From Amphiscolops sp. MND2022 (lineage: Eukaryota): a stretch of DNA of 64,000 nt. The DNA lies in contig OZ076409.1 of the NCBI GenBank assembly GCA_964187785.1, positions 73,100,001 through 73,164,000 on the forward strand, read 5' to 3'. Shown here piece by piece: positions 1 through 64,000 of this stretch. Below the pieces are notes generated by a model. The model did not search any database, was not told the DNA's origin, and worked only from the letters and a program-made list of their open reading frames with translations. Made by a program: the position numbers and the translations under genes. Position 1 is the stretch's first letter. Each line of letters opens with the position of its first letter.

Positions 1-1171
1 AAACTAGCCACACGATTTGGCTGAAATTTGGCACACGTACCCCCCTCGGCACGGTGAAGATGATTTCCTACTGACGTTTTTCCCGCAAAATTTTTTTTGT
101 TGTCCAAAATAACGGTTTTTGGGGTAAAATTTTGAATTTTTTTTAAATTTTATCTTATATCTCGCCACCGGTTTACGCTAGCGCTTCAAAACCCTGCTAA
201 AGAAAGCTCGCAAACTGTCTCAGGAATGCGGTGTGAAATTTTCAGCTCAATCGGACTCAAACTCAGGGAGATATAGCGTTTTTCCGGAGCGGGGGGGTTT
301 CATTTTTCTAACGGTCCAGCTTATCTTAGCCATTTTTTCGAAAATGTACTCGCCTAAAGACCTCCCCTGGCCGGTTTTATTCCCAGCAAAACCATTTGGC
401 CCTAAATACGGAGTTTCAGCGTTCCAGCATTCCCGGGCGAAAAGTTGTGGGACTTAGAAAATTTCAAAAATTTTCAAAATTTTTTTTTTCCGTTTTCCGC
501 CCTCCCCCCCTAGGGGAAAAGACCCCCCAACCAGTAATTTGAGTGATTTCATGTGGAAAGGCCATGTTTAGAGGAGAAAATGCCGTTTAGAACGTCTTTT
601 TATCTTGGCTCAACGTTGACTTATGACGTTTTGAAGGTGATGTTTGGAGGTGTAAAGCACGTGAATAGTAAACGTTATGAGTATTCATCTGATCTGAAAG
701 CCATTGAGATGCAACCTGTTTTGCTCAAAACGTAATTCATATCCGTTTGGTAGTCAATCAACACCCTTTGTTGTCATTTGACATCTTTTTTTGTTGATAT
801 AAGAAAAAATTTCGTGTACTTATTCATTTTTTTCTCATCAAATAACTTGAAACAGTTGAGTACATTCCATCCCCCCTTCACGGGGGAGATGAGAATGTAC
901 TCGCAAAAAGCCCCAAACTACGGCCCTTACCTTCCTGAGCTACGCAGTATAAAGATTGCATATTGGTTCCGACATTTTGATAGAGTTATATCTTGGTAAT
1001 CTGTCTGGGTATGCAGAAAAACCAGCACGTGCTTTTTTATACCAAGTTGCTCACAACGACATTTATTTTATATCAACGCCCCCATATTTATCAACGCCCC
1101 CCGTCCGTGGGCATGCCGAGGCATGCCCTTCGACGACGTATACCAAAATATGTTCGAGCGCGTTAGCCTAG
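1..1171. repeat. S-family unit, 5'-truncated by window edge
   Basis: Colinear with 3259-4430. Has the S internal palindrome (858-902) and the junction palindrome (1109-1128), and ends in CTAG at 1168-1171. Confidence 0.9.
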
Positions 1172-1228
1172 GTGCGGGGGGGTAACCCCAACAAATATAT
1201 TGGAGGATTCGGGTAGGGTCCTGAATCC
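1073..1228. other. Conserved unit-junction module (representative of 32 copies)
   Basis: TCAACGCC at 1073 and 1091, GGGCATGCC-GA-GGCATGCCC at 1109-1128, core CTAGGTG at 1168-1174, and hairpin GGATTCGGG-TAGGGT-CCTGAATCC at 1205-1228. The G of CTAG falls at 1171, 3142, 4430, 6402, 8376, 10349, 12320, 14306, 16279, 18269, 20243, 21488, 22775, 24048, 25334, 26606, 27893, 29886, 31857, 33145, 34419, 35691, 36955, 38246, 39524, 40813, 56550, 57842, 59111, 60393, 61670 and 62963. Confidence 0.92.
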
Positions 1229-3142
1229 GATTTTAACTCTAATAGCTATCGATAGGAAATCTTGCAAAAATTTCGGGATCTCGTGATCTAACCATAGGAT
1301 TTTAAAGTTGGAGCGGCCCCCACCAGATTTTCCGAAAATTAGCGCCCCCCACCGGGTTCCAGCGTGATTGAAATATTTTGTCGGGGTACACGGGCGACCG
1401 TTAGGGGTCATTTTAGGGGTAAAATTTATAAAAGTTAGCATAACTTTTTTCCTGTTGGTTTAAAACTTTAGGACCCTGCTAAAAGTTTCTTGACCATGTT
1501 GCAGGGGCCCCGGAGGTCCAAACCAAATTTTTCTATCTTGAAGCTATCTCCAAGTACCCCCCCGCTCAAACCGTTATTTTTCCGGAAACGCAGGTTTTTG
1601 ACCCGGAAGGAGTCGTCTGAGCGCGGGGTCGTTAGGTGATGTATTGGGGACGGCCTTGAGACGAAGTGGGGGACAAGTAGTTTGCCAACCTCAATTTACC
1701 CCCCGGACGGGAAATGACCGTTATATGAGCGTGAAAAATGCCCCCCTCCACGTTTTACCGCTATTTCCGGTGTGAAGGAGTGGGAGTAGCGCGTCGGGTG
1801 TTATATAACAAAAGTAGGTTTAGACAAGGACCTATCGGAAACATGTAGTTTGGGACCCCCTGGACCAACCCGTTAGCGGGCAATGGGGCTTCCGCCTCCT
1901 TTTTTTAGTGCTAAAACCGTAAAATGGGCATTGAGGGGTAAATATCTCGTGAACGCGTGGAGCAATCGTGTCCATCACTACTACAAGGTTTCATACCCAT
2001 GATATGGTGCCTTCAGGGGGGCAAACAGATTTCCGCTATCTATCACCGTTACCGACTTGGCCCCCCAGCCTAACCGCTATGTGACCGGAAATGTCACTTT
2101 TTGAGCCCAAAGGGTCGGTCCCAGCCGCGGAACGTTAGGTAACTTATTGTAGTACTCAATGAGACGAGTTGGGGGATATAGTTTCAGTCACCCCCCGTTA
2201 CCCCTTGGGACCGGAAATGACCGTTATGTGGGTAAAATTGCAATTTTTATACTTGTTCAAGTGTATTTAGGTGCGGAAGGAGTGGTAATAGGTGCTTGGA
2301 CACTATATGAGGTAAGGGAGGACGTGAGGCGAGCATTCGGAAAAAACCGTTATGTTGACCCTAAAGTCCCCCTGGTACCGTAAACGACCGGAAATGGTCA
2401 AATTTTGTGTCTATTGGGTACAAATGTTTTGTATTTTGTAGATAAAAGTATCTATTAGGTGTTTCGACGGTCTACAGTAGTGAACATAGTCATGAAACCT
2501 TGTGGGGTGTAACGGTATATAGCACCGGAAGTCAAACCGTTGGAGACAGGATAGGTTTTTTGGTTTTAAAATGTCTTTCGGCGTAATTTTTTCGACTCTT
2601 GTGGACTATTTTTAAAAATTAAAGTTTTTCCATATAGTTTCAGAGACTCCGAAACCTCAACCAACATAACCGTTACCTTATGATAGCCTTTCAAGTTGGC
2701 CTGGTGTCAACTTGGAAGCGCTATCCTTCTGAAATCGTTAATCAAGAGTGTTTTTGGGTAGGTATATATTGCATTAGTACCAATTAGAGCTTCATCAACA
2801 GTGTATCAACGACAAAAACTATGCCGTCATGATTCCGTTATTAGAATCATAGTGAGCAAATTGTTGAAAAAAATGGTTTTTTCCATACAAAATGTGTCCT
2901 AAATGCCAGGAAACCTATTTACCTAACAAATGGTATTAATTGGAATGTTTGTAACAGATTTATAAAAGTTCAAATTGAATATTACATTTCATTATGGAAG
3001 CTGAAACGTCATATTTTAGTTTAATTAACGTCAACGCCACACACTTTACATCAACGCACACCGTCTGTGGGCATGCCGAGGCATGCCCTTCGACGACGTA
3101 AGACAAATCCTTATCAAACGACGCCCGTACATCCCGGGCTAG
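1172..3142. mobile_element. L-family unit (1971 bp), putative non-autonomous mobile element
   Basis: Starts GTGCGGGGGG and ends palindrome-spacer-CTAG. Near-identical to 10350-12320. No long ORF. The repeat is directly visible; mobility is inferred. Confidence 0.65.
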
Positions 3143-4430
3143 GTGCCGGGATTTCTATTCGATAAAGTATGTGGCGCGCCTTGGGTAGGGTCCCTTGCGC
3201 GCTCTTGGGTATGGTGTTCACCAGCTAGGAAACAGGGGTCGATTTTTCGGGATCTCCTAAACTAGCCACACGATTTGGCTGAAATTTGGCACACGTACTC
3301 CCCTCGGCACGGTGAAGATGATTTCCTACTGACGTTTTTCCCGCAAAATTTTTTTTGTTGTCCAAAATAACGGTTTTTGGGGTAAAATTTTGAATTTTTT
3401 TTAAATTTTATCTTATATCTCGGCACGGGTTTACGCTAGCGCTTCAAAACCCTGCTAAAGAAAGCTTGCAAACTGTCTCAGGAATGCGGTGTGAAATTTT
3501 CAGCTCAATCGGACTCAAACTCAGGGAGATATAGCGTTTTTCCGGAGCGGGGGGGTTTCATTTTTCTAACGGTCCAGCTTATCTTAGCCATTTATTCGAA
3601 AATGTACTCGCCTAAAGACCTCCCCTGGCCGGTTTTATTCCCAGCAAAACCATTTGGCCCTAAATACGGAGTTTCAGCGTTCCAGCATTCCCGGGCGAAA
3701 AGTTGTGGGACTTAGAAAATTTCAAAAATTTTCAAAAATTTTTTTTTCGGTTTTCCACCCTCCCCCCCGAGGGGAAAAGACCCCCCAACCAGTAATTTGA
3801 GTGAATTCATGTGGAAAGGCCATGTTTAGAGGAGAAAAATCCCGTTTAAATTGTCTTTTTATCTTTATTCAACGTTGACTTATGACGTTTTGAAATTGAT
3901 GTTTGGAGGTGTGAAGCACGTGAAAAGTAAACGTTATGAGTATTTATCTGATCTGAAAGCCATTGAGATGCAACCTGTTTTGCTCAAAACGTAATTCATA
4001 TCAGTTTGGTAGTCAATCAACACCCTTTGTTGTCGTTTGACATACTTTTTTGTTGTTATAATAAAAAAATTTGTGTATTTATTCATTTTTTTCTCATCAA
4101 ATAACTTTAAACAGTTGAGTACATTCCATCCCCCCTTCACGGGGGAGATGAGAATGTACTCGCAAAAAGCCCCAAACTACGTCCCTTACCTTCCCGAGCT
4201 ACGCAGTATAAGAATTACATATTGGTTCCGACATTTTCATAGAGTTAAATCTTGGTAATCTGTCTGGATATGCAGAAAAACCAGCACGTGCTTTTTTATA
4301 CCAAGTTGCTCACAACGACATTTATTTTATATCAACGCCCCCATCTTTATCAACGCCCCCCATCCGTGGGCATGCCGAGGCATGCCCTTCGACGACGTAT
4401 ACCAAGATATGTTCGAGCGCGTTAGCCTAG
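3143..4430. mobile_element. S-family unit (1288 bp) between two L units, putative non-autonomous mobile element
   Basis: Starts GTGCCGGGATTTC and ends GTTAGCCTAG. Matching flanks are directly joined at 12320/12321. Close copies lie at 26607-27893 and 31858-33145. Confidence 0.7.
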
Positions 4431-7400
4431 GTGCGGGGGGGAAACCCCATCCCTTATCTTGGAGGATTCGGGTAGGGTCCTGAATCCGAGTTCAGTGCCG
4501 CCAGCTCTCAGTAGAAATCTGGGAAATTTTTTGCGATCTCGTGATCTAACCATAGGATTTTAAAGTTGGAGCGGCCCCCACCAGATTTTCCAAAGTTATT
4601 CGCCCCCCACCGGGTTCCAGCGTGATTGAAATATTTTGTCGGGGTACACGGGCGACCGTTAGGGGTCATTTTAGGGGTAAAATTTATATCCGGTCGCATA
4701 ACTTTTTTCCTGTTGGTTTAAAACTTTGGGACCCTGCTAAAAGTTTCTTGACCGTGTTGCGGTGGCTCCGGAGGTCCAAACCAATTTTTTCTATCTTGAA
4801 GCTATCTCCAAGTACCCCCCCGCCCAAACCGTTATTTTTCCGGAAACGCCGGTTTTTGACCCGGAAGGAGTCGTCTGAGCGCGGGGTCGTTAGGTGATGT
4901 TTTGGGGACGGCCTCGAGACGAAGCGGGGGATATATAGTTTGCCGACCCCAGTTTACCCCCCGCACGGGAAATGACCGTTATATGAGCGGGAAAAATGCC
5001 CCCCTCCACGTTTTACCGCTATTTCCGGTGTGAAGGAGTGGGAGTAGCGCGTCGGGTGTTATATAACAAAAGTAGGTTTAGACAAGGACCTATCGGAAAC
5101 ATGTAGTTTGGGACCCCCTGGACCAACCCGTTAGCGGGAAATGGGGCTTCCGCCTCCTTTTTTTACTGCTAAAACCGTAAAATGGGCATTGAGGGGTAAA
5201 TATCTCGTGAACGCGTGGAGCAATCGTGTCCATCACTACTACAAGGTTTCATACCCATGATATGGTGCCTTCAGGGGGGCAAACAGATTTCCGCTATCTA
5301 TCACCGTTACCGACTTGGCCCCCCAGCCTAACCGCTATGTGACCGGAAATGTCACTTTTTGAGCCCAAAGGGTCGGTCCCAGCCGGGGAACGTTAGGTAA
5401 CTTATTGTAGTACTCAATGAGACGAGTTGGGGGACATAGTTTCAGTCACCCCCCGTTACCCCTTGGGACCGGAAATGACCGTTAAGTGGGTAAAATTGCA
5501 TATTTTATACTTTTTCAAGTGTATTTAGGTGCGGAAGGAGTGGTAATAGGTGCTTGGACACTATATGAGGTAAGGGAGGACGTGAGGCGAGCATTCGGAA
5601 ATAACCGTTATGTTGACCCTAAAGTCCCCCTGGTACCGTAAACGACCGGAAATGGTCAAATTTTGTGTCTATTGGGTACAAATGTTTAGTATTTTGTAGA
5701 TAAAAGTATCTATTAGGTGTTTCGACGGTCTGCAATAGTGAACATAGTCATGAAACCTTGTGGGGGATAACGGGGTATATAGCGCCGGAAGTCCAAACCG
5801 TTGGACACAGGATAGGTTTTTGGTTTGAAAATGTCTTTCGGCGTACTTTTGTCGACTATTATGGACAATTATTAAAAATTAAAGTTTTTCCATATAGTTT
5901 CAGAGACTCCGAAACCTCAACCAACATAACCGTTGCATTTTGATAGCCTTTCAAGTTGGCCTGGTGTCAACTTGGAAGCGCTATCCTTCTGAAATCGTTA
6001 ATCAAGAGTGTTTTTGGGTAGGTATATATTGCATTAGTACCAATTAGAGCTTCATCAACAGTGTATCAACGACAAAAACTATGCCGTCATGATTCCGTTA
6101 TTAGAATCATAGTGAGCAAATTGTTGAAAAAAATGGTTTTTTCCATACAAAATGTGTCCTAAATGCCAGGAAACCTATTTACCTAACAAATGATATTAAT
6201 TGGAATGTATGTAACAAATTTATAAAAGTTCAAATTGAATATTACATTTCATTATGGAAGCTGAAACGTTATATTTTAGTTTAATTAACGTCAACGCCAC
6301 ACACTTTACATCAACGCCCATCGTCTGTGGGCATGCCGAGGCATGCCCTTCGACGACGTATGACAAATCCATATCAAACGACGCCCGTACATCCCGGGCT
6401 AGGTGCGGGGGGGAAACCCCAACAAAAATTTTGGAGGATTCGGGTAGGGTCCTGAATCCGAGTTCAGTGCTGCCAGCTTTCGTTAAGAAAATTTGGATAG
6501 GATTCGGGATCTCGTGATCTAACCATAGGATTTTAAAGTTGGAGCGGCCCCCACCAGATTTTCCGAAAATTAGCGCCCCCCACCGGGTTCCATACCCCGG
6601 AAAATTTTTTTCTGGCCACACGGGCGACCGTTAGGGGGTCATTTTAAGGGTAAAATTCATATTGGGCCACATAACTTTTTTTCTGTTGATTTAAAACTTT
6701 GGGACCCTGCTAAAAGTTTCTTGACCTTGTTGCAGTGGCTCCGGAGGTCGAAACCAAATTTTTCTATCTTGAAGCTATCTCCAAGTACCCCCCCGCCCAA
6801 ACCGTTATTTTTCCGGAAACGCAGGTTTTTGACCCGGAAGGAGTCGTCTGAGCGCGGGGTCGTTAGGTGATGTATTGGGGACGGCCTTGAGACGAAGTGG
6901 GGGACATGTAGTTTGCCGACCCCAGTTTACCCCCCGGACGGGAAATGACCGTTATATGAGCGGGAAAAATGCCCCCTTCCACGTTTTACCGCTATTTCCG
7001 GTGTGAAGGAGTGGGAGTAGCGCGTCGGGTGTTATATAACAAAAGTAGATTTAGACAAGGACCTATCGGAAACATGTAGTTTGGGACCCCCTGGACCAAC
7101 CCGTTAGCGGAAAATGGGGCTTCCGCCTCCTTTTTTTACTGCTAAAACCGTAAAATGGGCATTGAGGGGTAAATATCTCGTGAACGCGTGGAGCAATCGT
7201 GTCCATCACTACTACAAGGTTTCATACCCATGATATGGTGCCTTCAGGGGGGCAAACAGATTTCCGCTATCTATCACCGTTACCGACTTGGCCCCCCAGC
7301 CTAACCGCTATGTGACCGGAAATGTCACTTTTTAAGCCCAAAGGGTCGGTCCCAGCCGGGGAATGTTAGGTAACTTATTGTAGTGCTAATTGAGACGAGC

Positions 7401-10400
7401 TGGGGGATATAGTTTCAGTCACCCCCCGTTACCCCTTAGGACCGGAAATGACCGTTATGTGGGTAAATTTGCTTTTTTTGTACTTTTTGGAGGGCATTTA
7501 GATGCGGAAGGAGCGGTAATAGGTGCTTGGACACTATATGAAGGAAGGGAGGACGTGAGGCGAGCATTCGGAAATAACCGTTATGTTGACCCTAAAGTCC
7601 CCCTGGTACCGGAAGTGACCCGTAATGGTCAAATTTTGTGTTTAAAGGGTACAAATGTTTGGTGTTTTATGGATAACAGTACCTATTAGGTGTTTCGACG
7701 GTCTGCAGTCGTGAACATAGTCATGAAACCTTGTGGGGGGTAACGGTATATAGCACCGAAAGTCCAAACCGTTGGAGACAGGATACGTTTTTTGGTTTTA
7801 AAATGTCTTTCGGCCTACTTTTGTCGACTATTATGGACTATTTTTGAAAAATAAAGTTTTTCCATATAGTTTCAGCGACTCCGAAACCTCAACCAACATA
7901 ACCGTTACCTTATGATAGCCTTTCAAGTTGGCCTGGTGTCAACTTGGAAGGGCTATCCTTCAAAAGTCATTAATCAAGTTTGTTTTTGAGTATGTTTGTT
8001 TTACTTTAGAATCAATTAGAGCTTCAAGAAAATATTGCCAACGATAAAAACTATGTCGTGATGATTCCGTTATTAGAATAATAGTTACCAAAATGTTGAT
8101 AAAGTTGATTTTTTACATTTCAAATCTGTCCTAAATGCCAGAAAACCTCTTTACCAAACTAATGGTATTGATTGAATTGTATATAGCAGCTAATAAAAGT
8201 TAAATTGAATATTACGTTTCATTATGGAAGCTGAAACGTCAAATTATAGTTTAATTAACGTCAACGCCACATACTTTACATCAACGCCCACCGTCCGTAG
8301 GCATGCCGAGGCATGCCTTTCGACGACGTATACCAAAATCCACCCACACAACACCAACGAGCGCGGTAGCAGCTAGGTGCGGGGGGGTAACCCCTACAAA
8401 GATATTGGAGGATTCGGGTAGGGTCCTGAATCCGAGTTCAGTGCTGCCAGCTATCGTTAGGGATTTGAGAAAATTTTGCCGATCTCGTGATCTAACCGTA
8501 GGATTTTAAAGTTGGAGCGGCCCCCACCAGATTTTCCAAAGTTATTCGCCCCCCACCGGGTTCCAGCGTGATTGAAATATTTTGACGGGGTGCACGGGCG
8601 ACCGTTAGGGGTCATTTTGGGGGTAAAATTTATATCCGGTCGCATAACTTTTTTCCTGTTGGTTTAAAACTTTGGGACCCTGCTGAAAGTTTCTTGACCG
8701 TGTTGCAGTGGCTCCGGAGGTCCCAACCAAATTTTTCTATCTTGAAGCTATCTCCAAGTACCCCCCCGCCCAAACCGTTATTTTTCCGGAAACGCAGGTT
8801 TTTGACCCGGAAGGAGTCATCTGAGCGCGGGGTCGTTAGGTGATGTATTGGGGACGGCCTTGAGACGAAGCGGGGGATATATAGTTTGCCGACCCCAGTT
8901 TACCCCCCGGACGGGAAATGACCGTTATATGAGCGGGAAAAATGCCCCCCTCCACGTTTTACCGCTATTTCCGGTGTGAAGGAGTGGGAGTAGCGCGTCG
9001 GGTGTTATATAACAAAAGTAGGCTTAGACAAGGACCTATCGGAAACATGTAGTTTGAGACCCCCTGGACCAACCCGTTAGCGGGAAATGGGGCTTCCGCC
9101 TCCTTTTTTTACTGCTAAAACCGTAAAATGGGCATTGAGGGGTAAATATCTCGTGAACGCGTGGAGCAATCGTGTCCATCACTACTACAAGGTTTCATAC
9201 CCATGATATGGTGCCTTCAGGGGGGCAAACAGATTTCCGCTATCTATCACCGTTACCGACTTGGCCCCCCATCCTAACCGCTATGTGACCGGAAATGTCA
9301 CTTTTTGAGCCCAAAGGGTCGGTCCCAGCCGGGGAACGTTAGGTAACTTATTGTAGTGCTAATTGAGACGAGCTGGGGGATTTAGTTTCAGTCACCCCCC
9401 GTTACCCCTTAGGACCGGAAATGACCGTTATGTGGGTAAATTGGCATTTTTTGTACTTTTTGAAGGGCATTTAGATGCGGAAGGAGTGGTAATAGGTGCT
9501 TGGACACTATATGAAGGAAGGGAGGACGTGAGGCGAGCATTCGGAAATAACCGTTATGTTGACCCTAAAGTCCCCCTGGTACCGGAAGTGACCCGTAATG
9601 GTCAAATTTTGTGTTTAAAGGGTACAAATGTTTGGTGTTTTATGGATAACAGTACCTATTAGGTGTTTCGACGGTCTGCAGTCGTGAACATAGTCATGAA
9701 ACCTTGTGGGGGGTAACGGTATATAGCACCGAAAGTCCAAACCGTTGGAGACAGGATACGTTTTTTGGTTTTAAAATGTCTTTCGGCCTACTTTTGTCGA
9801 CTATTATGGACTATTTTTGAAAAATAAAGTTTTTCCATATAGTTTCAGAGACTCCGAAACCTCAACCAACATAACCGTTACCTTATGATAGCCTTTCAAG
9901 TTGGCCTGGTGTCAACTTGGAAGGGCTATCCTTCAAAAGTCATTAATCAAGTTTGTTTTTGAGTATGTTTGTTTTACTTTAGAATCAATTAGAGCTTCAA
10001 GAAAATATTGCCAACGATAAAAACTATGTCGTGATGATTCCGTTATTAGAATAATAGTTAAAAAATTTTGATAAAGTTGATTTTTTACATTTCAAATCTG
10101 TCCTAAATGCCAGAAAACCTCTTTACCAAACAAATGGTATTGATTGAATTGTATAAAACAGCTAATAAAAGTTCAAATTGACTATTACGTTTCATTATGG
10201 AAGCTGAAACGTCATATTATAGATTCATTACTGTCAACGCCACATACTTTACATCAACGCCCACCGTCCGTAGGCATGCCGAGGCATGCCTTTCGACGAC
10301 GTATACCAAATTCCACCCACACAACACCCTCGAGCGCGGTAGCAGCTAGGTGCGGGGGGGTAACCCCAACAAATATATTGGAGGATTCGGGTAGGGTCCT

Positions 10401-13400
10401 GAATCCGATTTTAACTCTAATAGCTATCGATAGGAAATCTTGCAAAAATTTCGGGATCTCGTGATCTAACCATAGGATTTTAAAGTTGGAGCGGCCCCCA
10501 CCAGATTTTCCGAAAATTAGCGCCCCCCACCGGGTTCCAGCGTGATTGAAATATTTTGACGGGGTACACGGGCGACCGTTAGGGGTCATTTTGGGGGTAA
10601 AATTTATATCCGGTCGCATAACTTTTTTTCTGTTGATTTAAAACTTTGGAACCCTGCTAAAAGTTTCTTGACCGTGTTGCAGGGGCCCCGAAGGTCCAAA
10701 CCAAATTTTTCTATCTTGAAGCTATCTCCAAGTACCCCCCCGCTCAAACCGTTATTTTTCCGGAAACGCAGGTTTTTGACCCGGAAGGAGTCGTCTGAGC
10801 GCGGGGTCGTTAGGTGATGTATTGGGGACGGCCTTGAGACGAAGTGGGGGACAAGTAGTTTGCCAACCTCAATTTACCCCCCGGACGGGAAATGACCGTT
10901 ATATGAGCGTGAAAAATGCCCCCCTCCACGTTTTACCGCTATTTCCGGTGTGAAGGAGTGGGAGTAGCGCGTCGGGTGTTATATAACAAAAGTAGGTTTA
11001 GACAAGGACCTATCGGAAACATGTAGTTTGGGACCCCCTGGACCAACCCGTTAGCGGGAAATGGGGCTTCCGCCTCCTTTTTTTAGTGCTAAAACCGTAA
11101 AATGGGCATTGAGGGGTAAATATCTCGTGAACGCGTGGAGCAATCGTGTCCATCACTACTACAAGGTTTCATACCCATGATATGGTGCCTTCAGGGGGGC
11201 AAACAGATTTCCGCTATCTATCACCGTTACCGACTTGGCCCCCCAGCCTAACCGCTATGTGACCGGAAATGTCACTTTTTGAGCCCAAAGGGTCGGTCCT
11301 AGCCGGGGAACGTTAGGTAACTTATTGTAGTACTCAATGAGACGAGTTGGGGGATATAGTTTCAGTCACCCCCCGTTACCCCTTGGGACCGGAAATGACC
11401 GTTATGTGGGTAAAATTGCAATTTTTATACTTTTTCAAGTGTATTTAGGTGCGGAAGGAGTGGTAATAGGTGCTTGGACACTATATGAGGTAAGGGAGGA
11501 CGTGAGGCGAGCATTCGGAAATAACCGTTATGTTGACCCTAAAGTCCCCCTGGTACCGTAAACGACCGGAAATGGTCAAATTTTGTGTCTATTGGGTACA
11601 AATGTTTTGTATTTTGTAGATAAAAGTATCTATTAGGTGTTTCGACGGTCTACAGTAGTGAACATAGTCATGAAACCTTGTGGGGGGTAACGGTATATAG
11701 CACCGGAAGTCAAACCGTTGGAGACAGGATAGGTTGTTTGGTTTTAAAATGTCTTTCGGCGTACTTTTTTCGACTCTTGTGGACTATTTTTAAAAATTAA
11801 AGTTTTTCCATATAGTTTCAGAGACTCCGAAACCTCAACCAACATAACCGTTACCTTATGATAGCCTTTCAAGTTGGCCTGGTGTCAACTTGGAAGCGCT
11901 ATCCTTCTGAAATCGTTAATCAAGAGTGTTTTTGGGTAGGTTTATATTGCATTAGTACCAATTAGAGCTTCATCAACAGTGTATCAACGACAAAAACTAT
12001 GCCGTCATGATTCCGTTATTAGAATCATAGTGAGCAAATTGTTGAAAAAAATGGTTTTTTCCATACAAAATGTGTCCCAAATGCCAGGAAACCTATTTAC
12101 CTAACAAATGGTATTAATTGGAATGTTTGTAACAGATTTATAAAAGTTCAAATTGAATATTACATTTCATTATGGAAGCTGAAACGTCATATTTTAGTTT
12201 AATTAACGTCAACGCCACACACTTTACATCAACGCACACCGTCTGTGGGCATGCCGAGGCATGCCCTTCGACGACGTATGACAAATCCTTATCAAACGAC
12301 GCCCGTACATCCCGGGCTAGGTGCGGGGGGGAAACCCCATCCCTTATCTTGGAGGATTCGGGTAGGGTCCTGAATCCGAGTTCAGTGCCGCCAGCTCTCA
12401 GTAGAAATCTGGGAAATTTTTTGCGATCTCGTGATCTAACCATAGGATTTTAAAGTTGGAGCGGCCCCCACCAGATTTTCCAAAGTTATTCGCCCCCCAC
12501 CGGGTTCCAGCGTGATTGAAATATTTTGTCGGGGTACACGGGCGACCGTTAGGGGTCATTTTGGGGGTAAAATTTATATCCGGTCGCATAACTTTTTTCC
12601 TGTTGGTTTAAAACTTTGGGACCCTGCTAAAAGTTTCTTGACCTTGTTGCAGTGGCTCCGGAGGTCCAAACCAAATTTTTCTATCTTGAAGCTATCTCCA
12701 AGTACCCCCCCGCCCAAACCGTTATTTTTCCGGAAACGCAGGTTTTTGACCCGGAAGGAGTCGTCTGAGCGCGGGGTCGTTAGGTGATGTATTGGGGACG
12801 GCCTTGAGACGAAGCGGGGGACATGTAGTTTGCCGACCCCAGTTTACCCCCCGGACGGGAAATGACCGTTATATGAGCGGGAAAAATGCCCCCTCCACGT
12901 TTTACCGCTATTTCCGGTGTGAAGGAGTGGGAGTAGCGCGTCGAGTGTTATATAACAAAAGTAGGTTTAGACAAGGACCTATCGGAAACATGTAGTTTGG
13001 GACCCCCTGGACCAACCCGTTAGCGGGAAATGGGGCTTCCGCCTCCTTTTTTTACTGCTAAAACCGTAAAATGGGCATTGAGGGGTAAATATCTCGTGAA
13101 CGCGTGGAGCTACGGTGTCCATCACTACTACAAGGTTTCATACCCATGATATGGTGCCTTCAGGGGGGCAAACAGATTTCCGCTATCTATCACCGTTACC
13201 GACTTGGCCCCCCAGCCTAACCGCTATGTGACCGGAAATGTCACTTTTTGAGCCCAAAGGGTCGGTCCCAGCCGGGGAACGTTAGGTAACTTATTGTAGT
13301 ACTCAAGGAGACGAGTTGGGGGATATAGTTTCAGTCAACCCCCGTTACCCCTTGGGACCGGAAATGACCGTTATGTGGGTAAATTTGCATTTTTTATACT

Positions 13401-16400
13401 TTTTCAAGTGCATTTATGTGCGGAAGGAGTGATAATAGGTGCTTGGACACTCTATGATGTAATGGAGGTCGTAAGGAGAGCATTCGGGAATAACCGTTAT
13501 GTTGACCCCAAAGTCCCCCTGGTACCGTTAACGACCGGAAATGGCCAAATTTTGTGTCTATTGGGTACAAATGTTTAGTATTTTATGGATAAAAGTACCT
13601 GGAAGGTGTTTTAAAGGCCTCCAGAAGTGAACATAGTCATGAAACCTTGTGGGGGGTAACGGTATATAGCACCGGAAGTCCAAACCGTTGGTCACAGAAT
13701 AGGTTTTTTGGTTTCAAAATGTCTTTAGGCATATTTTTGTGGGTTGAATCGTCATAATATCAACTAATACGGACTTTTTTTCGGAAATAAAATTTTTTCA
13801 CATTAGTTTCAGGGACCTCCAATGCTTCAGTCAACATAACCGTTACATTTTGATAGCCTTTCAAGTTGACCTGGTGTCAACTTGGAAGGGCTATCCTTCT
13901 AAAATCGTTAATCAAGAGTGTTTTTGGGTAGGTATATGTTGCATTAGTACCAATTAGAGCTTCATCAACAGTTTGCCAACGGCAAAAACGATGTCGTGAT
14001 AATTCCGTTATAAAAATATTAGTTAACAAATTGTTTTCAAAGTTGATTTTTTCCATTAAAAATGTGTCCTAATGCCACCAAATTGAATAAAATGGTATTG
14101 ACTAAAACTAAATAACAATGAAAAAGAAGATCAACATTTTTATTAGTTCTCATTATGGAAGCAGAAACCTCACGTTTTAGTTTAATTAACGTCAACGCCA
14201 CATACTTTACATCAACGCCCACCGTCTGTGGGCATGCCGAGGCATGCCCTTCGACGACGTATACCAAACACCCTCCATATCTACACCCACCCGCGGTAGC
14301 CGCTAGGTGCGGGGGGGAAACCCCATCCCTTATCTTGGAGGATTCGGGTAGGGTCCTGAATCCGAGTTCAGTGCCGCCAGCTCTCAGTAGAAATCTGGGC
14401 ATTTTTTTGCGATCTCGTGATCTAACCATAGGATTTTAAAGTTGGAGCGGCCCCCACCAGATTTTCCAAAGTTATTCGCCCCCCACCGGGTTCCAGCGTG
14501 ATTGAAATATTTTGACGGGGTACACGGGCGACCGTTAGGGGTCATTTTAGGGGTAAAATTTATAAAAGTTCGCATAACTTTTTTCCTGTTGGTTTAAAAC
14601 TTTAGGACCCTGCTAAAAGTTTCTTGACCATGTTGCAGGGGCCCCGGAGGTCCAAACCAAATTTTTCTATCTTGAAGCTATCTCCAAGTACCCCCCCGCC
14701 CAAACCGTTATTTTTCCGGAAACGCCGGTTTTTGACCCGGAAGGAGTCGTCTGAGCGCGGGATCGTTAGGTGATGTTTTGGGGACGGCCTCGAGACGAAG
14801 CGGGGGATATATAGTTTGCCGACCCCAGTTTACCCCCCGCACGGGAAATGACCGTTATATGAGCGGGAAAAATGCCCCCCTCCACGTTTTACCGCTATTT
14901 CCGGTGTGAAGGAGTGGGAGTAGCGCGTCGGGTGTTATATATCAAAAGTAGGTTTAGACAAGGACCTATCGGAAACATGTAGTTTGGGACCCCCTGGTCC
15001 AACCCGTTAGCGGGAAATGGCGTTTCCGCGTCCTTTTTTTACTGCTAAAACGGTAAAATGGGCATTGAGGGGTAAATATCTCGTGAACGCGTGGAGCAAT
15101 CGTGTCCATCACTACTACAAGGTTTCATACCCATGATATGGTGCCTTCAGGGGGGCAAACAGATTTCCGTTATCTATCACCGTTACGGACTTGGCCCCCC
15201 AGCCTAACCGCTATGTGACCGGAAATGTCACTTTTTGAGCCCAAAGGGTCGGTCTCAGCCAGGGAACGTTAGGTAACTTATTGTAGTACTCATTGAGACG
15301 AGTTGGGGGATATAGTTTCAGTCACCCCCCGTTACCCCTTGTGACCGGAAATGACCGTTATGTGGGTAAAATTACGATTTTTGTACTTTTTGAAGGGCAA
15401 TTAGGTGCGGAAGGAGTGGTAATAGGTGCTTGGACACTATATGAGGTAAGGGAGGACGTGAGGCGAGCATTCGGAAATAACCGTTATGTTGACCCTAAAG
15501 TCCCCCTGGTACCGTAAACGACCGGAAATGGTCAAATTTTGTGTCTATTGGGTACAAATGTTGGGTATTTTGTAGATAAAAGTATCTATTAGGTGTTTCG
15601 ACGGTCTGCAGTAGTGAACATAGTCATGAAACCTTGTGGGGGGTAACGGTATATAGCACCGGAAGTCCAAACCGTTGGTGACAGGATAGGTTTTTTGGTT
15701 TTAAAATGTCTTTCGGCGTACTTTTGTTGACTATTATGGACTATTTTTAAAAATTAAAGTTTTTCCATATAGTTTCAGAGACTCCGAAACCTCAACCAAC
15801 ATAACCGTTACCTTATGATAGCCTTTCAAGTTGGCCTGGTGTCAACTTGGAAGGGCTATCCTTCAAAAATCGTCAATCAAGTGTGTTTTTGGGTATGTTT
15901 GTATCATTTTAGAATCAATTAGAGCTTCAAGAAAAGTTTCCCAACGACAAAAACTATGTCGTGAAGATTCCGTTACTAGAATTATAGTTAGCAAATTGTT
16001 GAGAAAAATGTTTTTTTTTCCAAATTAAATGTGTCCTAAATGCCAGGAAACCTATTTAACTAACAAATGGTATTGATTGGAATGTATGTAACAGATTTAT
16101 AAAAGTTCAAATTGAATATTACCTTTCAATATGGAAGCTGAAACGTAATATTTTAGTTTAATTAACGTCAACGCCACACACTTTACATCAACGCCCACCG
16201 TCTGTGGGCATGCCGAGGCATGCCCTTCGACGACGTATACCAAATACATACCTAACGACGCCCGTACATCCCGGGCTAGGTGCGGGGGGAAACCCCATCC
16301 CTTATCTTGGAGGATTCGGGTAGGGTCCTGAATCCGAGTTCAGTGCCGCCAGCTCTCAGTAGAAATCTGGGAAATTTTTTGCGATCTCGTGATCTAACCA

Positions 16401-19400
16401 TAGGATTTTAAAGTTGGAGCGGCCCCCACCAGATTTTCCAAAGTTATTCGCCCCCCACCGGGTTCCAGCGTGATTGAAATATTCTGACGGGGTACACGGG
16501 CGACCGTTAGGGGTCATTTTAGGGGTAAAATTTATATAATGTCGCATAACTTTTTTCCTGTTGGATTAAAACTTTGGGACCCTGCTAAAAGTTTCTTGAC
16601 CGTGTTGCGGGGGCTCCGGAGGTCCAAACCAAATTTTTCTATCTTGAAGCTATCTCCAAGTACCCCCCCGCCCAAACCGTTATTTTTCCGGAAACGCAGG
16701 TTTTTGACCCGGAAGGAGTCGTCTGAGCGCGGGGTCGTTAGGTGATGTATTGGGGACGGCCTCGAGACGAAGCGGGGGATATATAGTTTGCCGACCCCAG
16801 TTTACCCCCCGCACGGGAAATGACCGTTATTTGAGCGGGAAAAATGCCCCCTCCACTTTTTACCGCTATTTCCGGTGTGAAGGAGTGGGAGTAGCGCGTC
16901 GGGTGTTATATATCAAAAGTAGGTTTAGACAAGGACCTATCAGGAACATGTGGTTTGGGACCCCCTGGTCCAACCCGTTAGCGAGAAATGGGGCTTCCGC
17001 CTCCTTTTTTTACTGCTAAAACCGTAAAATGGGCATTGAGGGGTAAATATCTCGTGAACGCGTGGAGCTACGGTGTCCTTCACTACTACAAGGTTTCATA
17101 CCCATGATATGGTGCCTTCAGGGGGGCAAACAGATTTACGCTATCTATTACCGTTACGGACTTGGCCCCCCAGCCTAACCGCTATGTGACCGGAAATGTC
17201 ACTTTTTGGGCCCAAAGGGTCGATCCTAGCCGGGCAACGTTAGGTAACATATTGTAGTACTCATTGAGACGAGTTGGGGGATATAGTTTCAGTCACCCCC
17301 CGTTACCCCTTGAGACCGGAAATGACCGTTATGTGAGTAGAATTGCAATTTCTATACCTTTTGAAGGGCATTCAGATGCGGAAGGAGTGGTTATAGGTGC
17401 TTGGACAACATATGATGTAATGGAGGTCGTGAGGAGAGCATTCGGAAGTAACCGTTACGTTGACCCCAATGTCCTCTTGGTACCGTTAACGAACGGAAAT
17501 GGCCAAATTTTGTGTTTATAGGGTACAAATGTTTGGTATTTTATGGATAAAAGTACCTGGAAGGTGTTTTAAAGGCCTCCAGAAGTGAACATAGTCATGA
17601 AACCTTGTGGGGGGTAACGGTATATAGCACCGGAAGTCCAAACCGTTGGTTACAGAATAGGTTTTTTGGTTTCAAAATGTCTTTAGGCGTAGTTTTGTGG
17701 GTTGAATTGTCATAATATCAACTAATACGGACTTTTTTCGGAAATAAAATTTTTTCACATTAGTTTCAGGGACCTCCAATGCTTCAGTCAACATAACCGT
17801 TACATTTTGATAGCCTTTCAAGTTGGCCTGGTGTCAACTTGGAAGGGCTATCCTTCTAAAATCGTTAATCAAGAGTGTTTTCGGGTAGGTATATGTTGCA
17901 TTAGTACCAATTAGAGCTTCATCAAGAGTTTGCCAACGGCAAAAACGATGTCGTGATAATTCCGTTATAAGAATATTAGTTAACAAATTGTTTACTAAGT
18001 TGATTTTTTCAATGTAAAATGTGTCCTGATGCCACCAAATTGAATAAAATAATGAATGGTATTGACTAAAACTAAATAACAATGAAAAAGAATATCAACA
18101 TTTTAATAGGTCTCGTTATGGAAGCTGAAACCTCACGTTTTAACATAATTAACGTCAACGCCACATACTTTACATCAACGCCCACCGTCTGTGGGCATGC
18201 CGAGGCATGCCCTTCGACGACGTATACCAAACAACCTCCATATCTACACCCGATTGCGGTAGCGGCTAGGTGCGGGGGGGTAACCCCAACAAAGATATTG
18301 GAGGATTCGGGTAGGGTCCTGAATCCGATTTTAACTCTAATAGCTATCGATAGGAAATCGTGCAAAAATTTCGGGATCTCGTGATCTAACCATAGGATTT
18401 TAAAGTTGGAGCGGCCCCCACCAGATTTTCCAAAGTTATTCGCCCCCCACCGGGTTCCAGCGTGATTGAAATATTTTGACGGGGTACACGGGCGACCGTT
18501 AGGGGTCATTTTGGGGGTAAAATTTATATCCGGTCGCATAACTTTTTTCCTGTTGGTTTAAAACTTTGGGACCCTGCTAAAAGTTTCTTGACCGTGTTGC
18601 AGTGGCTCCGGAGGTCCAAACCAAATTTTTCTATCTTGAAGCTATCTCCAAGTACCCCCCCGCTCAAACCGTTATTTTTCCGGAAACGCAGGTTTTTGAC
18701 CCGGAAGGAGTCGTCTGAGCGCGGGGTCGTTAGGTGATGTTTTGGGGACGGCCTTGAGACGAAGTGGGGGACATGTAGTTTGCCAACCTCAGTTTACCCC
18801 CCGGACGGGAAATGACCGTTATATGAGCGGGAAAATTGCCCCCCTCCACGTTTAACCGCTATTTCCGGTGTGAAGGAGTGGGAGTAGCGCGTCGGGTGTC
18901 ATATATCAAAAGTAGGTTTAGACAAGGACCTATCGGAAACATGTAGTTTGGGACCCCCTGGTCCAACCCGTTAGCGAGAAATGGCGCTTCCGCCTCCTTT
19001 GTTTACTGCTAAAACCGTAAAATGGGCATTGAGGGGTAAATATCTCGTGAACGCGTGGAGCAATCGTGTCCATCACTACTACAAGGTTTCATACCCATGA
19101 TATGGTGCCTTCAGGGGGGCAAACAGATTTCCGCTATCTATCACCGTTACCGACTTGGCCCCCCAGCCTAACCGCTATGTGACCAGAAATGTCACTTTTT
19201 GAGCCCAAAGGGTCGGTCCCAGCCGGGGAACGTTAGGAAACTTATTGTAGTACTCAATGAGACGAGTTGGGGGATATAGTTTCAGTCACCCCCCGTTACC
19301 CCTTGGGACCGGAAATGACCGTTATGTGGGTAAAATTGCAATTTTTATACTTTTTCAAGTGTATTTAGGTGCGGAAGGCGTGGTAATAGGTGCTTGGACA

Positions 19401-20243
19401 CTATATGAGGTAAGGGAGGACGTGAGGCGAGCATTCGGAAATAACCGTTATGTTGACCCTAAAGTCCCCCTGGTACCGTAAACGACCGGAAATGGTCAAA
19501 TTTTGTGTCTATTGGGTACAAATAATTATTATTTTGTAGATAAAAGTTTCTTTTAGGTGTTTCGACGGTCTGCAATAGTGAACATAGTCATGAAACCTTG
19601 TGGGGGGTAACGGGGTATATAGCACCGGAAGTCCAAACCGTTGGACACAGGATAGGTTTTTGGTTTGAAAATGTCTTTCGGCGTACTTTTGTCGACTATT
19701 ATGGACTATTATTAAAAATTAAAGATTTTCCATATAGTTTCAGAGACTCCGAAACCTCAACCAACATAACCGTTACATTTTGATAGCCTTTCAAGTTGGC
19801 CTGGTGTCAACTTGGAAGCGCTATCCTTCTGAAATCGTTAATCAAGAGTGTTTTTGGGTAGGTATATATTGCATTAGTACCAATTAGAGCTTCATCAACA
19901 GTGTATCAACGACAAAAACTATGCCGTCATGATTCCGTTATCAGAATCATAGTGAGCAAATTGTTGAAAAAAATGGTTTTTTCCATACAAAATGTGTCCT
20001 AAATGCCAGGAAACCTATTTACCTAACAAATGGTATTAATTGGAATGTATGTAACAGAGTTATAAAAGTTCAAATTGAATATTACATTTCATTATGGAAG
20101 CTGAAACGTCATATTTTAGTTTAATTAACGTCCACGCCACATACTTTACATCAACGCCCACCGTCTGTGGGCATGCCGAGGCATGCCCTTCGACGACGTA
20201 TACCAAATACATACCCAAACGACGCCCGTACATCCCGGGCTAG
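4431..20243. repeat. Eight tandem L-family units
   Basis: Units 4431-6402, 6403-8376, 8377-10349, 10350-12320, 12321-14306, 14307-16279, 16280-18269 and 18270-20243 (1971-1990 bp). The same short ORFs recur with ~1.97-kb period. Confidence 0.95.
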
Positions 20244-23200
20244 GTGCCGGTGTATTTTTACACAATGGGGGATGTTGCGCGTGTGGGGAGGGTCCCTGAC
20301 GCGCTTCCGTGGTTTCGGGTCTTCTAACCTATGATAGCGTGACACCTGACTTCGATCTCGTAAACTAGCCGTACGATTTGGCTGAAATTTGGCACTCGTA
20401 CCCCCCTCGGCACGGTGAAGATGATTTCCTACTGACGTTTTCCCCGCTAAACATTTTTTGTTGACCAAAATAACGGTTTTTGGGGTAAAATTTTCAACTT
20501 TTTTTAAATTTCATCTTATATCTCGCCACGGGTTAACGCTAGCGCTTCCAAACCTTGCTGACGAAACCTTGCAAACTGTCTCAGGAATGCTGTGTGAAAT
20601 TTTCAGCTCAATCGGACCTAAACTTGAGGAGATATAGCGTTTTTCCGGAGCGGGGGGGTTTCATTTTTCTAACGGTCCAGCTTATCTTTGCCATTTTTTC
20701 GAAAATGCACTCGCCTAAAGGCCTCCCCTGGCCGGTTTTATTCCCAACAAAACCATTTGGCCCTAAATACGGAGTTTCAGCGTTCCAGCATTCCCGGGCG
20801 AAAAGTTGTGGGAATTTTTTCCGTTATTTGGGCCCTCAAAGTGGGGGAAAAGACCCCCCAACCAGTAAAGCAAGTGAATGCTTGTGGAAAGCCCTTGTTT
20901 AGACGAGAAAAATGCCGTTTAGAACGTCTTTTTATCTTAACTTGACATTGACTTTTGTCGTTTTGAAGGTGACCGTTAGATACGGAAAATTGATGTTTTG
21001 AGTATTTATCCCATCTGAAAGCCATTGAGATACAACATGTTTTGCTCAAAACGTGTTTCATTGCAGTTTCGCTGTCCATTATCACCCTTTGGTGTCTTTT
21101 CACGTAATTTTCGTTTCTATAATAACAATTTTTTTGTGTATTTATTCATTTTTTTCTCATCAAATAACTTGAAACAGTTGAGTACATTCCATCTCCCTTC
21201 CCGGGGGAGATGAGAATGTACTCGCTAAAGGTCAGGAACTACGGTCTATATCTTCCACAACACAAAAAGGATTGCAAATGGTTTCAGTTTGTTGCAGAAA
21301 ACTTCGTTTTGCCCTCTGTGACTCGACAAAATGAACGTTTCTTACTTACTTTGAAACTCAGCATACCACAACTCATCTCTAACGTCAGCGCCCCCCTACT
21401 TGCATCAACGCCCACCGTCCGTGGGCATGCCGAGGCATGCCCTTCGACGACGTATACCAAGATATACCTGGAGCGCGGTAGCCGCTAGGTGGCCGGAAAT
21501 TTTTTTTTCATCAAAATCTTTGCCATTGGGGGAGGGGCCCCGGATGGCCAGTAGTACGGGATAGCTTCCTACCAAATCCAGATGGAAAAAACGTGATTTT
21601 GGAAACTAGCCGTCAGAATTTGCTCAAATTTTGCATACGGCTTCCTATAACAATCCTAAGAACTAATCCCTACTGGCATTTTGCCCAAAAAACGCAAAAA
21701 GTTGGTCAAAATCTTAGTTTTTTGGTCAAAAAATGGCAATTTTTCGAAAAAAATTTTTTTCAGAGACAATTACTCGTAACTGGTTCACCCAGCGCAAAAA
21801 CGCCTAGCTGATTTATTGTTGGGCACTTCATGAGGAGTGCGTATACAAATTTTCGTCCAGATCGGAAAAAAATTGACTAAGTATTAGCCGGAATTCGGAC
21901 GCATTTTTTCGCAAATTTTTGAAAACCTAGTCTATCTCTGCCGTTTTTTGCCCAGATTTTTTTCCAGGTCCTCTCCTAAAGGCCTCCCCTGGCCGGTTTA
22001 CTTCCCAGAAAAACCATTTGGCCCTAAATACGGAGTTTCAGCGTTCTAGCATTCCCGGGCGAAAAGATGTGGGACTTAGAAAAAATTCAAAATTTTTCAA
22101 AAATTTTTTTTTTCGTTTTCCGGCCCCCCAATGAAGGGGAACGACCCCCCAACGAGGACTTTTGGTGAATTCACGTGGAAAGGCCTTGTTTTGTGGAGAA
22201 AATTGCCGTTTAGAGCGACTTTTTATCTTAACTTGACGTTGACCTCTGTCGTTTTGAATTTGATATTAGTATGTTTTGAGCATGTGAAAAGTTGATGATT
22301 TCAGTTGTTCTCTCGTGTTCAAGCCATTGAGATACAAGCGGTAGTGATCAAAATGTGATTTATCGCAATTTGGTGGTGTTTTTGGTGTATTTTGATTCTT
22401 TTAAATAAAAAGTTGTTCTTTATATATTTGGTGTATTGATTCAAATGAACAAGAAACAGTTGAGTACATTTCATCTCCCCCCTTGTGGGGGAGATGAGGA
22501 TGTACCCGCTAAATGACACGCACAATGGCCCACTTTTACTTTTATGCGACGTTTTCTAGGCTTTTGCGCAAGCCCACTAATATTTAGACTGGTTTCCTTT
22601 TCTTTTACTCCAAAATTTTCCGTACTAACTACCTTACGCACCACCAGCTCAACGTAACATCTGTAACGTCAACGCCACACACTCTCACTAACGCCCACCG
22701 TCCGTGGGCATGCCGAGGCATGCCCTTCGACGACGTATGCCAAATAGCGCCACAGGGCGCAAACTTGTCCGCTAGGTGCCGGGATTTCCATTCGATAAGG
22801 AATTCTGCGCGTGTGGGTAGGGCCCCTGGCGCGCTCCTGTGTTTTCGGTTTTCCTACTCCTAAATAGACCCCCTGAATTCCGGGATCTCCTAAACTATCC
22901 ATACGATTTGGCTGAAATTTGGCACACGTACCCCCCTCGGCACGGTGAAGATGATTTCCTACTGACGTTTTTCCCGCTAAACATTTTTTGTTGACCAAAA
23001 TAACGGTTTTTGGGGTAAAATTTTGAACTTTTTTTAAATTTCATCTTATATCTCGCCACGGGTACACGCTAGCGCTTCCAAACCTTGCTGACGAAAGTTT
23101 GCAAACTGTCTCAGGAATGCTGTGTGAAATTTTCAGCTCAATCGGACTTAAACTCGAGGAGATATAGCGTTTTCCCGGAGCGGGGGGGTTTCAATTTTCT

Positions 23201-26200
23201 AACGGTCCAGCTTATCTTTGCCATTTTTTCGAAAATGCACTCGCCTAAAGGCCTCCCCTGGCCGGTTTTATTCCCAACAAAACCATTTGGCCCTAAATAC
23301 GGAGTTTCAGCGTTCCAGCATTCCCGGGCGAAAAGTTGTGGGACTTAGAAAAGTTCAAAAATTTTCAAAAAAAAATTTTTCCGTTATTTGGGCCCTCAAA
23401 GTGGGGGAAAAGACCCCCCAACCAGTAAAGCAAGTGAATGCATGTGGAAAGCCCTTGTTTAGACGAGAAAAATGCCGTCTAGAACGTCTTTTTATCTTAA
23501 CTTGACATTGACTTTTGTCGTTTTGAAGGTGACCGTTAGATACGGAAAATTGATGTTTTGAGTATTTATCCCATCTGAAAGCCATTGAGATACAACATGT
23601 TTTGCTCAAAACGTGTTTCATTGCAGTTTCGCTGTCCATTATCACCCTTTGGTGTCTTTTCACGTAATTTTCGTTTCTATAATAACAATTTTTTTGTGTA
23701 TTTATTCATTTTATTCTCATCAAATAACTTGAAACAGTTGAGTACATTCCATCTCCCTTCCCGGGGGAGATGAGAATGTACTCGCTAAAGGTCAGGAACT
23801 ACGGTCTATATCTTCCACAACACAAAAGGGATTGCAAATGGTTTCAGTTTGTCGCAGAAAACTTCTTTTTGCCCTCTGTGACTCGACAAAATGAACGTTT
23901 CTTACTTACTTTGAAACTCAGCATACCACAACTCATCTCTAACGTCAGCGCCCCCCTACTTGCATCAACGCCCACCGTCCGTGGGCATGCCGAGGCATGC
24001 CCTTCGACGACGTATACCAAGATATACCTGGAGCGCGGTAGCCGCTAGGTGCCGGGATTTCTATTCGTTCGAGTAAGTGGCGCGTGTGGGTAGGGCCCCT
24101 GGCGCGCTCTTGTGTTTCGGGTTTTCCTACTCCTAAACCGCGTTCAGATTTTCGGGATCTCGTAAACTAGCCATACGATTTGGCTGAAATTTGGCACACG
24201 TACCCCCCTCGGCACGGTGAAGATGATTCCCTACTGACGTTTTGCCCGCTAAACATTTTTTGTTGACCAAAATAACGGTTTTTGGTGGAAAATTTTCAAC
24301 TTTTTTTAAATTTCATCTTATATCTCGCCCCAGGTTTACGCTAGCGCTTCAAAACCTTGCTGACGAAACTTCGCAAACTGTCTCAGGAATGCGGTGTGAA
24401 ATTTTCAGCTCAATCGAACTTAAACTCGGGGAGATATAGCGTTTTTCCGGAGCGGGGGGGTTTCATTTTTCTAACGGTTCAGCTTATCTTTGCCATTTTT
24501 TCGAAAATGTACTCGCCTAAAGGCCTCCCCTGGCCGGTTTTACTCCCAAAAAAACCATTTGGCCCAAAATACGGAGTTTCAGCGTTCTAGCATTCCGGGG
24601 CGAAAAGTTGTGGGACTTAGTAAATTTCAAAAATTTTCAAAAATTTTTTTTTCGTTATTTGGGCCCCCAAAGTGGGGGAAAAGACCCCCCAACCAGTAAT
24701 TTGAGTGAATTCATGTGGAAAGGCCATGTTTAGCGGAGAAAAATGCCGTTTAGATCGTCTTTTTATTTTAACCTGTTGTTGACTTATGTTGTTTTGAAGG
24801 TGATGTTTGGATGTGTGAAGCATGTGAAAATGTAATTTTTTGTGTCTTTATCTCTTCTAAAAGCCATTGAGATGCAATCTGTTTTGCTCAAAACGTAATT
24901 CAATGCAATTTGGCAGTCAATGAACACAATTTGGTGTCTTTTGACATATTTTTCTGTTGATATAATAAAAAATTTTGTGTCTTTATTCATATTTTTTAAA
25001 TGAAATAACTTGAAACAGTTGAGTACATTCCATCCCCCCTTCCGGGGGAGATGGAAATGTACTCGCTAAAAGCCGCGAACAAGAGCCCAAACCTTCCTGC
25101 GCTACGCAGTATAAAGATTGCATGTTGGTTCCGACTTTTTGGTAGTGTTATATCTTGGTAATTTGACTGAATATGGAGAAAAATCAGCACGTGCTCTTTT
25201 ATAGCAAGTTGCTGACAACGACAATTTTTTTTTATCAACGCCCCCATATTTATCAACGCCCCCCGTCCGTGGGCATGCCGAGGCATGCCCTTCGACGACG
25301 TGCACCAAGATATACCCCAAGCGCGTTAGCCTAGGTGCCGGGATTTTCTATTCGACAAGTTTGCGCGCCTTGGGGAGGGTCCCTTTGCGCGCTTTAAGAT
25401 CCAGGTGTTTCCAACTCCTAAACGGGCATGTGATTTCGACGATCTCCTAAACTAGCCATACGATTTGGCTGAAATTTGGCACACGTACCCCCCTCGGCAC
25501 GGTGAAGATGATTCCCTACTGACGTTTTTCCCGCTAAACATTTTTTGTTGACCAAAATAACGGTTTTTGGGGTAAAATTTTCAACTTTTTTTAAATTTCA
25601 TCTTATATCTCGCCACGGGTACACGCTAGCGCTTCCAAACCTTGCTGACGAAAGTTTGCAAACTGTCTCAGGAATGCTGTGTGAAATTTTCAGCTCAATC
25701 GGACTCAAACTCGGGGAGATATAGCGTTTTTCCGGAGCGGGGGGGTTTCATTTTTCTAACGGTCCAGCTTATCTTTGCCATTTTTTCGAAAATGCACTCG
25801 CCTAAAGGCCTCCCCTGGCCGGTTTTATTCCCAGCAAAACCATTTGGCCCTAAATACGGAGTTTCAGCGTTCAAGCATTCCTGGGCGAAAAGTTGTGGGA
25901 CTTAGAAAAGTTCAAAAATTTTCAAAAAATTTTTTTTTCCGTTATTTGGGCCCCCAAAGTGGGGGAAAAGACCCCCCAACCAGTAAGGCAAGTGAATGCA
26001 TGTGCAAAGCCCTTGTTTAGACGAGAAAAATGCCGTTTAGAACGTCTTTTTATCTTAACTTGACATTGACTTTTGTCGTTTTGAAGGTGACCGTTAGATA
26101 CGGAAAATTGATGTTTTGAGTATTTATCCCATCTGAAAGCCATTGAGATACAACATGTTTTGCTCAAAACGTGTTTCATTGCAGTTTCGCTGTCCATTAT

Positions 26201-27893
26201 CACCCTTTGGTGTCTTTTCACTTATTTTTCGTTTCTATAATAACAATTTTTTTGTGTATTTATTCATTTTTTTCTCATCAAATAACTTGAAACAGTTGAG
26301 TACATTCCATCTCCCTTCCCGGGGGAGATGAGAATGTACTCGCTAAAGGTCAGGAACTACGGTCTATATCTTCCACAACACAAAAGGGATTGCAAATGGT
26401 TTCAGTTTGTCGCAGAAAACTTCTTTTTGCCCTCTGTGACTCGACAAAATGAACGTTTCTTACTTACTTTGAAACTCAGCATACCACAACTCATCTCTAA
26501 CGTCAGCGCCCCCCTACTTGCATCAACGCCCACCGTCCGTGGGCATGCCGAGGCATGCCCTTCGACGACGTATAGCAAGATATACCTGGAGCGCGGTAGC
26601 CGCTAGGTGCCGGGATTTCTATTCGATAAAGTATGTGGCGCGCCTTGGGTAGGGTCCCTTGCGCGCTCTTGGGTATGGTGTTCACCAGCTAGGAAACAGG
26701 GGTCGATTTTTCGGGATCTCCTAAACTAGCCACACGATTTGGCTGAAATTTGGCACACGTACTCCCCTCGGCACGGTGAAGATGATTTCCTACTGACGTT
26801 TTTCCCGCAAAATTTTTTTTGTTGTCCAAAATAACGGTTTTTGGGGTAAAATTTTGAATTTTTTTTAAATTTTATCTTATATCTCGCCACCGGTTTACGC
26901 TAGCGCTTCAAAACCCTGCTAAAGAAAGCTTGCAAACTGTCTCAGGAATGCGGTGTGAAATTTTCAGCTCAATCGATCTTAAACTCGGGGAGATATAGCG
27001 TTTTTCCGGAGCGGGGGGGTTTCATTTTTCTAACGGTCCAGCTTATCTTTGCCATTTTTTCGAAAATGCACTCGCCTAAAGGCCTCCCCTGGCCGGTTTT
27101 ATTCCCAGCAAAACCATTTGGCCCTAAATACGGAGTTTCAGCGTTCCAGCATTCCCGGGCGAAAAGTTGTGGGACTTAGAAAAGTTCAAAAATTTTCAAA
27201 AAATTTTTTTTCCGTTTTCCGCCCTCCCCCCCGAGGGGAAAAGACCCCCCAACCAGTAATTTGAGTGAATTCATGTGGAAAGGCCATGTTTAGAGGAGAA
27301 AAATACCGTTTAGATCGTCTTTTTATCTTTATTCAACATTGACTTATGACGTTTTGAAGGTGATGTTTGGAGGTGTGAAGCACGTGAAAACTAAACGTTA
27401 TGAGTATTCATCTGATCTGAAAGCCATTGAGATGCAACCTGTTTTGCTCAAAACGTAATTCATATCAGTTTGGTAGTCAATCAACACCCTTTGTTGTCAT
27501 TTGACATCTTTTTTTGTTGATATAAGAAAAAATTTCGTGTATTTATTCATTTTTTTCTCATCAAATAACTTGAAACAGTTGAGTACATTCCATCCCCCCT
27601 TCACGGGGGAGATGAGAATGTACTCGCAGAAAGCCCCGAACTACGGCCCTTACCTTCCTGAGCTACGCAGTATAAAGATTGCATATTGGTTCCGTCATTT
27701 TGATAGAGTTATATCTTGGTAATCTGTCTGGGTATGCAGAAAACCATCACGTGCTTTTTTATACCAAGTTGCTCACAACGACATTTATTTTATATCAACG
27801 CCCCCATATTTATCAACGCCCCCCGTCCGTGGGCATGCCGAGGCATGCCCTTCGACGACGTATACCAAGATATGTTCGAGCGCGTTAGCCTAG
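20244..27893. repeat. Six tandem S-family units of several subfamilies
   Basis: Units 20244-21488 (1245 bp, internal deletion), 21489-22775 (divergent), 22776-24048, 24049-25334, 25335-26606 and 26607-27893. Confidence 0.93.
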
Positions 27894-30800
27894 GTGCGGG
27901 GGGGTAACCCCAACAAAGATATTGGAGGATTCGGGTAGGGTCCTGAATCCGATCTTAGTACCGCCAGCTATCAGTAGAAAATTTCCCTCAAAAACCGGGA
28001 TCTCGGGAACTAACCGTAGGATTTGAAAGTTGGAGCGGCCCCCACCAGATTTTCCCGAATAGATCGCCCCCCACCGGGCTCCATACCCCGGAAAATTTTT
28101 TTTTGGCCACACGGGCGACAGTTAGGGGGTCATTTTAGGGGTAAAATTCATATTGGTCCATATAACTTTTTTCCTGTTGGTTTAAAAGTTTGGGAACCCT
28201 TCTAAAGGTTTTTCGACCATGTTGCAAGGGCTCCGGAGGTGCAAACCAAATTTTTCTATCTTGAAGCTATCTCCAAGTACCCCCCCGCTCAAACCGTTAT
28301 TTTTCCGGAAACGCAGGTTTTTGACCCGGAAGGAGTCGTCTGAGCGCGGGGTCGTTAGGTGATGTTTTGGGGACGGCCTTGAGACAAAGTGGGGGACAAG
28401 TAGTTTGCCAACCTCAATTTACCCCCCGGACGGGAAATGACCGTTATATGAGCGTGAAAAATGCCCCCCTCCACGTTTTACCGCTATTTCCGGTGTGAAG
28501 GTGTGGGAGTAGCGCGTCGGGTGCCATATATCAAAAGTAGGTTTAAACAAGGAACTATCGGAAACATGTGGTTTGGGACCCCCTGGACCAACCCGTTAGC
28601 GGGAAATGGGGCTTCCGCCTCGTTTTTTTACTGCTAAAACCGTAAAATGGGCATTGAGGGGTAAACATCTCGTGAACGCGTGGAGCAATCGTGTCCATCA
28701 CTACTACAAGGTTTCATACCCATGATATGGTGCCTTCAGGGGGGCAAACAGGTTTCCGCTATCTATCGCCGTTACCGACTTGGCCCCCCAGCCTAACCGC
28801 TATGTGACCGGAAATGTCACTTTTTGAGCCCAAAGGGTCGGTCCCAGCCAGGGAACGTTAGATAACTTATTGTAGTACTCATTGAGACGAGTTGGGGGAC
28901 ATAGTTTCAGTCACCCCCGTTACCCCTTGGGACCGGAAATGACCGTTATGTGGGTAAAATGGCAATTTTTATACTTTTTCAAGTGTATTTAGGTGCGGAA
29001 GGAGTGGTAATAGGTGCTTGGACACTATATGAAGGAAGGGAGGACGTGAGGCGAGCATTCGAAAATAACCGTTATGTTGACCCCGAAGTCCCCCTGGTAC
29101 CGGAAGTGACCCGTAATGGTCAAATTTCGTGTTTTTAGGGTACAAATGTTTGGTGTTTTATGGGTAACAGCTCCTATTAGGTGTTTCAACGGTCTGCAGT
29201 CGTGAACGTGGTCATGAAACCTTGTGGGGGTAACGGGTTATAGCACCGGAAGTCCAAACCGTTGGAGACAGGATAAGTTTTTTGGTTTTAAAATGTCTTT
29301 AGGCGAAGTTTTGTGGGTTGAATGGTCTTAATATCAACTATTTTGGATGTTTTTTTGACATTAAAGGTTTTTCAAATAGTTCCAGGGACCTACAATGCTT
29401 CAATCAACATAACCGTTACCTTTTGATAGCCTTTCAAGTTGGCCTGGTGTCAACTTGGAAGGGCTATCCTTCAGAAATCGTAAATCAAGTGTGTTTTTGA
29501 GTACGTTTTTATTATTTTAGTATCAATTACAGCCTAATCATTAGTTTGCCAACCATAAAAACTATGTCGTGATGATACCGTTAGTAGAAGAATAGTTAAC
29601 AACATGTTGACAAAGTTGATTTTTTGCATTTTAAATGTTTCCTAAATGCCAGGAAAACAATTTACCTAATGAATGGTACTGATTGAACCCAAGTACCAGC
29701 TGAAAAAAAGTTGAACATTATTATTTCGTTTCATTATGCAAGCTGAAACCTCACGTTTTAGTTTAATTAACGTCAACGCCACATACTTTACATCATCGCC
29801 CACCGTCTGTGGGCATGCCGAGGCATGCCCTTCGACGACGTATACCAAACACCAATATATCTACACCCAATTGCGGTAGCAGCTAGGTGCGGGGGGGAAA
29901 CCCCAACAAAATTTTTGGAGGATTCGGGTAGGGTCCTGAATCCGAGTTCAGTGCTGCCAGCTTTCGTTAAGAAAATTTGGATAGGATTCGGGATCTCGTG
30001 ATCTAACCATAGGATTTTAAAGTTGGAGCGGCCCCCACCAGATTTTCCGAAAATTAGCGCCCCCCACCGGGTTCCATACCCCGGAAAATTTTTTTCTGGC
30101 CACACGGGCGACCGTTAGGGGGTCATTTTAGGGGTAAAATTCATATTGGGCCACATAACTTTTTTTCTGTTGATTTAAAACTTTGGGACCCTGCTAAAAG
30201 TTTCTTGACCGTGTTGCAAGGGCTCCGGAGGTCCAAACCAAATTTTTCTAGCTTGAAGCTATCTCCAAGTACCCCCCCGCCCAAAACGTTATTTTTCCGG
30301 AAACGCAGGTTTTTGACCCGGAAGGAGTCGTCTGAGCGCGGGGTCGTTAGGTGATGTTTTGGGGACGGCCTTGAGACGAAGTGGGGGACATGTAGTTTGT
30401 CAACCTCAGTTTACCCCCCGGACAGGAAATGACCGTTATATGAGCGGGAAAATTGCCCCCCTCCACGTTTTACCGCTATTTCCGGTGTGAAGGAGTGGGA
30501 GTAGCGCGTCGGGTGCCATATATCAAAAGTAGGTTCAGACAAGGACCTATCGGAAACATGTGGTTTGGGACCCCCTGGACCAACCCGTTAGCGGGAAATG
30601 GGGCTTCCGCCTCCTTTTTTTACGGTTAAAAACGGAAAATGGGCATTGAGGGGTAAATATCTCGTGAACGCGTGGAGCTAAGGTGTCCTTCACTACTACA
30701 AGGTTTCATACCAATGATATGGTGCCTTCAGGGGGGCAAACAGATTTCCGCTATCTATCACCGTTACGGACTTGGCCCCCCAGCCTAACCGTTAAGTGAC

Positions 30801-31857
30801 CGGAAATGTCATATTTTGAGCCCAAAGGGTCGGTCTCAGCCAGGGAACGTTAGGTAACTTATTGTAGTACTCATTGAGACGAGTTGGGGGACATAGTTTC
30901 AGTCACCCCCCGTTACCCCTTAGGACCGGAAATGACCGTTATGTGAGTAAAATTGCCATTTTTGTCCTATTTGAAGGGCATTTAGATGCGGAAGGAGTGG
31001 TAATAGGTGCTTGGACACTATATTAGGTAAGGGAGGACGTAAGGCAAGCATTCGGACATAACCGTTATGTTGACCCTAAAGTCCCCTTGGTACCGTAAAC
31101 GACCGGAAATGGTCAAATTTTGTGTCTATTGGGTACAAATGTTTGGTATTTTGTAAATAAAAGTATCTATTAGGTGTTTCGACGGCCTGCAGTAGTGAAC
31201 ATAGTCATGGAACCTTGTGGGGGGTAACGGTATATAGCACCGGAAGTCCAAACCGTTGGAGACAGGATAGGTTTTTTGGTCTTAAAACGTCTTTAGGCGT
31301 ACTTTTGTCGACTATTATGGACTATTTTTAAAAATTAAAGTTTTTCCATATAGTTTCAGAGACTCCGAAACCTCAACCAACATAACCGTTACCTTATGAT
31401 AGCCTTTCAAGTTGGCCTGGTGTCAACTTGGAAGGGCTATCCTTCAAAAATCGTTAATCAAGTGTGTTTTTGGGTATGTTTTAATCATTTTAGAATCAAT
31501 TAGAGCTTAATCATTAGTTTGCCAACGACAAAAACCATGTCGTGATGATTCCGTTAGTAGAAGAATAGTTAACAACTTGTTGACAAAGTTGATTTTTTGC
31601 ATTTAAAATGTTTCCTAAATGCCAGGAAAACGATTTACGTTATAAATGGTACTGACTGACCCAAATAACAGTTAAAAAAAGTTAAACATTATTTTTTCGT
31701 TTCATTATAGAAGCTGAAACCTCACGTTTTAACTTAATTAACGTCAACGCCACATACTTTACATCAACGCCCACCGTCTGTGGGCATGCCGAGGCATGCC
31801 CTTCGACGACGTATACCAAAATCCAATATATCTACACCCACCCGCGGTAGCAGCTAG
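27894..31857. repeat. Two tandem L-family units
   Basis: Units 27894-29886 (1993 bp) and 29887-31857 (1971 bp) are colinear with the other L units and visibly more diverged. Confidence 0.93.
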
Positions 31858-34800
31858 GTGCCGGGATTTCTATTCGATAAAGTATGTGGCGCGCCTTGGG
31901 TAGGGTCCCTTGCGCGCTCTTGGGTATGGTGTTCACCAGCTAGGAAATAGGGGTCGATTTTTCGGGATCTCCTAAACTAGCCACACGATTTGGCTGAAAT
32001 TTGGCACACGTACTCCCCTCGGCATGGTGAAGATGATTTCCTACTAGCGTTTTGCTCGCAAAATTTTTTTTGTTGTCCAAAATAACGGTTTTTGGTGGAA
32101 AATTTTGAACTTTTTTTAAATTTCATCTTATATCTCGCCACGGGTTTACGCTAGCGCTTCAAAACCCTGCTAAAGAAAGCTTGCAAACTGTCTCAGCAAT
32201 GCGGTGTGAAATTTTCAGCACAATCGGACTTAAACTCAAGGAGATATAGCGTTTTTCCGGAGCGGGGGGGTTTCATTTTTCTAACGGTCCAGCTTATCTT
32301 AGCCATTTTTTCGAAAATGTACTTGCCTAAAGACCTCCCCTGGCCGGTTTTATTCCCAGCAAAACCATTTGGCCCTAAATACGGAGTTTCAGCGTTCCAG
32401 CATTCCCGGGCGAAAAGTTGTGTGACTTAGAAAAATTCAAAAATTTTGAAATTTTTTTTTTCGGTTTTCCGCCCTCCCCCCCGAGGGGAAAAGACCCCCC
32501 AACCAGTAATTTGAGTGAATTCATGTGGAAAGGCCATGTTTAGAGGAGAAAAATCCCGTTTAAATCGTCTTTTTATCTTTATTCAACGTTGACTTATGAC
32601 GTTTTGAAGGTGATGTTTGGAAGGTGTGAAGCACGTGAAAAGTAAACGTTATGAGTATTTATCTGATCTAAAAGCCATTGAGATGCAATCTGTTTTGCTC
32701 AAAACGTAATTCATATCCGTTTGGTAGTCAATCAACACCCTTTGTTGTCATTTGACATCTTTTTTTGTTGATATAAGAAAAAATTTTGTGTATTTATTAA
32801 TTTTTTTCTCATCAAATAACTTGAAACAGTTGAGTACATTCCATCCCCCCTTCACGGGGGAGATGAGAATGTACTCGCAAAAAGCCCCAAACTACGGCCC
32901 TTACCTTCCTGAGCTACGCAGTATAAAGATTGCATATTGGTTCCGACATTTTGATAGAGTTATATCTTGGTAATCTGTCTGGGTATGCAGAAAAACCAGC
33001 ACGTGCTTTTTTATACCAAGTTGCTCACAACGACATTTATTTTATATCAACGCCCCCATATTTATCAACGCCCCCCGTCCGTGGGCATGCCGAGGCATGC
33101 CCTTCGACGACGTATACCAAGATATGTTCGAGCGCGTTAGCCTAGGTGCCGGTGTATTTTTACACAATGGGGGATGTTGCGCGTGTGGGGAGGGTCCCTG
33201 ACGCGCTTCCGTGGTTTCGGGTCTTCTAACCTATGATAGCGTGACACCTGACTTCGATCTCGTAAACTAGCCGTACGATTTGGCTGAAATTTGGCACACG
33301 TACCCCCCTCGGCACGGTGAAGATGATTTCCTACTGACGTTTTTCCCGCTAAACATTTTTTGTTGACCAAAATAACGGTTTTTGGGGTAAAATTTTCAAC
33401 TTTTTTTAAATTTCATCTTATATCTCGCCACGGGTACACGCTAGCGCTTCCAAACCTTGCTGACGAAACCTTGCAAACTGTCTCAGGAATGCTGTGTGAA
33501 ATTTTCAGCTCAATCGGACCTAAACTCGGGGAGATATAGCGTTTTTCCGGAGCGGGGGGGTTTCATTTTTCTAACGGTCCAGCTTATCTTTGCCATTTTT
33601 TCAAAAATGCACTCGCCTAAAGGCCTCCCCTGGCCGGTTTTATTCCCAACAAAACCATTTGGCCCTAAATACGGAGTTTCAGCGTTCCAGCATTCCCGGG
33701 CGAAAAGTTGTGGGACTTAGAAAAGTTCAAAAATTTTCAAAAAAATTTTTTTCCGTTATTTGGGCCCTCAAAGTGGGGGAAAAGACCCCCAACCAGTAAA
33801 GCAAGTGAATGCATGTGGAAAGCCCTTGTTTAGACGAGAAAAATGCCGTTTAGAACGTCTTTTTATCTTAACTTGACATTGACTTTTGTCGTTTTGAAGG
33901 TGACCGTTAGATACGGAAAATTGATGTTTTGAGTATTTATCCCATCTGAAAGCCATTGAGATACAACATGTTTTGCTCAAAACGTGTTTCATTGCAGTTT
34001 CGCTGTCCATTATCACCCTTTGGTGTCTTTTCACGTAATTTTCGTTTCTATAATAACAATTTTTTTGTGTATTTATTCATTTTTTTCTCATCAAATAACT
34101 TGAAACAGTTGAGTACATTCCATCTCCCTTCCCGGGGGAGATGAGAATGTACTCGCTAAAGGTCAGGAACAACGGTCTATATCTTCCACAACACAGAAGG
34201 GATTGCAAATGGTTTCAGTTTGTCGCAGAAAACTTCTTTTTGCCCTCTGTGACTCGACAAAATGAACGTTTCTTACTTACTTTGAAACTCAGCATACCAC
34301 AACTCATCTCTAACGTCAGCGCCCCCCTACTTGCATCAACGCCCACCGTCCGTGGGCATGCCGAGGCATGCCCTTCGACGACGTATACCAAGATATACCT
34401 GGAGCGCGGTAGCCGCTAGGTGGCCGGAAATTTTTTTTTCAGCAAAATCTTTGCCATTGGGGGAGGGGCCCCGGATGGCCAGTAGTACGGGATAGCTTCC
34501 TACCAAATCCAGATGGAAAAAACGTGATTTTGGAAACTAGCCGTCAGAATTTGCTCAAATTTTGCATACGGCTTCCTATAACAATCCTAAGAACTAATCC
34601 CTACTGGCATTTTGCCCAAAAAACGCAAAAAGTTGGTCAAAATCTTAGTTTTTTGGTCAAAAAATGGCGTTTTTTCGAAAAAAAATTTTTTCAGAGACAA
34701 TTACTCGGAACTGGTTCACCTAGCGCAAAAACGCCTAGCTGATTTATTGTTGGGCACTTCATGAGGAGTGTGTATACAAATTTTCGTCCAAATCGGATAA

Positions 34801-37800
34801 AAGTTGATTGAGAAATAACTGAAAATTTGAGGCATTTTTTTGGAAATTTTTGAAATCCCAGTCTATCTCTGCCGTTTTTTGCCCAGATTTTTTTCCAGAC
34901 ACTTTCCTAAAGACCTCCCCTGGCCGGTTTACCTCCCAGCAAAACCATTTGGCCCTAAATACGGAGTTTCAGCATTCCAGCAAACCCCGGGTAAAAGATA
35001 AATGACTTAGAATTTTTTCGAAAATTTTTCAAAAAATTTTTTTTTCAAATTCAGGCCTCCTAAAGTCAAGAAAGTTCCACACAACTAGGATTGCAAGTGA
35101 TAGCATGTGGAAAGTGCTTGAATAGACGAGAAAAATGAGCTTATATACGACTCTGTAGCTTAACTTGACGTTGACTTATGATAATTTTAGTGTGAGCTTC
35201 GTATGTGCTGAAAAAATCAAAGAAACCTAAAAGTCTTTTAAAAGTAATCAGAATACGTCCAATGAACCACAGAGCTGTTAAATTGCCGTTGTGCAGTAGA
35301 GCAACACCATTTAGAGTATTTTGACCCATTTTGATAAGTTTTGATACCGTCTTGTTCTTCTGATAGCACAAAACAGTTGAGTACATTCCATCTCCCCCCT
35401 TGTGGGGGAGATGAGAATGTACTCGCTAAAAGTCAGGTACTATAGCACCCATTTTGTTTTATTCGACGCTAGCGATGCTATTGCACACGAATACAATAGT
35501 TTTGTCAAATAATGTTTAACATGATGAATCTTACTATACCTTTAGTGTACGTTAACCTACTACTACAACATCGCATCCGTAACGTCAACGCCACATACTC
35601 GCTTCAGCGCCCACCGTCCGTGGGCATGCCGAGGCATGCCCTTCGACGACGTATGCCAAATAGCGCCACACGGCGCAAACATTCCCGCTAGGTGCCGGGA
35701 TTTCTATTCGATAAGGAATTTTGCGCGGTTGGGTAGGGCCCCGTGAGCGCGCCAGGGGATAGTGTTAGAACAACAAGGATTTGGGCATCAGTTGGGAGCG
35801 ATTTTCTAAACTATCCGTACGATTTGGCTGAAATTTGGCATGAAGCTTCCTTGGAACATTCTAAGAACAAATCCCTACTGGCGTTTTGCTGGGAAAAATC
35901 AAAAAGTTGGTCAAAAATGCGATTTTCCGACGAAATTTTCGGGTACTTTTTTTTTGAAACGTTATATCTCGCCACAGGGTTACGCTAGCGCTTCGCAACC
36001 TATGATCGTGTTTTGTAGGGCGTTGTCTGTAGAACACGTATGCCAAATTTCGTGGCGATCGGACTTGAACTCAGCGAGTTAGAGCGATTTTTTCGGTGAA
36101 TTTTTTGACATTTTTTGCATTTGCCGATTTATCTCTGCCGTTTTTGCCCAGATTTTTTTTGAGACACTCTCCTAAAGACCCCCCCTGGCCGGTTTACCTC
36201 CCAGCAAAACCATTTGGCCCTAAATACGAAGTTTCAGCGTTCAAGCAATCCCGGGCGAAAAGTTATGGGACTTAGAAAATTTTTTCGAAAACGCAAAATG
36301 TGTAAAGTCAACTTCAGGCCTCCCAAAGTCAAGGAACTTCCACACAACTAGTATTGCAAGTGAATGCATGTGGAAAGTACTGGAATGGACGAGGAAAATG
36401 AGCTATAGAACGTCTCTGTATCTTAACCTGACGTTGACTTATGGTGTTTTGAAAGTGGGCTTCCTGAGGGGTCTGAAAAGCAAAAATTAAAAATGGAAAC
36501 TAAGTCTTATTGAAAACTCACCGGATTCCGTGCAATCGACCCCAGAACGTGCTCAATTGTAGTTTCCTAATCTATCAACGCCATTCAAGGTCTTTTGACT
36601 AATGTTGAAAAAATTGATACCGTATTATTCATCCGAGAGCACGAAACAGTTGAGTACATTCCATCTCCCTTTCGGGGGAGATGAGAATGTACTCGCTATA
36701 GTCCAGGTACTACAGCCCTTTTTTTTATGCGGCGCTCTTTATACTAGTGTGTAGACGTATTAATCTTTTAACTGAATTTTCTTTTGTCTACACTTTGAGT
36801 TTGACTTGACATATACTGAAAGTTTTCGTCCTTACAACACACACATGACTTACGTCAACGCCCCATCCTTGCATCAACGCCCATCGTCCGTGGGCATGCC
36901 GAGGCATGCCCTTCGACGACCCGCACCAAAATATACGTCGAGCGCGTTAGCCTAGGTGCCGGTGTATTTTTACACAATGGGGGAAGTTGCGCGTGTGGGG
37001 AGGGTCCCTGACGCGCTCCCGGGATTTCGGATTTTTTAACCTTTACGTACCCATCAAAAATTTTGGGATCTCGAAAACTAGCCGTACGATTTGGCTGAAA
37101 TTTGGCACACGTACCCCCCTCGGCACGGTGAAGATGATTCCCTACTGACGTTTTGCTCGCTAAACATTTTTTGTTGACCAAAATAACGGTTTTTGGGGTA
37201 AAATTTTCAACTTTTTTTAAATTTCATCTTATATCTCGCCACGGGTACACGCTAGCGCTTCCAAACCTCGCTGACGAAAGTTTGCAAACTGTCTCAGGAA
37301 TGCTGTGTGAAATTTTCAGCTCAATCGGACTCAAACTCGAGGAGATATAGCGTTTTTCCGGAGCGGGGGGGTTTCATTTTTCTAACGGTCCAGCTTATCT
37401 TTGCCATTTTTTCGAAAATGTACTCGTCTAAAGGCCTCCCCTGGCCGGTTTTATTCCCAGCAAAACCCTTTGGCCCTAAATACGGAGTTTCAGCGTTCTA
37501 GCATTCCCGGGCGAAAAGTTGTGGGACTTAGAAAATTTCAAAAAGTTTCAAAAAATTTTTTTTCCGTTATTTGGGCCCCCAAAGTGGGGGAAAAGACCCC
37601 CCAACCAGTAAAGCAAGTGAATGCATGTGCAAAGCCCTTGTTTAGAGGAGAAAAATGCCGTTTAGAACGTCTTTTTATCTTGGCTCAACGTTGACTTATG
37701 ACGGTTTGAAGGTGATGTTTGGAGGTGTAAAGCACGTGAATAGTAAACGTTATGAGTATTTGTCTGATCTGAAAGCCATTGAGATGCAATATGGTTTGCT

Positions 37801-40800
37801 CAAAACGTAATTCATGGCAGTTTGGCAATCAATCAAAACCCTTTGTTGTCGTTTGACATACTTTTTTGTTGATATATTAAAAAATTTTGTGTATTTATTC
37901 ATTTTTTTCTCATCAAATAACTTGAAACAGTTGAGTACATTCCATCCCCCCCTTCGGGGGGAGATGAGAATGTACTCGCAAAAAGCCCCGAACTACGGCC
38001 CTTACCTTCCCGAGCTACGCAGTATAAGGATTACATATTGGTTCCGACATTTTCATAGAGTTAAATCTTGGTAATCTGTCTGGATATGCAGAAAAATCAG
38101 CACGTGCCTTTCAATACCAAGTTGCTCACAACGACAATTCTTTTATATCAACGCCCCCATATTTATCAACGCCCCCCGTCCGTGGGCATGCCGAGGCATG
38201 CCCTTCGACGACGTATACCAAGATATGTTCGAGCGCGTTAGCCTAGGTGCCGGTGTTTTTTTACACAAAGGGGGATGTTGCGCGTGTGGGGAGGGTCCCT
38301 GACGCGCTCCCGGGATTTCGGATTTTTTAACCTTTACGTACCCATCAAAAATTTTGGGATCTCGAAAACTAGCCGTACGATTTGGCTGAAATTTGGTACA
38401 CGTACCCCCCTCGGCACGGTGAAGATGATTCCCTACTGACGTTTTTCCCGCTAAACATTTTTTGTTGACCAAAATAACGGTTTTTGGGGTAAAATTTTCA
38501 ACTTTTTTTAAATTTCATCTTATATCTCGCCACGGGTTTACGCTAGCGCTTCCGAACCTTGCTGACGAAACCTTGCAAACTGTCTCAGGAATGCTGTGTG
38601 AACTTTTCAGCTCAATCGGACTTAAACTCGAGGAGATATAGCGTTTTTCCGGAGCGGGGGGGTTTCATTTTTCTAACGGTCCAGCTTATCTTTGCCATTT
38701 TTTCGAAAATGCACTCGCCTAAAGGCCTCCCCTGGCCGGTTTTATTCCCAGCAAAACCATTTGGCCCTAAATACGGAGTTTCAGCGTTCCAGCATTCCCG
38801 GGCGAAAAGTTGTGGGACTTAGAAAATTTCAAAAATTTTCAAAAAAAATTTTTTCCGTTATTTGGGCCCCCAAAGTGGGGGAAAAGACCCCCCAACCAGT
38901 AAAGCAAGTGAATGCATGTGGAAAGCCCTCAGTTAGATGAGAAAAATGCCGTTTAGAACGTCTTTTTATCTTGGCTCAACGTTGACTTATGACGTTTTGA
39001 AGGTGACCGTTAGATATGGAAAATTGATGTTTTGAGTATTTATCTCATCTGAAAGCCATTGAGATACAACATGTTTTGCTCAAAACGTATTTCATTGCAG
39101 TTTCGCTGTCTATTAACACCCTTTGGTGACTTTTGACATGTTTTTGTTTTTATATAAAACCAATTTTTTGTGCATTTTTTCTTTTTTTTTCATCTAATAT
39201 CTTGAAACAGTTGAGTACATTCCATCTCCCTTCCCGGGGGAGATGAGAATGTACTCGCTAAAAGCCAAGAACTACGGCCATAACCTTCCCGAGCTACGCA
39301 CTACAAATATTGCATATGCATGCAGACCTTTTGATACATTTTTATCTTTGTAGATTGACTGGAAAAACCGAAAACTCTGTCCTGATTATACAAAGTTTCC
39401 TCACAACGACACATGTTTACGTCAACGCCCCATAGTTCTTATCAACGCCCCCCGTCCGTGGGCATGCCGTGGCATGCCCTTCGACGACGTGCACCAAAAT
39501 ATATTCGAGCGCGGTAGCCGCTAGGTGCCGGGATTTCTATTCGTTCGAGTATGTGGCGCGTGTGGGTAGGGCCCCTGGCGCGCTCTTGTGTTTGGGGGTT
39601 TCCTACTTCTAAATCACGTTCAGATTTCCGGGATCTCGTAAACTATCCATACGATTTGGCTGAAATTTGGCACACGTACCCCCCTCGGCACGGTGAAGAT
39701 GATTTCCTACTGACGTTTTTCCCGCTAAACATTTTTTGTTGACCAAAATAACGGTTTTTGGTGGAAAATTTTTGATTTTTTTTAAATTTTATCTTATATC
39801 TCGCCACGGGTCCACGCTAGCGCTTCCAAACCCTGCTGACGAAACCTCGCAAACTGTCTCAGGAATGCTGTGTGAAATTTTCAGCTCAATCGGACTTAAA
39901 CTCGGGGAGATATAGCGTTTTTCCCTGAGCGGGGGGGTTTCATTTTTCTAACGGTCCAGCTTATCTTTGCCATTTTTTCGAAAATGCACTCGCCTAAAGG
40001 CCTCCCCTGGCCGGTTTTACTCCCAAAAAAACCATTTGGCCCTAAATACGGAGTTTCAGCGTTCTAGCATTCCGGGGCGAAAAGTTGTGGTACTTAGTAA
40101 ATTTCAAAAATTTTCAAATTTTTTTTTTTCGTTATTTGGGCCCCCAAAGTGGGGGAAAAGACCCCCCAACCAGTAATTTGAGTGAATTCATGTGGAAAGG
40201 CCATGTTTAGCGGCGAAAAATGCTTTTTAGATCGTCTTTTTATTTTAACCTGTTGTTGACTTATGTTGTTTTGAAGGTGATGTTTGGATGTGTGAAGCAT
40301 GTGAAAAGGTAATTTTTTGTGTCTTTATCTCTTCTAAAAGCCATTGAGATGCAATCTGTTTTGCTCAAAACGTAATTCAATGCAATTTGGCAGTCAATGA
40401 ACACAATTTGGTGTCTTTTGTTATATTTTTCTGTTGATATAATAAAAAATTTTGTGTCTTTATTAATTTTTTTTAAATAAAATAACTTGAAACAGTTGAG
40501 TACATTCCATCCCCCCCTTCCGGGGGAGATGGAAATGTACTCGCTAAAAGCCGCGAACAAGAGCCCATACCTTCCTGCGCTACGCAGTATAAAGATTGCA
40601 TGTTGGTTCCGACTTTTTGGTAGTGTTATATCTTGGTAATTTGACTGAATATGGAGAAAAATCAGCAAGTGCTCTTTTATAGCAAATTGCTGACAACGAC
40701 AATTTTTTTATATCAACGCCCCCATATTTATCAACGCCCCCCGTCCGTGGGCATGCCGAGGCATGCCCTTCGACGACGTATACCAAAATATGCGTTAGCG

Positions 40801-40813
40801 CGGTAGCCGCTAG
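31858..40813. repeat. Seven tandem S-family units of several subfamilies
   Basis: Units 31858-33145, 33146-34419, 34420-35691 (divergent), 35692-36955 (divergent), 36956-38246, 38247-39524 and 39525-40813. Confidence 0.93.
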
Positions 40814-41298
40814 GTGCCGGTGTTTTTTTACACAAAGGGGGATGTTGCGCGTGTGGGGAGGGTCCCTGACGCGCTCCCGGGATTTCGGATTTTTTAACCT
40901 TTACGTACCCATCAAAAATTTTGGGATCTCGAAAACTAGCCGTACGATTTGGCTGAAATTTGGCACACGTACCCCCCTCGGCACGGTGAAGATGATTCCC
41001 TACTGACGTTTTGCTCGCTAAACATTTTTTGTTGACCAAAATAACGGTTTTTGGGGTAAAATTTTCAACTTTTTTTAAATTTCATCTTATATCTCGCCAC
41101 GGGTTTACGCTACCGCTTCCAAACCTTGCTGACGAAACCTTGCAAACTGTCTCAGGAATGCGGTGTGAAACTTTCAGCTCAATCGGACTTAAACTCGGGG
41201 AGATATAGCGTTTTTCCGGAGCGGGGGGGTTTCATTTTTCTAACGGTCCAGCTTATCTTTGCCATTTTTTCGAAAATGCACTCGCCTAAAGGCCTCCC
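40814..41298. repeat. Left part of an S unit interrupted by the TIR element
   Basis: Follows the S consensus up to CTCGCCTAAAGGCCTCCC, then switches abruptly to unrelated sequence. Confidence 0.92.
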
Positions 41299-41302
41299 TA
41301 AT

Positions 41303-41330
41303 CCTGCTCCAGGGTTAATTTTGGTCACTT
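41303..41330 (+). repeat. Left terminal inverted repeat
   Basis: CCTGCTCCAGGGTTAATTTTGGTCACTT; its reverse complement matches 55728-55755 at 27/28 positions. Confidence 0.9.
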
Positions 41331-42991
41331 GGTGACATTCAAAAACTAGTGTGGTACGGCACTTTGGTGCAAGCTACAGCAATGAAAATCATATTTCTGG
41401 GCTCTAGAGCACCTGGGGAGCAAGCGGACACACTAGGGTTGGGGTTTTGAGCACTCTGACATTTTAGCCCTATACCCATTTTTCGGGTTAATTTTGGACA
41501 TCCGGAGGTTAGGGTGAAAAACAAAAAGTTGTCGAAACGCAAAAAAAGTGACATATTCGGTGCCCGCATCCTTCGCACAATCCAAAAAAGTAATTTTCCT
41601 ATCTCTACGAGCAATAAAACCCCCTACCCTTTGACTTTCCCGCAAACGGGTTAATTTTGGCGGATCCTGAAAGTGGTCGTAGACCAACTTTTTGGTCGAA
41701 TATCGCTAGGGTGTTCATAGCGGACGACTCAGCATGCATGGGGGAGTTCTCTAGAGAGTTCGGAACAAGTTGATACTAATTTCATAGGGCTAGAGCAAAT
41801 GGGGGTAGAGAACCAATACTACATTTACACCGGTTTGAGCGATTAAGGGACGTGAAAGAATGACGTTGAAAACACAACTTCGGATATCGACCATATGGAA
41901 ACTTTCATCAAAGCGACAGAGATACCAAAGTTAGCCTTTCCGACTCAGAATTTGACGAGGAAAACGATGAAACTAGTTAGAAACTCAAATTCCAACGGGA
42001 AGATGCATTTTTCACGACTAAAATTATTAGGGTTAGCGAAAGGTTAATTTTGGCTCCTATAATTTTGGTCGTTTGAGAGCCCTTCTGGAGAAACTTTCAT
42101 CATTGTCTGAGCCTAAACAAACATATTAGGGTCATGCTAAGAATAATTGGAGACTGTAAAAGTGTTTCTTGTTCAGAAATACCTTCAATTTCCGGTTAGT
42201 TGATACAAAACTTCTCACCCAATTGTTTCCTGTTATAGTCGTGGTTTCTAGCTTATTTTTTGTTTCCTCAATTCGTGTGAGGGATGTGAAAAGTTTGTTT
42301 TATCCGTGCAACAAGTAAAGAAGAGCTTTTGTGAATTTTGGGTAGCCTTTGAAGTTCATTTTTAGTGACTAGACGTCGAAAAATGAGTGTTACTGGATTA
42401 TATACTGTACAACCCATTGAAACCGGTTGTATCTTTTTCTGTGAGCCTTTGAATCTTCTCAAATGAGACCGAATTGTTTGTTTGAGACAAATTATTTATG
42501 AAAAGTACCATTACATTGGATAAAAACACTTTCAGAGGACACGAGAGACGAAAAATATCTTCCAGAAAAATTTCGGTAAACTCTGTGTCTATACTTCTGA
42601 CAGACTGAAAGATGTTAAAAGTGAACCTAATCCACAACTCATCCATTTTTGTCAACTACTATGTCTTCAGGCTACGTGGTGTAATTTTGATAGCTTTCCG
42701 ACCCCTCTGTGAGATTTGAGACCTCCAACAGTATCGTTAAAAATTGTTTAAAATATCACTTCCTTTGTACATGACTGATGAGCCCATTGCAACGGAACTT
42801 TTTCAAATCCAACTCACACAATGGGCTCACAGATCAAAACTGAAGACATCCACGTACAAATTGAACAAGAATCCTTGGTTTAATTAAGCAAAAAAACAGT
42901 TTGTGAGTATTAGGGTTTGGAAAAGGTTAATTTTGGCATTAAAACAAAATTTTGATAATTTGCAAGGGATGGAATACCTTCGAACAGATAA

Positions 42992-45900
42992 TTGGTTCAA
43001 AATACGTCGTTTTTCGTCAATTACTATGCCTACAGGTTATGTGGTGTGAATTTGGCGCCTCTACGGTCATTACAAAAAGTTTCGAACCCAGAACACCGTT
43101 CCTTACAACAGTGCTACGGGACGACTTTTTTCAGGCAGTATTTTGCCGATTTACTGGAAACTTTTGGGTGTAACAAATTGTTCTAAAGCACATGGTGCAC
43201 TTTTTCAATGCCTATTGCGTTGATTCAAGCTGTAAGTAGGGCCCTTGGGTCCTGTGGCGATCACAGGAATTGCTGCCATAATTGATGCAAAATTATCTGA
43301 TTTTTCCTTCAAAACATTTCTTGGCTGGCGGGAATTCATTATTGGAGCCCAACATCCAACTAATGCACACTAACGCAACCTATGGGACCTGTGATATGTG
43401 AAATTATGCTTTAGACTGATATCAAGTGGATTTAGGATGCCTAAGGGTACCTAAGAATGTTTTTACGAAAATTGTCATGTCTGAAGTGAAATTCTCGCAC
43501 CGTCCGAAGAACGCCATACTGTGAGTTGGTCCAAATTGCACCCATTTTCGTCAATTACTATGGGTACAGCTTACGTGGTGTGAATTTGGCGCCTCTACGA
43601 CCACAAGAAAAAATTTTGGACCCCCAGAAGGGTTCCTTAAAACAGTGCTATGAGACGACTTTTTTCAGGCAGTATTTTGCCGATTTACTGGAAACCTTTG
43701 GTAATAAAAAACTGTTCTAAAGCACATGGTGCACTTTTTCAATGCCTATAGCGTTGATTCAAACTGTATTTGGGGCCCTTTGGGTCCTGTGGGGATCACA
43801 GGAACCGCTGCCATAATTGGCATTGCATAGCCAAAATTAACCCTTTGGTCAACCCTTATACTATTATTGGCTGGCGGAAGTTCATTATTGGAGCCCTAGA
43901 ACCAACTAATGCACACTGACGCAACCTATGGGACCTGTGATATGTGAAATTATGCTTTAGAATGATATCAAGTGGTTTTAGGATGTCTGAGGGTACATAA
44001 GAATGTTTTTACGAAAATTGCTATAACTGAAGTGAACTTCTCGCACTGTCCGAAACCCGCCATACTGTGAGTTGGTCCAAATTGCACCCACTTTCGTCAA
44101 TTACTATAGGTACAGCTTACGTGGTGTGAATTTGGTGCCTCTACGACCACTAGAGAAAATTTCGGACCCCCAGAAGGGTTCCTTAAAACAGTGCTATGAG
44201 ACGACTTTTTTCAGGCAGTATTTTGCCGATTTACTGGAAACTTTTGGTATTAAAAAATTGTTCTAAAGCACATGGTGCACTTTTTTAATGCCTATAGCGT
44301 TGATCCAAGTTGTAATTAGGGCCCCTTGGGTCCTGTGGCGATCACAGGAATCGCTGCCATAATTGATGGAAAAACATCTGATTTTTCCTTCAAAACCGTT
44401 CTTGGCTGGCGGAAATTCATTATTGGAGCCCAACATCCAACTAATGCACATTAACGCAACCTATGGGACATGTGATATGTGAAATTATGCTTTAGATTGA
44501 TATCAAGTGGATTTAGGATGCCTAAGGGTACCTAAGAATGTTTTTACGAAAATTGTCATGTCTGAAGTGAAATTCTCGCACCGTCCGAAGAACGCCATAC
44601 TGTGAGTTGATCCAAATTGCACCCATTTTCGTCAATTACTATGGGTACAGCTTACGTGGTGTGAATTTGGTGCCTCTACGACCACTAGAAAAAATTTCGG
44701 ACCCCCAGAAGGGTTCCTTAAAACAGTGCTATGAGATGACTTTTTTCAGGCAGTATTTTGCCGATTTACTGGAAACTTTTGTTATTAAAAAATTGTTCTA
44801 AAGCACATGGTGCACTTTTTTAATGCCTATAGCGTTGATCCAAGTTGTAATTAGGGCCCCTTGGGTCCTGTGGCGATCACAGGAATCGCTGCCATAATTG
44901 ATGGAAAAACATCTGATTTTTCCTTCAAAACCGTTCTTGGCTGGCGGAAATTCATTATTGGAGCCCAACATCCAACTAATGCACACTAACGCAACCTATG
45001 GGACATGTGATATGTGAAATTATGCTTTAGATTGATATCAAGTGGATTTAGGATGCCTAAGGGTACCTAAGAATGTTTTTACGAAAATTGTCATGTCTGA
45101 AGTGAAATTCTCGCACCGTCCGAAGAACGCCATACTGTGAGTTTATCCAAATTGCACCCATTTTCGTCAATTACTATGGGTACAGCTTACGTGGTGTGAA
45201 TTTGGTGCCTCTACGACCACTAGAAAAAATTTCGGACCCCCAGAAGCGTTCCTTAAAACAGTGCTATGAGATGACTTTTTTCAGGCAGTATTTTGCCAAT
45301 TTACTGGAAACTTTTGGTATTAAAAAATTGTTCTAAAGCACATGGTGCACTTTTTTAATGCCTTTAGCGTTGATTCAAGCTGTAATTAGGGCCCCTTGGG
45401 TCCTGTGGCGATCACAGGAATCGCTGCCATAATTGATGGAAAAATATCTGATTTTTCCTTCAAAACACTTCTTGGCTGGCGGAAATTCATTATTGCAGCC
45501 CAACATCCAACTAATGCACACTAACGCAACCTATGGGACCTGTGATATGTGAAATTATGCTTTAGACTGATATCAAGTGGATTTAGGATGCCTAAGGGTA
45601 CCTAAGAATGTTTTTACGAAAATTGTCATGTCTGAAGTGAAATTCTCGCACCGTCCGAAGAACGCCATACTGTGAGTTGGTCCAAATTGCACCCATTTTC
45701 GTCAATTACTATGGGTACAGCTTACGTGGTGTGAATTTGGCGCCTCTACGACCACTAGAAAAAATTTTGGACCCCCAGAAGGGTTCCTTAAAACAGTGCT
45801 ATGAGACGACTTTTTTCAGGCAGTATTTTGCCGATTTACTGGAAAATTTTGGTAATAAAAAACTGTTCTAAAGCACATGGTGCACTTTTTCAATGCCTAT

Positions 45901-48900
45901 AGCGTTGATTCAAACTCTATTTGGGGCCCTTTGGGTCCTGTGGGGATCACAGGAACCGCTGCCATAATTGGCATTGCATGGCCAAAATTAACCCTTTGGT
46001 CAACCCTTATACTATTATTGGCTGGCGGAAGTTCATTATTGGAGCCCAAGAACCAACTAATGCACACTAACGCAACCTATGGGACCTGTGATATGTGAAA
46101 TTATGCTTTAGACTGATATCAAGTGGATTTAGGATGCCTAAGGGTACCTAAGAATGTTTTTACGAAAATTGTCATGTCTGAAGTGAAATTCTCGCACCGT
46201 CCGAAGAACGCCATACTGTGAGTTGGTCCAAATTGCACCCATTTTCGTCAATTACTATGGGTACAGCTTACGTGGTGTGAATTTGGCGCCTCTACGACCA
46301 CTAGAAAAAATTTTGGACCCCCAGAAGGGTTCCTTAAAACAGTGCTATGAGACGACTTTTTTCAGGCAGTATTTTGCCGATTTACTGGAAACTTTTGGTA
46401 TTAAAAAATTGTTCTAAAGCACATGGTGCACTTTTTTAATGCCTATAGCGTTGATCCAAGTTGTAATTAGGGCCCCTTGGGTCCTGTGGCGATCACAGGA
46501 ATCGCTGCCATAATTGATGGAAAAACATCTGATTTTTCCTTCAAAACCGTTCTTGGCTGGCGGAAATTCATTATTGGAGCCCAACATCCAACTAATGCAC
46601 ACTAACGCAACCTATGGGACATGTGATATGTGAAATTATGCTTTAGATTGATATCAAGTGGATTTAGGATGCCTAAGGGTACCTAAGAATGTTTTTACGA
46701 AAATTGTCATGTCTGAAGTGAAATTCTCGCACCGTCCGAAGAACGCCATACTGTGAGTTGATCCAAATTGCACCCATTTTCGTCAATTACTTTGGGTACA
46801 GCTTACGTGGTGTGAATTTGGTGCCTCTACGACCACTAGAAAAAATTTCGGACCCCCAGAAGGGTTCCTTAAAACAGTGCTATGAGATGACTTTTTTCAG
46901 GCAGTATTTTGCCGATTTACTGGAAACTTTTGGTAATAAAAAATTGTTCTAAAGCACATGGTGCACTTTTCTAATGCCTATAGCGTTGAGTCAAGCTGTA
47001 ATTAGGGCCCCTTGGGTCCTGTGGCGATCACAGGAATCGCTGCCATAATTGATGGAAAAATATCTGATTTTTCCTTCAAAACACTTCTTGGCTGGCGGAA
47101 ATTCATTATTGCAGCCCAACATCCAACTAATGCACACTAACGCAACCTATGGGACCTGTGATATGTGAAATTATGCTTTAGACTGATATCAAGTGGTTTT
47201 AGGATGCCTAAGGGTACCTAAGAATGTTTTTACGAAAATTGTCATGTCTGAAGTGAAATTCTCGCACCGTCCAAAGAACGCCCTACTGTGAGTTGGTCCA
47301 AATTGCACCCATTTTCGTCAATTACTATGGGTACAGCTTACGTGGTGTGAATTTGGCGCCTCTACGACCACTAGAAAAAATTTTGGACCCCCAGAAGGGT
47401 TCCTTAAAACAGTGCTATGAGACGACTTTTTTCAGGCAGTATTTTGCCGATTTACTGGAAAATTTTGGTAATAAAAAACTGTTCTAAAGCACATGGTGCA
47501 CTTTTTCAATGCCTATAGCGTTGATTCAAACTCTATTTGGGGCCCTTTGGGTCCTGTGGGGATCACAGGAACCGCTGCCATAATTGGCATTGCATAGCCA
47601 AAATTAACCCTTTGGTCAACCCTTATACTATTATTGGCTGGCGGAAGTTCATTATTGGAGCCCAAGAACCAACTTATGCACACTGACGCAACCTATGGGA
47701 CCTGTGATATGTGAAATTATGCTTTAGAATGATATCAAGTGGTTTTAGGATGTCTGAGGGTACATAAGAATGTTTTTACGAAAATTGCTATAACCGAAGT
47801 GAACTTCTCGCTCCGTCCAAAAATCGCCATACTGTGAGTTGGTCCAAATTGCACCCGTTTTCGTCAATTACTATAGGTACAACTTACGTGGTGTAAATTT
47901 CGTGCCTCTACGACCACTAGAAAAAATTTTGGACCCCCAGAAGGGTTCCTTAAAACAGTGCTATGAGACGACTTTTTTCAGGCAGTATTTTGCCGATTTA
48001 CTGGAAACTTTTGGTATTAAAAAATTGTTCTAAAGCACATGGTGCACTTTTTCAATGCCTATAGCGTTGATTCAAGTTGTAATTAGGGCCCCTTGGGTCC
48101 TGTGGCGATCACAGGAATCGCTGCCATAATTGATGGAAAAACATCTGATTTTTCCTTCAAAACCGTTCTTGGCTGGCGGAAATTCATTATTGGAGCCCAA
48201 CATCCAACTAATGCACACTAACGCAACCTATGGGACCTGTGATATGTGAAATTATGCTTTAGACTGATATCAAGTGGATTTAGGATGCCTAAGGGTACCT
48301 AAGAATGTTTTTACGAAAATTGTCATGTCTGAAGTGAAATTCTCGCACCGTCCGAAGAACGCCATACTGTGAGTTGGTCCAAATTGCACCCATTTTCGTC
48401 AATTACTATGGGTACAGCTTACGTGGTGTGAATTTGGCGCCTCTACGACCACCAGTAAAAATTTTGGACCCCCAGAAGGGTTCCTTAAAACAGTGCTATG
48501 AGACGACTTTTTTCAGGCAGTATTTTGCCGATTTACTGGAAACTTTTGGTAGTAAAAAACTGTTCTAAAGCACATGGTGCACTTGTTCAATGCCTACAGC
48601 GTTGATTCAAAATGTATTTGGGGCCCTTTGGGTCCTGTGGGGATCACAGGAACCGCTGCCATAATTGGCATTGCATAGCCAAAATTAACCCTTTGGTCAA
48701 CCCTTATACTATTATTGGCTGGCGGAAGTTCATTATTGGAGCCCAAGAACCAACTAATGCACACTGACGCAACCTATGGGACCTGTGATATGTGAAATTA
48801 TGCTTTAGAATGATATCAAGTGGTTTTAGGATGTCTGAGGGTACATAAGAATGTTTTTACGAAAATTGCTATGACCGAAGTGAACTTCTCGCTCCGTCCA

Positions 48901-51900
48901 AAAATCGCCATACCGTGAGTTGGTCCTAATTGCACTCATTTTCGTCAATTACTATAGCCACAGCTTACGTGGTGTGAATTTGAGGCCCCTACTACCACTA
49001 GAAAAAATTCCGGACCCCCAGAAGTGTTCCTTAAAACAGCGCTATAGGACGTCTTTTTTCAGGCAGTATTTTGCCGATTTACTGGAAACTTTTGGTATTA
49101 AAAAATTGTTCTAAAGCACATGGTGCACTTTTTCAATGCCTATAGCGTTGATTCAAGTTGTAATTAGGGCCCCTTGGGTCCTGTGGCGATCACAGGAATC
49201 GCTGCCATAATTGATGGAAAAACATCTGATTTTTCCTTCAAAACCGTTCTTGGCTGGCGGAAATTCATTATTGGAACCCAACATCCAACTAATGCACACT
49301 AACGCAACCTATGGGACCTGTGATATGTGAAATTATGCTTTAGACTGATATCAAGTGGATTTAGGATGCCTAAGGGTACCTAAGAATGTTTTTACGAAAA
49401 TTGTCATGTCTGAAGTGAAATTCTCGCACCGTCCGAAGAACGCCATACTGTGAGTTGGTCCAAATTGCACCCATTTTCGTCAATTACTATGGGTACAGCT
49501 TACGTGGTGTGAATTTGGCGCCTCTACGACCACTAGAAAAAATTTTGGACCCCCAGAAGGGTTCCTTAAAACAGTGCTATGAGACGACTTTTTTCAGGCA
49601 GTATTTTGCCGATTTACTGGAAACTTTTGGTATTAAAAAATTGTTCTAAAGCACATGGTGCACTTTTTTAATGCCTATAGCGTTGATCCAAGTTGTAATT
49701 AGGGCCCCTTGGGTCCTGTGGCGATCACAGGAATCGCTGCCATAATTGATGGAAAAACATCTGATTTTTCCTTCAAAACCGTTCTTGGCTGGCGGAAATT
49801 CATTATTGGAGCCCAACATCCAACTAATGCACACTAACGCAACCTATGGGACATGTGATATGTGAAATTATGCTTTAGATTGATATCAAGTGGATTTAGG
49901 ATGCCTAAGGGTACCTAAGAATGTTTTTACGAAAATTGTCATGTCTGAAGTGAAATTCTCGCACCGTCCGAAGAACGCCATACTGTGAGTTGATCCAAAT
50001 TGCACCCATTTTCGTCAATTACTTTGGGTACAGCTTACGTGGTGTGAATTTGGTGCCTCTACGACCACTAGAAAAAATTTCGGACCCCCAGAAGGGTTCC
50101 TTAAAACAGTGCTATGAGATGACTTTTTTCAGGCAGTATTTTGCCGATTTACTGGAAACTTTTGGTAATAAAAAATTGTTCTAAAGCACATGGTGCACTT
50201 TTCTAATGCCTATAGCGTTGAGTCAAGCTGTAATTAGGGCCCCTTGGGTCCTGTGGCGATCACAGGAATCGCTGCCATAATTGATGGAAAAATATCTGAT
50301 TTTTCCTTCAAAACACTTCTTGGCTGGCGGAAATTCATTATTGCAGCCCAACATCCAACTAATGCACACTAACGCAACCTATGGGACCTGTGATATGTGA
50401 AATTATGCTTTAGACTGATATCAAGTGGTTTTAGGATGCCTAAGGGTACCTAAGAATGTTTTTACGAAAATTGTCATGTCTGAAGTGAAATTCTCGCACC
50501 GTCCAAAGAACGCCATACTGTGAGTTGGTCCAAATTGCACCCATTTTCGTCAATTACTATGGGTACAGCTTACGTGGTGTGAATTTGGCGCCTCTACGAC
50601 CACTAGAAAAAATTTTGGACCCCCAGAAGGGTTCCTTAAAACAGTGCTATGAGACGACTTTTTTCAGGCAGTATTTTGCCGATTTACTGGAAAATTTTGG
50701 TAATAAAAAACTGTTCTAAAGCACATGGTGCACTTTTTCAATGCCTATAGCGTTGATTCAAACTCTATTTGGGGCCCTTTGGGTCCTGTGGGGATCACAG
50801 GAACCGCTGCCATAATTGGCATTGCATAGCCAAAATTAACCCTTTGGTCAACCCTTATACTATTATTGGCTGGCGGAAGTTCATTATTGGAGCCCAAGAA
50901 CCAACTTATGCACACTGACGCAACCTATGGGACCTGTGATATGTGAAATTATGCTTTAGAATGATATCAAGTGGTTTTAGGATGTCTGAGGGTACATAAG
51001 AATGTTTTTACGAAAATTGCTATAACCGAAGTGAACTTCTCGCTCCGTCCAAAAATCGCCATACTGTGAGTTGGTCCAAATTGCACCCGTTTTCGTCAAT
51101 TACTATAGGTACAACTTACGTGGTGTAAATTTCGTGCCTCTACGACCACTAGAAAAAATTTTGGACCCCCAGAAGGGTTCCTTAAAACAGTGCTATGAGA
51201 CGACTTTTTTCAGGCAGTATTTTGCCGATTTACTGGAAACTTTTGGTATTAAAAAATTGTTCTAAAGCACATGGTGCACTTTTTCAATGCCTATAGCGTT
51301 GATTCAAGTTGTAATTAGGGCCCCTTGGGTCCTGTGGCGATCACAGGAATCGCTGCCATAATTGATGGAAAAACATCTGATTTTTCCTTCAAAACCGTTC
51401 TTGGCTGGCGGAAATTCATTATTGGAGCCCAACATCCAACTAATGCACACTAACGCAACCTATGGGACCTGTGATATGTGAAATTATGCTTTAGACTGAT
51501 ATCAAGTGGATTTAGGATGCCTAAGGGTACCTAAGAATGTTTTTACGAAAATTGTCATGTCTGAAGTGAAATTCTCGCACCGTCCGAAGAACGCCATACT
51601 GTGAGTTGGTCCAAATTGCACCCATTTTCGTCAATTACTATGGGTACAGCTTACGTGGTGTGAATTTGGCGCCTCTACGACCACCAGAAAAAATTTTGGA
51701 CCCCCAGAAGGGTTCCTTAAAACAGTGCTATGAGACGACTTTTTTCAGGCAGTATTTTGCCGATTTACTGGAAACTTTTGGTAGTAAAAAACTGTTCTAA
51801 AGCACATGGTGCACTTGTTCAATGCCTACAGCGTTGATTCAAAATGTATTTGGGGCCCTTTGGGTCCTGTGGGGATCACAGGAACCGCTGCCATAATTGG

Positions 51901-54900
51901 CATTGCATAGCCAAAATTAACCCTTTGGTCAACCCTTATACTATTATTGGCTGGCGGAAGTTCATTATTGGAGCCCAAGAACCAACTAATGCACACTGAC
52001 GCAACCTATGGGACCTGTGATATGTGAAATTATGCTTTAGAATGATATCAAGTGGTTTTAGGATGTCTGAGGGTACATAAGAATGTTTTTACGAAAATTG
52101 CTATGACCGAAGTGAACTTCTCGCTCCGTCCAAAAATCGCCATACCGTGAGTTGGTCCTAATTGCACTCATTTTCGTCAATTACTATAGCCACAGCTTAC
52201 GTGGTGTGAATTTGAGGCCCCTACTACCACTAGAAAAAATTCCGGACCCCCAGAAGTGTTCCTTAAAACAGCGCTATAGGACGTCTTTTTTCAGGCAGTA
52301 TTTTGCCGATTTACTGGAAACTTTTGGTATTAAAAAATTGTTCTAAAGCACATGGTGCACTTTTTCAATGCCTATAGCGTTGATTCAAGTTGTAATTAGG
52401 GCCCCTTGGGTCCTGTGGCGATCACAGGAATCGCTGCCATAATTGATGGAAAAACATCTGATTTTTCCTTCAAAACCGTTCTTGGCTGGCGGAAATTCAT
52501 TATTGGAACCCAACATCCAACTAATGCACACTAACGCAACCTATGGGACCTGTGATATGTGAAATTATGCTTTAGACTGATATCAAGTGGATTTAGGATG
52601 CCTAAGGGTACCTAAGAATGTTTTTACGAAAATTGTCATGTCTGAAGTGAAATTCTCGCACCGTCCGAAGAACGCCATACTGTGAGTTGGTCCAAATTGC
52701 ACCCATTTTCGTCAATTACTATGGGTACAGCTTAGGTGGTGTGAATTTGGCGCCTCTACGACCACCAGAAAAAATTTTGGATCCCCAGAAGGGTTCCTTA
52801 AAACAGTGCTATGAGACGACTTTTTTCAGGCAGTATTTTGCCGATTTACTGGAAACTTTTGGTAGTAAAAAACTGTTCTAAAGCACATGGTGCACTTTTT
52901 CAATGCCTATAGCGTTGATTCAAAATGTATTTGGGGCCCTTTGGGTCCTGTGGGGATCACAGGAACCGCTGCCATAATTGGCATTGCATAGCCAAAATTA
53001 ACCCTTTGGTCAACCCTTATACTATTATTGGCTGGCGGAAGTTCATTATTGGAGCCCAAGAACCAACTAATGCACACTGACGCAACCTATGGGACCTGTG
53101 ATATGTGAAATTATGCTTTAGAATGATATCAAGTGGTTTTAGGATGTCTGAGGGTACATAAGAATGTTTTTACGAAAATTGCTATAACCGAAGTGAACTT
53201 CTCGCTCCGTCCAAAAATCGCCATACTGTGAGTTGGTCCAAATTGCACCCATTTTCGTCAATTACTATAGGTACAACTTACGTGGTGTGAATTTGGTGCC
53301 TCTACGACCACTAGAAAAAATTTCGGACCCCCAGAAGTGTTCCTTAAAACAGTGCTATGAGACGACTTTTTTCAGGCAGTATTTTGCCGATTTACTGGAA
53401 ACTTTTGGTAATAAAAAACTGTTCTAAAGCACATGGTGCACTTTTTCAATGCCTATAGCGTTGATTCAAGCTGTAAGTAGGGCCCCTTGGGGCCTGTGGC
53501 GATCACAGGAATCGCTGCCATAATTGATGCAAAATTGTCTGATTTTTCCTTCAAAACATTTCTTGGCTGGCGGAAATTCATTATTGGAGCCCAAGACCCA
53601 ACTAATGCACACTAACGCAACCTATGGGACCTGTGATATGTGAAATTGTGCTTTAGAATGATATCAAGTGGTTTTAGGATGCCTAAGGGTACCTAAGAAT
53701 GTTTTTACAAAAATTGTCATGTCTGAAGTGAAATTCTCGCACCGTCCAAAAATCGCCATACTGTGAGTTGGTCCAAATTGCACCCACTTTCGTCAATTAC
53801 TATAGGTACAGCTTACGTGGTGTGAATTTGGTGCCTCTACGACCACTAGAAAAAATTTCGGACCCCCAGAAGGGTTCCTTAAAACAGTGCTATGAGACGA
53901 CTTTTTTCAGGCAGTATTTTGCCGATTTACTGGAAACTTTTGGTATTAAAAAATTGTTCTAAAGCACATGGTGCACTTTTTTAATGCCTATAACATTGAT
54001 TCAAGCTGTAAGTAGGGTCCACCAAGTCCTGTATTGATCACAGGAACCGCTGCCATAATTGGTGTTTGCATAGCCAAAATTAACCTTTTGCTCAACCCTT
54101 ATATCGGTCTTGGCTAGCGGAATATCTTTTTGGTCCCCAAGAACCAACTAATGCACACTGACGCAACCTATGGGACCTGTGATATGTGAAATTATGCTTT
54201 AGAATGATATCAAGTGGTTTTAGGGTGTCTGAGGGTACATAAGAATGTTTTTACGAAAATTGCTATTACCGAAGTGAACTTCTCGCACCGTCCGAAAATC
54301 GCCATACTGTGAGTTGGTCCAAATTGCACCCAATTTCGTCAATTACTATAGCCACAGCTTACGTGGTGTGAATTTGAGGCCTCTACGACCACTAGAACAA
54401 ATTTCGGACCCCCAGAAGTGTTCCTTAAAACAGCGCTATAGGACGTCTTTTTTCAGGCAGTAATTTGCCAATTTACTGGAAACTTTTGGGTGTAAAAAAT
54501 AGTTTAAAAGCACATGGTGCACTTTTTCAATGCATATAGCGTTGATTCAAGCTGTAAGTAGGGCCCCTTGGGTCCTGTGGCAATCACAGGAATCGCTGCC
54601 ATAATTGATAGAAAAATATCTGATTTTTTCTTCAAAACGCTTCTTGGCTGGCGGAAATTCATTATTGGAGCGCAAGACCCAACTAATGCATACTAGCGCA
54701 ACCTATGGGACCTGTGATATGTGAAATTATGCATTAGAGTGATATCAAGTGGTCTTAGGATGTCTGAGGGTACATAAGAATGTTTTTACGAAAATTCCTT
54801 TGTCCGAAGTGAACTTCTCGCACAGTCGAAAAATCGCTATACTAAGATTTGGTCCGAATTGCACCCATTGTTGTCAACTAATATGCCTTCAGGTTACGTG
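42992..54900. repeat. Satellite array: 22 full monomers of 535 or 546 bp plus a degenerate partial
   Basis: Equivalent positions recur at 42992, 43526, 44072, 44607, 45142, 45677, 46223, 46758, 47293, 47839, 48374, 48920, 49455, 49990, 50525, 51071, 51606, 52152, 52687, 53233, 53768, 54314 and 54849. The first interval is 534 bp. Confidence 0.97.
46223..52686. repeat. Two copies of a 3232-bp six-monomer higher-order repeat
   Basis: 46223-49454 and 49455-52686 share the length pattern 535,535,546,535,546,535 and the same monomer-specific variants (e.g. translations at 46758=49990, 47839=51071, 48920=52152). Confidence 0.92.
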
Positions 54901-55727
54901 GAGCGAATTTGAGAATTTTAGGCCACCTGTGTGAGATTTCAAAGTGTCAAAAGCATTCTACAAAACGAAGGAAAAGAATAACTTTCGTTGCACATGACTT
55001 CTCGACCAACTGCAACAGAAATTAATCCTCTCAGACTCACAAAACTTGTTCAATTCATAACTAGAGAGTTCTAGTTACAAGTATACCATGTTCACCCTTT
55101 CAATTCCCTCATTAAAAAGTTTGTGAATATTAGAAAGTATTATGAAAAGGAAGGGTCTCGTCACCGTTGAGGTTTCTTGTCGCTCAACGCATCCTATTGC
55201 TCTCAAACGCTAAAAATATGCCCAAAATTGAACGCGAAAATCCCACAATTACTTCGGATACACCATTCAGTTGTCTAAACCTTCGGAAAAAGTGTTTTCA
55301 GGTTATAGGGTTGGGAAAGGGTTAATTTTAGCACCATGAATTTCAATACAGTTTTTATCCACTTAAAAAAGGAAATTGGTAGAACGAACTATGTTTTCGA
55401 TTTCTACGCACAAAATGGAGTTCGTAGACGCGTTTCTGGCATTGTAAGGACATTCTAAAGTTTTAAGGGTTACCCGGTGGATGGTTAATATCGGCACCCT
55501 TAAAATCACGGATTTCGTCAAGGGTGTAGTTATTTTCGGAATCAGCGTGAAAAATGGAGCCCGGTGCTCTTTTTTCATCTCCCTAACTTGTTTCTACGCA
55601 AAATTCGTGCCGGGTTAACTTTGGACACCCAAATGGTTAATTTTGGCCTACGCCAAAATTAACCATTTTGGCAATGGTTAATTTTGGCTCCTGGTCTTTC
55701 CCGCGCTCCGGGTTAATTTTGGTCAAA

Positions 55728-55755
55728 AAGTGACCAAAATTAACCCTGGTGCAGG
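55728..55755 (-). repeat. Right terminal inverted repeat
   Basis: AAGTGACCAAAATTAACCCTGGTGCAGG. It also forms the right arm of a local 16-bp hairpin (55710-55746). Confidence 0.9.
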
Positions 55756-55756
55756 G

Positions 55757-56550
55757 CTCCCCTGGCCAGTTTTATTCCCGGCAAAACCATTTGGCCCTAA
55801 ATACGGAGTTTCAGCGTTCCAGCATTCCCGGGCGAAAAGTTGTGGGACTTAGAAAATTTCAAAAATTTTCAAAAAAATTTTTTTCCGTTATTTGGGCCCC
55901 CAAAGTGGGGGAAAAGACCCCCCAACCAGTAAAGCAAGTGAATGCATGTGGAAAGCCCTTGTTTAGACGAGAAAAATGCCGTTTAGAACGTTTTTTTATC
56001 GTAACTTGACATTGACTTTTGTCGTTTTGAAGGTGACCGTTAGATACAGAAAATTGATATTTTGAGTGTTTATCCCATCTGAAAGCCATTGAGATACAAA
56101 ATTTTTTGTTCAAAACGTGTTTCATTGCAGTTTCGCTGTCCATTAACACCATTTGGTGTCTTTTGATGTAATTTTCTTTTCTATAATAACAATTTCTTTG
56201 TGTATTTATTCATTTTTTTCTCATCAAATAACTTGAAACAGTTGAGTACATTCCATCTCCCTTCCCGGGGGAGATGAGAATGTACTCGCTAAAGGTCAGG
56301 AACTACGGTCTATATCTTCCAAAACACAAAAGAGATTGCAAATGGTTTCAGTTTGTCGCAGAAAACTTCTTTTTGCACTCTGTGACTCGACAAAGTGAAC
56401 GTTTCTTACTTACTTTGAATCTCACCATACCACAACTCATCTCTAACGTCAACGCCCCCCACACACATCAACGCCCCCCGTCCGTGGGCATGCTGAGGCA
56501 TGCCCTTCGACGACGTATAACAAAATATATTCGAACGCGGTAGCGGCTAG
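55757..56550. repeat. Right part of the interrupted S unit
   Basis: Resumes the S consensus at CTCCCCTGGCC and runs to the junction CTAG at 56547-56550. Confidence 0.92.
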
Positions 56551-59500
56551 GTGCCGGTGTCTTTTTACACAATGGGGGAAGTTGCGCGGTTGGGGAGGGT
56601 CCCTGACGCGCTTCCGTGAGATCAGGTTTTTCAACTAGTGAAATCGACAAAGAAAATTGAGATCTCGTAAACTAGCCATACGATTTGGCTGAAATTTGGC
56701 ACACGTACCCCCCTCGGCACGGTGAAGATGATTTCCTACTGACGTTTTTCCCGCTAAACATTTTTTGTTGACCAAAATAACGGTTTTTGGGGTAAGATTT
56801 TCAACTTTTTTATAAATTTCATCTTATATCTCGCCACCGGTGCACGCTAGCGCTTCCAAACCTTGCTGACAAAAGTTTGCAAACTGTCTCAGGAATGCTG
56901 TGTGAAAATTTCAGCTCAATCGGACTTAAACTCGAGGAGATATAGCGTTTTTCCGGAGCGGGGGGGTTTCATTTTTCTAACGGTCCAGCTTATCTTTGCC
57001 ATTTTTTCGAAAATGCACTCGCCTAAAGGCCTCCCCTGGCCGGTTTTATTCCCAGCAAAACCATTTGGCCCTAAATACGGAGTTTCAGCGTTCCAGCATT
57101 CTCGGGCGAAAAGTTGTGGGACTTAGAAAATTTCAAAAATTTTCAAAAAATTTTTTTTCGTTATTTGGGCCCCCAAAGTGGGGGAAAAGACCCCCCAACC
57201 AGTAAATCAAGTGAATGCATGTGGAAAGGCCATGTTTAGAGGAGAAAAATGCCGTTTAGAACGTCTTTTTATCTTGGCTCAACGTTGACTTATGACGTTT
57301 TGAAGGTGATGTTTGGAGGTGTAAAGCAAGTGAATAGTAAACGTTATGAGTATTTATCTGATCTGAAAGCCATTGAGATGCAATATGATTGCTCAAAACG
57401 TAATTCATTGCAGTTTGGCAATCAATCAACACCCTTTGTTGTCGTTTGACATACTTTTTTGTTGTTAAAATAAAAAATTTTGTGTATTTATTCATTTTTT
57501 TCTCATCAAATAACTTGGAACAGTTGAGTACATTCCATCCCCCCCTTCCGGGGGAGATGAGAATGTACTCGCAAAAAGCACCGAACTACGGCCCTTACCT
57601 TCCCGAGCTACGCAGTATAAGGATTACATATTGGTTCCGACATTTTCATAGAGTTATATCTTGGTAATCTGTCTGGATATGCCGAAAAATCAGCACGTGC
57701 CTTTTAATATCAAGTTGCTTACAACGACAATTATTTTATATCAACGCCCCCATATTTATCAACGCCCCCCGTCCGTGGGCATGCCGAGGCATGCCCTTCG
57801 ACGACCCGCACCAAAATATACGTCGAGCGCGGTAGCAGCTAGGTGCCGGGATTTCTATTCGATAAGGAATTTTGCGCGGTTGGGTAGGGCCCCGTGAGCG
57901 CGCCAGGGGATAGTGTTAGAACAACAAGGATTTGGGCATCAGTTGGGAGCGATTTTCTAAACTATCCGTACGATTTTGCTGAAATTTGGCACGAAGCTTC
58001 CTTGGAACATTCTAAGAACAAATCCCTACTGGCGTTTTGCTGGGAAAAATCAAAAAGTTGGTCAAAAATGCGATTTTCCGACAAAATTTTGGGGTAAAAT
58101 TTTTTTGAAACGTTATATCTCGCCACAGGGTCACGCTAGCGCCTCGCAACCTATGATCGTGTTTTGTTGGGCGTTGTCTGTAGAACACGTATGCCAAATT
58201 TGGTGGCGATCGGACTTAAACTCAGGGAGATATAGCGATTTTTTAGGTGCATTTTTCGACATTTTTTGCGTTTGCTGATTTATCTCTGCCGTTTTTGCCC
58301 AAATTTTTTTTGAGACACTCTCCTAAAGACCTCCCCTGGCCGGTTTACCTCCCAGAAAAACCATTTGGCCCTAAATACGAAGTTTCAGCGTTCTAGCATT
58401 CCCGGGCAAAAAGTTGTGGGACTTAGAATAGTTTTTATGGTAACGCAAAATGTGTAAAGTCAACTTCAGGCCTCCCAAAGTCAAAGAACTTCCACACAAC
58501 TAGGATTGCAAGTGGGTGCATGTGGAAAGTACTCGGATAGACGAGAAAAATGAGCTATAGAACGACTCTGTAGCTTAACCTGACGTTGACTTATGACAAT
58601 TTTAGTGTGAGCTTGCTATTTGGTGTAAAAATTCAAATGATGAAAATCGAAGCTAAGTCTCATCCAAAACTCATCGGAATACGTTCAATGCATCCCAAAG
58701 CGGATTAATTCGAGATGTTTAGTGCAGCAACACCATTCAAGACCATTTGACCCATTTTTATAAGTTTTGACAACGTATTATTCATACGAGAGCACGAAAC
58801 AGTTGAGTACATTCCATCTCCCTTTCGGGGGAGATGAGAATGTACTCGCTAAAGTCCAGGTACTACAGCCCATATTTGCTTTGATGCGACGCTCTTATGC
58901 TAGTGCGCATACTTTTTAATCGTTTAACTGAATTTTCTTCTGTCTGCACTTTGACTTTGACTTGACATATAGTGAACGTTTTGTCCTTACAACATACACA
59001 TTACTAACGTCAACGCCCCATCCTTGCATCAACGCCCACCGTCCGTGGGCATGCCGAGGCATGCCCTTCGACGACGTATACCAAGATATACATAAGCGCG
59101 GTAGCCGCTAGGTGGCCGTGTCTTTTCGACGTGCTTTTGCATTGAGGAGTGGGTAGGGCCCCGCGACGACCTAGAAGAATTGGATGCTCACCGAAACGTG
59201 CAGAATTCTACGAGATCTCATAGTTTGAGCCATACGATTTTTCTGAAATTTGGCATGTGGCCTGGAATTGGTGAGTAGGTAAAACGTGTAGAAGGTAATT
59301 TTTCCCAAATTCCACTGTGAGAGGAGATATGGGCAAATAACGGACCCAAAAATGGCAAAAATGCACATTTTTCAACTTTGTCAGCCAATATCTCTTTTCC
59401 AGGTGCCCGTAGCGTTCCGCACGTGGACATCAATATTGCTCAGCGCTGTTGGAGGAGTGCGTGGACAAATTTTGGTTTGAATCGGACTTAAACTTGACGA

Positions 59501-62500
59501 GAAATTAACGGTTTTTTGGGCGTTTCCGGGGTAAATTTTTTAACGGTCCAGCTTATCTTTGCCATTTTTTCGAAAATGTACATGCCTAAAGGCCTCCCCC
59601 TGGCCGAATTTACTCCCAGCAAACCCATTTGGCACTAAATACGGAGTTTCAGCGTTCCAGCATTCCGGGGCGGAAAGTTGTGGGACTTGGAAAAATTTCA
59701 AAATTTTTTCAAAAATTTTTTTTCCCGTTTTCCGGGCCCCCAATGAAGGGGAACGACCCCCCAACCAGTATTTTGAGTGAATTCATGTGGAACGCCCATG
59801 TTTGGAGGAGAAAAATGCCGTTTAGCACATCTTTTTATCTTAACTTGACATTGACTTATGACGTTTTGAATGTGATGTTAGGATATATGAAGCATGTTAA
59901 AAGTTGAAGTTTTGAGTCTTTATCTCATCGGAAAACCATTGAGATACAAGCAGTTTTGCTAAAAACGATTTTCATTGTAGGTTAGCAGAGTATTAGTACA
60001 CTTTGATGTCATTTGAGTATTTTTTTCTTCTATATAATAACTGTTTTTATGTATTTATTCCAATTTATCTCATCTTTTAACATCAAGCAGTTGAGTACAT
60101 TTCATCTCCCTTTCGGGGGAGATGAGAATGTACTCGCTAAAAACCTAATGCTATGGCGCCAATGTTTGGATGGGAAGTTTTCTATGCTTTGAGAAAAGTT
60201 ATTTTTAATTACTTGATTTTTTAAAACAATAATTAACATGAAGTACATTACTTGCTCCTACTACTACCACCATACATCTCTAACGTCAACGCCCCCTGCT
60301 TGCATCAACGCCCCATCGTCCGTGGGCATGCCGAGGCATGCCCTTCGACGACGTATGCCAAATGCCCAGTGCCACGCAGTCTTTCCCCGCTAGGTGCCGG
60401 TGTTTTTTTACACAAAGGGGGATGTTGCGCGTGTGGGGAGGGTCCCTGACGCGCTCCCGGGATTTCGGATTTTTTAACCTTTACGTACCCATCAAAAATT
60501 TTGGGATCTCGAAAACTAGCCGTACGATTTGGCTGAAATTTGGCACACGTACCCCCCTCGGCACGGTGAAGATGATTTCCTACTGACGTTTTGCTCGCTA
60601 AACATTTTTTGTTGACCAAAATAACGGTTTTTGGGGTAAAATTTTCAACTTTTTTTAAATTTCATCTTATATCTCGCCACAGGTGCACGCTAGCGCTTCC
60701 AAACCTTGCTGACGAAAGTTTGCAAACTGTCTCAGGAATGCTGTGTGAAAATTTCAGCTCAATCGGACTTGAACTCGAGGAGATATAGCGTTTTTCCGGA
60801 GCGGGGGGGTTTCATTTTTCTAACGGTCCAGCTTATCTTTGCCATTTTTTCGAAAATGCACTCGCCTAAAGGCCTCCCCTGGCCGGTTTTATTCCCAGCA
60901 AAACCATTTGGCCCTAAATACGGAGTTTCAGCGTTCCAGCGTTTCCGGGCGAAAAGTTGTGGGACTTAGAAAATTTCAAAAATTTTCAAAAAAAATTTTT
61001 CCGTTATTTAGGTCCCCAAAGTGGGGAAAAGGACCCCCCAACCAGTAAAGCAAGTGAATGCATGTGGAAAGCCCTTGTTTAGACGAGAAAAATGGCGTTT
61101 GGAACGTTTTTTTATCGTAACTTGACATTGACTTTTGTCGTTTTGAAGGTGACCGTTAGATACAGAAAATTGATATTTTGAGTGTTTATCCCATCTGAAA
61201 GCCATTGAGATACAAAATTTTTTGTTCAAAACGTGTTTCATTGCAGTTTCGCTGTCCATGAACACCCTTTGGTGTCTTTTGACGTAATTTTCTATTCTAT
61301 AATAACAATTTCTTTGTGTATTTATACATTTTTTTCTCATCAAATAACTTGAAACAGTTGAGTACATTCCATCTCCCTTCCCGGGGGAGATGAGAATGTA
61401 CTCGCTAAAGGCCGCGAACTACGGTCTATATCTTCCCCAACACAAAAAAGATTGAAAATTGTTTCATTTTGTGGAAAAAATTCTTCTTTTTGTACTCTTT
61501 GACTCGACAAAGTGAACGTTTCTTACCTATTTTGAAACTTCCCTCACCAAAAATCATCTCTAACGTCAGCGCCTCCCTACTTGCATCAACGCCCCCCGTC
61601 CGTGGGCATGCCGAGGCATGCCCTTCGACGACGTATGCCCAAGATATACCCCGAGCGCGGTAGCCGCTAGGTGCCGGTGTTTTTTTACACAATGGGGGAA
61701 GTTGCGCGGTTGGGGAGGGTCCCTGACGCGCTCCCGGGATTTCGGATTTTTTAACCTTTACGTACCCATCAAAAATTTTGGGATCTCGAAAACTAGCCGT
61801 ACGATTTGGCTGAAATTTGGCACACGTACCCCCCTCGGCACGGTGAAGATGATTCCCTACTGACGTTTTGCTCGCTAAACATTTTTTGTTGTCCAAAATA
61901 ACGGTTTTTGGGGTAAAATTTTGAACTTTTTTTAAATTTCATCTTATATCTCGCCACGGGTACACGCTAGCGCTTCCAAACCTTGCTGACGAAAGTTTGC
62001 AAACTGTCTCAGGAATGCGGTGTGAAATTTTCAGCTCAATCGGACTTAAACTCGGGGAGATATAGCGTTTTTCCGGAGCGGGGGGGTTTCATTTTTCTAA
62101 CGGTCCAGCTTATCTTTGCCATTTTTTCGAAAATGCACTCGCCTAAAGGCCTCCCCTGGCCGGTTTTATTCCCAGCAAAACCATTTGGCCCTAAATACGG
62201 AGTTTCAGCGTTCCAGCATTTCCGGGCGAAAAGTTGTGGGACTTAGAAAATTTCAAAAATTTTCAAAAAATTTTTTTTCCGTTATTTGGGCCCCCAAAGT
62301 GGGGGAAAGCACCCCCCAACCAGTAAAGCAAGTGAATGCATGTGGAAAGCCCTTGTTTAGAGGAGAAAAATGCCGTTTAGAACGTCTTTTTATCTTGGCT
62401 CAACGTTGACTTATGACGTTTTGAAGGTGATGTTTGGAGGTGTAAAGCACGTGAATAGTAAACGTTATGAGTATTTATCTGATCTGAAAGCCATTGAGAT

Positions 62501-64000
62501 GCAATATGGTTTGCTCAAAACGTAATTCATTGCAGTTTGGCAATCAATCAACACCCTTTGTTGTCGTTTGACATACTTTTTTGTTGTTATAATAAAAAAT
62601 TTTGTGTATTTATTCATTTTTTTCTCATCAAATAACTTGGAACAGTTGAGTACATTCCATCCCCCCCTTCCGGGGGAGATGAGAATGTACTCGCAAAAAG
62701 CACCGAACTACGGCCCTTACCTTCCCGAGCTACGCAGTATAAGGATTACATATTGGTTCCGACATTTTCATAGAGTTATATCTTGGTAATCTGTCTGGAT
62801 ATGCCGAAAAATCAGCACGTGCCTTTTAATACCAAGTTGCTCACAACGACAATTATTTTATATCAACGCCCCCATATTTATCAACGCCCCCCGTCCGTGG
62901 GCATGCCGAGGCATGCCCTTCGACGACCCGCACCAAAATATGCGTTAGCGCGGTAGCTGCTAGGTGCCGGGATTTCTATTCGATAAAGTATGTGGCGCGC
63001 CTTGGGTAGGGTCCCTTGCGCGCTCTTGGGTATGGTGTTCACCAGCTAGGAAACAGGGGTCGATTTTTCGGGATCTCCTAAACTAGCCACACGATTTGGC
63101 TGAAATTTGGCACACGTACTCCCCTCGGCACGGTGAAGATGATTTCCTACTGACGTTTTTCCCGCAAAATTTTTTTTGTTGTCCAAAATAACGGTTTTTG
63201 GGGTAAAATTTTGAATTTTTTTTAAATTTTATCTTATATCTCGCCACCGGTTTACGCTAGCGCTTCAAAACCCTGCTAAAGAAAGCTTGCAAACTGTCTC
63301 AGGAATGCGGTGTGAAATTTTCAGCTCAATCGGACTTAAACTCGGGGAGATATAGCGTTTTTCCGGAGCGGGGGGGGTTTCATTTTTCTAACGGTCCAGC
63401 TTATCTTAGCCATTTTTTCGAAAATGTACTCGCCTAAAGACCTCCCCTGGCCGGTTTCATTCCCAGCAAAACCATTTGGCCCTAAATACGGAGTTTCAGC
63501 GTTCCAGCATTCCCGGGCGAAAAGTTGTGGGACTTAGAAAAATTCAAAAATTTTCAAAAAAATTTTTTTCCGTTTTCCGCCCTCCCCCCCTAGGGGAAAA
63601 GACCCCCCAACCAGTAATTTGAGTGAATTCATGTGGAAAGGCCATGTTTAGACGAAAAAATTGCCGTTTAGAACGTCTTTCTATCTCAACCTGACATTGA
63701 CTTATGAAGCTTTAAAGGTGATGTTTGGACGTGTGAAGAATGTAAAAAAAGGAATTTTTTTGATTTTATTTAATCAGAAAGTCATTGAATCACACGCTGT
63801 GAAGCCCAGAGCGTGGTTTCTAATAGTTTGGTATCGTTTAAACGCATTTTGATGTCTTTTTACTCTGTTTAAAAAACTTTTCTCATGAAAATTAATAAAT
63901 TTTGATTACTTTTCTTACTTTCCATTAATTTTTTTTTCTTATATTTTTACTTGAAACAGTTGAGTACATTCCATCTCCCTTCCCGGGGGAGATGAGAATG
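56551..64000. repeat. Five complete S-family units and one 3'-truncated unit
   Basis: Units 56551-57842, 57843-59111 (divergent), 59112-60393 (highly divergent), 60394-61670, 61671-62963 and 62964-64000 (partial). Confidence 0.93.

What the first reader, a model, noticed from the sequence alone, without database searches (positions are those of the whole stretch)
1..64000. Cassette-like array: two unrelated element families shuffled at an invariant 7-bp core CTAGGTG
Seen: 33 same-orientation units of two families in irregular order, with CTAGGTG at all 32 junctions. The bases on either side of the core depend on the neighbouring unit. The same S head (GTGCCGGGATTTCTATTCGATAAAG) follows four different tails at 3142, 26606, 31857 and 62963. 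The tail GTTCGAGCGCGTTAGCCTAG precedes L heads (1171, 4430, 27893) and S heads (33145, 38246). Inference: unequal crossing-over in an ordinary satellite needs long homology and would not repeatedly switch within 7 bp, so this looks like enzyme-driven, site-specific stacking of non-autonomous elements, loosely like an integron cassette array. Known comparators: Helitrons end in hairpin plus CTRR and form head-to-tail arrays, but canonically start with TC, not GTG. Cryptons (tyrosine recombinase) and Replitrons (HUH) have short terminal direct repeats. None can be assigned from this window.
Basis: partly seen in the sequence, partly recalled or inferred. Interest (0 to 1): 0.9.

Follow-up and report, generated by a model that had tools for sequence, protein, structure and literature searches.

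The report
Self-stacking Helitron transposon arrays
This stretch is part of a multi-megabase stack of rolling-circle (Helitron) transposons of many families, joined end to end at one short site that is probably the site their own enzyme prefers to insert into, and the enzyme belongs to a distinct Helitron lineage with an added nuclease domain.

Summary
In detail: 32 CTAGGTG cores on one strand separate 22 short and 11 long units; one short unit also holds an unreported 14.5-kb insertion. The window lies in a ~6-Mb array, and the genome has 4,869 such tail-to-head junctions against 69 tails followed by anything else. Complete 12-16.5-kb units in arrays share both ends and encode intact RepHel (HUH + PIF1) with a C-terminal GIY-YIG nuclease, plus an OB-fold protein. 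So these are Helitrons. All 9 complete dispersed copies read host-CTNG^(G/A)TG...CTAG^WT-host with no duplication, an IS91-like tetranucleotide target. Linkage between polymorphic sites falls to the shuffled level exactly across the core (r2 0.02 versus 0.19-0.41 on either side), the reverse of what ordinary satellite recombination predicts. Best reading: each junction is an ideal target, so insertion regenerates targets and stacks units one at a time. The transposase groups apart from sampled HLE1 and HLE2 in Rep and helicase trees and has relatives in hagfish, a tunicate and Perkinsus. Activity, circles, polymorphism and assembly accuracy are untested.

The parts
1..64000 (+). Section of a head-to-tail array of non-autonomous Helitron-like units (33 units, same orientation); the array continues on both sides (G000:C1 about 70.5-76.5 Mb)
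   Evidence: flanking 50 kb each side holds the same organisation, 96 junctions in 164 kb; extent
1168..1174 (+). First of 32 junction cores CTAG^GTG (others start at 3139, 4427, 6399, 8373, 10346, 12317, 14303, 16276, 18266, 20240, 21485, 22772, 24045, 25331, 26603, 27890, 29883, 31854, 33142, 34416, 35688, 36952, 38243, 39521, 40810, 56547, 57839, 59108, 60390, 61667, 62960): 3' end of one unit joined to 5' end of the next; inferred nick site
   Evidence: boundary fixed by dispersed copies and by loss of linkage across it
1172..3142 (+). Example L unit (1,971 bp). L units: 1172-3142, 4431-20243 (8 units), 27894-31857 (2 units)
   Evidence: L units 87-99% alike; no autonomous parent found among the five long units compared
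3143..4430 (+). Example S unit (1,288 bp). S units fill 1-1171, 3143-4430, 20244-27893, 31858-64000
   Evidence: S units share 70-95% identical blocks with the ends of four of the five RepHel-coding long units compared
1201..1230 (+). Head hairpin: conserved box GGG(T/G)AGGG(T/C)CC (here 1211-1221) closed by a family-specific complementary stem, ~40 bp inside every 5' end; inferred origin/binding site
   Evidence: box in 32 of 32 heads in the window and 111 of 113 units held; own arms fold at -8.4 kcal/mol on average against -5.6 for swapped arms, 28 head types; consensus pairs
1109..1128 (+). Tail palindrome GGGCATGCCGAGGCATGCCC followed by TTCGACGAC, 35-55 bp before the terminal CTAG; inferred terminator
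   Evidence: in 32 of 32 tails in the window and 105 of 113 units held; absent from a minority of tail types including one RepHel-coding unit
41296..55756 (.). Unrelated 14,461-bp insertion inside S unit 40814-56550: CCC...GGG ends, imperfect terminal inverted repeat, subterminal repeats, 2-bp CT duplication; CACTA/EnSpm-like by these features (label recalled, not tested)
42992..54913 (+). Satellite of 22 copies of a 535/546-bp unit inside the insertion

Best explanation
The array is built by a Helitron transposase whose preferred target is the tail-head junction of its own elements. SHOWN: units run GTG...CTAG; autonomous units with the same ends sit in the arrays in the same orientation and encode Rep(HUH, two tyrosines)-PIF1-GIY-YIG plus an OB-fold protein; dispersed copies sit in host CTNG^WT with no duplication; neighbours are uncoupled at the core. 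INFERRED (from Helraiser and IS91): RepHel binds the head hairpin and nicks CTNG^GTG, becoming linked to the 5' G; the helicase peels the strand off; a second nick at the tail CTAG^ closes a circle whose junction is CTAG^GTG; the circle is joined into a target nicked at CTNG^NT. An existing junction matches that sequence and has the binding hairpin beside it, so it is used far more often than naked host sites. Each insertion turns one junction into two, and HUH polarity keeps the orientation, giving self-growing mixed stacks. Homologous exchange inside families and occasional local copying act on top. The role of GIY-YIG (second-strand nicking or resolution of a branched intermediate) is a guess.
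For: 4,869 tails followed by CTNG-GTG against 61 followed by CTAG-WT and 8 by CTAG-HV. 9 of 9 complete dispersed copies have CTNG before the head (CTAG 4, CTCG 3, CTTG 2; background 1.1%) and no duplication; the 5' tetranucleotide varies within one family whose own 3' end is always CTAG. At L199 the two flanks complete a 27-bp host palindrome holding one CTAG. Five complete long units, 12.0-16.5 kb, with array ends; 36 of 36 Rep matches listed in C1:70.5-76.5 Mb are on +, 28 with frames of 2,200 aa or more (counted by hand). Domains. Rep model matches Helraiser 7LCC at Z 14.3, rmsd 5.6, 259 aligned. Linkage in 38 S|S junctions: r2 0.41 and 0.19 within sides, 0.023 across the core at 1-40 bp; across-core 0.029 against null 0.027, p=0.31. 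Tail segment tied to upstream family in 785 of 786 pairs. No higher-order repeat: 1 of 35 near-identical pairs share the next unit; shared neighbours 6 against 3.5 expected.
Against: No biochemistry, circle, polymorphism or long-read test was possible. Families cluster locally (p=0.0006) and two adjacent 2.38-kb units are ~100% identical, so some growth is by local copying or short concatemers. Units are mosaics with breakpoints spread along their length (1.4 per S unit, 1.9 per L unit). The junction-to-solo ratio could be inflated by amplification after insertion and by selection against dispersed copies. The tail palindrome is missing in 8 of 113 units and the head box in 2. In one search, 5 of 17 heads read by eye outside the main arrays were preceded by something other than CTNG (GTTC, GTCC, CCAG, CTCA, TTA); their flanks were not fetched. 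Which end is the origin is inferred only.
Confidence: 0.72

Rival explanations
1. Same enzyme, no target preference: arrays are seeded by rolling-circle concatemers or read-through circles and then shuffled in place by RepHel strand exchange between two existing junctions (origin-to-origin release and rejoining).
For: Explains the break at the core equally well, local clustering and the identical tandem pair. Tandem Helitron junctions and circles are reported (PMC5876387; PMC5148889).
Against: Transposases only 29-48% identical in the Rep region and at least 30 head types share the same arrays on several contigs; bringing these together needs entry of separate elements at junctions. Nearest relatives are adjacent for only 4 of 95 units.
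Confidence: 0.17
2. An ordinary satellite derived from Helitrons, shuffled by unequal crossing-over and gene conversion in shared sequence, with a few founding junctions.
For: Within-family mosaic breakpoints are spread along the units; families share ~80 bp of tail.
Against: Homologous exchange keeps the closest markers most tightly linked; here tail end and next head, 7 bp apart, are the least linked. Exchange in the shared palindrome would uncouple tail from body, which is not seen (785 of 786). No block duplication. Intact 7-kb frames persist in the array.
Confidence: 0.05
3. Assembly artefact: the assembler joined repeat copies at a shared word.
For: No long reads were available; the one public run found covered only pieces and no listed contig spans a junction.
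Against: A 7-8-bp shared word is too short to join long reads on, while 1-2-kb near-identical bodies would be the expected mis-join points; the same junction logic holds at dispersed copies in unique flanks; units carry private variants.
Confidence: 0.03
4. Tyrosine-recombinase (Crypton- or integron-like) cassette integration at a CTAG core.
For: Dispersed copies look flanked by a short direct repeat; tyrosine-recombinase domains exist in the genome (24 DUF3504 matches; 4 phage-integrase matches).
Against: None of those matches lies in the C1 70.5-76.5 Mb or C2 102-103.9 Mb arrays, the 10 DUF3504 loci fetched carry none of the end motifs within 1.5 kb, and the long units with these ends encode RepHel.
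Confidence: 0.02

Closest known systems
Canonical Helitrons, HLE1 (Helraiser; PMC4778049, PMC5876387, PMC11417382)
   Same: RepHel transposase with the Helraiser fold, 3' CTAG after a palindrome, no target duplication, head-to-tail junctions like the Helraiser circle junction.
   Different: 5' end GTG, not TC; target CTNG^WT, not A^T; palindrome 35-55 bp from the end; conserved 5' hairpin; fused GIY-YIG; no sequence match to 7LCC at E<=1; separate group in both trees.
HLE2 (Helitron2, Helentron, proto-Helentron; PMC3627910, PMC11417382)
   Same: Hairpins at both ends; Chlamydomonas Helitron2 inserts downstream of a TTTT tetranucleotide without duplication; one Sphagnum HLE2 family carries a GIY-YIG domain; an RPA-like OB-fold gene occurs in some.
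   Different: No terminal inverted repeat, no T^T target, no DUF6570 or AP endonuclease in the 5 transposases scanned, separate group in both trees.
IS91 family (PMC13181058)
   Same: HUH rolling-circle element, no duplication, host tetranucleotide target (CTTG, GTTC, CTCG for IS91) next to one end and a related tetranucleotide as cleavage site at the other, subterminal palindromes.
   Different: Eukaryotic, fused helicase and GIY-YIG, a spliceosomal-type intron in one subfamily, megabase mixed arrays.
Paramecium Helitrons (PMC13085455)
   Same: A clade outside HLE1 and HLE2, sequence-specific targeting with strict orientation, clustering, intact frames.
   Different: They target telomeric repeats, not their own junction; the word GIY is absent from that paper's main text. 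Their proteins were not available, so kinship with this clade is untested.
Tandem centromeric Helitrons of plants, bat and Drosophila tandem Helitrons, Meloidogyne and Hydractinia Helitron-linked repeats
   Same: Helitron-derived tandem DNA, explained by rolling-circle amplification.
   Different: In the passages read these are copies of one element or Helitrons between satellites; none describes mixed stacks of many autonomous and non-autonomous families joined at one site. Xiong et al. 2016 was not available and is known here only through citations.
Drosophila telomeric HeT-A/TART/TAHRE arrays (recalled; PMC6581046 seen as search listing only)
   Same: Several families, one orientation, irregular order, added one at a time.
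   Different: Non-LTR retroelements added at chromosome ends, not DNA elements inserted at internal junctions.

Membership tests
Helitron superfamily | Autonomous partner encodes HUH Rep with two catalytic tyrosines fused to a PIF1-type helicase | tested here: met
   Helitron_like_N and PIF1 in 5 of 5 transposases scanned, one of them (L126) just under both cut-offs; T.T, EFQ..H.H and Y...Y motifs invariant in 8 of 8; top fold match 7LCC
Helitron superfamily | Non-autonomous units share both ends with autonomous ones | tested here: met
   of five complete long units four have the palindrome tail and all five the head box
Helitron superfamily | No target-site duplication | tested here: met
   0 of 9 complete dispersed copies; L199 palindrome control
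Helitron superfamily | Circular intermediates, copy-and-paste transposition | not testable with these tools
   no raw reads or eccDNA data
HLE1 | 3' CTRR preceded by a hairpin | tested here: met
   CTAG and palindrome in 32 of 32 window tails; some tails elsewhere end CTGG or CTTG
HLE1 | 5' TC and insertion between A and T | tested here: not met
   5' GTG (8 of 9; ATG in 1), target CTNG^WT
HLE1 | Transposase inside the HLE1 clade | tested here: not met
   separate from 18 (Rep) and 19 (helicase) HLE1-type rows; unrooted quick trees with long branches
HLE2 | Short asymmetric terminal inverted repeats | tested here: not met
   longest head-tail inverted match 5.6 nt on average against 5.8 shuffled, 105 distinct end pairs
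HLE2 | Insertion between T and T | tested here: not met
HLE2 | DUF6570 marker domain | tested here: not met
   0 of 5 array transposases and 0 of 9 relatives; 5 of 5 HLE2-type proteins of the same genome have it
HLE2 | Transposase inside the HLE2 clade | tested here: inconclusive
   outside the 22 and 21 HLE2-type rows sampled (HLE2 support 88 and 93), but not all HLE2 subgroups are known to be sampled and there is no outgroup
Paramecium Helitron clade | Transposase clade; telomeric-repeat target | tested here: inconclusive
   target differs; no Paramecium protein was available for the trees
Replitron | Y1 Rep without helicase; terminal direct repeats that belong to the element | tested here: not met
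   helicase fused, two tyrosines; the 5' tetranucleotide varies with the site; definition from PMC10288648
Crypton / integron cassette | Tyrosine recombinase in the autonomous partner | tested here: not met
IS91 family | Tetranucleotide target shared with the cleavage site, no duplication | tested here: met
   this shows it works like IS91
IS91 family | Bacterial IS with helicase-free Y2 transposase | tested here: not met

The most novel reading that the evidence does not exclude
An undescribed major Helitron lineage, spread across eukaryotes (hagfish, tunicate, Perkinsus, many unnamed assemblies) and marked by a fused GIY-YIG nuclease, uses an IS91-like CTNG nick site and targets the junction of its own elements. 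It thereby builds a genomic niche out of itself: multi-megabase, single-orientation, cassette-like stacks in which dozens of divergent autonomous families and their non-autonomous parasites stay intact. These stacks may further have been taken up as chromosome structure (a smaller chance, about 0.1).
Probability: 0.5. Interest if true: 0.9.

Novelty: new variant of a known kind. Interest (0 to 1): 0.8.

Why it matters
It gives a concrete route from a DNA transposon to megabase tandem DNA that needs no unequal crossing-over: a target that each insertion regenerates. It links eukaryotic Helitrons to IS91-type target choice, and it supplies natural, apparently intact transposases with defined ends and a defined target. 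Target recognition by Helitrons could then be tested directly; Helraiser, the model used so far, is a reconstructed element with only an A^T preference. A large transposase that inserts without duplication at a sequence- and hairpin-defined site would also be of interest as a tool. The lineage scores weakly on the Pfam Helitron model (37-47 bits against ~200 for HLE1) and lacks TC and TIR ends, so standard annotators probably miss it.

Tried and rejected
No frame over 170 aa in the window, no Rfam match, no tandem repeat with period up to 500 beyond one 40-bp hit. Tyrosine-recombinase partner: not found at the ends or in the main arrays. A 2-bp duplication model, suggested by the first solo copy (CTAGAT at both ends), was rejected when 8 further copies showed GTG heads whatever the 3' flank. 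Terminal inverted repeats: none above chance. Higher-order repeats: none. RNAalifold found only the 4 inner pairs of the head hairpin because the outer stem is bulged and misaligned; the arm-swap test was used instead, and in 4 of 28 heads ten or more foreign arms folded better than the own arm. Sequence search of the PDB did not list Helraiser; fold search did. IMG/VR: no relative. Sequencing runs: one run with a small share, no RNA holder listed; its contigs covered pieces only, so nothing is drawn from it. Earlier scan notes: nothing on this place or protein; two loosely matching notes did not bear on the reading. A script error stopped the flank tally, which was redone. The organism was not identified. 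Literature searches found no description of a RepHel-GIY-YIG clade or of mixed self-targeted Helitron stacks; Repbase, Dfam and subscription journals could not be searched, and HELIANO's unclassified elements and four extra clusters could include this clade. One HELIANO supplementary file was searchable; other supplements were not read and may bear on novelty.


Full report
Observation. CTAGGTG occurs 32 times on the + strand and once on the - strand, against 3.4 expected per strand. Cutting at CTAG^GTG gives 11 L units of ~1.97 kb and 22 S units of ~1.28 kb. One S unit is interrupted by a 14,461-bp element (41296-55756) with CCC...GGG ends, a 2-bp CT duplication and 22 copies of a 535/546-bp satellite; it is unrelated to the stacking. 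Every unit has two conserved end features: a palindrome GGGCATGCCGAGGCATGCCC plus TTCGACGAC 35-55 bp before the terminal CTAG, and a box GGG(T/G)AGGG(T/C)CC ~40 bp after the initial GTG (32 of 32 each). In 28 head types the box is closed by family-specific arms that fold better with their own partner (-8.4 kcal/mol) than with foreign ones (-5.6); in 4 of the 28 many foreign arms did better. The window has no long frame and no Rfam match.

Scale. The window is G000:C1:73,100,001-73,164,000 of a 1.07-Gb assembly. The 40 best matches to one tail fall at C1 38.1 and 70.5-76.0 Mb, C2 102.1-103.8 Mb, C8, C10 and a small contig. A pattern for palindrome-type tails followed by CTNG-GTG has 4,869 matches, 0 in the reversed control. 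Tails followed by CTAG-WT number 61 (at least 3 of these are in-array ATG heads) and by CTAG-HV 8; CTAG-CT was not searched. The 164 kb held around the window has 96 junctions and about 15 coarse families of 1.2-4.8 kb.

The enzyme. One dispersed tail lay downstream of a broken RepHel gene. Searching the genome with its Rep part gave 263 candidates, 150 scored. Of these, 36 lie in C1:70.5-76.5 Mb, all on + like the array, 28 with frames of 2,200 aa or more (hand count). Of nine regions fetched around such genes, five gave complete units of 12.0-16.5 kb bounded by array junctions; in two more only the 3' junction lay in the stretch held, one was the broken dispersed copy and one (C5) showed no ends. 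Five transposases scanned have Helitron_like_N and PIF1 (one just under both cut-offs), three with a C-terminal GIY-YIG above cut-off. In the other two the frame stops at what reads as a splice donor, with a GIY-YIG-like exon beyond; the same arrangement appears in three metagenome contigs (splicing inferred). HUH and two-tyrosine motifs are invariant in 8 of 8. A model of the Rep region (mean pLDDT 58) matches Helraiser 7LCC best (Z 14.3, rmsd 5.6, 259 aligned; Foldseek E 2.4e-6), although sequence search did not list it. A second conserved frame models as an OB-fold protein like RPA, MCM10 or CST (best Z 9.2, rmsd 3.1, 116 aligned; Foldseek E 9e-5 to archaeal RPA; atlas lead). S units share long blocks with the ends of four of the five long units; no parent was found for L. 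Tyrosine-recombinase domains exist elsewhere in the genome but not with these ends.

Ends and target. I examined 35 loci found by tail: 30 of the 61 matches, four more fetched, and L038/L192. Four were in or at the end of arrays, nine were complete dispersed copies, and the rest ran beyond the DNA held or had no recognisable head. All nine read host-CTNG ^ (G/A)TG ... CTAG ^ WT-host, with CTAG 4, CTCG 3, CTTG 2 on the left, A before it in 8, and no duplication; CTNG background is 1.1%. The 3' WT was selected for by the pattern, but unselected searches agree: T at +2 in 9 of 10 and 61 against 8. Five copies of one family all end in CTAG but have three different left tetranucleotides, so the left one is the host's. 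At L199 the left flank is a host palindrome that the right flank completes: 27 unbroken pairs run through the insertion point with a single CTAG. A separate search for heads with AT-rich left flanks (170 matches, 100 listed, 29 in the control) showed CTNG before 12 of 17 heads read by eye outside the main arrays; the five exceptions were GTTC, GTCC, CCAG, CTCA and TTA. The three joined sites therefore share CTNG^NT: circle or array junction, host target and element end. IS91 behaves the same way, with targets CTTG, GTTC and CTCG next to the origin end and CTCG as its own cleavage site (PMC13181058, passages).

Where neighbours are uncoupled. Over 191 junction contexts, adjusted mutual information is 0.58 between body and its tail, 0.81 between head and its body (166 contexts), and 0.14 between tail and next head. 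Of 786 pairs with tails at least 90% alike, 785 share the upstream family. In the 38 of 120 contexts with main-subfamily S units on both sides, r2 for sites 1-40 bp apart is 0.41 on the tail side, 0.19 on the head side and 0.023 across the core; across-core linkage equals its permutation null (0.029 against 0.027, p=0.31), and a sliding cut is lowest at the core. Homologous exchange would leave these closest markers the most linked. Only 1 of 35 near-identical pairs shares its next unit and 4 of 95 units sit beside their closest relative; shared neighbours number 6 against 3.5 expected. Against a pure one-at-a-time random model: L and S cluster (7 runs against 15.7, p=0.0006), one adjacent pair is ~100% identical, and units are mosaics with breakpoints all along their length (58 S units, 1.4 each; 11 L units, 1.9 each).

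Mechanism. Shown: the ends, the enzyme genes, the target, the break at the core. Inferred from Helraiser (5' end required, 3' hairpin a terminator, circles with precise junctions; PMC4778049 and PMC5876387, passages) and IS91: nick at CTNG^GTG beside the head hairpin, strand displacement, second nick at the tail CTAG, circle, then insertion at CTNG^NT. An existing junction offers both the sequence and the hairpin, so insertion there makes two targets from one and fixes the orientation. The head box is more nearly universal (111 of 113 units) than the tail palindrome (105 of 113), which fits head as origin, and the same box with its own stem begins a metagenome contig 4 kb before a Rep region whose transposase is 46% identical to the nearest one tested here. 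I put this at 0.72; in-place shuffling by the same enzyme without target preference at 0.17; plain satellite 0.05; artefact 0.03; recombinase 0.02.

Comparison. By enzyme and lack of duplication these are Helitrons. They fail HLE1 on 5' TC and A^T and HLE2 on inverted repeats, T^T and DUF6570; definitions from PMC11417382 (passages, section 23, one supplement) and PMC3627910 (passages). In a Rep tree (72 rows: 32 of this clade, 22 HLE2-type, 18 HLE1-type; 27 chosen rows dropped where motif extraction failed) and a helicase tree (64 rows: 24, 21, 19; 15 dropped) the clade is one side of a branch with SH-aLRT 100. These are quick, unrooted trees with long branches, and the references are subsamples of two searches seeded with the genome's own HLE1- and HLE2-type proteins. 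A profile search found 384 clusters at E<=1e-30 (best 150 listed). GIY-YIG is present in 98 of 112 clade proteins complete at the C-terminus, 0 of 94 HLE2-type and 0 of 120 HLE1-type proteins (own profile). Of 20 proteins looked up, three carry species names: Myxine glutinosa, Styela clava, Perkinsus olseni. Paramecium Helitrons are a published third clade with telomere targeting (PMC13085455, passages and most of section 18); kinship is untested. Replitrons differ in enzyme (PMC10288648, passages). Tandem or clustered Helitrons are reported in plants, bats, Drosophila, Fusarium, Meloidogyne and Hydractinia (PMC5876387, PMC5148889, PMC13404089 passages; PMC11934779 abstract and first sixth; centromere atlas preprint passages), but I read no account of mixed multi-family stacks joined at one site. 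Ten searches found none; Repbase and paywalled papers, including Xiong et al. 2016, were out of reach.

Verdict. A real and striking feature: a new variant of Helitron, probably self-targeting, with apparently intact enzymes. Interest 0.8.

Noticed in passing
window 41296-55756: 14,461-bp insertion with CCC...GGG ends, 2-bp CT duplication, repeated subterminal GGTTAATTTTGG motif and an internal 22-copy satellite whose units are 535 or 546 bp in irregular order; CACTA/EnSpm-like by recalled features.
   Followed up: partly
G000:C2 about 102.6-102.8 Mb and G000:C3 about 2.6 Mb: RepHel genes switch strand within the array region (minus below, plus above), so two stacks point away from each other; the C2 stack runs to within ~30 kb of the contig end.
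   Followed up: no
L125:7104, L126, L205:3890, L206:7892, L207:6259: In one subfamily the RepHel frame stops just after the last helicase motif at a GT splice-donor-like site at the same position in five elements, with a GIY-YIG-like exon beyond.
   Followed up: partly
G000:C2:57.82-57.84 Mb (L121, L122): A 15.4-kb autonomous unit carries near its 3' end an S-like unit lacking its first ~110 bp, giving 660-bp direct repeats at 75% identity; possibly a read-through capture or the kind of parent from which S units arise by deletion.
   Followed up: no
L054, L058, L062: A 5'-truncated ~1.7-kb unit sits inside a larger multi-copy element with a transposase-like frame (CACTA-like by recalled motif), so it is being carried by another transposon.
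   Followed up: no
G000:C3:2,082,695-2,085,292 (L045-L047): One 1,055-codon open frame holds three tandem ~993-bp repeats, each matching DUF3504 and the phage-integrase model.
   Followed up: no
G000:C1:73,065-73,068 kb and 73,176-73,178 kb (2.19-kb units): A unit family in the array that starts GTGG but lacks the head hairpin box; how it is mobilised is unexplained.
   Followed up: no
many dispersed sites listed (e.g. G000:C1:5,399,327; C4:33,988,254): A frequent dispersed family in which one fixed upstream sequence ending CTGG precedes a GTGA head with the hairpin box; possibly a composite element that moves as one.
   Followed up: no
L167:1557-1590: A duplicated tail end: a CTAG followed by a second short tail and then a normal junction, perhaps an imprecise insertion.
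   Followed up: no
tails of all window units, e.g. window 1085-1100 and 4333-4358: A short direct repeat (TCAACGCC) occurs twice just upstream of the tail palindrome, like a protein-binding iteron.
   Followed up: no

Follow-up and report, generated by a model that had tools for sequence, protein, structure and literature searches.

The 20-bp dyad that recurs along the window (the whole 64-kb stretch of DNA analysed here) is real, and it is an end signal that gene-less units have in common. We regard the chances as about even that it acts as the cis-site of non-autonomous, Helitron-like single-strand elements, which would join at their own junction and be moved in trans. The dyad had been picked out by an earlier reading made from the letters of the DNA (below, the sequence-only reading), which put weight on a double substitution that keeps the pairing of the stem. 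The better functional evidence comes from two features which that reading missed, namely a 7-bp point at which the unit families switch and a covarying hairpin on the start side of the units. The positions of all features are collected in Table 1.

Table 1. Features of the array, given for one representative copy where a feature recurs (positions in the window).
Feature	Position	Strand	Remarks
Polar head-to-tail array	1..64000	+	31 complete and two partial units, one 14.5-kb unrelated insertion
Internal long hairpin of B-type units	858..902	+	~250 bp before the dyad; all 21 B-type segments
Two direct repeats TCAACGCC	1073-1080 and 1091-1098 (1073..1098)	+	18-20 nt apart
Subterminal block, ~57 bp (-19 to +37), including unpaired flanks	1090..1146	+	Common to all unit families and L023
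Extended imperfect dyad, outer arms CGTC (1102-1105) and GACG (1132-1135)	1102..1135	+	
Dyad GGGCATGCC-GA-GGCATGCCC, 20 bp	1109..1128	+	One per junction, 32 in the window
Variable tail, part of the upstream unit	1140..1167	+	
Junction CTAGGTG, invariant	1168..1174	+	32 copies on the + strand, one per dyad
Family A unit, example U01, 1971 bp	1172..3142	+	
Start-side hairpin, core GGG(T/G)AGGG(T/C/G)CC	1205..1228	+	37-41 nt after the junction
Internal 11-bp inverted repeat of family A	2688..2718	+	11/11 units, no covariation seen
B-type unit, example U02, 1288 bp	3143..4430	+	
A...T dyad variant, unit U04	8299..8318	+	
A...T dyad variant, unit U05 (sister of U04)	10272..10291	+	

The 11 complete copies of family A (1971–1993 bp) are 86–99% identical, and the 20 complete B-type copies (1245–1293 bp, U26 being counted after removal of its insertion) are 59–99% identical. 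The sequence-only reading had spoken of two families; A and B are indeed distinct, but the spread among the 20 B-type units means that the diversity was understated. A and B can be aligned with each other only over ~80 bp around the dyad and over short pieces at the start, as expected for shared cis-ends. All 31 complete units are full length and none is nested in another; the unit bodies contain 3208 AT dinucleotides and 66 copies of AGGTG, yet no unit was inserted at any of them.

The array switches between families A and B six times, in every case at CTAGGTG and with the tail of the upstream family retained. Over the whole array, the similarity of the tails tracks the upstream unit (Spearman 0.52–0.56) and not the downstream one (0.01–0.04), and the nearest tail comes from the same upstream family at 32 of 32 junctions, all six A/B switches included. 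The dyad itself is ruled out as the unit boundary, because the tail belongs with the upstream unit. Homologous exchange within the 57-bp block around the dyad would give tails of the downstream family; the tails are those of the upstream family, which sets the boundary at the 7-mer. The switch is confined to 7–8 bp lying outside the 57-bp homology block, which points to site-specific joining. At the 18 B–B junctions no pair of segments correlates across the junction, and over all 32 junctions the upstream and downstream bodies correlate weakly (0.12–0.28). If the cut is placed at AG|GT, each unit starts with GT and ends with AG, in the manner of an intron.

A metagenome scan for the 20-mer listed 26 loci, of which 25 are unrelated contexts and one, L023, aligns to the window beyond the motif. 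L023 is a 1172-bp metagenome contig, ~70% identical to B-unit bodies, and its junction reads CGAGGTG, not CTAGGTG. An unrelated GC-rich contig, L003, carries a longer repeat around the 20-mer in two inverted copies (3287–3306 and 4251–4270) and has no similarity to the window outside the motif. Viral scans returned 0, 0, 9 and 15 loci, the last two sets without a BLAST match to the window, and two scans of prokaryote genomes for the motif returned 0 and 0. Together with the repeat content, this absence leads us to think that the DNA comes from a eukaryote, probably an invertebrate. A coding partner is absent from the window, where the longest stop-to-stop frame is 170 aa; there are 43 frames of 100–170 aa, and in the 16 of these scanned against Pfam the best hits fell below the cut-off. 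The autonomous partner would encode RepHel in HLE1 and HLE2, a tyrosine recombinase in Cryptons and a Y1 Rep transposase in Replitrons. Nor was a transposase, an autonomous or solo copy, or an empty site seen in the 64 kb. One sequencing run (share 0.20), searched with 1172–4430, gave 17 contig pieces, mostly of low depth and none spanning, and no information about solo termini. Motif searches of the supplements of PMC4067079 and PMC3212892 (10 and 6 files) gave no sequence match. In the literature search the dyad string occurred in 0 papers, and neither junction nor array was described in titles or the opening lines of abstracts; Repbase and most subscription papers lay outside this search, and the elements may be catalogued there.

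The array is not purely the product of independent insertions, since the A units are clustered along it (5 switches, p=0.0002), U04 and U05 are adjacent sisters, and the pair U26–U27 resembles U30–U31 at 95–96%. Ordinary recombination and local duplication also act on it: units are internally mosaic, and among the B units of the window the first ~100 nt are exchanged. Some tails are common to otherwise dissimilar B units (36893, 57778 and 62900), which indicates that exchange also takes place near the dyad. In L023, positions 884–1172 are A-like for the first 60 nt and go on B-like, which means that families exchange start modules and bodies. In the array CpG shows no depletion (observed/expected 1.01). 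A stretch ~110 nt after the junction (3250–3290 and its equivalents) is shared weakly by A, B and L023, and is reminiscent of motifs close to the start of non-autonomous Helitron-like repeats in invertebrates. It has no match in the supplements of PMC4067079 and PMC3212892.

The one foreign block in the array is a 14.5-kb insertion in U26 (41296–55756), flanked by a 2-bp CT duplication. Its terminal inverted repeats are imperfect: both ends read CCCT...CCAGGGTTAATTTTGGTCAC inward, the left end having 5 extra bases. Many subterminal copies of GGTTAATTTT are found in both orientations, together with an internal satellite of about 22 copies with a 535/546-bp period, and there is no ORF of at least 100 aa. 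The insertion is presumably a non-autonomous element of the CACTA/CMC type. Between 47.5 and 52.9 kb a block of ~3.2 kb of the satellite appears to be repeated, as the pattern of 546/535 spacings recurs, which suggests a higher-order duplication or a feature of the assembly.

We analysed the occurrence and variation of the dyad. The pattern GGCATGCC-NN-GGCATGCC with at most two mismatches has 32 matches in the window, every one on the + strand, and 0 in 100 dinucleotide-preserving shuffles of the window. At 28 of the 32 sites the sequence is GGGCATGCCGAGGCATGCCC, which may equally be described as two self-complementary GGCATGCC octamers 10 bp apart. As had been noted before, a dyad stands at every junction of both families (32 of 32, one per CTAGGTG), and both of the sites reported to have exchanged their outer bases with pairing kept (2 of 32) do read A...T. 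The two remaining sites have single substitutions, GT at 39470 and C>T at 56494. The dyad is predicted to fold, as DNA, into an 8-bp stem capped by a CGAG loop (z about -4 for both strands), and both single changes lie within this 4-nt loop, so that the GT change had been placed correctly, while the one at 56494 had been taken for a stem change; the sole stem change within the 20-mer is the compensated A...T. The outer arms had been claimed at all 32 junctions. GACG is present at all of them and CGTC at 31, the exception being CATC at 4361–4364, which is uncompensated.

The columns invariant over all 32 junctions make up 14 of 16 in the stem, 5 of 6 among the inner unpaired or mismatched positions and 7 of 8 in the outer arms, compared with 74% of the columns of family A and 30% of those of B. 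The statement of the sequence-only reading that the adjacent sequence varies needs correcting for the immediate surroundings of the dyad, as the block from -19 to +37 is conserved and five of the six columns beside the stem never change. Set against the unit bodies, the dyad is among the best-kept parts of the B units (15 of 1270 windows are equal or better) but is not exceptional within family A (526 of 1957 20-column windows). The stem is hardly more fixed than the unpaired flanks, and the dyad matches the p53 consensus (see below), from which the sequence itself seems to be read. What is kept is the sequence of the dyad, not pairing alone. The proposal of a selected hairpin or dyad site near the end of a mobile unit is supported: the dyad is kept across families otherwise nearly unlike and in the ~70%-identical L023, its two single changes are in the loop, and its one stem change is compensated.

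The compensatory double change is weak evidence. The two units that carry it, U04 and U05, lie side by side, are 95.7% identical and have in common 32 private alignment columns, all in the second half, that occur in no other A unit. As adjacent sisters they represent one event. A check of pair variation over 12 of the 32 junctions plus L023, a subset that excluded the uncompensated site at 4361, found that one of 12 pairs varies, changed on both sides. With one event in the window and one varying pair, the double change does not serve as the covariation evidence it had been offered as. The A...T form is also present in L023, which is identical to 8281–8331 over 51 nt; it may have arisen there independently or go back to an old allele. 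By itself the compensatory change is of little importance, and the wider anatomy weighs more.

The junction of L023 (compare L023 875–890 with 1115–1128 of the window), CGAGGTGC, looks like the middle of the dyad, CGAGGCATGC; the junction of the window, CTAGGTGCC, is less like it. This likeness could be chance, or it could hint at a guide-like pairing between the dyad and the cut site.

A p53 element consists of two RRRCWWGYYY decamers with a spacer of 0–13 (PMC3485254). The dyad matches two such decamers without a spacer at 19 of 20 positions in 31 of the 32 sites and at 18 of 20 in the other; these sites are the only p53-consensus matches (at most two mismatches) in the 64 kb, and the A...T and C>T variants preserve R and Y of the consensus. 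p53 sites have been described in a non-autonomous DNA transposon (PMC3485254). A p53-type role of the dyad can be compatible with the explanation that we prefer, and the match could be tested cheaply as a clue to host control. The p53 match also lends itself to a different explanation, which we think rather improbable: the array would be a long-period complex satellite of old transposon origin, maintained by unequal exchange, and the block would be a selected box for a host protein of the p53 family or of a centromere type. The conserved unpaired flanks and the mosaic, partly duplicated units would suit such a satellite, and a 19-bp box shared across repeat families is known from Meloidogyne centromeres (PMC13404089). 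However, p53 likeness is common to any GC-rich CATG dyad, and a satellite leaves unexplained why all six switches fall at a 7-bp site 40–55 nt off the homology block, as well as the covarying start-side hairpin and the paired double change.

The core of the start-side hairpin occurs 32 times on the + strand and 0 times on the - strand, and is present in L023 too. Its stem is GGATTC/GAATCC in family A, GCGCGC/GCGCGC, GCGCGT/ACGCGC or GCCAT/ATGGC in the B types and GGCGC/GCGCC in L023. Fifteen distinct sets of arms fold at a mean of -8.4 kcal/mol, versus -4.3 kcal/mol for 144 swapped dissimilar arms, a statistic that is overstated because the 15 sets are related and form about five stem classes, so that the independent cases are nearer five. 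The own arm ranked first or second in 13 of the 15 sets; one (59108) folds poorly. Different units have unrelated stems that still pair, and according to the predicted folds this hairpin behaves as a structure-only signal. The internal hairpin of the B-type units has an A–T to G–C pair change near its base in L023.

Upstream of the dyad, the pair of direct repeats TCAACGCC (at most one mismatch) is found at 31 of 32 junctions, and exact copies of the repeat number 54 on the + strand and 0 on the - strand. Between dyad and CTAG lie 50–54 nt in family A and 39–46 nt in B. Helical phasing of this distance (~40 versus 51 nt) was considered and dropped, as 46 nt occurs three times and L023 has 48. 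Folds of the tail before CTAG are weak and inconsistent (-0.5 to -7.2 kcal/mol), and for this reason a canonical small hairpin immediately before CTAG was rejected.

Several conserved hairpins, a polar array and a precise target might also be expected of RNA-mediated site-specific retroposons, whose structured ends would be read as RNA and which would insert at the junction. This is very unlikely: none of the 31 units is 5′-truncated, there is no poly(A) or simple-repeat tail, Rfam gave 0 matches at the gathering score over the 64 kb and 0 at E<=1 in 1–8000, and a tRNA search gave 0 in the window.

The anatomy would fit the following mechanism, which is the one we prefer. Families A and B would share a trans-acting mobilizer, most likely an HUH (Helitron-like) rolling-circle transposase encoded elsewhere. 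The enzyme would bind the two direct repeats and the dyad as a sequence-specific site, nick within C(T/G)AGGTG and peel one strand off, with the structure-only hairpin at the other end as the second signal. The circle would close end to start, its junction again being CTAGGTG, and new or copied units would join at the array junctions, where the same two-sided signal is present, giving a polar mixed array of full-length units. CTAG is palindromic and might therefore form the end of either strand. In the Helraiser terminator hairpin a swap of the stem kept ~90% of activity and a change of the loop did not (PMC4778049). The dyad, with its fixed stem sequence and tolerant loop, is the opposite of this, and the likeness to the Helitron 3′ hairpin drawn by the sequence-only reading is not supported; by the Helraiser pattern the dyad would serve badly as a terminator and the start-side hairpin would be better suited, and by this analogy the polarity of the array may be the reverse of what was assumed there. 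If junction-targeted joining is true, transposons could in this way build up long mixed tandem arrays while sparing genes, and a sequence-specific eukaryotic integrase would be implied, to be found through a coding element with these ends.

The same junctions could be the work of a tyrosine recombinase (YR). The units would then be non-autonomous Crypton-like or cassette-like elements whose circles recombine at the 7-bp core, the dyad and the direct repeats being arm or accessory sites. The switches are precise and identical 7-mers flank every unit, although the latter is true of any head-to-tail array. Cryptons are without terminal inverted repeats and have terminal direct repeats of 4–6 bp as presumed recombination substrates, YR spacers measure 6–8 bp, and non-autonomous animal Cryptons exist (PMC3212892). 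Nevertheless, we consider a tyrosine recombinase unlikely. There are no conserved inverted arms of 11–13 bp, positions -1 to -8 being kept in only 14–25 of 32 junctions; covarying hairpins suit single-strand chemistry better; the PMC3212892 supplements gave no match to the motifs; and no YR gene was seen in the window.

We compared the units with the known Helitron-like groups. HLE1 is characterized by TC at its 5′ end, by a short hairpin together with CTRR and by insertion at an A-T target, and HLE2 by short terminal inverted repeats and a T-T target (PMC11417382). The units resemble HLE1 in being without terminal inverted repeats, in CTAG at the junction, in a GC-rich subterminal palindrome, in shared ends on unrelated bodies and in precise head-to-tail junctions (PMC4778049, PMC5876387, PMC2267711 and PMC11417382). 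Helraiser circles have precise head-to-tail junctions, with one end essential (PMC4778049 and PMC5876387); head-to-tail pairs of Helitrons with CTAG|TC junctions are described, even of different elements (PMC2267711), and so are tandem Helitron-like arrays (PMC11934779). As for the 3′ CTRR, CTAG is found at 32 of 32 junctions of the window, but L023 has CGAG, which departs from CTRR. In contrast to HLE1, the units start with GTG and not TC: GTG follows CTAG in 32 of 32 cases, and CTAG read on the minus strand is followed by C or G. The HLE1 hairpin is short and lies 10–12 nt before the 3′ end, whereas here the dyad, its stem sequence fixed, is 39–54 nt from CTAG. A second hairpin stands at the other end, and many families are mixed in one array.

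A hairpin near both ends (here the dyad before the junction and the covarying hairpin after it) is a likeness to HLE2. So is the distance of the dyad from the end, as 3′ signals lie 38–60 bp from the terminus in HINEs (PMC4067079) and 38–51 bp in FoHeli1/2 (PMC5148889). The dyad is farther from CTAG than in typical Helitrons, where the spacing is about 11 nt, as the sequence-only reading had pointed out; given the HINE and FoHeli signals, such a distance is in itself nothing unusual within the wider group. Unlike HLE2, the boundary is CTAGGTG, with no T-rich boundaries or TT target. An inverted repeat of 11–18 nt shared by the unit ends, as in HLE2, was not found, the longest exact match being 5–8 nt, and any 12-mer inverted repeat with at most two mismatches occurs in 7 of 31 units versus 14 of 31 in a control window. 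End repeats of the HLE2 type were rejected, since a 7–8-nt match in some B units is absent from A and L023 and is below the control.

The third-clade Helitrons of Paramecium are similar in their non-CTRR ends, inferred target specificity, strict orientation and stem-loops with compensatory changes (10.1101/2025.11.06.686955). By that account they differ in inserting into telomere repeats and in having known transposases, and the units here abut without a spacer. Replitrons and Cryptons share with the units a short direct repeat at both ends and the lack of a terminal inverted repeat (PMC10288648 and PMC3212892), and Replitron-1 has a right-end palindrome and shared ends of ~53 bp (PMC10288648). 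In contrast to these elements, the array junctions are precise, with no fuzzy ends or variable duplications, and mixed self-targeted arrays are not among the traits described in the available parts of these papers.

It is possible, if somewhat unlikely, that we are dealing with a new group of elements outside HLE1 and HLE2, whose enzyme would integrate at the element's own end-to-start junction (C-T/G-AGGTG, flanked by the fixed dyad and the structure-only hairpin) and produce an integron-like cassette array of unrelated non-coding units, and whose dyad may recruit a host p53-family protein. The anatomy described here provides the likely cis-signals, namely the pair of direct repeats, the fixed dyad, the 7-bp junction and the covarying hairpin, of an element that would escape standard Helitron finders seeking TC...CTRR or terminal inverted repeats. 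The units work like a Helitron-type element and should not be filed as either HLE1 or HLE2.
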